NCBI GenBank assembly: GCA_035288385.1 | Contig: DATEAM010000124.1 | Location: 1 to 32,092, forward strand | Length of the DNA stretch: 32,092 bases | Direction: 5' to 3' | Source of the DNA: Thermodesulfobacteriota bacterium | GTDB taxonomy: Bacteria > Desulfobacterota > GWC2-55-46 > JADFVP01 | Shown here: positions 1-32,092 of the stretch, one piece after another | Layout of the letters: the number at the start of each line of letters is the position of its first letter | How positions within the stretch are numbered: position 1 is the first letter of the stretch | Made by a program: the position numbers and the translations under genes | The notes under the pieces: model-generated | Databases searched by the model: none | Seen by the model: only the letters and a program-made list of their open reading frames with translations | Told to the model about the DNA's origin: nothing

Positions 1-19
1 AGGTTTCCCCCTACAATAA

Positions 20-256
20 ATGGAAACAGGACCGATAAAAGGCGCGGCGAGCCGGGTCTTCGGCTTCGCCCTCATATCCCTCGCCTTCCTCAACTCGCTC
101 TTCTCGCTCAAGACCGGGGCGTTGCCGGGGGTGTTCAACTATCTCATAATAGCTTCGGGTCTGCTTTTTCTGGGAATCGGGCTCCTCAAGTCGCGGCATG
201 GCTCATCTCCTTCGAACGCTGCCAAGCCACAAGAGCTCGAGGACGAGGACTACTAA
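20..256 (+). CDS. hypothetical small membrane protein (two hydrophobic helices)
   Basis: 78-aa ATG ORF with hydrophobic stretches FGFALISLAFLNSLF and LIIASGLLFLGIGLL and mostly G/C third codon positions. There is no Shine-Dalgarno, and it overlaps the 3' end of the convergent gene 203..1732 by 54 nt. It could be a shadow ORF. Confidence 0.3.
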   Translation: METGPIKGAASRVFGFALISLAFLNSLFSLKTGALPGVFNYLIIASGLLFLGIGLLKSRHGSSPSNAAKPQELEDEDY

Positions 257-1732
257 GGCCGCCGCCGCACTCCATGCGTAAACCCCCGGGGAGCTCACTG
301 TCTCGAGAACGAGGCTTTGCCACGCAGTCATGACGTGCCTGGAGCCAGTATCCCCGTTGGAGCCGTCCCAGGCGGCGAAGGCGATGGGTATGAAGACACC
401 CTCTTTAAACTGGATGTCCTTTCCCTCCTCTCCCGCAAGAAGAGGCCTTTTAATCACGACCCGCCATGTGCCCCTGTCGTAGTAGCCCTCTGCCCTGAAG
501 CCCGCGCCTTCGGCCTCCCTCTTCTCCATATCCTCAATGCCCCGGGCGTTAATAATCTCCAGGCCCTGTGGTTCCTCAGCAGTCCCGCCCTGCCAGAACC
601 AGATGTTTACGGGCCGGGTAGGGCTGCCCATGCCGAAATAGGGTTTCTGGCCGTCTCCCGTCGGCGAAGAGGGGAACTCCACGGCAACGGCGTCCCTGAA
701 GACCTCGCCTCCCGCTATCTCCTCCGATTCCTTGTCCCCGGGCACGCTCCCGGTATGGTCGTCCCATTCAATGAGCAACGCGAGTTCTCTATCGTTATAG
801 ACGGCTTTCACCGAGATCGAATCTATGGAGGGTTTGAAAAGCCTTTCCCCTGCCATTATCTGCGGGACCATGTAAAAGCTCTTATACTCAACCTCTTCCC
901 ACGCCGCGTCTTCGGGTCCTGAGGGCACCTCTCCCTCCATGCGCCTCGCCTTTATAACGGCGTCGTCTCCCGGCTTCTTATAAGGCTCGTTAAGAGTGGA
1001 TACGTAGTTCGCGATATCCCATCTTTCATTTTCAGTCAGTTTCTTTATACTCTCCGGGTCCGCGAAGCTCGGCATCTGCGTAAAGTGTACACCAGCGGTA
1101 ACGCGCGTATATATGTCCTCGGGGCTCCTCCCGGCCCTGAAGGTCCAGTGCTTCGTCAGGTTCCTCGGCCAGGTTCGGTCCCCGTAATCGTCCTTTAGCT
1201 TCTTCTGCCCGTCCCCCCTTCCGAGCTCCCCGTGGCACTCGGAGCACCTGTCCCGGAAGAGCTCCCCTCCCCTCTCCATGCCCTCTTCAGTCGGCCTTAC
1301 CCGGCCGGAGAGGTCTACGGGCTCCTTTACGGGGGCTTGGAGCATGGCGAGGCTCTTTATATACTCGATGACGTCTTCTATCTCCCTGTCGTTCAAGACG
1401 TCAGACCACCCGGGCATCGATGTCCCGTTAAGCCCGTCCCAGCCAGGGACCCTCTCCTCCGTAAGGCCCCCTATTATCATTCCCCTGAGGTCCTCGCCGG
1501 ACGGGGCGTACTCGTCAAAGGGCGTGGACTTCCACTTGTAGAGCCCGAAGGTAAAATCCCTCGGGGGCGGGTTCAGGAATTCGAAGGCAGGGCCGTCGCC
1601 AGAACCATCCTCGCCGTGACACCACCAGCAGTACTTTTCATATACTGCCCTGCCGCGCTCCACATCTCCTGCAGAGGCTTGTGCGGCGCTGAATACGGCT
1701 ATGAGGAGTATGTATAAGATAGTTTTTCGCAC
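203..1732 (-). CDS. membrane-anchored dihaem cytochrome c fused to an EB_dh-like (cytochrome c-552/DMSO-reductase-like) haem-binding domain
   Basis: 509-aa ORF with a GTG start and signal peptide MRKTILYILLIAVFSAAQASA. It has two CxxCH motifs (CWWCH, CSECH). The C-terminal ~200 aa show EB_dh-like blocks (AVAVEFPSS, KPYFGMGS, VNIWFWQ, IAFAAWDGSNGD). There is a C-terminal hydrophobic anchor ALVVLVLELLWLG. Confidence 0.85.
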   Translation of the reverse strand: MRKTILYILLIAVFSAAQASAGDVERGRAVYEKYCWWCHGEDGSGDGPAFEFLNPPPRDFTFGLYKWKSTPFDEYAPSGEDLRGMIIGGLTEERVPGWDGLNGTSMPGWSDVLNDREIEDVIEYIKSLAMLQAPVKEPVDLSGRVRPTEEGMERGGELFRDRCSECHGELGRGDGQKKLKDDYGDRTWPRNLTKHWTFRAGRSPEDIYTRVTAGVHFTQMPSFADPESIKKLTENERWDIANYVSTLNEPYKKPGDDAVIKARRMEGEVPSGPEDAAWEEVEYKSFYMVPQIMAGERLFKPSIDSISVKAVYNDRELALLIEWDDHTGSVPGDKESEEIAGGEVFRDAVAVEFPSSPTGDGQKPYFGMGSPTRPVNIWFWQGGTAEEPQGLEIINARGIEDMEKREAEGAGFRAEGYYDRGTWRVVIKRPLLAGEEGKDIQFKEGVFIPIAFAAWDGSNGDTGSRHVMTAWQSLVLETVSSPGVYAWSAAAALVVLVLELLWLGSVRRR

Positions 1733-1740
1733 ATTATATT

Positions 1741-1919
1741 GAGGAAAACTTTTTGAAAAAAGTTTTCCTCAAACTCCTTTCAAAAACTTTTAGCTATTCA
1801 TCCTTTTCAGGGAGACCCCCTCGTGAGAGAATTCCTCCACGGGGTCTCCCTGAAAAGGATAGCCAAGAGTCTTTGGAAGGGGGTTAGGGGGAAACCTTTC
1901 TGCAGATTGTGTTTCCACC
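1741..1919. repeat. nested-palindrome intergenic repeat, copy A (inverted relative to copies B and C)
   Basis: 1741-1770 is a perfect palindrome with 14-bp arms (GAGGAAAACTTTTT / AAAAAGTTTTCCTC). 1800-1819 pairs perfectly (20 bp) with 1841-1860. Outer arms are CCTTTCAAAAACTTTTAGCTAT / ATAGCCAAGAGTCTTTGGAAGG. A terminal hairpin runs GGGGGAAAC(1887-1895)...GTTTCCACC(1911-1919). The reverse complement aligns block by block with copies B and C. Confidence 0.8.
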
Positions 1920-1927
1920 TGACCCCC

Positions 1928-2683
1928 TTAATCCCACCTCAAGGGCCTGTTGCCCGTGTAGTCATATAAGAAAAGTATCGTCTTCCACACCTCGTCCTCA
2001 CTGAGGGTATCTTCCCACGCAGGCATCGTAGAACTCCAGGGGGCAGATTCCCTCGGAAGGCCCTCTCCCCCCTTTACTATCCTCCAGAAGAGATATGACT
2101 CCCGGAGCTGAGCTATGGTATCAGTGCCCTTGAAGGGAAGCGGCGGCGGGTTAAGCCCTCTGGAGAAGTGCCCCCTGCCGTCGAGCTTGGCGCCGTGGCA
2201 GTAAAAACACTCCTCGAAGTAAATTATCCCACCTTCCCTGACCAGCTCTTCAAACCTCCCGGGGTCTTCCGTCTCAAGCGCCCTGAAGGGATTTTCAAGG
2301 CCCTGGAGATTAAAGGTCCTACCGTAGGCCCTTATCACCGCCGGCGGTGCGGGGTGAACAGACCTCAGCTCAACGGGGGCCTCGAGCCCTGCCTTTACAG
2401 AACGGTAGGTGACTATGGCGGCTATAAGGGGCAACGCGACAAAGACTATATTCCGAAGGGTCTTTTTCGAGGGGTCAATAACGAGGGCACTCAAAGGTGC
2501 GGCCAGCTCCCTCGTACCCTCCTCGGTAGCCGTCATGACGAGGAGTATCACAACGACGGCAAAGAAGATGTAGAGTATGAGAAGGCTTTCGGGCACCGGT
2601 TTCCCGAAAAGAGAGGGGGCCTTGAATATCCCGTATGCCGCGATGACGAGTATGATGAATTTTACGAGGGCCGGTATCTTCAT
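1928..2683 (-). CDS. membrane-anchored monohaem cytochrome c
   Basis: 251-aa ATG ORF preceded by AAGGG. It has three N-terminal hydrophobic helices and a single CxxCH (CFYCH) in a C-terminal class-I-like cytochrome c domain ending LSEDEVWKTILFLYDY. Confidence 0.85.
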   Translation of the reverse strand: MKIPALVKFIILVIAAYGIFKAPSLFGKPVPESLLILYIFFAVVVILLVMTATEEGTRELAAPLSALVIDPSKKTLRNIVFVALPLIAAIVTYRSVKAGLEAPVELRSVHPAPPAVIRAYGRTFNLQGLENPFRALETEDPGRFEELVREGGIIYFEECFYCHGAKLDGRGHFSRGLNPPPLPFKGTDTIAQLRESYLFWRIVKGGEGLPRESAPWSSTMPAWEDTLSEDEVWKTILFLYDYTGNRPLRWD

Positions 2684-2699
2684 TTTCCCTTTGGGGCTC

Positions 2700-3218
2700 T
2701 TATTGAGCGATATCTTCCGAGGGCGGGGCCACCGTAACCTCCACGCCCGCGATACTCTGGAGATAGGCTATAACCGCCTTTATCTCGACCTCGTTAAGCC
2801 CTATGGTGGAGCCCCTCACATCCGGCATGGGGCTAACCGTATCGTCCGTTCCGGCAACTCCGAAGCCGGGCACGACGTACACCGAGGGTTCCACCATCGA
2901 CTCGTGAAGGTAGCCCTCGATATCGACCGCCCTGCCCCTGTATCCCGGGTCCTTAAGCCTCCCGGCGGCCTTTAAGGCGATATCGTCGAGGACCGGGGCC
3001 CTTCCCATGGGGTTGTGGCAAAGCGTGCACGCGCCCTTTCCGAGGTAGACCTCCTCGCCGAAGGCCACAAACTCCTCGGGCCCCATGTTGCTTACATCGA
3101 TTGCCTTCTCCTCCGGGGGCTCTTCAGGGGTAATCTCGGGTATGTACCCCACGGCGAAGAACGTATAAAAACCCACGACTATGAGGCTGAACACCGCTAT
3201 TTTTATAAAAACCTTCAT
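2700..3218 (-). CDS. membrane-anchored monohaem cytochrome c
   Basis: 172-aa ATG ORF with N-terminal TM anchor IAVFSLIVVGFYTFFAV, CxxCH motif CTLCH, and a class-I-like C-terminus (EIKAVIAYLQS). Confidence 0.85.
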   Translation of the reverse strand: MKVFIKIAVFSLIVVGFYTFFAVGYIPEITPEEPPEEKAIDVSNMGPEEFVAFGEEVYLGKGACTLCHNPMGRAPVLDDIALKAAGRLKDPGYRGRAVDIEGYLHESMVEPSVYVVPGFGVAGTDDTVSPMPDVRGSTIGLNEVEIKAVIAYLQSIAGVEVTVAPPSEDIAQ

Positions 3219-3228
3219 ATGCTTCTCT

Positions 3229-3370
3229 GGGGGGAACTTTCTGAAGAAAGTTTCCCCCAGACCCCCTTCAAAGACTTTTGGCTATTTCCCGGCAGGTAGC
3301 CGCTTAGCAGGAAATAGCTAAAAGTTTTTGGAAGGAGTCTGAGGAAACCTTTTTTCAAAAAGGTTCCCTC
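3229..3370. repeat. nested-palindrome intergenic repeat, copy B
   Basis: Left hairpin at 3229-3258 (GGGGGGAACTTTCT / AGAAAGTTTCCCCC). Long arms 3265-3289 (CCTTCAAAGACTTTTGGCTATTTCC) pair with 3310-3335 (GGAAATAGCTAAAAGTTTTTGGAAGG). Right hairpin at 3341-3370 (GAGGAAACCTTTT / AAAAGGTTCCCTC). The last 2 nt overlap the TGA stop of the bd-like gene. Confidence 0.8.
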
Positions 3371-5186
3371 AAGCCTTTTCCCCGAGCTGGCTCAACCAGA
3401 ATATGAATACCACGATAGCCATGAAGACTATGGTCCCGGCGGAGACCACCTTCACGGCATAGGCGATAGTTGGGGTATAGGCGTCCGGGGAGGCGTCCCT
3501 CATTATGGAGTAGACGTGCCAGTGCTGCCTTATGGCCGACCTCACGTATCCCATGAGCCCCATGAGCCATGTAAAGGATACGGCGAGGAGCACGAGGGCG
3601 TACTGGCTCCTCTGTGGCACATGGCCCCACTGGAAGGGGCCCACCTCTTCGGCGCCCCGGAGCATTGCCGACTCCACGACCAGGGAGACGATTATAACTA
3701 AAGCCGTTGTCGCCACCTGCGGTATCGAGGAGGCCACCTTGTAAGAGGCGTCGGTAAAGTATCCGTAGTAAACGCCGAGGAAGACGATGTTCATGATGCC
3801 TGCCGCGAAGAGCGCTACTATAAAGACATTACCGTACCTTGCCCAGGATACGACGGGGACCTTGTTCGCCCTCCTGTATAGAAGGAAACTCAGGTATGTA
3901 AAGACGACCATGATGTTTACGGCTATGTTCTTGGCGGGCATGAGCCCGAGAGGCGCGAGGTACGGGTGGTACTGGCCCCCGAGGGCCCTCGTCTCCGCCG
4001 GTTTGAGAATAATCGTGTGCGGGGTGAACCAGACGAGAAAGCAGAGGAATATGACGAAGGCGATATACTTTACGTATGGGGTGTACCTGTAGGCACCGGG
4101 GCTTCTCGCCATGCCGCACCATAGGTAATAGTTCGCCGAGAGGAATAGCGACCCTATGAGTACGGCCTGGATTATGAATAGCCACGCGAAGACCCCTCCC
4201 ATGAGCGTTATACCCATCTGCTGGCTGTAAGCGTATATCTCGGCGGTAAGCCAGTACCCTGCGAAGGGCAGAGGTATGAGGGCGCCTATGGCAATGAAGT
4301 TGGCCGTGTAACCCATCCAGTCGTAATGGGCCCTGTCTTCGGTGGTCCTCGAGCTCAGGAACTTGAAGGCCGCGTAAGCGCCGACTATGGAGCCACCGTA
4401 GGCTATGTTGGAGATGAACCTGTGGAGGTTCATCGGGTTCCATAGGTTGTTGTGGACAGCCGCCCCGAGGTTTCCCTGAAAGGCCCCTGAGGGGTCGACC
4501 CCGGCAGGGCTCATCATGAAGGTGGTCCAGGCGTTCGCTATGAACATGAGGGTCGTACCCGCGGCGTTCAACACTAACCCCACGGCGAGGTGCAGCCACT
4601 TCAAGCCCCCGGTGCTCATCGGCTTCCATCCGTAGTAATAGACGTAGAGGGCGCCGCTTTCAACGAAGAAAAGGAGCGCATAGAGGAGCATGGTGGAGCC
4701 GAAGATGGAGGCGAGGTATTTCAGGAGGTCCGGGTAAAAGACGAGGAGGCTGAAAAGGAGGATGCCCCCGGTAATGGCCGTTATCGAATAGGCCGTGATG
4801 CTTACCCTTATGAACTCATAGGCCACGCGGTCGTATCTGGAGTCCTTCTTGAAGACACCCAGGGCCTCGATGATGAAGACGAATATGGGCACGGCGAGGA
4901 CGAAGGCCGCGAACCAGAGGTGCATCTGCGCTGCGAACCAGACGGCGAGCCTGCTCGGGACCCCTTTTATCCTCGGGTAGTCTTCGGCCTTGAGCTTCGG
5001 TGCGGGGCGGTAACGCACCTCGCCCGCATCCTTAAAGCCGGCCTTCTCTACGACCTCCCCTCCCTTGACTTCCGGCATGTCGGTTTGAGCGTAGGAAGAT
5101 GAGACGGGTACGGCAAAGGCCGCGAGCAGGAGAAAGGCCGTAAGGACAAGGAGAGATTTTTTCAGCACTCTTGACGACAATCGCAT
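3369..5186 (-). CDS. cytochrome bd-like oxidase subunit I homologue (CydA family), no CydB partner nearby
   Basis: The ORF track extends to a TTG at 5276. I favour the ATG at 5186 (MRLSSRVLKKSLLVLTAFLLLAAFAVPVSSSYAQ, a signal/anchor). The protein is a long polytopic membrane protein (many hydrophobic segments). CydA-like His-containing helices are AAQMHLWFAAFVLAVPIF and NLHRFISNIAYGGSIVG. Confidence 0.75.
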   Translation of the reverse strand: MRLSSRVLKKSLLVLTAFLLLAAFAVPVSSSYAQTDMPEVKGGEVVEKAGFKDAGEVRYRPAPKLKAEDYPRIKGVPSRLAVWFAAQMHLWFAAFVLAVPIFVFIIEALGVFKKDSRYDRVAYEFIRVSITAYSITAITGGILLFSLLVFYPDLLKYLASIFGSTMLLYALLFFVESGALYVYYYGWKPMSTGGLKWLHLAVGLVLNAAGTTLMFIANAWTTFMMSPAGVDPSGAFQGNLGAAVHNNLWNPMNLHRFISNIAYGGSIVGAYAAFKFLSSRTTEDRAHYDWMGYTANFIAIGALIPLPFAGYWLTAEIYAYSQQMGITLMGGVFAWLFIIQAVLIGSLFLSANYYLWCGMARSPGAYRYTPYVKYIAFVIFLCFLVWFTPHTIILKPAETRALGGQYHPYLAPLGLMPAKNIAVNIMVVFTYLSFLLYRRANKVPVVSWARYGNVFIVALFAAGIMNIVFLGVYYGYFTDASYKVASSIPQVATTALVIIVSLVVESAMLRGAEEVGPFQWGHVPQRSQYALVLLAVSFTWLMGLMGYVRSAIRQHWHVYSIMRDASPDAYTPTIAYAVKVVSAGTIVFMAIVVFIFWLSQLGEKA

Positions 5187-5193
5187 AACAGCA

Positions 5194-5310
5194 CTAAAAA
5201 CCTTGATAGATAAAGGAAAGACCCCTGGCGTTGAATATGACCTTATCCATAAGGATAAAGAGGCCGGAAAGGACAAGGAAAGAGACGATAAAGGCCGCGA
5301 TTGATTTCAT
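5194..5310 (-). CDS. candidate 38-aa single-TM peptide upstream of the bd-like oxidase gene (not in the supplied ORF track)
   Basis: Hand translation gives MKSIAAFIVSFLVLSGLFILMDKVIFNARGLSFIYQGF with a TAG stop at 5196-5194. The ATG at 5310 is preceded by GGGAG with an 8-nt spacer. It ends 7 nt before the ATG at 5186 of the bd-like gene. Confidence 0.35.
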   Translation of the reverse strand: MKSIAAFIVSFLVLSGLFILMDKVIFNARGLSFIYQGF

Positions 5311-5565
5311 CTTAACAACTCCCGGCATTGCGTTTTAAAATAAAAGACCCTCCCGCGGGCGTTGACAAACCCTTCGGTATCGAATATTCTCAAGCCATGC
5401 GGAGAACAAGAAAACCCGGGCCGGTTGATATCGTAATACTTTTGGGTGCGTTTGTAAATCTGGTTGTTATAACGCTTTTGGTCGCGCTCTGGCTCTCCGG
5501 CGGATAATATCGGAAGGGAACCTTAAGGCAGGAAGTTTCGGGCTGAGGGGTGTCTTCCGGTAGGG

Positions 5566-7212
5566 TCAATACACTTCGTTAAAGACGCTCAGGACGTGGG
5601 GGACTACCTGCTTTTTCCTCGAGATGACGTTTTTGAGCTCGTAGACGTTCTCCTCAAGCTCGGGGTATCCGAGGTTATAGAGGACCTTCTTTTCCCCGAC
5701 GGCAAGAAGCAGCGAGGTGCCGTAGACTATGTCGGTGACAAGGAGCGCCGAGAGCTTCAGGTCCTTTTCCCTTTTCGTCTTTTCGAGCACTCCTTTTAAT
5801 CTTTCCTTCTCCTCGTAAAACTCCTCGAAGCCTATAGTCTCCACCTGGCCTATGCCGAACCTCTTTCCCTTCGCCTCGAAGACCTTGTGGTCCCCGATGA
5901 CCACCTCCCCAGGGGTCCTTTTCTTGAGGCTCGACGTGGCGCGGAATATCTCGGCCCCGAAGTCCTTGTAATCGAGCCCCGAGTTCTCCTCGAGCCACTT
6001 TACTATGGAGGCGTCCCTTTCCGTGGTCGTGGGGGACTTGAGCATGACGGTGTCCGAGAGGACCCCGCCGAGGAGCAACCCGGCGGTCTCTTTCTTGATG
6101 GGCACGCCCCTTCTCATATAGAGCTCCGCCACGAGGGTGGAGGTGGAACCCACGGGGTCGCAGAGGAAGGGTATGGCCTGGTGGGTATGTATGCCCCCTA
6201 TCCTGTGGTGGTCTATTACCTCGAGTATGTTGACTCTCTCGGCGCCGTCAACGGCCTGGGATAGCTCGTTGTGGTCCACGAGGATAAGGGAGGTGGTCGA
6301 GGGTTTGAGCATGTTGCTCTTCGTTATTATCCCATGCATTACCCCCTCGCCGTCGAGGACTATTATCCCGCTGGTCTTAGCCATCCTGTACTTGAGGTCG
6401 TCTGCGAGCTCGTCTGGAGAGGCCTTCTCGAAGTCTCGGTCGCACGTCTTGTAGGCGGGGGTGCTGAGCCTTACGAGGAGCGCCGTCGTTGCGGAGTCGT
6501 AAGGGGATACGGCGATGCTGACCCTTTTTTTCTTCGCCTCCTCGACTATCCGCCCTTCGACCCTTAACCCCCCGCTTATTACGAGAAGCCCCACGCCGAC
6601 CTCGATGGACCTCTTCTGTATCTCCGTTCTGTCGCCGACGATTACTACGCATTCCCCGGGTTCTTTTTCCCCGATGATCCTCAAAAAGGACTCCTCCTCC
6701 ATGGCTGCTACGTAAACGGAAAAGACCTTCTCCTCGTCCCCGAGGAAGTCCAGGACCTTGTCGGCGTTAAGGGTACTGACGACGTTTCCAAAGGAGGTGA
6801 AGACCTCGCGAACACCCTCGGCCTCTATCTTCTCGAAGTACCTCTTTGCCAGCTCCATGATGGTAACGACACCCGAGGGCCTTCCACGGGGGTCGAGGAC
6901 CGGGATGAAACGTATATCCTGGCGCCTCATCACCTCCATGACCTTGAGGAGTGGAGTAGCCTCCGGGACCGTAACCACGTCTTCGCTCATGATGTCCCTT
7001 GCCTTCGGGTATACGTCCGGCAGGTACCTCGGGGGCTTGATGCCGAGGTAATCGAGTATGAAGGCCGTCTGGGGGTTAATGTCCCCCGCCCTCGCGGCCA
7101 CTACGTTATCCATCCCCTCGGCCGCCTTCAACTCGGCGAGCGCGATGGCCGAACAGACCGAGTCGGTGTCGGGGTTCTTGTGACCTATTACATATACTAC
7201 GTTTTTACTCAC
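5566..7212 (-). CDS. ppaC: CBS-domain-containing family II (DHH/DHHA2) inorganic pyrophosphatase
   Basis: 548 aa with DHH motifs (IGHKNPDTDS, LVDHNE, VIDHHRIG). A CBS pair plus a DRTGG-like insert (IVGDRTEIQ) lie within the DHH domain, followed by a C-terminal DHHA2-like region. The GTG start overlaps the TGA stop of the upstream ADH (GTGA). Confidence 0.85.
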   Translation of the reverse strand: MSKNVVYVIGHKNPDTDSVCSAIALAELKAAEGMDNVVAARAGDINPQTAFILDYLGIKPPRYLPDVYPKARDIMSEDVVTVPEATPLLKVMEVMRRQDIRFIPVLDPRGRPSGVVTIMELAKRYFEKIEAEGVREVFTSFGNVVSTLNADKVLDFLGDEEKVFSVYVAAMEEESFLRIIGEKEPGECVVIVGDRTEIQKRSIEVGVGLLVISGGLRVEGRIVEEAKKKRVSIAVSPYDSATTALLVRLSTPAYKTCDRDFEKASPDELADDLKYRMAKTSGIIVLDGEGVMHGIITKSNMLKPSTTSLILVDHNELSQAVDGAERVNILEVIDHHRIGGIHTHQAIPFLCDPVGSTSTLVAELYMRRGVPIKKETAGLLLGGVLSDTVMLKSPTTTERDASIVKWLEENSGLDYKDFGAEIFRATSSLKKRTPGEVVIGDHKVFEAKGKRFGIGQVETIGFEEFYEEKERLKGVLEKTKREKDLKLSALLVTDIVYGTSLLLAVGEKKVLYNLGYPELEENVYELKNVISRKKQVVPHVLSVFNEVY

Positions 7213-8186
7213 CAGGCTTTTACTCCCTTTTTAGCCCCTACGTCGATTATGACCTTGAGCACCCCTTTTTTAGAGGCATAGTCGAGGGCTGAGGCGCCCT
7301 CTTCGAGGCGGAATTTTTTCGTTATAAGAGGCCTTACATCCACCGTGCCTTCAACCAGCGACTCTATGGCGGGGTCGAAAGGGCCGCAGCGCGAACCCAG
7401 AACCGTCAACTCGTCTATCACCACACAGTTCAAGTCAACGGGGCCCCTCTCGGCAACCGTGGTCTTCATGACGACGGTTCCCCTCGGTCTTACAAGGGCA
7501 AGAGCGTCACTGAGCCCCGAGGGTGAGCCGGTGCAATCAACGACGATGTCGAAATCTTTATCGAGCCCCTTGACGCCTAAGACCGTGCGTATTCCTTTTT
7601 CGGAGAGGATGGATAACTTCTCCCCGTGCCTCCCGCAGACCGTAAGGTCGCACCCCGTGCTTGAAAGGACCTGGGCCACGATAAGGCCGAGCCTGCCGTC
7701 GCCGAGCACGCACACCCGGGCCCCGAGACCTGCCTCCACCTGCTCAAGGACCTCAAAGGCCGCTGCTACGGGTTCCGCGAAGAGGGCCTCTTCGTCAGAG
7801 AGGGAATCCGGGACGACATGGAGGTTTTTCACGGGAAGCGTAAGGTAATCGGCAAAGGCGCCGTCCTTGTTCAGAATGCCGAGCACGGTCCTTCGCGGGC
7901 AGTGGTTCTTGAGGCCCTCAGAGCACCAGCCACACTCGCCGCAGCCGATGTTTATCTCTCCAACCACCCTCCTGCCGACGAGCGGCTTATCGGCGCACTC
8001 CTCGACCACCCCCACGAACTCGTGCCCCATGACGCCCTTGAAGCCCATGTACCCCCTGGCGATCTCGAGGTCGGTAGCGCAGACCCCCGCAAAGCCCACC
8101 CTCACGAGGGCCTCGCCCGAAGAGACCGCCGGCTCAGGCCAGTCGTCCCTGTAACAAAGTTTACCATCAAAGACAAGGGCCCGCAT
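7209..8186 (-). CDS. zinc-dependent medium-chain alcohol/polyol dehydrogenase family protein
   Basis: Motifs are GHEFVGVVEE, the structural-Zn Cys cluster GCGECGWCSEGLKNHC, and the Rossmann motif VLGDGRLG. The ORF track starts at a GTG at 8207. I favour the ATG at 8186 (MRALVFDGK), which is typical for this family. Confidence 0.85.
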   Translation of the reverse strand: MRALVFDGKLCYRDDWPEPAVSSGEALVRVGFAGVCATDLEIARGYMGFKGVMGHEFVGVVEECADKPLVGRRVVGEINIGCGECGWCSEGLKNHCPRRTVLGILNKDGAFADYLTLPVKNLHVVPDSLSDEEALFAEPVAAAFEVLEQVEAGLGARVCVLGDGRLGLIVAQVLSSTGCDLTVCGRHGEKLSILSEKGIRTVLGVKGLDKDFDIVVDCTGSPSGLSDALALVRPRGTVVMKTTVAERGPVDLNCVVIDELTVLGSRCGPFDPAIESLVEGTVDVRPLITKKFRLEEGASALDYASKKGVLKVIIDVGAKKGVKAW

Positions 8187-8196
8187 TTTAAGAACC

Positions 8197-8343
8197 GGGG
8201 GGAACACAATCGGTAAGAAAGGTTTCCCCCGGACCCCCTTCCAAAGACTTTTGGCTATTTCCTGTCAAGGGACTCCCTACCGGGAAATAGCTAAAAGTTT
8301 TTGAGGGGAGTTTGAGGGGAACTTTTTTCAAAAAGTTCCCCTC
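8197..8343. repeat. nested-palindrome intergenic repeat, copy C
   Basis: Left hairpin GGGGGGAAC(8197-8205)...GTTTCCCCC(8222-8230). Long arms 8237-8262 pair with 8283-8308. Right hairpin 8314-8343 has perfect 14-bp arms (GAGGGGAACTTTTT / AAAAAGTTCCCCTC). The right end overlaps the TGA stop of nth, and the left end lies 11 nt upstream of the ADH ATG. Confidence 0.8.
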
Positions 8344-8998
8344 AATGTCCTTTCTTATAAACCGTCTTATAGTAATCCGAGTAGTCGCTCACGGGGCAGG
8401 TCTCGCAGCCGGGGTTTCTCGCCTTGCAGGTCTTTCTTCCGTGGAGAATGAACAGGTGCGTCGTCATGGTCCAGCGCCTCTCCGGGATAATCCTGCAAAG
8501 GTCTTGCTCTATCTCGTCTGGGTCGTCCGAGTCGGTGAGGCCGAGCCTCTTACTCACCCTCTTTACATGGGTGTCCACGGCGAGGGCCTGCTTTTTGAAA
8601 GCGTTGCCGAGCACTATGTTGGCGGTCTTTCTTCCCACCCCTGGAAGACTCACGAGGTCCTCGACGGTGTCGGGGACACGGCCGTTGAAGTCCTCGACTA
8701 TCTTCTTGCAGCAGTTCTTTATGCTCCTGGACTTGTTCCTGTAAAAGTTTACGGAGCTTATCTCCTTCTGGAGCTCTTCGAGGCCGGTTTCCGCGTAGTC
8801 ACGGGCGGATTTATATTTCTTGAAGAGCTTTTGCGTAACCTTGTTTACGAGCTTGTCCGTGGCCTGTGCGGAGAGTATGGTGGCTATGAGGAGTTCAAGG
8901 GGGTTGGAAAATTCGAGGGCCGTGCCTGCGTCCGGGAATTCCTTTTCCAGGATATCAAGGATCTTGCGCGCCTTTTCACTCTTCCGGCTTTCAGCCAT
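8342..8998 (-). CDS. nth: endonuclease III (HhH-GPD DNA glycosylase/AP lyase)
   Basis: 218 aa with the HhH-GPD motif LVSLPGVGRKTANIVL and catalytic region AVDTHVKRV. The C-terminal Fe-S loop reads CKARNPGCETCPVSDYS, so the fourth Cys position is Ser. Confidence 0.9.
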   Translation of the reverse strand: MAESRKSEKARKILDILEKEFPDAGTALEFSNPLELLIATILSAQATDKLVNKVTQKLFKKYKSARDYAETGLEELQKEISSVNFYRNKSRSIKNCCKKIVEDFNGRVPDTVEDLVSLPGVGRKTANIVLGNAFKKQALAVDTHVKRVSKRLGLTDSDDPDEIEQDLCRIIPERRWTMTTHLFILHGRKTCKARNPGCETCPVSDYSDYYKTVYKKGH

Positions 8999-9031
8999 AA
9001 GCCAGGGACGCCATAACTAAGGGCGAGAAAA

Positions 9032-10006
9032 TCAGGACTTCCTCTCCACGACGAAGTCCGCTACGGCCAGAAGCGCCATCCTCTCGAGGTAGGGCTCGAA
9101 CATATCGAGGCTCTTCTTCGCCTCTTCCACATGGGCCCTGGCCCTGTCTTTCGTGTACTCGATTCCGCCGTGCCTCTCTATTATCTTCATGACCTCGTGT
9201 ACCGTAGCGTCGTCGAGGGTGTCGGCCTCGACGGCCTCGGTGAGGAGCCGCTTTTCTTCCTCCGTAGCTTTTTGAAGAGTATGGATAAGGGGCAAAGTGA
9301 CCTTCCCCTCCCTTATGTCGTTGCCCACGGACTTGCCGAGGTCCTCGTCGGTGGAGATGTAATCGAGGCAGTCGTCCATGAGCTGGTAGGCTATGCCGAG
9401 GCTCATGCCGTAGTTCGCAAGGGAGAGCTCCTTCTCCAGGCCGACCTCGCCCAATATGGCGGCCACCTGTGCCGAGGCGGAGATGAGCACCGCGGTCTTG
9501 TTCGTAATGACGTTGAGGTATTCCTCCTCGGTGGTCTCCGTGTCGCTGTGTTTAAGGAGCTGCATCACCTCGCCCTCGGCCATGCGCGTAGTGGTCTGGG
9601 CGAGGACATTGAGTATCCTCTCGTTTCCGTATGCGACGGCGAGCGAGAAGGCCTTGGAAAGGAGGTAGTCGCCCACGAGTATGCTCGCTCCATCGCCCCA
9701 CACCGTATTGGCGGTGCGGCTGCCCCTTCTTAAATCCGCGTTGTCCACCACGTCGTCGTGAAGGAGTGTGGCCGTGTGTATGAACTCCACCACGCCGGCA
9801 AGCGGTATGTGCCACTCGCCGTTGTAACCACAGAGCCTTGAGCACAGGAGCATCACAAGGGGCCTGAACCTCTTGCCGCCGCTGTTCAAGATGTACTCCC
9901 CCACCTTGCTTACCAGCCAGACATCGGAGTTGAGGTTCTTTTTAAAAGACCCCTCTACCTTTTTTACGTCGTCTTTTATAAGGTCAAAGACTTCCTGGAT
10001 ATGCAT
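9032..10006 (-). CDS. long-chain polyprenyl diphosphate synthase (trans-IPPS, IspB/HepT-like)
   Basis: First Asp-rich motif LLHDDVVDNADLRRG and second Asp-rich motif QLMDDCLD. The ORF track starts at 10057. I favour the ATG at 10006 (MHIQEVFDLIKDD). Confidence 0.85.
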   Translation of the reverse strand: MHIQEVFDLIKDDVKKVEGSFKKNLNSDVWLVSKVGEYILNSGGKRFRPLVMLLCSRLCGYNGEWHIPLAGVVEFIHTATLLHDDVVDNADLRRGSRTANTVWGDGASILVGDYLLSKAFSLAVAYGNERILNVLAQTTTRMAEGEVMQLLKHSDTETTEEEYLNVITNKTAVLISASAQVAAILGEVGLEKELSLANYGMSLGIAYQLMDDCLDYISTDEDLGKSVGNDIREGKVTLPLIHTLQKATEEEKRLLTEAVEADTLDDATVHEVMKIIERHGGIEYTKDRARAHVEEAKKSLDMFEPYLERMALLAVADFVVERKS

Positions 10007-10105
10007 CTGCGCCTCTTTCGAAAAAAGCCCCGATGGACCATCCGGAGGCTGTATCACTGAAATTGTGGGCCGGGTGAGTTAAGGATGTTCGGCTCAAACA
10101 AATAA

Positions 10106-10134
10106 ATGTTACCGCAACTGTTCTTTTCTGTCAA
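10106..10134 (-). promoter_or_regulatory. candidate sigma70 promoter for the polyprenyl synthase-nth unit
   Basis: The minus strand reads TTGACA-N17-TAACAT (a perfect -35, and 4/6 for the -10). It lies ~95 nt upstream of the ATG at 10006. Confidence 0.35.
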
Positions 10135-10155
10135 AAACATTTTCGCCCGTAAGCG

Positions 10156-11022
10156 TTAAAGGACGCAGAGCTTTCTTATCATGCAGCTCTCGCACTTCCG
10201 CAAATCCTTTCTCGCCGCACATTTTTCAAGGATGCCCAGCCTGCAGAGGGAAAAATCGTACTTTACGGGGTCCCCTGGGTCGAGAACCTTGAGGTTCTCC
10301 GTAATCTCCTCGGCCATCTTCCAGTCGGGGCTCTTTCTCTTGGTAAGGCCTATGTTTCGCGATATGCGCGCTATATGGGTGTCAAGGGGGATGACGAGCA
10401 TTGACGGGTCGACGCCTTTCCAGATGCCGAAATCAAGTCCGTCGGGGCCCCTGACCATCCACCTCAAGTACAGGTTAAGCCTCTTGCAGGGGCTCCCGCC
10501 CCGGGGCGAAGGGAAAAAGAACCTTACCCCCGCGTCCCCGGGGAGCCCCTTCGTCCCGTAAACATGGGCGCAGTCGAGGGCAAGGACCTTTTCCGAAAAG
10601 GCCGAAAGGGCCCCCTTTATGTTCCTCTCGCCCGGTGAAAAACAGTCGAGGAAAAAACCTCCTATGGAACCGCACTCATCGAGCATCTGCCTTGCGAAAT
10701 AGACGAGGCACGTTATATCGTCTCCGTCGTTGAACCTGTGCCTGAAACCGGAAAAGAGCCTGCCTCCGCTCTGAGGCTCGAAGTTGATGGTAAACTTGTA
10801 GGGACTTGCGCCCATGACCCTGAGGACCCGCTCTACGCTCCTCCTTATCCCCTCTACCCTCCCGTAGGCGAGGCTCGAGGCGACAAGCCCCACTATCTCT
10901 CGGTCCCGCGCGGTCTTGTACCTGTGTACGAACTCGAGGGGGTCCGTGTGGAGGAAAGCCCTGTCGTAGGTCCTGTAGAGTCTTTCGAGCTCTCTTTTGA
11001 GTGATGTATCGCTTATGCCCAT
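10156..11022 (-). CDS. DUF2400/TIGR02757-like protein (HhH-GPD-related fold, C-terminal Cys cluster)
   Basis: 288 aa. The N-terminus FLHTDPLEFVHRY..DREIVGLVASSLAYGRVEGI resembles the DUF2400 family as I remember it. It has a PLDTHIARISRNIGL block like glycosylase HhH regions, and a C-terminal Cys cluster CRLGILEKCAARKDLRKCESCMIRKLC. Confidence 0.6.
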   Translation of the reverse strand: MGISDTSLKRELERLYRTYDRAFLHTDPLEFVHRYKTARDREIVGLVASSLAYGRVEGIRRSVERVLRVMGASPYKFTINFEPQSGGRLFSGFRHRFNDGDDITCLVYFARQMLDECGSIGGFFLDCFSPGERNIKGALSAFSEKVLALDCAHVYGTKGLPGDAGVRFFFPSPRGGSPCKRLNLYLRWMVRGPDGLDFGIWKGVDPSMLVIPLDTHIARISRNIGLTKRKSPDWKMAEEITENLKVLDPGDPVKYDFSLCRLGILEKCAARKDLRKCESCMIRKLCVL

Positions 11023-11142
11023 CCTCTGTCCCGGCCGGTAAAAGGCTAACCTTCGATTATCTTAATTTAATCGCCCCAGTAAAGTCAACAAAGTCAAAGA
11101 ATCCACGAAGGCCTGTTCGAAGGAAAGCCGGAAAAAAATCCC

Positions 11143-11172
11143 TTCACAGACTAACCGATTATAAGTTATAAT
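11143..11172 (+). promoter_or_regulatory. candidate sigma70 promoter for the cupredoxin gene
   Basis: The plus strand reads TTCACA-N18-TATAAT (a perfect -10). It lies ~100 nt upstream of the ATG at 11273, which has an AAGGAGG Shine-Dalgarno 8 nt upstream. Confidence 0.35.
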
Positions 11173-11272
11173 TCGACATCCGCGCTAACAACGCAATCAC
11201 CGGGAGGGTTTTACACCAACCGAGTCGTGACGGTGCGCCTGAAAAAGCTTTCTCACTAAGGAGGACCTTTAT

Positions 11273-12097
11273 ATGCATCAAAAGAAGACGGTCTTTTTTC
11301 TCTGCCTGCTCGCGGCCCTTTTATCCCTCGCCCCGGCCTACGCTGAAGAATCCGTGATAAGGAAAGGCTTTATAGAGGCCTTCGACGCGAACGACGCGGC
11401 GAGGATGCATGCGATAGTCGAGGAGAACAAGGAAAAAATCCCCGACGAGATAACCTCGCTCCTCGAAGAGAGCAGGAGACCCGATGTCGCGGTGGAGCAC
11501 AAAGAGGGTAACCGCTACATAGCCGAGCTCATGGCCATAAGGTACAAGGACATTACCGGCGACGCAGAGCCGCTCATAAAGGTAAAAAAAGAGGTCTTCA
11601 ACTCCAGGCTGACCCCTACTGTGCGCTCGACCCCCTCGGAAGGGGCGCATATCGTGGACATCCCCGTGGCGACGGGGGGGGCTAAAAACGTCTTCGTCCC
11701 GGACAACATAATTATCCAGAAGGGCGAGACCGTAAGGTGGACCAACCATGACACAATCGCCCACGTATTTGCCTCCATGCCCCTTATAGGCGAAGTGGGC
11801 CTCTTCGCGCCGAGCATCGAGCCAGGGGGGGGCTGGGAGTTCACCTTCGAAAAACCGGGGGAATACTACTATATCTGCTTCATCCATAAAGGGATGATAG
11901 GCAAGATCACCGTGGAAGGTGCGGCAGCCGGGGGGGCCGGGGGGGCCGGGGGGGCCGGGCAGGCGGCGCAGCCAGCCGCGCAAGAACCCTCCATGGAGCA
12001 CGAAGAGGGCTCCCACGAAAAGGGCCATGAAACCGGGGCTGAAGGAGGAGCGGCGAGCGGCGCGGAAGACGGGGGGGCCGGCGAGGCTTCAGAATAA
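11273..12097 (+). CDS. secreted type-1 blue copper protein (cupredoxin, amicyanin/plastocyanin-like) with N-terminal helical domain and Gly/Ala/His/Glu-rich tail
   Basis: Strong SD and signal peptide MHQKKTVFFLCLLAALLSLAPAYA. Candidate Cu ligands are the His in DTIAHVF and C-x2-H-x2-M in YICFIHKGM (amicyanin-type spacing). The tail reads AAAGGAGGAGGAGQAAQ...MEHEEGSHEKGHETG. Confidence 0.85.
   Translation: MHQKKTVFFLCLLAALLSLAPAYAEESVIRKGFIEAFDANDAARMHAIVEENKEKIPDEITSLLEESRRPDVAVEHKEGNRYIAELMAIRYKDITGDAEPLIKVKKEVFNSRLTPTVRSTPSEGAHIVDIPVATGGAKNVFVPDNIIIQKGETVRWTNHDTIAHVFASMPLIGEVGLFAPSIEPGGGWEFTFEKPGEYYYICFIHKGMIGKITVEGAAAGGAGGAGGAGQAAQPAAQEPSMEHEEGSHEKGHETGAEGGAASGAEDGGAGEASE
11928..11954 (+). 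repeat. perfect 9-bp tandem repeat (CCGGGGGGG)x3 plus a partial fourth unit, inside the cupredoxin tail
   Basis: Read directly from the sequence: three G7 homopolymer runs in phase, encoding the (AGG)n linker. Confidence 0.9.
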
Positions 12098-12178
12098 GAT
12101 AGGCCTTCCGCACTTTCGAAGGACTGCCCCGGCAGGGTTCCCGCCGGTTTGCCCTGAGTGGCGGCCATGGAGGGCGGT

Positions 12179-13600
12179 CTAAAACCTGTCAGAGACCCTT
12201 TCAAAGCACTCGAAGACTTCCGGGTCAAGGTGCGCTCCAACCGAGCTTCTCATCACACTCATCGCCTCGCCCTTCTTCAGGGCCTTCCTGTAGGACCTGT
12301 CGGAGGTGAGGGCGTCAAAGGTATCTGCTACCGTTATGATCCTCGACGCGAGAGGTATCTCGCCGGCCTTGAGCCCCATGGGGTAACCGGTGCCGTCGAA
12401 GTGCTCGTGGTGGTGGCAGATCCAGTTGGCGATCTTCCCGAACCTGTGTATATGACCTATCATCCTGGCGCCTATCTCGGGGTGCTCGCGCATCTTGCTC
12501 ATCGCCTCGTCGTCGAGTCTCCCCGACTTGTTGAGTATCTCCTCGGGGACACCTATCTTTCCCGTGTCATGGAGAAGGGCCGCGAGCTTTATCCATGAAA
12601 TGGTCTCATCCGGGATATCCATCTCCTTTGCGATACCCACCGCTATCTCGGTCACCCGTTTTGAATGGCCGTAGGTATAGGGGTCCTTGGCGTCGATTGC
12701 GAAGCTGAAGGCCTCGGCGGTCCTGAAGAGCATGTCGCGTATCTCGTCGAAAAGGAGCGCCTTTTTTATCGACACGGCGCACTCCGAGGCTATGCTCGAA
12801 AGGAGTTTTATCTCAGTGGAGTAAAACTCCTCCCCGTTGAGCTTGTCGGTTGCGACAACCGCCCCCATAACGGAGTCCTCCACCACCATGGGTATGATGA
12901 GTATCCTGGTCACCGGGAAGGGAAGGCCCTCGAACCTCCTGTCCCTTGATACGTCGCAGACGGTAATCGCCTCCTTCCTGTCGTAGACCTGTCCCATGAG
13001 CCCGGCGCCTGCGCTCATGGTCATGGTGGAAGCGGTGCTCGAGTCCCTGCCCACCGACACCTTCGGGATAAATAATTTTTTTGACGGTTCTTTGACCTCC
13101 CCGTTGCGAACATAGCAGACGTCGTGCGAGATGTCCGCCATCGGTATCTCCACGACAAGGAGCACGGAGACGTTCGTGGAGGGCACGAGGTTCATGACCT
13201 CGTCGGAAAGCACGGCGCAGACCCTGTCAACGTCGAGCCCCGCTCCAAGGCGCCCGGAGAGCCTCCACATAAGGGATATCTCTTCATAGTTTCTCGCCAC
13301 CTCCCCTGCGAGGCTCTCTATCTCGTATCCCGCATCCACGAGCCTCATCATGTTGTCGGCGATGAAGTCGAGCCTTGGAGCGTTGGGGCCGCTCTCATGC
13401 ATGGCCACGTAACCGAGGTGCGTGTCCCTCATGTCGATGGGACGCACAGCGAGGGTCGAGCCGCGCGCCTTGGGCGGCGACTTCAAGAGAGGCTTTTTAT
13501 CGGTATCAAGGAGAAAAACGGAGCTGCCGAAGCCCTTCGAATACCCGTCGAGCAGCTCCTGTGCCCTCTCTCTTGAAATGTAGTCGAATATCCTGGACAT
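12179..13600 (-). CDS. GAF-domain HD-GYP c-di-GMP phosphodiesterase
   Basis: 473 aa with a central GAF-like region. HD-GYP signatures are HSKRVTEIAV, LLHDTGKIGVPEEIL and HHEHFDGTGYPMGL. Confidence 0.85.
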   Translation of the reverse strand: MSRIFDYISRERAQELLDGYSKGFGSSVFLLDTDKKPLLKSPPKARGSTLAVRPIDMRDTHLGYVAMHESGPNAPRLDFIADNMMRLVDAGYEIESLAGEVARNYEEISLMWRLSGRLGAGLDVDRVCAVLSDEVMNLVPSTNVSVLLVVEIPMADISHDVCYVRNGEVKEPSKKLFIPKVSVGRDSSTASTMTMSAGAGLMGQVYDRKEAITVCDVSRDRRFEGLPFPVTRILIIPMVVEDSVMGAVVATDKLNGEEFYSTEIKLLSSIASECAVSIKKALLFDEIRDMLFRTAEAFSFAIDAKDPYTYGHSKRVTEIAVGIAKEMDIPDETISWIKLAALLHDTGKIGVPEEILNKSGRLDDEAMSKMREHPEIGARMIGHIHRFGKIANWICHHHEHFDGTGYPMGLKAGEIPLASRIITVADTFDALTSDRSYRKALKKGEAMSVMRSSVGAHLDPEVFECFERVSDRF

Positions 13601-13601
13601 C

Positions 13602-15428
13602 TCAACCCTTCTCTCTCAGCATCTCCACCATCTTTTCCAGCCCGCCTCCGTACTGCGTTGTCCCGAGCCCTATGCACCGCATGTCCCTTACCAGTATATT
13701 CAGGGTGAGCACAATCGGTATGTACACTGTGGAGCCGCTGGTGCGAAGCGTTGTAAGGACTGCGTACAGGTCGTCTTTTGGAAAGCTCCCCACTACAATC
13801 AGGTGCACCGGCCTCGTAGAGCCCACGGAATCCGCATCAGGGACTATGGACGTCTCATAGCCCTTCGAGCCCATGAAGAGCTGCAGGTCCCTCGCCTCGT
13901 CGGGTTTGTTCGATATTATCGTTATCCTTCCCGAGTCCCTGTTCAAGACCGCCTTGATAGCCTTCTCTATCTGGTCCTTGTCGAAAGGTTTTGATATGTA
14001 CCCGTTTACGGCGACCTGCGGGCCCGACTTCTCGTCGTTAATCACCGAGACCATGTAAACCGGTATGCCGAGGACGCTCGAGAGCGTCCTTATCTCGCTG
14101 AACTGCTCCTCCCCTTCGAGGTAGCCCGTGATGATCGCATCCGGGTGCCTGAGTCTTGCGAGCTCGACGGCGGTGCGGGTGCTGTTCGCCCCGAGGGTCC
14201 TGTACCCCATGGCCTCGAGGTTCTCCCTCAATATCCTTCTCATCGCCGTGTCGTCCTCGAGGATCATTATCTGCCCCCCCACGAGGTCCACGCCCCTCGT
14301 GGCCATCGCGTCCTCGCGGGCGGCTATTGACTTCTTGTAAAGAGTAAAATAAAAGGTCGAGCCCTTGCCGAGCTGGCTCTCCACCCATATCCTTCCCCTG
14401 TGACCCTCTATAATCTTCTTGCAGATGCTCAGCCCCAGGCCCGAGCCCTTGGCCCTTCCAGCAAGCTCGTCACCTATGCGGTAAAACTCCTCAAAGACCT
14501 TCTCCTTCTCTTCCGGATATATCCCCTCGCCCGTGTCCCTTACGAATACGCGTATCTCCTCCGGCATCTCCTCGGCGCCGGCAGTGATGCCGCCCCTGGA
14601 GGTGAATTTAACGGCGTTGCTCAGGAGGTTCAACATCACCTGAAGTAGCCTGTTCCTGTCCCCCTTTACGAGTGTGAGGTTCCCGGGAAGGTTGGTCTCC
14701 ATGAAAAGGCCCTTGTTCTTCGCCAGCGGCAATATCGTCTTTACCCCGGTCTGAATCACCTCGCCCACGTCCACGTTGTCCATGTGCCACTGCGTCCTGC
14801 CGGAATCGAGCCTCACCACGTCGAGTATCTCGTTTGTGAGCTGCGTAAGCCTCTCGCTCTCCTCGTTTATTATACCGAGAAACTCCTTTCTCGTGTCATC
14901 GTCTATGTCGGAGTAGTTAAGGAGTATCTCGGAAAAGGAACGTATCGAAGAGAGAGGGGAGCGTATCTCATGGGAGATGGAGGAGAGGAAGTGGGTCTTG
15001 TTAACGTCCAGTTCCTTAAGCCGCTCGTACCTCTCCATCATGGAGTCTATCTGCGACTGGAGGTTGGTTATATTCAGGTTAAGGGCGTTGGTGAGGCCGT
15101 GGTAGGTATCGGAGGTCTTCCTGACGCTGTCCTCTTCGCCTTTTATTACCCCGGAAAGATACCCGGAGGCCAGCGCCATGACAAGGAAGGCTGGCACGTT
15201 TTCCCCGACGGCGTAAAAGGGGTATTCATCGCCCACGATAAGGGGAAGTATGGCGTAGAGGGCGCAGAAGGTGAGGGAGGAGAGCAACAGGGAGTTCGGG
15301 TCGAAGAAACGGGTGAGCAGTAGTATCGCCGGGAAGTAGATAAGCCTCAGAGGGCTCTCCACCCCGCCGGTAAGAAAGACCGCCGGAATAAGTCCCGGGA
15401 GAACGAAATAGAAAAATACCTTATTCAT
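13602..15428 (-). CDS. membrane sensor histidine kinase with two C-terminal degenerate receiver-like domains
   Basis: 608 aa with N-terminal hydrophobic helices and the H-box FLSSISHEIRSPLSSI. HATPase_c blocks are LLSNAVKF, DTGEGI and GSGLGLSICK. Two REC-like domains follow (IMILEDD...PDAIITGYLEG...ISKPF and ITIISNKPDE...HLIVVGSFP), and neither has the phospho-acceptor Asp. There is an 8-nt overlap with the upstream receiver gene. Confidence 0.85.
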   Translation of the reverse strand: MNKVFFYFVLPGLIPAVFLTGGVESPLRLIYFPAILLLTRFFDPNSLLLSSLTFCALYAILPLIVGDEYPFYAVGENVPAFLVMALASGYLSGVIKGEEDSVRKTSDTYHGLTNALNLNITNLQSQIDSMMERYERLKELDVNKTHFLSSISHEIRSPLSSIRSFSEILLNYSDIDDDTRKEFLGIINEESERLTQLTNEILDVVRLDSGRTQWHMDNVDVGEVIQTGVKTILPLAKNKGLFMETNLPGNLTLVKGDRNRLLQVMLNLLSNAVKFTSRGGITAGAEEMPEEIRVFVRDTGEGIYPEEKEKVFEEFYRIGDELAGRAKGSGLGLSICKKIIEGHRGRIWVESQLGKGSTFYFTLYKKSIAAREDAMATRGVDLVGGQIMILEDDTAMRRILRENLEAMGYRTLGANSTRTAVELARLRHPDAIITGYLEGEEQFSEIRTLSSVLGIPVYMVSVINDEKSGPQVAVNGYISKPFDKDQIEKAIKAVLNRDSGRITIISNKPDEARDLQLFMGSKGYETSIVPDADSVGSTRPVHLIVVGSFPKDDLYAVLTTLRTSGSTVYIPIVLTLNILVRDMRCIGLGTTQYGGGLEKMVEMLREKG

Positions 15429-15792
15429 TCCTCTCCCCCAGGATGCTCCTTATCCTGGCCACTATCTCCTTGGGACTGAAGGGTTTTGTTAGAAACTCGT
15501 CTGCGCCTTCACGCAGGCCCTGCTCCTTGTCGATCTCCTGACCCTTCGCCGTGAGTATTATCACGTAGCTGTCCTTCAACTCAGGGTCGGCTTTTATCGC
15601 CCTGCAGGTGTTGAACCCGTTCATCTTGGGCATCATGAGGTCGAGAAAGATAATCCTCGGCTTGAGGCTCCGGGCCTTCCTGAGCCCTTCTTCCCCGTCC
15701 CTGGCCACCTCGACCTCGTAGCCTTCCTTCTTGAATACAAAGGAGAGCGAGCGCTGTATGAAAGGTTCGTCGTCAACAACGAGTATGGTCAT
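15421..15792 (-). CDS. single-domain CheY-like response regulator
   Basis: 123 aa with canonical REC residues: VVDDEP, the phospho-acceptor Asp in FLDLMMP, ILTAKG and TKPF. Confidence 0.9.
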   Translation of the reverse strand: MTILVVDDEPFIQRSLSFVFKKEGYEVEVARDGEEGLRKARSLKPRIIFLDLMMPKMNGFNTCRAIKADPELKDSYVIILTAKGQEIDKEQGLREGADEFLTKPFSPKEIVARIRSILGERNE

Positions 15793-15814
15793 CTGTCTCT
15801 CCGCGTTCTAAATG

Positions 15815-17218
15815 CTACATCTCCACGAAATAGTTCTCCCAGGCCTCGGTAACGCCCTCTATCGTCATCTCCGGAGGACGGTTGTGGTAGTGCGCGCTGT
15901 CTATTATGTGGTCGATTATGTCTCTGGGGTGGCAGGCGTTGAGCCTTACTCTGAGCCTCCTGTAGAAGTGGCTCATCAGGTGGTCGAAGACCTCCACCCT
16001 GAAGTCTATCCCGTTGGCGGCGCACACCCTCCTGAATATCTCCTCGTACTCCTGCTCGGTGGGGTGGTTTATCTGTATCTTGTACCTTATCCTCCTCAGG
16101 AAGGCCTCGTCCACGAGCCTCCCAGGCTCTATATTCGTGGCGAAAATGACGAGCTGGTCAAAGGGTATCTCGAACTTCATTCCCGTGTGGAGCGTGAGGA
16201 AGTCCTCGCCCCTCTCCAGAGGCACTATCCACCTGTTAAGGAGGTTCTCGGGGGATATCTGCTGGCGGCCGAAGTCGTCAACGATGAAGACCCCGTTGTT
16301 GGCCTTCATCTGGAGGGGGGCCTCGTAAAACTTGGTCACGGGGTTGAAGTTGAGGTCCAGCATCTTTATCGTCAACTCCCCGCCGGTCATTACCACGGGC
16401 CTCTTTATGTTCACCCATCTCTGGTCCAGGTTGTCCTTCTCGCCCTCCTCCTTGACAGGTATGTGAGTTACGGGGTCGAAGACCGTTATCACCTCTGAGC
16501 CCACGAGAATGGAGTAAGGGATGCAGACGGCGCCGGGCAGGACGTTTCCAATCGTATCGGCTATCGTCGTCTTCCCGTTGCCCGGGGGTCCGTAGAGGAA
16601 GATCGCCCTACCGGAACTCACGGCGGGACCGAGGCGCCTTAGCGTGTCGCTTATGACGAGGTGGGAGAAGGCGTCGGCAATGCGCCTCTCGCTCACGTAT
16701 ATGTGTTTTATCGTCTGGAGCTCGACTATGCTGCGGTAGTCCTCAAGGGGGACGGGGGCCGGGCCGACGTACCTGTTTAGCTCAAGGAGATCTTGCCCCC
16801 TGTGCCTGCCCTTTTCAGTTATGTTGAAGTTGAAGGACTCGCGCATGAACCCGCCGGCGCCCTTTACCTCTATGAACCGGTCTTTCCTCAGAATCTGCAC
16901 CGCGTGGTCTATGATCGCTATGGGGAGCTTTATCCGGACGGCCAGGTCCTTGAGGTTGAACTCCCCGATAAGCAGTATATGCTTCATCACAAGGTCGGTG
17001 ATGAAACTCAACTCCAGGCCCGTCTCAGTTACGCCCTTCGGCGTATAGGGGTGACGCTTGAGGAACCGCTCCAGATCATCGGGGGCTATGTGATGAAGGG
17101 CCACGAGGTTCGTCCCAAGCCTCCCTCCCCGGAGTTTCTGCCTCTCGAGGGCCTCATCGAGCTGCTGCTCGTCTATGACCTTCTCTCTTATTAGTCTCTG
17201 TCCAAGATATTCCTTCAT
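15815..17218 (-). CDS. AAA+ ATPase with N-terminal MshEN-like (T2SSE_N) putative c-di-GMP-binding domain and a central winged-helix-like region
   Basis: Walker A LYGPPGNGKTT, Walker B VFIVDDFG, an Arg-finger region LRRIRYKI, and a classic AAA lid. The N-terminus holds two 24-residue MshEN-type motifs, YLGQRLIREKVIDEQQLDEALERQ and RLGTNLVALHHIAPDDLERFLKRH, separated by 5 residues. The ORF track start is 17236; the ATG at 17218 (MKEYLGQ) is favoured. Confidence 0.85.
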   Translation of the reverse strand: MKEYLGQRLIREKVIDEQQLDEALERQKLRGGRLGTNLVALHHIAPDDLERFLKRHPYTPKGVTETGLELSFITDLVMKHILLIGEFNLKDLAVRIKLPIAIIDHAVQILRKDRFIEVKGAGGFMRESFNFNITEKGRHRGQDLLELNRYVGPAPVPLEDYRSIVELQTIKHIYVSERRIADAFSHLVISDTLRRLGPAVSSGRAIFLYGPPGNGKTTIADTIGNVLPGAVCIPYSILVGSEVITVFDPVTHIPVKEEGEKDNLDQRWVNIKRPVVMTGGELTIKMLDLNFNPVTKFYEAPLQMKANNGVFIVDDFGRQQISPENLLNRWIVPLERGEDFLTLHTGMKFEIPFDQLVIFATNIEPGRLVDEAFLRRIRYKIQINHPTEQEYEEIFRRVCAANGIDFRVEVFDHLMSHFYRRLRVRLNACHPRDIIDHIIDSAHYHNRPPEMTIEGVTEAWENYFVEM

Positions 17219-17240
17219 GGCTGCGCCCCGTAACATCTTT

Positions 17241-19763
17241 CTACTGTAGCTTGTCCTCCCGCCAGACCAGTCCCGTCTCGTCGTTGAACTTTGTTACGGT
17301 ATCCGGGCCATCGACCATACCCGTGAATTGATCTTCGTCGTCCCAGAAAACACCCTCGGGTACGAGAAACCTTATTATAACCTTTCCGGAGGATAAGTCC
17401 ATCTCGTACTCTTTGACCCTCTCCCGGACCCTGGTCTCGTAGAGACTGAAGACGAGCCTTATCCTTCCCGGGTCTCCGGTGTTTTCCACGACGAACTCAT
17501 AGGCAGCGTGCTCGGCCCTCGGCACAGTAAAGACCCTTACCGTCCAGGGTTCTTTGTCCACGGTCAGATCCCCTTTCTCTTCCTTCGCCTCCACAACGCT
17601 CTTGCCTTTTCCCTCTGACGAACTCATGGGGTGCGGCTTCTTGTAAAGGGTGTTTTTAACTCGGACTGGCGGCAGGGGGCCTTCCATGAAAAACTCTATC
17701 TTTAAGTCCACCGGGAAAAAGGCGCCCCTTTTTTTCTTCTCCTCGTCCTCGGCGATTTTCCCTTCCCGCCCCTTCATGCCGGCGAGGACGGAGCTTACCT
17801 CGTCGTGCGTCTTGGTATAGTCCCCCTCATGAACGACTATCAATTTCTGAGGCGTATGTATCTCGGCGACGACTTCCGGGAACCCGGCATCGGTGGGTTC
17901 CTTGCCGGCTTCCCTCCGCCCCGGGCCCGCACCTTCCGGTCCCGTCTCCCCCTCGGGGGTATGTATGGAGGCGACGATGGTATCCTCTGCGCCGCCTCGC
18001 TCCAGGACCTTCAACTCTCCCCTCTTGCCCGGCATGTACTCGGTAAGGGGCTGTATCTCTTTTTCGGGCATCTCTATGGACGCAACTATCGTATCCGCCC
18101 CGATATCGGCCTCTTCGGACCTGCCTTCAATGTCATCTTCTTTTAAATCCCGCCGGCCCGGGAGGTCTGTGCCCTCGGGGGTCTCTATTGACGCGACTAT
18201 TGTCTCGATAGCCTGGACGGGCTCGACGACCTTTTCAGCGGGCCTTTCAAAAGCCCCTTCTTTCGTCAACAGGGACTCTTTTGACACCTCTGGCTGCGCG
18301 GTAGAGGCTACAGCCATGGGAGCGGGCAGGTCCGACGTTTTTTCGGCCTCTTTGTCAGGCCCTTCCACTTCTTCGGCAGCCCCGTGCGAATCTATTTTAT
18401 CTTGCACGGCGAGGTCGGTCAGGCCTATCATATCGAGGTTTTCGAGGCCGTAAAAAATCCCGGGCTTCCTGGCCTCGAGCCCGTCGGTATTTAGAGCGAG
18501 CCTTGCTGGAAGGCTTACAGCTTGAGAGCGGGCCTCTTCATCCGGCCCCTCTTCACCGACAATGCAGGCCACGGGTTCGTCGAGCTCCGCATAGGAGTCT
18601 TGCTTATCCATGTAGCCGCCCCTGGCGTCCTTTACAGCCTCAAGGGCGCTGTAAAGGGGGAGGGTTCCCGAATAGAGGGCAGGGGCTTCGGTCATACCCT
18701 CCTCCACGGATTTCGCGGCGGATGGGCCCCCGGCACTTTTCTTTATCTCCTCCTTTTCGGACCTCTCGAGATCATCGACGGCAGACTCTTTCTCCTTTAT
18801 CCCGGGCGGCTTTATTACCCTCTTCTTGTCCACCCACCTCACCACAACGGTCCTGTCTTCACCGTCAAGGGGTTCGAGTTTTTTCTCTATGACCCCGCTC
18901 GATATTATGCTGACGCCGCTACCCACGAAGTCGGCAACCGCCCCTCCGGAGGTCTTTTCATTGACGGGGGGACGCCCCTCGGGCGTCTTCTCTCCGGCGA
19001 CGGGTCTTTCCGTTACCTTTATATCCCCTACCTCCTTCTCCGGACTGACTCCCGGTATATACACCCCGTTCTTCTCGACCCCGGAGGACTCTTCCCTGTA
19101 CAACCCGGCCATCCTCTCCTTACCGCCGTAAGGTTCTTCCGTCGGTACCTTTTCTTTTATGGCGCTATCCTTATGAGGACCGGTCCCGGCAGGCCTTGCA
19201 GCGCCCTGGGCGACGGCCTCTGACAAGGGCGGTTTCTCTACGAGCGGAAAAGACTTGCCGGCGGCCTGGGGAGCGTCCTTTTTAGCAGGCGGAGGAGGGA
19301 TTTTCGCCTCCCCACTCTTGCCTTCGGGCCGGAAAGAGCCGGCTGCCGCAGCTTTTTTAACCTCTTTCGCCTCTTTTACCGGTGGTTTGGCGATTCTGGG
19401 CCCTGCGGTCTTTCCAGGCGGGTTTGAGGGTTTTAGTTCCCGGGGCTTTTCCTTTTTTATATCCCCGAGCGCCCCGGTGGCCTCGGACTTCTCCTTCAGG
19501 GCCCTCTTTGCCGGTATAGTACCCACGGGGTTTTTTACGTCCCTTTCCTCGACGGGGGGCTCTTTCTCCTCCATCCGGGGTAATGCCGCCGTCTTCCTCT
19601 CGCCTTCCTTGAGATAGACAAAATACATCTCGAAAGCGCTCGTATAATTCATCCCCTTAATAAGGGGGAGCGTGAGGAACAGGTACAGGACCACAAAGTG
19701 GAGGAACAGAGAGTACAGGAGGCAGGAAGTTATGGGATTTCTCCCGGAAAGAGACGTCTTCAT
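17241..19763 (-). CDS. 840-aa orphan protein: N-terminal TM anchor, long Pro/Lys/Glu-rich spacer, four TIVASI(E/H)TPE repeats, unassigned beta-rich C-terminal domain
   Basis: Long ORF with an ATG start, ending 4 nt before the AAA+ ORF. The single N-terminal helix CLLYSLFLHFVVLYLFLTL contains an S-x3-H pattern like TonB anchors. I recognised no known C-terminal domain. Confidence 0.8.
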   Translation of the reverse strand: MKTSLSGRNPITSCLLYSLFLHFVVLYLFLTLPLIKGMNYTSAFEMYFVYLKEGERKTAALPRMEEKEPPVEERDVKNPVGTIPAKRALKEKSEATGALGDIKKEKPRELKPSNPPGKTAGPRIAKPPVKEAKEVKKAAAAGSFRPEGKSGEAKIPPPPAKKDAPQAAGKSFPLVEKPPLSEAVAQGAARPAGTGPHKDSAIKEKVPTEEPYGGKERMAGLYREESSGVEKNGVYIPGVSPEKEVGDIKVTERPVAGEKTPEGRPPVNEKTSGGAVADFVGSGVSIISSGVIEKKLEPLDGEDRTVVVRWVDKKRVIKPPGIKEKESAVDDLERSEKEEIKKSAGGPSAAKSVEEGMTEAPALYSGTLPLYSALEAVKDARGGYMDKQDSYAELDEPVACIVGEEGPDEEARSQAVSLPARLALNTDGLEARKPGIFYGLENLDMIGLTDLAVQDKIDSHGAAEEVEGPDKEAEKTSDLPAPMAVASTAQPEVSKESLLTKEGAFERPAEKVVEPVQAIETIVASIETPEGTDLPGRRDLKEDDIEGRSEEADIGADTIVASIEMPEKEIQPLTEYMPGKRGELKVLERGGAEDTIVASIHTPEGETGPEGAGPGRREAGKEPTDAGFPEVVAEIHTPQKLIVVHEGDYTKTHDEVSSVLAGMKGREGKIAEDEEKKKRGAFFPVDLKIEFFMEGPLPPVRVKNTLYKKPHPMSSSEGKGKSVVEAKEEKGDLTVDKEPWTVRVFTVPRAEHAAYEFVVENTGDPGRIRLVFSLYETRVRERVKEYEMDLSSGKVIIRFLVPEGVFWDDEDQFTGMVDGPDTVTKFNDETGLVWREDKLQ

Positions 19764-19823
19764 GACGAGGAGACGAAATTTTTAAAAACATGACCCATCT
19801 GAGAGGAGTTACGACCTTGGGCT

Positions 19824-20183
19824 TCATGACGCAAAGACCAGTCTGTCTCCCACTTCGATCCCGGACTCCCCCACGGTACCCGCGGGTAGCTCCAGAACGG
19901 TCCTTGCCCTGAAGACGATTTTAGAGAACCTGTTCGGCTGTATGTTCTCTACAATATCTACTATTACGTTCTCGGAATCAAGGAATAAAACGTCTATGGG
20001 GAATTTCATCCCCACCGTGTGTATCCCCCTGCACGGTTTTATCCAGAGGGACTCGCCTTTTGGGAAGCTATCTTTGCCGAGCAGCCCCTTCATCCTTTTA
20101 AAGAGGCCGTCCGCAACCGTGACCGTCGTGGATACGAATCTTCCGTTCCTTGAATTGCGGGCCGATAGGGAGTCAGAAGACAT
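19824..20183 (-). CDS. DUF192 (COG1430) domain protein
   Basis: DUF192-like blocks are VTVADGLFKRMKGLLGK, LWIKPCRGIHTVGMKFPIDVLFLD and TVLELPAGT. The ORF track starts at a TTG at 20216; the ATG at 20183 is favoured. Confidence 0.8.
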   Translation of the reverse strand: MSSDSLSARNSRNGRFVSTTVTVADGLFKRMKGLLGKDSFPKGESLWIKPCRGIHTVGMKFPIDVLFLDSENVIVDIVENIQPNRFSKIVFRARTVLELPAGTVGESGIEVGDRLVFAS

Positions 20184-20294
20184 TGAAAAACCCGGATTCT
20201 TAAAACCCCCCGGCAAGCATGACTTACCCGGGGGGTTCCGTTAAAAGTGCAAAGGTGAGGGCTTTCTGGATATCCTCGTCAGCCCCACCCATGG

Positions 20295-20349
20295 TTGGCA
20301 CAGCCCCGGATTGCCCCGGCCCGAGATTGGCACAGCCCCGAGTTGCCCC
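20295..20349. repeat. 23-bp direct repeat x2 (TTGGCACAGCCCCGRRTTGCCCC), 32-bp period, in the tadC-DUF192 spacer
   Basis: The copies at 20295-20317 and 20327-20349 are identical at 21 of 23 positions. A second direct repeat, ACATCCGCCCCT, occurs at 20370-20381 and 20386-20397. Confidence 0.85.
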
Positions 20350-20362
20350 ACATCCCCTCCCC
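20336..20362 (-). other. canonical G-quadruplex-forming motif on the coding (minus) strand
   Basis: The minus strand reads GGGG-A-GGGG-ATGT-GGGG-CAACTC-GGGG. At least five further C4 tracts on the plus strand lie within 20284-20397. Confidence 0.5.
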
Positions 20363-20497
20363 ATCCATGACATCCGCCCCTCGTTACATCCGCCCCTGCT
20401 CTCTTCGTCCCGTCCTCGAGTAAACCATCCCGGCCTGGACGGCGATAACGATCTTGAACCATGTCAGGATATCCACCCGGGACCTTCGTCCGGGTTT

Positions 20498-21421
20498 CTA
20501 CATTTCAGCAAAGACCCTCATGATCCTGATCATCGCCGGCACTCCAATCACAACGAACATGGAGGGGAGGAGCAGGAAGACCAGCGGGAAGAGGAGCTTG
20601 ATAGCGGTCTTTGCCGCCCTCTCTTCCGCCAGCTGTCTCCTTCTTATCCTGAGCGAGTCCGAGTGTACGCGCAGGCTCTCGGCAAGGCTCGTGCCGAGGC
20701 GTTCGGTCTGTATCAGCATGGCCGAGAAGGCCTTCACGTCGCTCTCTCCGATCCTATCAGCCATGTCCTTGAGGGCCTCGTGGCGCGGTTTCCCGGCCCT
20801 TGATTCCTGTATGCAGATCTTCATCTCCTGGGCGAGAGGGCTCTTTGCGAACTGCCGGTCCTGGGATATCCTCAACATGGCAGACTCCATGCTGAGCCCG
20901 GCCTCCACGCAGACCGTCATCAGGTCCAACACGTCGGGCAGGTCGTGGAATATCTGGATCCTTCTCTTCTTGACCTTGTTGGAGAGCCAGTAGGTGGGCA
21001 GGAGGAAGCCGATTATGCCGAGGATGATGACGCTCAGGAGAATCATCCTCGGGTCATTCTCCACGGGGAGCCCGTAGAAGACGAAATACACGCCGGCGAA
21101 GAGGAGGGCGAGGAATATCTTGGCCCCGATGAAGATGGGCAGTACCTCTCTCCTGTAGCCGGCGGAGACGATGGTCTTTCTGTACCTCCCGTACTCGTGG
21201 GGCCTCAGCGGCATCCTCCTGCCGAGTCTTGCGAGGAAACCCTGCCAGCCCGCAGGCGTCGGCCTCAGGAGACTGGAGACCTCGCCTCCTTCCTCGCTCG
21301 CCCTGAGCGCGTCGATCCTCTCTTCGAGAACGCTTTTGCTCGGGACAAAGAGATAAAATATGAAGAAGAGAACGAAGGCGGTGGCGACAAACACAAAGCT
21401 TAAGATGGCGTATAGAGGCAT
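20498..21421 (-). CDS. tadC: Tad pilus inner-membrane platform protein TadC (T2SS F family)
   Basis: 307-aa polytopic membrane protein with a T2SSF-like cytoplasmic domain (FHDLPDVLDLMTVCVEAGLSMESA). It is the second of two paralogues directly after cpaF. Confidence 0.85.
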   Translation of the reverse strand: MPLYAILSFVFVATAFVLFFIFYLFVPSKSVLEERIDALRASEEGGEVSSLLRPTPAGWQGFLARLGRRMPLRPHEYGRYRKTIVSAGYRREVLPIFIGAKIFLALLFAGVYFVFYGLPVENDPRMILLSVIILGIIGFLLPTYWLSNKVKKRRIQIFHDLPDVLDLMTVCVEAGLSMESAMLRISQDRQFAKSPLAQEMKICIQESRAGKPRHEALKDMADRIGESDVKAFSAMLIQTERLGTSLAESLRVHSDSLRIRRRQLAEERAAKTAIKLLFPLVFLLLPSMFVVIGVPAMIRIMRVFAEM

Positions 21422-21437
21422 GAGTAGACCCTTCCGT

Positions 21438-22409
21438 TCATATCCTTATGTTTATAATCCTTTTTATGACCAGAAAACCGGCTATCTGCGCGGAGACGGC
21501 GAAAAATATGGCGTACCAGCCCCATGTCACGCTCACGAGCTCCTCTATATACCCGGGGGTCGTGAAATAGAAAAAGAGCGCCATGAATATCGGGGCGGCG
21601 GCGAGTATGTAGCCCGAGGTCCGCGCCTGGGCCGTGTAGACCCTGACCTGGCGTTTAATCCTGATCCTCTCCCTTATGGTGCGCGACAACCTCTCGAGTA
21701 TCTCACCGAGGTTTCCGCCTATCTCGCGGTGGATGTTCACGGCGAGGATAAAAAACCTCAGGTCCGTGCTGTCCATCCGGGAGTTCAGGTGCTGGAGCGA
21801 TTCCCTCAGGGAAAGCCCGAGGACCTGTTCCTCGTACAGGGTCTTGAAAAGGCCGGCGGTCGGTTCCGCGGTCTCCGTGGCCACGAGCTGTACGGCGGCG
21901 CTGAAGGAGTGGCCCGCCTGGAGTGAACGGGCTATCATGTCCAGGACGTCAGGGAACTGTTCGAGAAACTTGTTATACCTCGCGTCCTTTTTAAACTTGA
22001 GGAAAAAATATGGCGAGATCACGCCAATGATCCCGAGTATTATGGATGGCACAGGTCCCTGGTTGAGGAGGATCCCGACTATCACGCCGGCGACGGCCAG
22101 GAGAAGGGCTACCCCGATAATGGACTTCACATCGATCCTCAGCCCCGCCCTGTCAATAAACCTGTGGAGGCTCTGTACGAGCCTTAACCTGTAAAGGAGC
22201 CTGTCCAGGGGGCTCATCTCCCCGAGTATCTCGATTCTCAGCTCCGTGGGGAACCTCCTGTCCGAGACGTCAAGGGCCAGGTTCCTCAGGCGTTTCTTGA
22301 GCTCATGCCTCGGCGAGGCCTTTACCGCGGCGTAGCTCATAAAAAGGGTTATGAGCCCGAGAAACCCGGCCGCGAAGAAGAGTATCGCTATCAACAGGAT
22401 CGTCGTCAT
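21438..22409 (-). CDS. tadB: Tad pilus inner-membrane platform protein TadB (T2SS F family)
   Basis: 323-aa polytopic membrane protein with a T2SSF-like domain ([21 protein letters not shown]). Its start overlaps the cpaF stop by 4 nt. Confidence 0.85.
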
Positions 22410-23713
22410 TTCAACGCCTCGTACTCGAATATACCCGAGGGCACTTCCACCCCGGTGACCTTTATCTTGTCCATGCTCCTGGGCCTTACCCCGGTGGGAC
22501 GGAAGTGGCCGAGGACCTCTCCGTTGGGACCCATCCCGATCCTTTCGAACATGAAGATGTCCTGCATGACGATGGTATTGCCCTCGAGTCCCGTTATCTC
22601 CGATACGCTCATTATCTTGCGTTTACCGTCGGAGAGCCTGCTCAGCTGAACCACTATGTGTATGGCGGAGGATACCTGTTCGCGTATCGCCCTATCGGGA
22701 AGGTCCATCCCGGCCATGAGCACCATGGTCTCAAGCCGCATCATGGCGTCCCTCGTGGTGTTGGCGTGTATGGTGGACAGAGAGCCGTCGTGGCCCGTGT
22801 TCATCGCCTGGAGCATATCGAGGGCCTCGGAACCCCTCACCTCGCCGACGATAATCCTGTCGGGCCTCATCCTCAGGGCGTTTCTGACGAGGTCCCTCTG
22901 GGTTACCTCGCCCCTGCCCTCTATGTTCGGTGGACGGGTCTCGAGCCTCACCACGTGGTCCTGCTTCAATTGCAGCTCGGCGGAGTCCTCGATGGTGATG
23001 ATCCTCTCCGTAGTGGGTATGTACTCGGAGAGGATGTTCAGCAACGTCGTCTTCCCGGAGCCCGAGCCACCGGATATGAGCATGTTGAGCCTTGCCTTGA
23101 TGCAGCCCATGAGAAAGGCGCCGATGTCCTTGTTGATGGAGCCGAAGTTGAGGATGTCGTTCATCTTCAGGGGCGTAACCCCGAACCGCCTTATGGAGAG
23201 CACGGGGCCGTCGAGGGCGAGGGGGGGGATGATGGCGTTGACCCTTGAGCCGTCAGGGAGCCTGGCGTCGACGTAGGGAGAAGACTCGTCCACGCGTCTG
23301 CCCACCTTGGAGACTATCCTGTCTATTATCTGGAGAAGGTGGTTGTCGTCCCTGAAGATCATGTCCACCTTCTTCAGTTTTCCGAACTTCTCTATGTAGA
23401 CCTGGTCGTAGCGGTTGACCAGTATGTCGGATATCTCGGGGTCGGCAAGAAGGGGCTCGAGGGGGCCGAGGCCGAAGGTCTCGTGCTGGATGTCCGTTAT
23501 GAGGCTCTCGCGCTCGGCAAAGCTCAGGGGCACCCCTTCGTCGGCGATGAGGCCCTCGAGGATCCTGACTATCTCCTTTCTGAGTATCTCCGTCTCAATG
23601 AGGTTGATATTCGTCAGGTCGAGGCTCTCGATGAGTTTCCTGTGGATCCTCGTCTTGAGACTCTGGTACTTATCCAGCTTTGAAACAGGGACCTCTCTTG
23701 TCATGTCTGCCAT
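22406..23713 (-). CDS. cpaF: Tad pilus secretion ATPase CpaF/TadA
   Basis: 435 aa with Walker [13 protein letters not shown], the Asp box/Walker B region [12 protein letters not shown], the His box [13 protein letters not shown], and a typical CpaF N-terminal domain. Confidence 0.92.
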
Positions 23714-23737
23714 AAGCCTACCTCACACTTTGAAGAG

Positions 23738-24874
23738 TTAACCGTGTATTTTTATAATCTCTTTCGATATATCCTCCATGGCGGTGTTCACCCCGGAGCG
23801 CGGGTTCTCCTCGCTTATCGGTATGCCCTTGTTGAGGCACCTCATGGCGAGGTCATACTCGTTGGGTATGGAAAAAGCTATGGAGCGCCCGAGGACCTTC
23901 TCGGCGTCCTCAATCCTTATGTCGCCCTTCTTTATGTACCTGTTTACGATAATCTTTACCCTGTCCCTGAGGCCGAGCTTGTCGAAATACTTAAGATACC
24001 TCTGCAGGTGCCTTATCCCGGGCAGGCTCATGATGAGGACCACCATTATGGAGTCCGACATCTTTATGGCCTCTATGGTCCTCTCGTCTATGACGGCGCC
24101 CGTGTCGATTATTATGTAGTCGAACATGGTCTTGAGGAGCTCGATGAGCTTCGTTATGTCGGACCCGGGGATTCTCGCCCCCTCATCGACGTTCTGGGGC
24201 TCGGCGAGGACGTGGACCCCTGAGGGGTGTTTGGTTATGACGCCCTTCATGAAGCTCTCGTCGAGGCGGCTCATGTTGGTGGTCACGTCGCTTATCGTGT
24301 AGGTCGATTTTATATTGAGGAAGGTGGTCACGTCCCCGGCGTCGAGGTCCAGGTCGACGATGACGGTGGGTTTGCCCGTGACCTTGTGGACGTTGGTGGC
24401 GAGGTTTACCGCCAGGGTCGTAACCCCCACTCCGCCCTTGGGGCTGAAGAGCGTATAGACCTTGCCGACCTCGGCCTCCGGGGCCGGTTTGGTTATCCAC
24501 AGGCGCCCCATCTTCTGGAGGGCCGATGAGAGGTCCTCCTCGGTAATGGGCCTCAGGATGTACTCCGTGGCCCCGGCCTTCATGACCTTGAGGATGGTAT
24601 CGGCCGACCTGTCGGAGGAAGTTACGAATATCGACGTCCTGGGGAACCTTTCAAGGATGGAGTGTACCTTTCCTACGGCGTCGTCGATACCGTCGGTGAG
24701 CTCCATTATGACGACGTTGGGCCTCTTCTTGTGCACCATCTCGATGCCGCTCTCGAAGTTGGAGGCCACGCCCTCGATGGAGGCGTGGTCTCCGAGGTGC
24801 TGTATGAAAGATACCATCGTCTTGACGGAGTCGGTGTCGCTGTCGATTATCACTATCGCTATGTTGGGGTTCAT
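23738..24874 (-). CDS. cpaE: CpaE/TadZ: atypical receiver domain fused to a ParA/MinD-type ATPase
   Basis: 378 aa. The N-terminal REC-like domain has Glu at the acceptor position (VVIMELTD). The deviant Walker A is FSPKGGVGVTTLAVNLA. Confidence 0.88.
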   Translation of the reverse strand: MNPNIAIVIIDSDTDSVKTMVSFIQHLGDHASIEGVASNFESGIEMVHKKRPNVVIMELTDGIDDAVGKVHSILERFPRTSIFVTSSDRSADTILKVMKAGATEYILRPITEEDLSSALQKMGRLWITKPAPEAEVGKVYTLFSPKGGVGVTTLAVNLATNVHKVTGKPTVIVDLDLDAGDVTTFLNIKSTYTISDVTTNMSRLDESFMKGVITKHPSGVHVLAEPQNVDEGARIPGSDITKLIELLKTMFDYIIIDTGAVIDERTIEAIKMSDSIMVVLIMSLPGIRHLQRYLKYFDKLGLRDRVKIIVNRYIKKGDIRIEDAEKVLGRSIAFSIPNEYDLAMRCLNKGIPISEENPRSGVNTAMEDISKEIIKIHG

Positions 24875-24902
24875 CTTATACTACAATATCCTCCTCAAGT
24901 TT

Positions 24903-26240
24903 TTAAAATACGAGCACCACTTTCCGGGAGAGGAAGTCCGGAACCGGGTCGCAGTCCACGCATTGGATGTTCTTTATACGGACCGCAAAGGTGATGTTCG
25001 GGTCAAGCTCTTCCGAAAGGTCCGCCGGCTCAAGGCGCTCGTAGGTGCAACCGTTGTCCGGGTTGCAGGAGCACTCTCCCTGCGGACTGTTTCCTTTCGC
25101 CGCTACCTCGGTAATCGTTATCAGCGCCCATTGCCGGATTGTATGGGTTTCATTTTGTATTCCCGTGGGACACTCGTCGAGTATGGGGGCTATGACCTCC
25201 CACTCGGCGACGCGGTCGGACGTCTCGTCGCCGCATATTTCAGTCGCCCCTCCCGTGCATACCTTGTTGTCTCTGTCGTACCTGGGGTTTATAAAGGCGC
25301 CCCTGAACACCCTGCTGGTTTTTGCATCAACTCCATTGGTGGTCGCGACCTCTCCAAGGCATTCGCCCCCGACCTTCCTTTCGCATATAAAGTCACGCAG
25401 GGCGGTACTGCTCGTGCTTTGTTGATCTTCATCGAGAGTTGTCCATGCAATCGCCCTGGCAGGGTCTTCGTATTCAGTAGCGGTCCCTGACGTGTAAAAT
25501 ATCAACCCGTCTTCGCCGAGGTCAAGGAGGCACGAATCCGTACACAACGCTATGGGCGCCTCGGCCCTTGCCGGCCTCGAGGCTATGGCGGCCCTCTGCA
25601 CTCCCATCGTGGGCTTTAGTATAAGGAAACCGAAGAAGAGGTCTACCTCTCCCCCGTTGTACGTTGCTTCAGCGGTCCTCCTCGTCCGGGCGAGGACGGC
25701 GTTTATCGGTGTGCCTTCCGGGTCAAGGGAGTCCCCGTCCCAGAACCCCACCACTATGTCTTTGGTAGGGTCGTTGGCCTGGTTAAGTTCCGACGGAGGA
25801 GAGTCGCAGTCGGGGCCCGAGTCCACGAGATAGACGCTCCTGCCCACGGCGGCGTTCCGGCAGGCGAACTTCCATGCCTCCTGCCTGGCCTCGATCTGGC
25901 TGGGGTCGTCTGTGTCTTCGAGCTTGGAGGCCCCTGCGAGGGCGGCGGCGTCCGCGGCGTTCTGGAGCTGGCCCCTTACATAGTACATGAAGGCGAAGTC
26001 TATCAATACGAAGAAAAAGATGAGGAATAAGGCGAGGACCCCTACGACGAGGACAACGGCCTGCCCGCTATGCCCGGGACCGCCTTTGCGCCCCATCTGT
26101 CCAGCCTGCCGCTCCACTCCCCCGAGCACCACCTCTCCCCCTTGTCCTGTCCGCCCCACGCGCCCCGTCTCTCCCCTGCCCCCCTCTTGCTTCTCAGCGT
26201 ACTGGGAAGAAAGGCTATCAGTTCTCCTGGGCCGTATCAT
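24903..26240 (-). CDS. tadG: TadG-like pilus-associated protein with Cys-rich C-terminal region
   Basis: The TadE/G-like N-terminus is GQAVVLVVGVLALFLIFFFVLIDFAFMYYVRGQLQNAADAAALAGA. The extracytoplasmic part contains 14 Cys. The start is uncertain: 26240 (GGGGGAAG upstream, 23-nt overlap with cpaC) or the ATG at 26096. Confidence 0.75.
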   Translation of the reverse strand: MIRPRRTDSLSSQYAEKQEGGRGETGRVGRTGQGGEVVLGGVERQAGQMGRKGGPGHSGQAVVLVVGVLALFLIFFFVLIDFAFMYYVRGQLQNAADAAALAGASKLEDTDDPSQIEARQEAWKFACRNAAVGRSVYLVDSGPDCDSPPSELNQANDPTKDIVVGFWDGDSLDPEGTPINAVLARTRRTAEATYNGGEVDLFFGFLILKPTMGVQRAAIASRPARAEAPIALCTDSCLLDLGEDGLIFYTSGTATEYEDPARAIAWTTLDEDQQSTSSTALRDFICERKVGGECLGEVATTNGVDAKTSRVFRGAFINPRYDRDNKVCTGGATEICGDETSDRVAEWEVIAPILDECPTGIQNETHTIRQWALITITEVAAKGNSPQGECSCNPDNGCTYERLEPADLSEELDPNITFAVRIKNIQCVDCDPVPDFLSRKVVLVF

Positions 26241-27591
26241 CTGCTTCCCCCTGGGGTGTCCCCTGAGTGCCGTCCGTCTGCTCTGTGCTCTTTTTAGAGG
26301 TCTTCGGTACGGGTATCCACTGGAACTCCATCTTTTCCTCAGGCGTTGGAGAGGCTTCCCCGGGAAGCTCGGGCCTCACGCCCGGCGCTATCGGCTTTAC
26401 GAGCGAAGGGGTTATGAAGAAGGCGAGCTCCGTGGTCTCGAGCTCGTCTCTCGTGGTGCGGAAGACCGCGCCGAGGATCGGGATGTCGCCGAGCAAGGGG
26501 ATCTTGGAGATGTTCTTTCTCATCTCCTCGTTCAGGAGCCCGGCGAGTATGAGGCTTTCATGCTCCTTCAGGTCTACGCTCGTTGAGACCTGGCGGGTGT
26601 CTATCTCCGGGGCTATGGCGCCCTGGAAGCTCAGGAACTGTACGACGTTGCTCACCTCGGCCGGGTCTATCTTGAGCCTTATTATCCCGTCTTCGAGGAC
26701 CTCGGGTTTGAAGTTGAGCTTTATGCCCACCTCCTCGAATGTTATGGAAATGGTGGAGTCAGCCCCCACGCCCCGGACCACCTGAACGGGGATCCTCGAC
26801 CCTGCGAGGAACTCGCCCTCCTCGCCGCTCCTGACTACGAGGTTGGGTTCAGCGAGGACCTTGGCGAGCCCCTTGTCGGAAAGCGCCCTCAGGAAAGCCG
26901 CCACCCCGCTCGTGAAATGGGAAACCCCTATCTGGGGGACGATGTCGCCGAAGTCATAACCGTCTATGCCGGGCGAGTCTCCCGTGAGGACGCCGTCTGG
27001 AGTGGCGAACAGGCCCGCGGAGGTGCCCTCGGCTTCCGAGCCCTTTATAAGGAAGCTAAGACCGAGCTCCATTAGCTTCGTCCTGTCGATCTGCGCCACC
27101 TTCACCTCGAGGAGCACCTGCTGCGGTTCCTTGATCTTCAAGAGGTTTATAACCTTTGCCCCGTATGCCGAGCTGAGGGTCTCTATCCTTTTGATCGTCT
27201 CTGTGTTCTTAATCGTACCCTTTAAAACGATGGTGGTTCCCACAAGCGAGACGTCCACCTCGTCTTCCGGGGCGATATCCTTAAGCTTCTGCCTGAGATC
27301 CGTTACGTCTCCCGCCACGAAGAGGTCGAAAAAGGTCCTCTTGCCCTCCTCGTTCCATATGATCAGGCTCGTTGCGCCTACCTTCTTGCCGTTGAGAAGG
27401 ATCTCGGTGGGAGAGATCAGGATGAGTTCAGCCACGGAGGGGTCTGATATGGATACCCTTTTGCTGTTCTCCTTAAGGGTAACGACCGTGGACTTGCCCA
27501 CGCTCACCTCAACGGGTATTGCGGCCATCGCCGTCGTAGAGATTAAAAAGGCGCACAAGACGAAGAACGTATATAATACTCTTCTCGTCAT
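26218..27591 (-). CDS. cpaC: Tad pilus outer-membrane secretin CpaC/RcpA
   Basis: 457 aa with a signal peptide and a CpaC-type N-terminal pilus-formation domain (GKSTVVTLKENSKRVSISDPSVAEL). The secretin C-domain shows VLAEPNLVVRSGEEGEFLAG and IPLLGDIPILGAVFR. Confidence 0.9.
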   Translation of the reverse strand: MTRRVLYTFFVLCAFLISTTAMAAIPVEVSVGKSTVVTLKENSKRVSISDPSVAELILISPTEILLNGKKVGATSLIIWNEEGKRTFFDLFVAGDVTDLRQKLKDIAPEDEVDVSLVGTTIVLKGTIKNTETIKRIETLSSAYGAKVINLLKIKEPQQVLLEVKVAQIDRTKLMELGLSFLIKGSEAEGTSAGLFATPDGVLTGDSPGIDGYDFGDIVPQIGVSHFTSGVAAFLRALSDKGLAKVLAEPNLVVRSGEEGEFLAGSRIPVQVVRGVGADSTISITFEEVGIKLNFKPEVLEDGIIRLKIDPAEVSNVVQFLSFQGAIAPEIDTRQVSTSVDLKEHESLILAGLLNEEMRKNISKIPLLGDIPILGAVFRTTRDELETTELAFFITPSLVKPIAPGVRPELPGEASPTPEEKMEFQWIPVPKTSKKSTEQTDGTQGTPQGEADDTAQEN

Positions 27592-27630
27592 AATCCCCTC
27601 CTTAGAATGGACATAACCCCCCCCTGGAAT

Positions 27631-28518
27631 CTATTGCTGAACTTTGAACGTCTCTATCTGCTTGTTGCCGTCGCGCAGGACCTCCACATTGATGGTCCTC
27701 GCACCGGCCGCCTTCGTGGTGACGGGGCCCTTCTTTACGGCCCTTTTACCCGCGGCCTTCGCAACCCTCGGACTTGGCCCCGCCGGCCCCGCCGGCGCCG
27801 CTCCTATGACCCTGCTGATGGTGGCGCCTCCCGAGGCAAAAACGTCCTTATCGCCGTGCTTCCTCAGAAGGAGCTGGAGCCTTCCCTCCACGCTCGCCAG
27901 CGCGAGCCTCTCGGCCTCATCGGGTGTGACGTCGAGGGTTACGGTGGGGACTATTACGGGTTTGCCTTCCGCTTCCTGCTCTATTATCTGGCCCGTGGCC
28001 AGGACGGGGATGTTCTGGAGTATTATCTTGCTAAGCGGACCCCGCCTGCCTTCGGGGTTCTTGTGCGTCAGGACCACGTCCACCATGTTGCCCGGGGTAA
28101 TGAACCCGGCTACACCAGAGACCTGGTCAACGCCCACGGTCATGGCCCTGTGCCCCTCGGGGATCTTGTAGGTGAGGATCCCTGGGGCGCCTCCCCTCGG
28201 AACGAGTTTCGCCTCGGTGATCGGGTCACCGGACTGTATGCCCTGGAGCGCGACCCTGCCCACGGCGCCCGCCTCGGTCAAAACCGCCCTCTCGGGGACG
28301 TTGGCCTTGGGCCAGGTTACGACCTTGATCTGGGTCCTCTCTATGGTGGTCCCTACGGGTATGTCCTTGGAGGCCACGACGACCTGTTCGGTGGCCACCG
28401 CCTCCTTTACTATCTCTTGCTGTTCCCTCAGATAATTGTACAGGAGCCAGCTCGCGATCGCCGCAATCGCAACGGCGACCACGCCTATAACGACAACCGC
28501 CCTCGGTTTAGCTGCCAT
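27631..28518 (-). CDS. cpaB: Flp pilus assembly protein CpaB/RcpC (SAF domain)
   Basis: 295 aa with an N-terminal anchor and a SAF-like segment VVVASKDIPVGTTIERTQIKVVTWP. An RcpC-like region is followed by a basic Ala/Pro/Lys tail. Confidence 0.85.
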   Translation of the reverse strand: MAAKPRAVVVIGVVAVAIAAIASWLLYNYLREQQEIVKEAVATEQVVVASKDIPVGTTIERTQIKVVTWPKANVPERAVLTEAGAVGRVALQGIQSGDPITEAKLVPRGGAPGILTYKIPEGHRAMTVGVDQVSGVAGFITPGNMVDVVLTHKNPEGRRGPLSKIILQNIPVLATGQIIEQEAEGKPVIVPTVTLDVTPDEAERLALASVEGRLQLLLRKHGDKDVFASGGATISRVIGAAPAGPAGPSPRVAKAAGKRAVKKGPVTTKAAGARTINVEVLRDGNKQIETFKVQQ

Positions 28519-28579
28519 GATTACCTCCCTTTATCCTCCCTCGCTAAGAAACCAACTTCAGGACCTCAGACCTCGTCTC

Positions 28580-29020
28580 TCATATCTCATACCTCATGGA
28601 GGTTATCGAGGTCAAGAACATCCCCGCTGAGTCGCACTCAAGCGCGGGGTCGTCCGAAATAAAGCCAAGCTCCCACCTGACCACGGGGATAAAGCAGTCC
28701 CTTACGGTGACCATTACCATATCGCCTGCGTCAGGGTCGCCGCCTGAGCTGTTCAAGTCTATAATGTTTACGAAAACCTCGGCATCGGGTCTCCCGAGGG
28801 TGTCACGCACGGTTTGTACCACGTCAGGGTCGTTTTCCTCAAGGTCTGTCTGGACTACGGCGAACCTGGCCCCGACCCTGGCGGCGTTGTTAAGAGAGTT
28901 CTTCAGATGCCATGCCCTCGCCACCTCTGCGATGAGCAAAAATATCGCCAGAAGGATGATGAGCATGAACAGGGTCTCTATAACGGTCTGACCCCTTCTG
29001 TCATTAAAGGTGTTTCTCAT
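28580..29020 (-). CDS. tadE: TadE-like pseudopilin
   Basis: The N-terminus MRNTFNDRRGQTVIETLFMLIILLAIFLLIAEVARAW carries a G/QTVIE prepilin-peptidase-type site. The ORF track starts at a TTG at 29071; the ATG at 29020 is favoured. Confidence 0.8.
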   Translation of the reverse strand: MRNTFNDRRGQTVIETLFMLIILLAIFLLIAEVARAWHLKNSLNNAARVGARFAVVQTDLEENDPDVVQTVRDTLGRPDAEVFVNIIDLNSSGGDPDAGDMVMVTVRDCFIPVVRWELGFISDDPALECDSAGMFLTSITSMRYEI

Positions 29021-29185
29021 TTTCACGCCTACGCGCCTCCACGGACCACTGTCGCCCATGCTCCCTGGCAATCATGTGATCCATGGAGGCCGTATTGTTT
29101 TAGAGTGTCCAGGGTCTTTTCCAGGAGCCCTGCATTAAGTATAGCAGAAACTGGAGTGGTTGCGACGTAAGGCCTGGACCTGTAA

Positions 29186-29368
29186 TCAAGACCCGCCAGG
29201 TGGAGCAAACTTGAAGTTGGTGAAGTCTTCGCCGATATTGGTGCCGGCGTCTTCCACACCCTTCTTCATGGTGCCTATCTGGACGGCGAAGAATATCACG
29301 GCGCTCAGTAGTATTATGACGAGCAGATATTCGAGAACCGTCTGGCCCTTTTGCTCTCTGACGTTCAT
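29186..29368 (-). CDS. flp: Flp-family pilin, paralogue 2
   Basis: It contains KG/QTVLEYLLVIILLSAVIFFAV, the Flp G/xxxxEY motif plus a hydrophobic helix. The start is uncertain: the ATG at 29368 gives an 8-aa leader, and the GTG at 29419 gives a 25-aa leader that aligns with the paralogue 1 leader. Confidence 0.75.
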   Translation of the reverse strand: MNVREQKGQTVLEYLLVIILLSAVIFFAVQIGTMKKGVEDAGTNIGEDFTNFKFAPPGGS

Positions 29369-29467
29369 CTTACGCACAACCCCCAGCGAAAATCCAGCTC
29401 CTTGTTCTCTCTTCAGCACACTGGTGTCGCAAGGACCGGGTACCAGCTTGCGTACCGACGGTAACGC

Positions 29468-29671
29468 CTATGTGATCGGCACGTCCACGTTCTGGAGAGC
29501 TGTCCCTATCTCGTTAGAAGCGGCACTGATCCCCGATGCCACGCCGCCGCTGTTGAAGGCGATCACGAGCACCAGGGCTATGAGTACCAACACGAGGATG
29601 TACTCTATGACGGTCTGACCTTTTTCACTCCTGAGATTGAGCCTTCCGAACAACTCCATTACTGTCTTCAT
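29468..29671 (-). CDS. flp: Flp-family pilin, paralogue 1 (probable major pilin)
   Basis: The 67-aa product is MKTVMELFGRLNLRSEKG/QTVIEYILVLVLIALVLVIAF. An AAGGAGGT Shine-Dalgarno lies 7 nt upstream of the ATG. It is the first gene after the consensus promoter. Confidence 0.88.
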   Translation of the reverse strand: MKTVMELFGRLNLRSEKGQTVIEYILVLVLIALVLVIAFNSGGVASGISAASNEIGTALQNVDVPIT

Positions 29672-29752
29672 CTGACTTACCTCCTTGGTTTTGGTTATGG
29701 ATTTTAGACCAGTTAAACGCCCCTTTATGCCACAAGAAAAACTTTGACACTG

Positions 29753-29781
29753 ATTATAGGCACCCGAATCACCGTTGTCAA
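29753..29781 (-). promoter_or_regulatory. consensus sigma70 promoter upstream of flp
   Basis: The minus strand reads TTGACA-acggtgattcgggtgcc(17)-TATAAT, a 12/12 match to the consensus with optimal spacing. It lies ~80 nt upstream of the flp ATG. An imperfect inverted repeat GTTGTAACTTCTTGACAAC (29774-29792) overlaps the -35. Confidence 0.6.
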
Positions 29782-29909
29782 GAAGTTACAACAATAAATT
29801 TAACACCTTAATCTATCGTGGAAAGGGCCTTGAAAACCGGATTCAACCGCCCGCGAGGTACCGTCTCGGCGTTTAGATGCCCCTTCAGTTCCTCTTGGAC
29901 AGATAAAGA

Positions 29910-29925
29910 TGCAACACCCGTGCCA
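29910..29925 (-). promoter_or_regulatory. consensus sigma54 (RpoN) -24/-12 promoter element
   Basis: The minus strand reads TTGGCACGGGTGTTGCAT, which fully matches YTGGCACGrNNNTTGCW. It is intergenic, points toward flp, and lies ~240 nt upstream of the flp ATG. Confidence 0.5.
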
Positions 29926-30028
29926 AACCGCATATGTCTGATTTTCTGTGACTTTTGATACCAAACAAGGCTCAATAACCACGCATTTTTTTCACAGTTC
30001 GAACAATTTTACCCTGTTGGCAAGGAAA

Positions 30029-30105
<77 letters not shown>

Positions 30106-30202
30106 ATTTTTGTGTCCCGATACAGGCTTTGACATGCACAGGAAAGTAAAATTTTTTGACAACCGCCATGGGCCGGATAAGTCCGCCCCAGATGCCAAAG
30201 TC

Positions 30203-30229
30203 AAAAAATTAGCCGGTAGTAGACCGGCT
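30203..30229 (-). terminator. Rho-independent terminator downstream of the ClC gene
   Basis: The minus strand reads AGCCGGT-ctact-ACCGGCT (a perfect 7-bp stem with a 5-nt loop) followed by AATTTTTTG. Confidence 0.7.
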
Positions 30230-30385
30230 GACTCCATTTATATCACAGCCGGGGAGCCCAGGCAAGCAAATTGAGGGCTTATCGGCCTTATGGGCAGGAG
30301 CCAGGGTTGCCGGCACCAAGTGTCTTCTTCTTTTCCGTCTATCCGTGGTTCCGTGAAACCGAAAGGCCGGGGGGCCGGGGGCCGG

Positions 30386-31831
30386 CTACTCCTTGCCGGG
30401 GTCGTCCGGGCCTGGCTCTTTTTCGACGGGCTCCACGGTACTAACGGCGCCGTTGTCGTCGCTATCCCCCTTTTTCTTGCGCCCTTTCTCTCTTAAGACG
30501 CCCATGAGGTTCCGGGCTGTTGCTATAACGCTCCTGTCCCTGTGCTGGTAAACGGGCCTTATGGTCTCCATCTCTTTTCCGATCTCCACCTGGATGGAGG
30601 AGGACTTCTTCATCGAAAGTATCTGGGATGGATAGATGGAGCGGTGGCCCGTCATTATGAAGCTTATGACGCAGGCAACGGCTGCGTAGGGAGCGACCTC
30701 GGTCCCGAAGAGCTCCACGGCGAGTATGCTCGCAGCGATGGGCGTGTTGGCAGCCCCGGCAAGGAGGCTTACGAGGCCTATGGCGGCAAAGACCGAGGAG
30801 TCGAGACCGAGGAGATTGGCGAAGAGGTTCCCTGCCGTCGAGCCTATGAAAAATATGGGGGTAATGATCCCGCCGCTCCCCCCGGCATTGAGCGTTATGC
30901 TCGTAAAGAGAATTTTTACGAGGAAGGAGTAGAAAGGCACGTCCCCGCCCTCGAGGGTCGAGCTTATGGTCTCGAGGCCGAGGCCGAGGTACGTCTTGGA
31001 GAAAACAAGGGTGAGGGCGACGATGGCAATCCCGCCGAGGAGGCTTCTCTTGAGGTCGCTTATCCCCCTCTTCTCCTCGAGCTTTCTCGAGTACTTCTGG
31101 CCGAGCCTCAAGCTCTCGATTACAAGAAACGAGCAGATGCCGAAGAACACCCCCGCGAAGACGACCTTTATGAAGAAGGCCTCGGAGAAGACCGGGACGA
31201 ACTCGAGGGGGTAGTAAAAGTAGGTGACCCCCAGGCTCGCTGAGACCTGGTAGCTAATAATCCCGGCCACGAAGGATGGCAGGAGGACCTCGTAGAGTAT
31301 CCCCCCGACGAAGAGGACCTCGATGCCGAATATTGCCCCGGCTATGGGGGTGCCGAAGACCGCGGCGAAGCCCCCGGATATGCCGCAGATGACGAGCTTT
31401 TTCCTGTCGCTGTCGGAAAACCTGAAGACCGAGGCCACCGCCGAGGAGAGCCCGGCGCCTATCTGCGCGCAGGGTCCCTCCTTTCCGGCCGAGCCCCCGA
31501 AGGCGAGCGTTACTATGGTGGCGGCGAACTTTACGGGCACGACCATGAACTTTATCCTGCCCGAGGTCTTATGCACCGCCTCGATTACCCTCGCGCCGTA
31601 CCCCCCGGCGTCCGGGGCGAGGTACTTCGTCATCGCCGCGCTGGTGAACATGGCGAAGGGGAGCAGCAGGAAGTAGAGGCTGAACTGCGAGGTATAGGCT
31701 GTGGAGAGGTTGAGGACCTTGAGGAACAGTGTGGTGGAGAGCCCCACGATTATGCCGATGATCGAGGCGAGCACCAGCCACTTGAATATGCTTATGAATA
31801 TTACGGACTCTTCTTTCAGCCTCTTTTTCAA
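30386..31831 (-). CDS. ClC-family chloride channel/antiporter homologue with variant selectivity-filter motif
   Basis: 481-aa polytopic protein with a TTG start. It has the GKEGP motif (GGSAGKEGPCAQIGAGL) and a GxFxP-like motif (GGIITPIFFIG). The position equivalent to E. coli APEAGGSGIPEIEGAL reads APDAGGYGARVIEAV. A short charged C-terminal tail carries no CBS domains. Confidence 0.88.
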   Translation of the reverse strand: MKKRLKEESVIFISIFKWLVLASIIGIIVGLSTTLFLKVLNLSTAYTSQFSLYFLLLPFAMFTSAAMTKYLAPDAGGYGARVIEAVHKTSGRIKFMVVPVKFAATIVTLAFGGSAGKEGPCAQIGAGLSSAVASVFRFSDSDRKKLVICGISGGFAAVFGTPIAGAIFGIEVLFVGGILYEVLLPSFVAGIISYQVSASLGVTYFYYPLEFVPVFSEAFFIKVVFAGVFFGICSFLVIESLRLGQKYSRKLEEKRGISDLKRSLLGGIAIVALTLVFSKTYLGLGLETISSTLEGGDVPFYSFLVKILFTSITLNAGGSGGIITPIFFIGSTAGNLFANLLGLDSSVFAAIGLVSLLAGAANTPIAASILAVELFGTEVAPYAAVACVISFIMTGHRSIYPSQILSMKKSSSIQVEIGKEMETIRPVYQHRDRSVIATARNLMGVLREKGRKKKGDSDDNGAVSTVEPVEKEPGPDDPGKE

Positions 31832-32039
31832 ATTTCCGTTATTTCACCTCTGGCTGAAACCTTCAAGGAATTTCCGGGGAGTTAAACTTTTACACCATAT
31901 ATTGAAATATCATAAAGGATTGCCTCGGGACAAGGGCAAGTTTTTTCCAGGATGCGACCTTACGTCAGAAAGGCCTGCCCTTATATGGTAAGGCCGGCTC
32001 TGGAAGGGCCCGCGCGATGCCGAAGATTACTTTAACGGT

Positions 32040-32092
32040 ATGGAGGCGGGACAGGGGGGCGGCAAGGGGGGCGGTGGGGCGGGGGGGGGGGG
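32040..32092. other. G-rich run ending in poly-G at the window/contig end (probable artefact)
   Basis: The sequence degenerates into GGGGGGCGGCAAGGGGGGCGGTGGGGCGGGGGGGGGGGG at the very end of the window. Confidence 0.6.

Follow-up and report, generated by a model that had tools for sequence, protein, structure and literature searches.

A Tad pilus operon followed by a layered accessory gene block with a predicted c-di-GMP-responsive ATPase

In the DNA analyzed here, a 32,092-nt stretch from a Thermodesulfobacteriota bacterium (hereafter the window), the genes of a Tad/Flp pilus run without a change of strand into six genes that are not part of the usual Tad repertoire. The initial annotation interpreted these six genes as a dedicated c-di-GMP control and effector module of the pilus. 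The locus raises the question of whether the tail is a single unit, and whether its association with Tad genes reflects a role in the pilus machine.

The Tad core and the layout of the operon

The window carries a complete core Tad (type IVc) pilus operon with an accessory block at its 3' end. From flp at 29671 down to the GAF-HD-GYP gene at 12179, the ORF listing and gap arithmetic confirm an unbroken co-oriented chain on the minus strand, to which all coordinates below refer. Upstream of flp1 lies a perfect (12/12) sigma-70-type promoter consensus, TTGACA-17-TATAAT (29753..29781). Two prepilin genes share the motif KGQTV(L/I)EY: flp1 (29468..29671; EKGQTVIEY), which scores 29.3 bits with Pfam Flp_Fap, under the 32.2 cutoff, and flp2 (29186..29419, likely ATG 29368; QKGQTVLEY), for which the Pfam search returned no match. 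They are followed by a tadE-like pseudopilin gene (28580..29071, likely ATG 29020; Pfam TadE), cpaB/rcpC (27631..28518; Pfam RcpC and SAF), the cpaC/rcpA secretin gene (26218..27591; Pfam Secretin and T2SS-T3SS_pil_N), a tadG-like pseudopilin gene (24903..26240; Pfam Tad/TadE), and cpaE/tadZ (23738..24874), in which a domain search found a receiver-like (REC) N-terminus and a ParA/MinD-type ATPase. The motor ATPase gene cpaF/tadA (22406..23713) and the platform protein genes tadB (21438..22409) and tadC (20498..21421), both matching Pfam T2SSF, complete the core. In CpaF, the Pfam T2SSE match (226 bits) covers residues 81-360 only, and the Pfam search detected no MshEN domain. The recognizable core named in the initial annotation, from the two flp genes to tadC, is confirmed by these domains and motifs, and profile searches likewise bear out its domain assignments as a whole.

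The short or overlapping junctions described earlier are also reproduced by gap arithmetic: cpaF and tadB overlap by 4 nt and the receiver and kinase genes by 8 nt, while 1 nt separates the kinase from the HD-GYP gene and 4 nt separate the gene for the 840-aa protein (p840) from the AAA+ ATPase gene. The pilin-gene gaps are 99 and 165 nt, given internal ATG starts for flp2 and tadE, and the remaining gaps are 16-61 nt, apart from the spacer between tadC and the DUF192 gene.

Like the Tad/Flp loci of Aggregatibacter (tad), Caulobacter (cpa) and Pseudomonas (flp-rcp-tad), the window has one co-oriented operon with Flp prepilins carrying the G/xxxxEY motif, TadE/G pseudopilins, RcpC/CpaB, a secretin, TadZ/CpaE, a single CpaF/TadA motor and the two platform proteins TadB/TadC. 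Unlike known Tad loci, it contains no gene for a prepilin peptidase, TadD/CpaD pilotin, CpaI or RcpB within its bounds. A micro-ORF, DUF192, the p840 family, the MshEN-AAA+ ATPase and REC-HK-HD-GYP are absent from the Caulobacter Tad parts list, and no paper was found describing a Tad locus of such composition, in agreement with the earlier claim of novelty.

The spacer after tadC and the companions of tadC

The longest DUF192 ORF (20216) and tadC (20498) are 281 nt apart. The initial annotation singled out a 280-nt spacer here as the lone exception to the compact layout; the gap is real, but it is not empty. It contains a 30-codon micro-ORF with a GTG start, VDILTWFKIVIAVQAGMVYSRTGRREQGRM (20384..20476), whose product is a divergent copy of a single-TM micro-protein (consensus DFNT.VLLVIAVELALIY.(K/R)LG.K) that 13 other loci encode after tadC. 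The spacer also has a G-rich stretch (20283..20401) whose direct repeats have a 16-nt period; no Rfam family matched, and the whole-spacer RNA fold has z = -1.4. The adjoining DUF192 gene (19824..20216, likely ATG 20183; Pfam DUF192, 71 bits) belongs to a subfamily with Tad genes no more than 6 kb away in 44 of 56 loci from many phyla, and DUF192 at the 3' end of the Tad operon has been mentioned independently in Firmicutes (PMC12786226). Both the ~30-aa membrane micro-protein and the DUF192 protein are widespread, unstudied companions of tadC.

At the DUF192 end of the spacer, a stable GC-rich hairpin with 10-bp perfect arms followed by UUUU (20204..20237; -27.7 kcal/mol, z = -3.1) resembles a terminator or attenuator. 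Hairpins occur at the equivalent place in five of seven relatives, one of which (L088) has a canonical terminator and two others a T-run. Such a structure could split transcription, and counts against the proposal that the tail is a continuous part of the tad operon. It also fits an alternative in which the Tad operon stops at the hairpin and the adjacency is largely incidental, the ATPase serving as a general effector of c-di-GMP whose client lies outside the pilus, and REC-HK-HD-GYP being an independent signaling cassette placed downstream by chance in this lineage. The uniform orientation and short gaps of the genes speak against this alternative, which is taken up again with the comparative data below.

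The p840-ATPase pair and the sensor genes

The p840 protein (17241..19763) has an N-terminal TM helix carrying S-x3-H, a long Pro/Glu/Lys-rich low-complexity middle region with TIVASI(E/H)xPE repeats, and a conserved all-beta C-terminal domain of ~160 aa ending in PEGVFWDDEDQFTG..TKFN..TGLVW. It had been described as an orphan, but this domain defines a family of 365 clusters and is placed at the C-terminus in every representative. S-x3-H lies inside the first 45 residues in about three quarters of family members longer than 350 aa. A Foldseek search gave no structural neighbor for the C-terminal domain (best E = 0.02). The order of TM helix with Ser-x3-His, Pro/Glu/Lys-rich extension and C-terminal globular domain recalls TonB/TolA; unlike these, p840 has no TonB_C or TolA domain or HMM match and no ExbBD/TolQR genes nearby, and homology searches gave no support for a relationship to TonB or GspB. 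The resemblance to TonB/TolA is one of motif and composition only. By analogy, p840 may be a bitopic inner-membrane protein with a TonB/ExeB-style anchor and a putatively novel C-terminal beta-sandwich domain, in which case a TonB topology would expose just ~15 residues to a cytoplasmic ATPase.

The candidate for that ATPase is the 473-aa product of the next gene (15815..17236), which combines MshEN motifs at residues 10-62 with a conserved middle region, Walker A (GPPGNGKT, 216) and Walker B (VDDFGRQ, 319). MshEN domains bind c-di-GMP at nM-uM affinity and co-occur with REC and HD-GYP domains (PMC5013675). The NCBIfam model NF053729 (c-di-GMP motif, MshE-related) matches residues 11-61 at 57.6 bits (cutoff 38), motif spacing is exactly 24-5-24 residues, and the structure of the MshE N-domain (5htl) is also matched. 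Seventeen of 22 motif positions fit; among the five that deviate are the R9 equivalent, which is Y, and an H-H that replaces the G-(Y/F) of relatives. The MshEN and AAA models of Pfam itself remain below threshold, and the AAA+ assignment rests on the Walker motifs and weak P-loop matches. Walker B has DD rather than DE, and ATP hydrolysis may therefore be slow or absent. As with MshE, PilB, PilF and GspE, a type IV filament locus encodes an ATPase that has two 24-residue motifs with a 5-residue spacer at its very N-terminus (PMC5013675, PMC11656802). Unlike those proteins, the window ATPase is a divergent AAA+ protein (GPPGNGKT; DDFGRQ) rather than a T2SSE motor of the PilB/GspE type, it is separate from the motor CpaF, and its c-di-GMP binding is predicted from a motif with the five deviations.

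IetA/IteA models match parts of the ATPase weakly, at 38-39 bits where the NCBIfam cutoff is 510, which could suggest that the ATPase and its neighbors form an Iet-type or other AAA+-based anti-phage defense system. These matches are confined to generic AAA+ segments, neither an IetS-like protease nor any other defense partner is present, p840 and DUF192 gave no PADLOC matches, and the surroundings are pilus and housekeeping genes rather than defense islands; this reading is effectively refuted.

The tail ends with a stand-alone CheY-like receiver that has the canonical acceptor Asp (15421..15792; Pfam Response_reg, 107 bits), a membrane hybrid histidine kinase (13602..15428; TM-HisKA-HATPase_c-degenerate REC-extra C-terminal region) whose own REC has no acceptor Asp, and a predicted GAF-HD-GYP c-di-GMP phosphodiesterase (12179..13600; GAF-HD_5; HDTGK and HHEHFDGTGYP) with intact HD and HHExxDGxGYP motifs. 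As with RpfG-type HD-GYP proteins and pilus-locus two-component systems such as PprAB in the P. aeruginosa flp-tad locus, the pilus genes have a two-component system and an enzyme that degrades c-di-GMP as neighbors; unlike them, the HD-GYP input is GAF and not a receiver, and the response regulator consists of one CheY-like domain and lacks a DNA-binding output. Because of this GAF input and the missing acceptor Asp in the kinase REC, domain architecture gives no support for the proposed signal from kinase and receiver to HD-GYP.

Conservation, Tad linkage and possible function

The six tail genes do not behave as one conserved module. Three layers differ in conservation: the micro-protein and DUF192; the tightly coupled pair of p840 and the soluble ATPase; and the lineage-specific sensor set of receiver, hybrid kinase and GAF-HD-GYP protein. 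Among 81 eligible p840-family loci, the ATPase gene starts within 200 nt downstream in 56, is separated by a GT2 gene in three more, and is absent as a neighbor in 22; Geobacteraceae carry p840-family and ATPase genes unlinked. Of the 24 loci whose upstream flank spans 9 kb or more, 14 have tadC and/or DUF192 upstream of the pair on the same strand. Most of the remaining loci in this set have arrays of ~500-570-aa ORFs upstream, some of which match membrane proteins that other loci place between DUF192 and p840, and tad genes may therefore sit past the available flank. In L091, L128, L131 and L147 a GspE-type ATPase gene comes after the pair; it belongs to a T2SS/T4P-like operon in the first three, and its product in L091 carries an MshEN domain. 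The sensor set is rarer: REC-HK(-HD-GYP) follows the ATPase in only 5 of 46 loci and HD-GYP in 3 of 24, with the full set in L088, L125 and L133, and REC-HK up to the contig end in L093 and L122.

Of 80 loci with ATPase homologues from outside the p840 clade, 12 have tad genes no more than 10 kb away, in at least three different arrangements. Most of the homologues, from Desulfuromonadales, Gamma- and Zetaproteobacteria and many Nitrosomonas, occur among unrelated housekeeping genes, so the ATPase need not be pilus-specific. The 68 loci without nearby tad genes and the rarity of the sensor set are what an incidental adjacency would predict. However, Nitrospirota, Thermodesulfobacteriota and Geobacteraceae share the order tadC-DUF192-(x)-p840-ATPase even though their proteins are only 35-65% identical, the ATPase-Tad adjacency arose in several different orientations, and a Tad locus would fall within 10 kb of a random gene in about 1% of cases, as estimated from locus and genome sizes. 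Incidental adjacency is accordingly considered improbable, and the predicted recurrence of DUF192, p840 and ATPase genes beside tad genes is borne out in related and some unrelated lineages.

Candidate glycosyltransferases are frequent within the block in relatives, which points to another activity. The block might mainly be a periplasmic glycosylation or surface-glycoprotein system, in which GT-C-type membrane transferases and a GT2 enzyme modify the p840 low-complexity region or the Flp pilin, the ATPase confers c-di-GMP dependence as MshEN does for the glycosyltransferase NfrB, and Tad linkage reflects a shared adhesion/biofilm program rather than a pilus-machine role. In relatives, the interval from DUF192 to p840 encodes one to six polytopic membrane proteins of ~500-570 aa, some with C-terminal TPRs and an FHFDD loop motif; L094 and L097 have a GT2 gene between p840 and the ATPase or straight after p840; a ~245-aa gene often comes after the ATPase; and, according to NCBIfam, the MshEN segment is weakly similar to NfrB. 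Yet all of these transferase genes are missing from the window although DUF192-p840-ATPase is retained there, no Pfam glycosyltransferase model matches the ~540-aa proteins (the GT-C call is a reading of their sequence), and p840 members adjoin tadC even without intervening genes (L140, L145, L151). This alternative is unlikely, though somewhat less so than incidental adjacency.

Altogether, a Tad accessory module, probably c-di-GMP-responsive and possibly ExeA/ExeB-like, is the explanation we favor, at about even odds of being right. The original interpretation is supported in part: recurrence and c-di-GMP motifs hold, the single module does not, and domain architecture lends the signaling wire no support. 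In the proposed scheme, c-di-GMP on the MshEN module would switch the ATPase, which, with or via membrane-anchored p840, would act on the Tad envelope machine by promoting or gating its assembly or activity; the block would be co-transcribed with the core. Since the motor CpaF has no MshEN domain, the ATPase would supply Tad with a c-di-GMP receptor in trans. The HD-GYP enzyme would lower the local c-di-GMP pool on GAF input, perhaps also through the kinase/receiver pair. The ATPase and p840 would parallel ExeA, an ATPase of the AAA type, and ExeB, a TonB-like bitopic protein of the inner membrane, which are needed for secretin assembly in the T2SS (PMC4098917). As with ExeA/ExeB (GspA/GspB) of Aeromonas and Vibrio, the gene pair is tied to a secretin-containing type IV filament system, but profile and homology searches detected no sequence homology between the pairs; unlike ExeA, the ATPase has MshEN instead of a TM segment or peptidoglycan-binding domain, and unlike ExeB, p840 is 3-4 times larger with an unrelated C-terminal domain. 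The functional likeness is speculative. If correct, the scheme may provide a dedicated second-messenger switch for Tad pili, beside which these uncharacterized tail genes recur in many uncultured bacteria.

The Tad core operon and the spacer behind tadC

In the ORF listing, the minus strand carries an unbroken chain of ORFs from 29781 down to 12179, and gap arithmetic bears out the overlaps and short gaps that the initial annotation had described at their junctions. A perfect sigma-70 promoter consensus (TTGACA-17-TATAAT; 29781-29753, minus strand) is found upstream of flp1. A tRNA-Pro(CGG) gene (30029-30105, minus strand) is located immediately upstream of this flp promoter, where tRNA-Pro and ClC chloride-channel genes together occupy 29992-31831. 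At the other end, below 12179, the strand switches and a cupredoxin gene follows; positions 203-11022 of the window hold housekeeping and respiratory genes unconnected with the Tad block. Among them, a minus-strand cluster at 203-5276, unrelated to the finding, contains genes for two c-type cytochromes, one of them multi-haem and carrying an EB_dh domain, for a 172-aa protein without match and for a 635-aa protein with a partial match to cytochrome bd subunit I only.

The core components were recognized by Pfam above cutoff: the CpaF/TadA ATPase, two T2SSF platform proteins, the secretin, RcpC/CpaB, TadZ/CpaE and the TadE/G pseudopilins. At the domain level, cpaB contains RcpC and SAF, cpaC Secretin, cpaE/tadZ a receiver-like and a ParA-like domain, and tadB and tadC T2SSF, while cpaF has T2SSE and no MshEN. 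The first pilin, flp1, scores 29.3 bits for Flp_Fap, under the 32.2 cutoff, and carries the motif EKGQTVIEY; flp2 has no Pfam match and carries QKGQTVLEY, the same KGQTV(I/L)EY as flp1, and the G/xxxxEY processing motif of Tad prepilins is thus present in both. Neither a prepilin peptidase (TadV/CpaA) nor a pilotin (TadD/CpaD) was found among the ORFs between the tRNA-Pro gene and 12179, and those of this Tad system may be encoded elsewhere. In two homologous loci of other genomes (L010 and L044), an A24-like, prepilin-peptidase-like membrane protein is encoded beside the tad genes.

The spacer of about 280 nt between tadC (20498) and the DUF192 gene (20216) had been noted as the one exception among the short junctions of this chain; it is not empty, and holds a micro-ORF, G-rich repeats and a hairpin. 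The micro-ORF has 30 codons (20384-20476, minus strand) and lies directly 3' of tadC. Such micro-ORFs are unannotated and encode ~27-35 aa with a single TM segment; in relatives they occupy the same site right after tadC and are preceded by a strong Shine-Dalgarno sequence, with the consensus DFNT.VLLVIAVELALIY.(K/R)LG.K. A motif scan detected the micro-ORF in 13 other loci (L083, L084, L090, L095, L103, L121, L124, L143, L167, L179, L180, L183 and L187), including Geomonas and a Bacteroidetes MAG. The window's own copy has diverged (E->Q, L->G), yet is recognizable, and its product may be a Tad component that has so far been missed.

Between the micro-ORF and the hairpin, a G-rich segment (20283-20401, minus strand) is made of direct repeats with a 16-nt periodicity, in which GGGGCGGATGT and CGGGGCTGTGCCAA each occur twice. 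The hairpin (20204-20237, minus strand) has perfect 10-bp arms followed by UUUU and a folding energy of -27.7 kcal/mol (z = -3.1); the fold of the whole spacer is ordinary (z = -1.4), and the terminal hairpin alone stands out. Rfam, searched at gathering and at permissive thresholds, gave no structured-RNA match in the spacer. L084, L085, L088, L090 and L092 likewise have a hairpin separating the micro-ORF from DUF192; the one in L088 qualifies as a canonical terminator, with -31 kcal/mol and seven Ts, the one in L092 has a TTTT run, and L095 has only a short GC stem and then a T-run at this site. Because the hairpin is terminator-like both here and in relatives, transcription may be attenuated past the Tad core.

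Association of the tail genes with Tad and other filament loci

The six genes 3' of tadC, encoding DUF192, an 840-aa protein (p840; 17241-19763, minus strand), a 473-aa MshEN-AAA+ ATPase (15815-17236, minus strand), a receiver (REC), a hybrid histidine kinase (HK) and a GAF-HD-GYP protein, had been proposed to form one c-di-GMP control and effector module of the Tad operon. A link to Tad stands for DUF192, p840 and the ATPase, which are recurrently adjacent to it, but the idea of a single module does not, the tail being layered: REC-HK-HD-GYP genes follow the ATPase in 5 of 46 loci and HD-GYP in 3 of 24, all of them among the closest relatives. Roughly estimated, a gene picked at random would have a Tad locus within 10 kb in ~1% of cases.

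The DUF192 protein (PF02643) scores 71.2 bits in Pfam against a cutoff of 27. Its set comprised 80 relatives from many phyla, of which the 56 loci of at least 9 kb were counted; Tad genes lie within 6 kb in 44 of these, with cpaF-tadB-tadC directly upstream in 25 and cpaB-cpaC 3-4 kb downstream in 19. DUF192 has been independently noted at the 3' ends of Tad operons in a paper on Bulleidia (PMC12786226).

The p840 family was recovered by pattern scans from 13 genome loci and 80 metagenome loci, L099 among them being the window's own contig. An ATPase gene starts within 200 nt downstream of p840 in 56 of the 81 eligible loci, with a GT2 gene in between in 3 more, and is absent from 22, mostly those of the most distant members. 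Of the 24 loci whose upstream flank spans 9 kb or more, 14 have tadC and/or DUF192 before p840 on the same strand. Most of the other 10 have arrays of three to six ORFs of ~500-570 aa upstream of p840; as some ORFs in these arrays match polytopic membrane proteins that in other loci are encoded between DUF192 and p840, tad may be located past the available flank.

Such intervening genes are the basis of the main rival explanation, namely that the block has a glycosylation (periplasmic) or surface-glycoprotein role, suggested because transferase-like genes fill it in relatives. One to six ORFs of ~430-580 aa separate DUF192 from p840 in L083-L092, L103, L106, L110-L112, L118 and L132-L134, those examined being polytopic membrane proteins (the L088 protein bears TPRs at its C-terminus, and also an FHFDD motif); L094 and L097 have a GT2 gene close to the ATPase, and often a ~245-aa gene is found 3' of the ATPase. 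However, Pfam detected no glycosyltransferase domain in the membrane proteins examined, and the window is without any of these transferase-like genes.

Association with Tad is not the sole arrangement. The p840-ATPase pair is located directly upstream of a GspE-type ATPase gene, and not downstream of Tad, in L091, L128, L131 and L147. In L091 (9098-18617), this gene belongs to a T2SS/T4P-like operon with MshEN-bearing GspE, GspF, pseudopilins, GspK and a PilM/N fusion, and L128 and L131 share the gene order. The ATPase family itself was found at 80 genome loci with 44-67% identity, and tad genes lie within 10 kb of the homologue in 12 of them, in at least three arrangements: in Nitrosomonas, the ATPase is convergent with tad, after TPR genes; in L010 and L044, it is divergent from tad, with the prepilin-peptidase-like gene beside tad, and L009 is divergent too; in L036 and L075, it is on the tad strand, 5-7 kb after tadC. 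At most of the 80 loci, the neighbours of the ATPase gene are unrelated (by sequence reading, DinG-like, DnaE, PEP carboxylase, ClpB-like and lipoate genes). A conserved partner 3' of the ATPase was sought in Desulfuromonadales and Gammaproteobacteria and rejected, since the large genes at this position read as a DinG-like helicase, DnaE and PEP carboxylase and are therefore unrelated.

Domain architecture of the tail proteins

Although p840 had been called an orphan, its C-terminal segment belongs to a large family. Full-length p840 has no match in Pfam, NCBIfam or PADLOC, a word-indexed homology search with the full-length protein returned only itself, and word-indexed repeats with the C-domain and then a profile recovered just 2 and 7 proteins. 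Only the last ~160 residues are conserved; in an exhaustive HMMER search, they matched 365 representative clusters at E <= 1e-3, of which 138 at E <= 1e-10. In every member, the C-domain is at the extreme C-terminus after 100-900 variable residues, with the invariant signature PEAVFWDDEDYFTG..E..D..TKFN..TGLVWKEEK. AlphaFold prediction from the single sequence was unusable (pLDDT 41); a shallow 9-sequence alignment gave an all-beta fold (pLDDT 77, pTM 0.67), for which Foldseek found no significant neighbour in the PDB (best E = 0.02, TM <= 0.44).

At the other end, S-x3-H is present in the first 45 residues of some three quarters of those family members that exceed 350 aa. In the window's p840, this motif is YSLFLH within an N-terminal TM helix, followed by a Pro/Glu/Lys-rich low-complexity region, the layout of an anchored protein with a Pro-rich spacer. 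This layout recalls TonB, TolA and ExeB, but the resemblance is without HMM-level homology; Pfam and NCBIfam detected no TonB_C or GspB periplasmic domain. Homology to TonB was rejected, as an N-terminal profile had no match in PDB or Pfam. Residues ~520-640, also of low complexity, contain the repeat TIVASI(E/H)(T/M)PE three times, plus a fourth, degenerate copy (VVAEIHTPQK), and a similar I(L/H)TPE motif is found ahead of the C-domain in relatives.

The ATPase matches the NCBIfam model NF053729 ('c-di-GMP motif, MshE-related') at residues 11-61 with 57.6 bits against a cutoff of 38, and phmmer matches it to the MshE N-domain structure 5htl (E = 1.8e-4); Pfam MshEN (PF05157) gives no match. 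It was compared with the MshEN motif of two 24-residue units, [RKPN]hGxxhhxx[GAS]hhxxxxhxxxhxx[QNKRYWST], separated by a 5-residue linker. The spacing is exact (residues 10-33, a 5-residue spacer, 39-62) and 17 of 22 diagnostic positions fit, with deviations at positions 1 (Y) and 10 (K) of motif 1 and at positions 10 (H), 11 (H) and 24 (H) of motif 2. R9 and Q32 are reported to be pivotal for binding (PMC12943098); the window's ATPase has Tyr at the R9 equivalent and retains the Gln equivalent to Q32. Relatives fit motif 2 better, having Gly-Tyr/Phe where the window's protein has His-His.

Regarding the AAA+ portion, Pfam AAA is sub-threshold and covers the P-loop only (20.2 against 21.2), and other PDB matches are limited to P-loop and C-terminal segments of Cdc48/spastin. 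Walker A is canonical (GPPGNGKT). Walker B (residues 319-325) is VDDFGRQ, and the DD (not DE) and FGRQ are invariant across 37 homologues; ATN and then FLRRIRYK follow, in the conserved pattern DDFGRQ...ATN...FLRR. We read a MoxR/McrB-like flavour in this sequence, and its Walker B hints that the ATPase has an unusual chemistry or belongs to a MoxR/McrB-like subgroup. An anti-phage defence function was rejected, PADLOC giving just weak generic IetA/TRIP13 AAA similarity.

The receiver is a canonical single-domain protein and the kinase a membrane hybrid histidine kinase (13602-15428, minus strand). The kinase's own receiver (residues ~387-492) lacks the acceptor Asp (PDAIITGYL), and a further ~110-aa region without family match (residues 500-608) is possibly a second degenerate receiver. 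The phospho-acceptor is likely the stand-alone receiver, whose gene overlaps that of the kinase. The GAF-HD_5 protein (HD_5, 148.7 bits) has intact LLHDTGK and HHEHFDGTGYP motifs and classes as HD-GYP. These features give no support to a linear circuit from kinase and receiver through HD-GYP to the ATPase, as had been suggested: the input of the HD-GYP protein is GAF, and the kinase receiver has no acceptor Asp.

Candidate role of the p840-ATPase pair

Tad pili mediate surface attachment in many bacteria, and pili of the MshE/PilB type respond to c-di-GMP through the MshEN domain of their motor. To our knowledge, the route of c-di-GMP to the Tad machine is poorly defined, because the bifunctional motor CpaF has no MshEN. 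A Tad-linked, conserved ATPase with an MshEN motif would be a concrete candidate receptor. The favoured reading is that p840 and the ATPase are a c-di-GMP-responsive accessory pair that would act on the Tad envelope machine.

Functionally, the nearest precedent is the assembly of the T2SS secretin by the AAA ATPase ExeA together with the TonB-like ExeB (PMC4098917). ExeA/GspA has a TM segment and carries a peptidoglycan-binding domain in the periplasm, whereas in the window's ATPase no TM-like hydrophobic stretch was seen on reading the sequence by eye and no peptidoglycan-binding domain was found by Pfam or NCBIfam. As a speculation, the missing pilotin gene agrees with an ExeA/ExeB-like role. 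One possible, rather doubtful extension of the accessory-pair reading is that the p840 family and the MshEN-AAA+ ATPase would be an unrecognized two-protein module that plugs into type IV filament machines, those of Tad for the most part and T2SS-like ones occasionally. The module would be a c-di-GMP-gated assembly or activation factor, ExeA/ExeB-like but sequence-unrelated, and Tad's receptor in trans, with DUF192 and the ~30-aa micro-protein as further overlooked Tad components.

No paper combining MshEN and Tad was found in the literature searched for both terms, and the p840-ATPase pair is not described in the Caulobacter Tad parts list, the PilB-cofactor review or the MshEN paper; the initial remark that no published Tad locus was known to have this composition holds within that search. 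What appears new here is the accessory module of the Tad locus, which is recurrent and had not been described, and whose function is proposed from sequence and synteny. DUF192, the p840 C-domain family (365 clusters) and the ~30-aa micro-protein gain a genomic home beside tadC, and these three families are nominated as missing Tad accessory parts in Nitrospirota, Thermodesulfobacteriota, Geobacteraceae, Acidobacteriota and others. Cultured carriers of parts of the block, usable for genetics, are Geomonas (tad-DUF192-p840) and Nitrosomonas (tad beside the ATPase).

In cultured Geomonas species (Geobacteraceae/Geomonas loci L181, L182 and L187), tad-DUF192 is followed a few kb downstream by a gene of the p840 family, and the ATPase is not adjacent. 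In L192, the gene for an ATPase with 76% identity to that of the window lies within 350 nt downstream of DUF192.

Follow-up and report, generated by a model that had tools for sequence, protein, structure and literature searches.

A Tad pilus operon with a three-module ATPase gene at its end

We examined a locus of a Thermodesulfobacteriota bacterium (contig DATEAM010000124.1; the whole stretch analyzed, 32,092 nucleotides, is here called the window) and identified a Tad pilus operon on its reverse strand (Table 1). The core genes are preceded by two pilin candidates, each with a G/QTV(I/L)EY motif and then a hydrophobic stretch, which we take to be Flp-type from this motif. TadA of the window has a T2SSE domain only and gave no MshEN match. 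The core Tad genes, with tadC as the last of them, are followed by genes for a DUF192 protein, for an 840-amino-acid protein of unknown family and for the ATPase studied here, and this order was found in the window and in four of four close relatives with long flanks (L001, L002, L085, and L086). The ATPase gene lies at the end of the operon, in line with a preliminary description of the sequence that had placed it inside a pilus operon. In the 840-amino-acid protein, a long linker rich in Pro, Glu, and Lys connects an N-terminal transmembrane helix to a conserved C-terminal domain, and searches against Pfam, NCBIfam, PADLOC, and the sequences of the PDB returned no match. Its C-terminal domain is encoded directly upstream of the ATPase gene also in L001, L002, L003, L004, L085, and L086, and the two genes are a conserved pair in the closest clade. 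On the other side of the ATPase gene, genes for a REC protein, a hybrid histidine kinase and a GAF-HD-GYP phosphodiesterase with intact HD and HHExxDGxGYP motifs follow with overlaps or gaps of 1 to 22 nt. A promoter and terminator scan of positions 11900 to 21500 gave no clear operon boundary; one promoter-like site (10/12) was seen at 17401-17374 (-), which is no evidence by itself.

Table 1. Genes and protein features in the window, with their coordinates
Feature	Position	Strand	Residues	Remarks
Two putative Flp-type pilin genes (29468-29671 and 29186-29419)	29186..29671	-		Motif inspection
Core Tad genes, from the 3' end: tadC, tadB, tadA/cpaF, REC-tadZ, tadG-like, secretin rcpA/cpaC, rcpC/cpaB, tadE	20498..29071	-		
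DUF192 protein	19824..20216	-		Syntenic in L001, L002, L085, L086
Protein of unknown family, upstream of the ATPase gene	17241..19763	-	840 aa	
MshEN_N/winged-helix/AAA+ ORF	15815..17236	-	473 aa from first ATG	
MshEN motif 1, YLGQRLIREKVIDEQQLDEALERQ	17138..17209	-	10-33	Y for Arg, K for turn Gly
Spacer KLRGG	17123..17137	-	34-38	Five residues
MshEN motif 2, RLGTNLVALHHIAPDDLERFLKRH	17051..17122	-	39-62	Deviations H48, H49, H62
MarR-like winged-helix domain	16778..17032	-	69-153	Structure models and Foldseek
AAA+ ATPase and helical lid	15818..16651	-	196-473	Second model, Foldseek
Walker A, GPPGNGKT	16568..16591	-	216-223	
Beta-rich insert, strand 2 to Walker B	16322..16513	-	242-305	Conserved
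Walker B, VFIVDD	16274..16291	-		Asp-Asp (D320, D321) instead of Asp-Glu; both Asp invariant
Predicted beta-hairpin ahead of sensor 1, EDFLTLHTGMKFEIP	16163..16207	-	344-358	
Sensor-1 strand LVIFATN and arginine-finger segment DEAFLRRI	16088..16153	-		
Downstream signaling genes: REC (15421-15792), hybrid histidine kinase (13602-15428), GAF-HD-GYP phosphodiesterase (12179-13600)	12179..15792	-		

Furthermore, we analyzed the surroundings of the gene in 82 loci of its family. In 14 of them, Tad genes occur at a distance of no more than 10 kb, in three orientations and in several phyla, and the cultured strains Nitrosomonas ureae Nm13 (L060) and Nitrosomonas sp. Nm84 (L061) have such a Tad-adjacent gene; where full flanks were available, they are nearby in 9 of 37 loci and absent from 28, and no Tad placement was seen at the four loci of the alphaproteobacterial clade that were examined. 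The Tad linkage is clade-specific, not family-wide. Clustering of the neighbors over the 82 loci revealed no universal neighboring gene, the neighbors being lineage-specific, and many family loci sit among housekeeping genes, e.g., those for ClpB, DinG, or IspE. An enrichment of GGDEF, EAL, or HD-GYP genes is not general, with such genes detected within 3 kb at only 3 of 47 loci by tblastn, a search of limited sensitivity. A PilZ gene adjoins in L086, and GGDEF or EAL genes adjoin in L001 and L083.

Domain organization and the N-terminal MshEN_N-type domain

The product of the ORF is a cytoplasmic protein of three modules: an MshEN_N-type bundle, a MarR-like winged helix and an AAA+ ATPase. 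The true start is probably M7 at position 17218, yielding a protein of 467 amino acids, since most sequences in an alignment of 120 close homologs begin at this column, which holds Met in 97 of the 120; residue numbers given here count from the upstream first ATG, i.e., refer to the 473-amino-acid version. Pfam searches with the whole ORF returned P-loop matches below threshold only and were little informative for the N terminus. Structures were predicted twice with AlphaFold2. The first model used the 120 close homologs and left the ATPase core below pLDDT 50, so that the first Foldseek run was informative for the winged helix only. For the second, a clade of about 40% identity was added to the alignment, whereby the ATPase core was modeled with confidence (whole protein, mean pLDDT 87.9, pTM 0.82). 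Conservation across both clades, which are only about 40% identical to each other, was assessed in a sample of 129 homologs.

Positions 17051-17209 (-) translate to YLGQRLIREKVIDEQQLDEALERQKLRGGRLGTNLVALHHIAPDDLERFLKRH, corresponding to residues 10 to 62 of the 473-residue ORF. We scored this segment against two copies of the MshEN motif RLGxx(L/V/I)(L/V/I)xxG(L/V/I/F)(L/V/I)xxxxLxxxLxxQ joined by a 5-residue spacer, and 17 of the 22 specified positions were matched at exact spacing. Shuffling the same protein 20,000 times gave a top score of 13, reached five times, and a six-frame scan of the window found no other stop-free 53-residue segment scoring above 12. The tandem motifs proposed in the preliminary description are hence borne out, as are the exact 5-residue spacer and a first motif that departs only at the Arg (Y10) and the turn Gly (K19). 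Its second motif, credited there with two deviations, has three: His replaces the turn Gly (H48), the L/V/I/F residue (H49), and the Gln (H62).

The expected agreement with T2SSE_N/MshEN profiles held for one type of model and failed for another. The NCBIfam model NF053729 (MshE-related, c-di-GMP) matched residues 11 to 61 and scored 57.6 bits (cutoff, 38) with the full-length protein and 61.7 bits with the N terminus alone. The top N-terminal PDB match was 5HTL, the N terminus of Vibrio cholerae MshE, with an E value of 9.8e-6 for the N terminus alone and of 3e-9 with the family profile. The two-clade profile also matched PilF (E = 2.3e-17), the best-matching part falling around the third GSPII domain. 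Pfam T2SSE_N (PF05157), however, gave no match to the ORF even at E values up to 10. In the AlphaFold2 models, N-terminal helices span residues 5 to 11, 17 to 30, 34 to 40, and 46 to 53, with pLDDT values of about 81 to 90 from residue 11 onward; the N terminus is thus predicted to fold as a four-helix bundle like MshEN_N. Judged by homology, it is a genuine MshEN_N-type domain.

G12 and Q33 are invariant in the 129 homologs from two clades, and position 39 is Arg in 124 and position 41 Gly in 127 of them; both R39 and G41 are invariant in the 120 close homologs. G37 of the spacer is invariant and G38 present in 118 of 120 close homologs, both being at least 90% conserved in the two-clade alignment. 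Position 48, a His in the window copy, is Gly in 115 of 120 close homologs and in 126 of the 129 of the two-clade sample, and the motif-2 Gln position is never Gln in either clade. The distant family members P0130, P0219, P0214, and P0209 have a clearly degenerate MshEN motif, whereas that of P0135 (MRIGELLV...) is canonical.

Does the domain bind c-di-GMP?

Ten of the 12 positions that contact the ligand in VcMshE are identical in the window protein (L11, G12, L26, L30, Q33, R39, L40, G41, L55, and L59). The two exceptions replace an Arg (Y10) and a Gln (H62), and both structural turn glycines are replaced too (K19 and H48). Both motifs fail the relaxed MshEN pattern of Wang et al., the first at Y10 and K19 and the second at H48, H49, and H62, and of eight substitutions listed for the non-binder XpsE, only the loss of the motif-2 Gln has a counterpart here. 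An earlier study cited by Wang et al. found that alteration of Arg9, Asp12, or Gln32 shifts the affinity no more than about fivefold. Changes reported to impair or abolish binding include G11L and G40I, G11V/G40L and R38G in XpsE, Ser at the motif-2 Arg in GSPII-A, and L29R and L54H. None of these kinds of change, at a motif Gly, at the motif-2 Arg, or from a cluster Leu to a polar residue, occurs in the window copy.

As a calibration, the experimentally non-binding GSPII-A domain of PilF was run against NF053729 and passed with 54.3 bits. The score therefore shows homology and is no proxy for binding, and annotations should not equate a match to a c-di-GMP motif model with demonstrated binding. 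GSPII-A has a His at a motif Gln position among its deviations, and its binding was restored only in a truncated construct, from which the C-terminal subdomain and the N-terminal helix cap had been removed, and this also needed H-to-Q, R-to-Q, and S-to-R changes; a perfect MshEN motif in the wrong structural context still did not bind (PMC12002112).

These data bear on the possibility that the MshEN_N domain is degenerate, binds no nucleotide and acts as a structural or docking module as in XpsE and PilF GSPII-A, with the ATPase regulated otherwise, e.g., through the adjacent REC and kinase genes. We regard this as somewhat unlikely. The five deviations from the strict motif, the failure of both motifs in the relaxed pattern, a His in place of a Gly that nearly all family members keep (H48), a His at a motif Gln position, as also seen in GSPII-A, a profile that does not separate binders from GSPII-A, and the degenerate distant members would all fit such a loss. 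It is opposed by ligand-contact residues that stay invariant or nearly so over about 60% divergence (G12, Q33, R39, G41, and the Leu clusters), by the absence of the changes reported to impair binding, and by the small effect of Arg9, Asp12, and Gln32 changes. We infer that the MshEN_N-AAA+ protein may bind c-di-GMP and be controlled by it.

An AAA+ ATPase with a predicted fold outside the classic clade

The C-terminal module carries Walker A, Walker B, sensor 1 (FATN), and an arginine finger (LRRI), as expected of the AAA+ superfamily. The GPPGNGKT motif noted in the preliminary description was found at residues 216 to 223, with G, G, N, G, and K invariant and T at least 90% conserved in both clades, and T, N, D, A, F, L, R, R, and I of the sensor-1/arginine-finger region are invariant in the two-clade alignment. 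These motifs suggest that the ATPase is catalytically intact. That it is neither of the GspE/PilB nor of the sigma-54 activator type, as had been stated, agrees with our searches: the ORF had no match to Pfam T2SSE, while the neighboring tadA scores 226 bits, and Sigma54_activat reached only an E value of 0.24 with no passing stretch and no GAFTGA motif on sequence inspection.

The assignment to the classic AAA clade, in contrast, was not upheld. Pfam AAA (PF00004) scored 20.2 bits, below its gathering score of 21.2, and covered only profile positions 1 to 22, i.e., the P-loop. In the second model, a hairpin is placed between helix 3 and the sensor-1 strand (DSSP strands 338 to 342 and 348 to 352; pLDDT near 90; invariant T-G at the tip), and an insert of about 60 residues forms six short strands by DSSP and contains many invariant residues, including R, RP, and GGE. 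In the Foldseek ranking, proteasome and FtsH ATPases came after 8P49, LonB, RuvB, MCM8/9, and BchI. The AAA+ clades of LonB, RuvB, MCM, and BchI have a hairpin before sensor 1, which the classic clade lacks. Thus, the model places the ATPase outside the classic clade, though its local sequence motifs resemble that clade.

The best structural match was Pyrococcus furiosus Q8U0N8 (8P49; E = 1.2e-12, target TM-score 0.58, at most about 410 columns aligned), whose experimental structure is a homohexamer in which the N-terminal domain is flexible. This archaeal protein, only about 14% identical to the window protein, has neither an assigned function nor a Pfam family; sequence profile searches did not recover it, and an MshEN_N domain cannot be inferred for it. 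The next-best matches were the LonB ATPase domain, RuvB, MCM, and BchI (E = 3e-10 to 1e-8, TM-scores 0.21 to 0.59). Unlike LonB, RuvB, and MCM, the window protein lacks a protease, a RuvA-binding domain, and MCM N-terminal domains. Strand 2 is followed by a beta-rich insert of its own, and in its sequence motifs the protein is closer to the classic clade. A relation to the anti-phage ATPase IetA/IteA was considered as well (PADLOC IetA, 39 bits; NCBIfam IteA, 37.8 bits with a cutoff of 510). As the similarity is confined to a weak local match of P-loop and lid and lies far below the IteA cutoff, the reading as a defense system was rejected; the window locus also differs in having no IetS protease partner and in its pilus operon context.

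The preliminary description had seen in the protein a c-di-GMP-controlled AAA+ unfoldase or remodeller; spelled out, this would be a classic-clade unfoldase that threads or extracts pilus proteins, such as pilins or machine subunits, through a central pore. Matches of the Walker A and sensor-1/arginine-finger regions to Sec18/NSF, VCP, spastin, Msp1, and Rpt3 at the sequence level, the resemblance of DEAFLRRI to the classic second region of homology, as read from the sequence, and the position in a pilus operon agree with this proposal. Nonetheless, it appears improbable to us: besides the 22-residue Pfam match below the gathering score, the hairpin before sensor 1 and the Foldseek ranking, the large beta-rich insert occupies the site expected for pore loop 1, a pore-loop motif of the aromatic-hydrophobic-Gly kind was not seen on inspection of the sequence that follows strand 2, and Walker B ends in DD, not DE. 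Neighbor clustering gave no protease or substrate partner conserved across the family, and we found nothing in favor of substrate threading.

The winged helix

The winged-helix-like segment noticed earlier between sensor and ATPase was recovered in both structure models, mostly with pLDDT above 90, and Foldseek matched it to MarR, PadR, and AspA-type winged helices. The putative recognition helix is of hydrophobic and acidic character, and few of its basic residues are conserved; Asp/Gln/Asn is conserved at one of its positions and Glu/Asp/Gln at another. This conservation speaks weakly against a DNA-binding role.

A confident winged helix in the center of the protein could nevertheless mean that it is a DNA-binding regulator or motor, whose winged helix sits on DNA near tad and whose AAA+ ring remodels the complex on c-di-GMP, similar to FleQ or VpsR but without sigma-54. 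RuvB and MCM among the structural neighbors act on DNA, and c-di-GMP-responsive AAA+ regulators exist, with FleQ mentioned as an example (PMC5013675). Considering the nature of the recognition helix, the negative results for Sigma54_activat and GAFTGA, and the many members that stand alone among unrelated housekeeping genes, we deem such a function very unlikely.

A candidate cyclic-dinucleotide-gated accessory of the Tad pilus

Clustered at 90% identity, the family comprises at least 8,000 groups of sequences; it has no functional name and was the subject of no paper that we found in the literature; likewise, a full-text literature search found no paper on the MshEN_N-winged-helix-AAA+ architecture. 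In paralogs, FHA or HDOD domains take the place of MshEN_N. The N terminus is a sensor slot, and its occupation by FHA or HDOD in relatives suggests a modular, signal-gated ATPase platform.

The window protein shares with MshE (5HTL) and PilB/PilF the layout of 53 residues, in which five residues separate two 24-residue motifs and four helices are formed, as well as the link to a pilus of the type IV class. In contrast to MshE and PilB/PilF, neither an MshEN_C/T2SSE_N1 subdomain nor a PilB/GspE ATPase follows its sensor, and its sensor is encoded by a separate gene beside the Tad (type IVc) motor, which lacks MshEN; the motif-1 Arg, the motif-2 Gln, and the two turn glycines are missing as well. 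The same principle of a portable sensor underlies the fusions described by Wang et al. (2016), e.g., NfrB glycosyltransferase, EpsG with AAA_31, REC, CheX, and CheA, of which the NfrB and EpsG models gave weak N-terminal matches to the window protein. AAA_31 of EpsG is a MinD/ParA-type P-loop domain and not AAA+, and an AAA+ ring-ATPase partner is absent from the MshEN fusion entries in the examined part of Supplementary Table 4 of that study.

Taken together, we propose that the protein serves the Tad pilus as an AAA+ accessory gated by a cyclic dinucleotide, a reading to which we give an even chance. The REC, histidine kinase, and HD-GYP genes, presumably co-transcribed, would set the local c-di-GMP level. 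Occupation of the N-terminal bundle by c-di-GMP would reposition the N-terminal domains, which in turn might gate assembly of the ring or ATP turnover, and in the organism of the window the output of the ring would concern the Tad (type IVc) pilus. Like ligand binding, the hexameric state of the ring, its target and the direction in which it is regulated are inferred here. Since TadA/CpaF has no MshEN of its own, the messenger input that MshE and PilB receive in cis would come in trans.

A bolder version of this proposal, which we consider rather unlikely, takes the protein, perhaps together with the upstream membrane protein, for the missing direct c-di-GMP receptor of the Tad system: a separate hexameric AAA+ motor or regulator would act in trans and switch the bifunctional TadA/CpaF between assembly states, and the family would form a new class of signal-gated AAA+ rings with exchangeable N-terminal sensors (MshEN_N, FHA, and HDOD).

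Highly improbable is a different ligand of the asymmetric motif, which has lost one Arg and one Gln, the candidate being 3'3'-cGAMP, which is made by some Desulfuromonadales. Many family members come from Desulfuromonadales and Geobacteraceae, but the closest relatives of the window protein are annotated as Nitrospirota or Thermodesulfovibrionales, for which we know of no reported cGAMP signaling. VcMshEN binds cGAMP weakly (Kd, 3.3e-4 M; PMC5013675) and the two half-sites are unequally conserved in the family, yet both guanine-reading Gly residues, whose backbone amides exclude adenine, are kept, and the local operon encodes an HD-GYP phosphodiesterase for c-di-GMP.

In the family of the window protein, a recognizable c-di-GMP sensor is joined to an unstudied AAA+ ring, and binding, ATPase gating and a Tad phenotype are testable. 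To our knowledge, the route of c-di-GMP to Tad pili is poorly understood, and the MshEN domain of type IVa motors is missing from the single motor of Tad pili; the gene could be how c-di-GMP reaches these pili. In general, more enzymes making and breaking c-di-GMP are known than receptors (PMC5013675). Members of the family occur in cultured Nitrosomonas, Desulfuromonas, and Mariprofundus.

An MshEN-type domain on an AAA+ ATPase

Residues 10 to 62 of the ATPase (numbered from the first ATG) read YLGQRLIREKVIDEQQLDEALERQKLRGGRLGTNLVALHHIAPDDLERFLKRH. The MshEN consensus consists of two 24-residue motifs with a 5-residue linker (PMC5013675), and the segment agrees with it at 17 of the 22 specified positions with exact spacing. 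When the protein was shuffled 20,000 times, the top motif score was 13, and a six-frame scan of stop-free 53-residue segments found no second one in the window scoring above 12. The tandem motifs and exact spacer of the preliminary description were thus confirmed; its second motif is present as claimed, with three deviations (H48, H49, and H62) and not the two it had counted. Since the majority of the 120 close homologues start at the alignment column of M7 (17218), this is probably the start codon.

Profile scores, PDB matches, and four predicted helices establish that the N terminus is homologous to MshEN_N. The expected profile match was obtained with NF053729, a 53-residue NCBIfam model named "cyclic di-GMP-binding domain, MshE-related" (residues 11 to 61; 57.6 bits; E = 7.7e-16; cutoff, 38), and not with Pfam T2SSE_N, which gave no match on the ORF. 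Searched alone against PDB sequences, the N terminus retrieved V. cholerae MshE (5HTL) as the top match (E = 9.8e-6, improving to 3e-9 with a profile of the 120 homologues), followed by M. xanthus PilB, two Geobacter PilB proteins, and T. thermophilus PilF. A profile of two homologue clades matched PilF at E = 2.3e-17, the best stretch falling in the area of its third GSPII domain. Both AlphaFold2 models place helices at residues 5 to 11, 17 to 30, 34 to 40, and 46 to 53, with a pLDDT of ~81 to 90 from residue 11 on.

Conservation and candidate c-di-GMP site

On the N terminus alone, NF053729 gave 61.7 bits, compared to 86.7 and 63.2 bits for the binders V. cholerae MshE and M. xanthus PilB and 54.3 bits for the proven nonbinder GSPII-A of PilF. 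Given this calibration on known MshEN proteins, a score above the cutoff is evidence of fold, not of function.

Ten of the 12 contact positions of V. cholerae MshE are identical in the ATPase (L11, G12, L26, L30, Q33, R39, L40, G41, L55, and L59). Impaired or abolished binding has been reported where a motif Gly is substituted, the motif-2 Arg is lost, or cluster leucines become polar, as in the nonbinders XpsE and PilF GSPII-A; in favor of binding, the ATPase has no motif-Gly replacement, keeps the motif-2 Arg, and shows no polar swap of a cluster leucine. Against binding stand Tyr at the motif-1 Arg, His at the motif-2 Gln, and substituted turn glycines in both motifs (K19 and H48). The deviations of GSPII-A likewise include His at a motif Gln position, and the study of GSPII-A (PMC12002112) found that even a perfect motif can fail to bind through its context. 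Putative c-di-GMP binding appears somewhat doubtful for the window's copy.

Among the 120 close homologues (61 to 66% identity), no variation is seen at G12, Q33, G37, R39, G41, and N43. Gly occupies position 48 in 115 of them, making the His of the window's copy atypical; position 10 is chiefly Leu or Gln, and Tyr, His, Arg, or Thr is found at position 62. In the second, mostly alphaproteobacterial clade (~40% identity), the Gly, Gln, Arg, and Gly positions are likewise invariant or nearly so, the turn glycines are retained, and the motif-1 Arg occurs in 30 of 68 members; the motif-2 Gln is missing here too, with Ala or Val instead. More distant representatives range from near-canonical (MRIGELLV..G..) to clearly degenerate. 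Because the strongest constraint in the two clades falls on the ligand-contact positions, we favor the reading that the family keeps a conserved ligand site, one half of which is weakened.

Winged helix, AAA+ module, and wider family

The winged-helix-like segment expected downstream of the motifs was modeled at residues 69 to 153 (pLDDT mostly >90) and resembles MarR, PadR, and AspA-type domains. In its putative recognition helix, hydrophobic and acidic residues prevail and few basic ones are conserved, a pattern that speaks weakly against sequence-specific binding to DNA.

In the AAA+ module, the key residues of Walker A, Walker B, sensor 1, and the arginine finger are invariant in both clades. 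A first structure model left the AAA+ core unresolved; with second-clade sequences added, the mean pLDDT was 87.9 and the pTM 0.82, and the model showed a ~60-residue beta-rich insert behind strand 2 and a beta-hairpin joining helix 3 to the sensor-1 strand. Foldseek ranked 8P49 first (E = 1.2e-12), followed by LonB, RuvB, MCM8/9, and BchI and later by proteasome and FtsH ATPases. Experiment shows the uncharacterized P. furiosus protein 8P49 to be a homohexamer whose N-terminal domain is flexible; it belongs to no Pfam family. At the sequence level, the closest resemblance of the P-loop and arginine-finger regions is to classic-clade proteins; Pfam AAA scored below its gathering threshold on the ORF. 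We conclude that the protein is an AAA+ ATPase, predicted to be active, that forms a family of its own; in agreement with the preliminary description, it is neither a PilB/GspE ATPase nor a sigma-54 activator. The label "classic" could not be upheld given the sub-gathering Pfam score and the nearest folds, and the suggested unfoldase role found no specific support.

Among 1.84 billion representatives searched exhaustively, 805 clusters matched the winged-helix and AAA+ core, for which there is no Pfam family, at E <= 1e-30. MshEN_N is present on 21 of the best 150 of these, and other relatives carry short tails, FHA (representatives P0133, P0147, and P0156), or HDOD (P0189) at the same end, suggesting that the N terminus acts as an exchangeable sensor slot. 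Databases name family members "ATPase," "AAA family ATPase," or "hypothetical protein" or give generic or apparently spurious names.

Operon in the window

The minus strand encodes, in order, two Flp pilins, TadE, RcpC/CpaB, a secretin, a TadG-like protein, REC-TadZ, TadA/CpaF, TadB, TadC, DUF192, the 840-amino-acid protein, the ATPase, REC, a hybrid histidine kinase, and GAF-HD-GYP. This same-strand Tad gene set bears out the proposed pilus operon. Between the last five genes there are overlaps or gaps of 1 to 22 nt, and the spacing of the ATPase gene to the Tad and c-di-GMP turnover genes resembles that of cotranscribed genes. No MshEN domain was found in TadA of the window, and no prepilin peptidase gene was identified among the scanned ORFs. 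The HD and HHExxDGxGYP motifs of the GAF-HD-GYP protein are intact and lie beside REC and kinase genes; the operon therefore likely encodes its own c-di-GMP phosphodiesterase under two-component control. The sigma-70-like site, identified by its consensus alone, could be an internal promoter.

Features of the window and of loci of related ATPases
Feature	Locus	Position	Strand	Remark
tRNA-Pro (CGG)	window	30029-30105	-	between tad cluster and ClC chloride-channel gene
Flp pilins, two small ORFs	window	29186-29419, 29468-29671	-	G/QTV(I/L)EY, then hydrophobic stretch; head of tad cluster
TadZ/CpaE-like protein	window	23738-24874	-	N-terminal REC domain, likewise in L001, L002, L086
840-aa protein	window	17241-19763	-	family unknown
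Sigma-70-like promoter match	window	17374-17401	-	10/12; 3' end of upstream gene, ~140 nt before ATPase start
ATPase ORF	window	15815-17236	-	473 aa; AAA+ module, residues 196-473: Walker A GPPGNGKT, Walker B VFIVDD, sensor-1 strand LVIFATN, arginine-finger segment DEAFLRRI
MshEN motifs	window	17051-17209	-	ATPase residues 10-62
REC, hybrid histidine kinase, GAF-HD-GYP	window	12179-15792	-	directly after ATPase gene
PilZ-domain protein (small; L086 only), family-2 glycosyltransferase	L086	9531-10608		after ATPase gene
Family-2 glycosyltransferase	L085	9406-10161		after ATPase gene
Divergent GGDEF gene and a REC-EAL gene	L083 (Limibacillus-type)	7939-9896		upstream of ATPase gene; no Tad nearby
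Tandem ATPase genes	L017 (Desulfuromonas MAG)	8498-11392		
Tandem ATPase genes	L078 (Acidimicrobiales MAG)	10001-12770		

Searches of Pfam, NCBIfam, PADLOC, and PDB sequences gave no match to the 840-amino-acid protein. It has a single N-terminal transmembrane helix with S-x-x-x-H (YSLFLHFVVL; IYSFIFHAVVL in locus L002), which we take to be reminiscent of the TonB membrane anchor, and a long Pro/Glu/Lys-rich linker with TIVASI(E/H)(T/M)PE three times. Its relatives span 260 to 840 amino acids; the conserved C-terminal domain (~100 to 190 amino acids, 34 to 48% identity) is encoded immediately before the ATPase gene in each of the six close ATPase loci with upstream sequence (L001, L002, L003, L004, L085, and L086).

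Context in relatives

Synteny of the ATPase gene is clade-wide: the order Tad operon, DUF192, unknown protein(s), and ATPase is kept in all four close relatives with long flanks (L001, L002, L085, and L086). Downstream genes vary, with a convergent GGDEF gene in L001 and, in L085 and L086, other genes standing where the window has REC, kinase, and HD-GYP. With one genome counted per species, and a locus taken as Tad associated if two or more Tad components lie no farther than 10 kb away, 14 of 82 loci qualify (9 of 37 with full flanks), in codirectional, convergent (Nitrosomonas), or divergent arrangement. By our own estimate this is far above chance, given that a genome has one or a few such systems, yet it is a minority. 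Gene neighbors are unrelated at most Desulfuromonadales loci and at all four alphaproteobacterial-clade loci examined, and c-di-GMP enzymes adjoin the ATPase gene in just 3 of 47 loci.

Proposed mechanism

As predicted from sequence and models, a bundle of the sensor type shares a single polypeptide with a winged helix and an AAA+ engine whose motifs are intact. c-di-GMP in the bundle would control ring assembly or ATP turnover, similar to the tuning of MshE/PilB and NfrB by MshEN (PMC5013675; PMC11656802), and the output in this lineage would act on the Tad machine, in which the bifunctional motor has no MshEN of its own. Wang et al. describe numerous fusions of MshEN and MshEN_N; those considered from their Supplementary Table 4 include MshEN_N-AAA_31 (ParA/MinD type) but no AAA+ ring ATPase partner. 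A full-text literature search found no paper on an MshEN_N-AAA+ architecture or on a Tad system with an MshEN-type receptor. Sensor and overall logic have precedents; the partner ATPase family and its association with Tad do not. Where ATPase genes are duplicated in tandem, the copies could form mixed rings.
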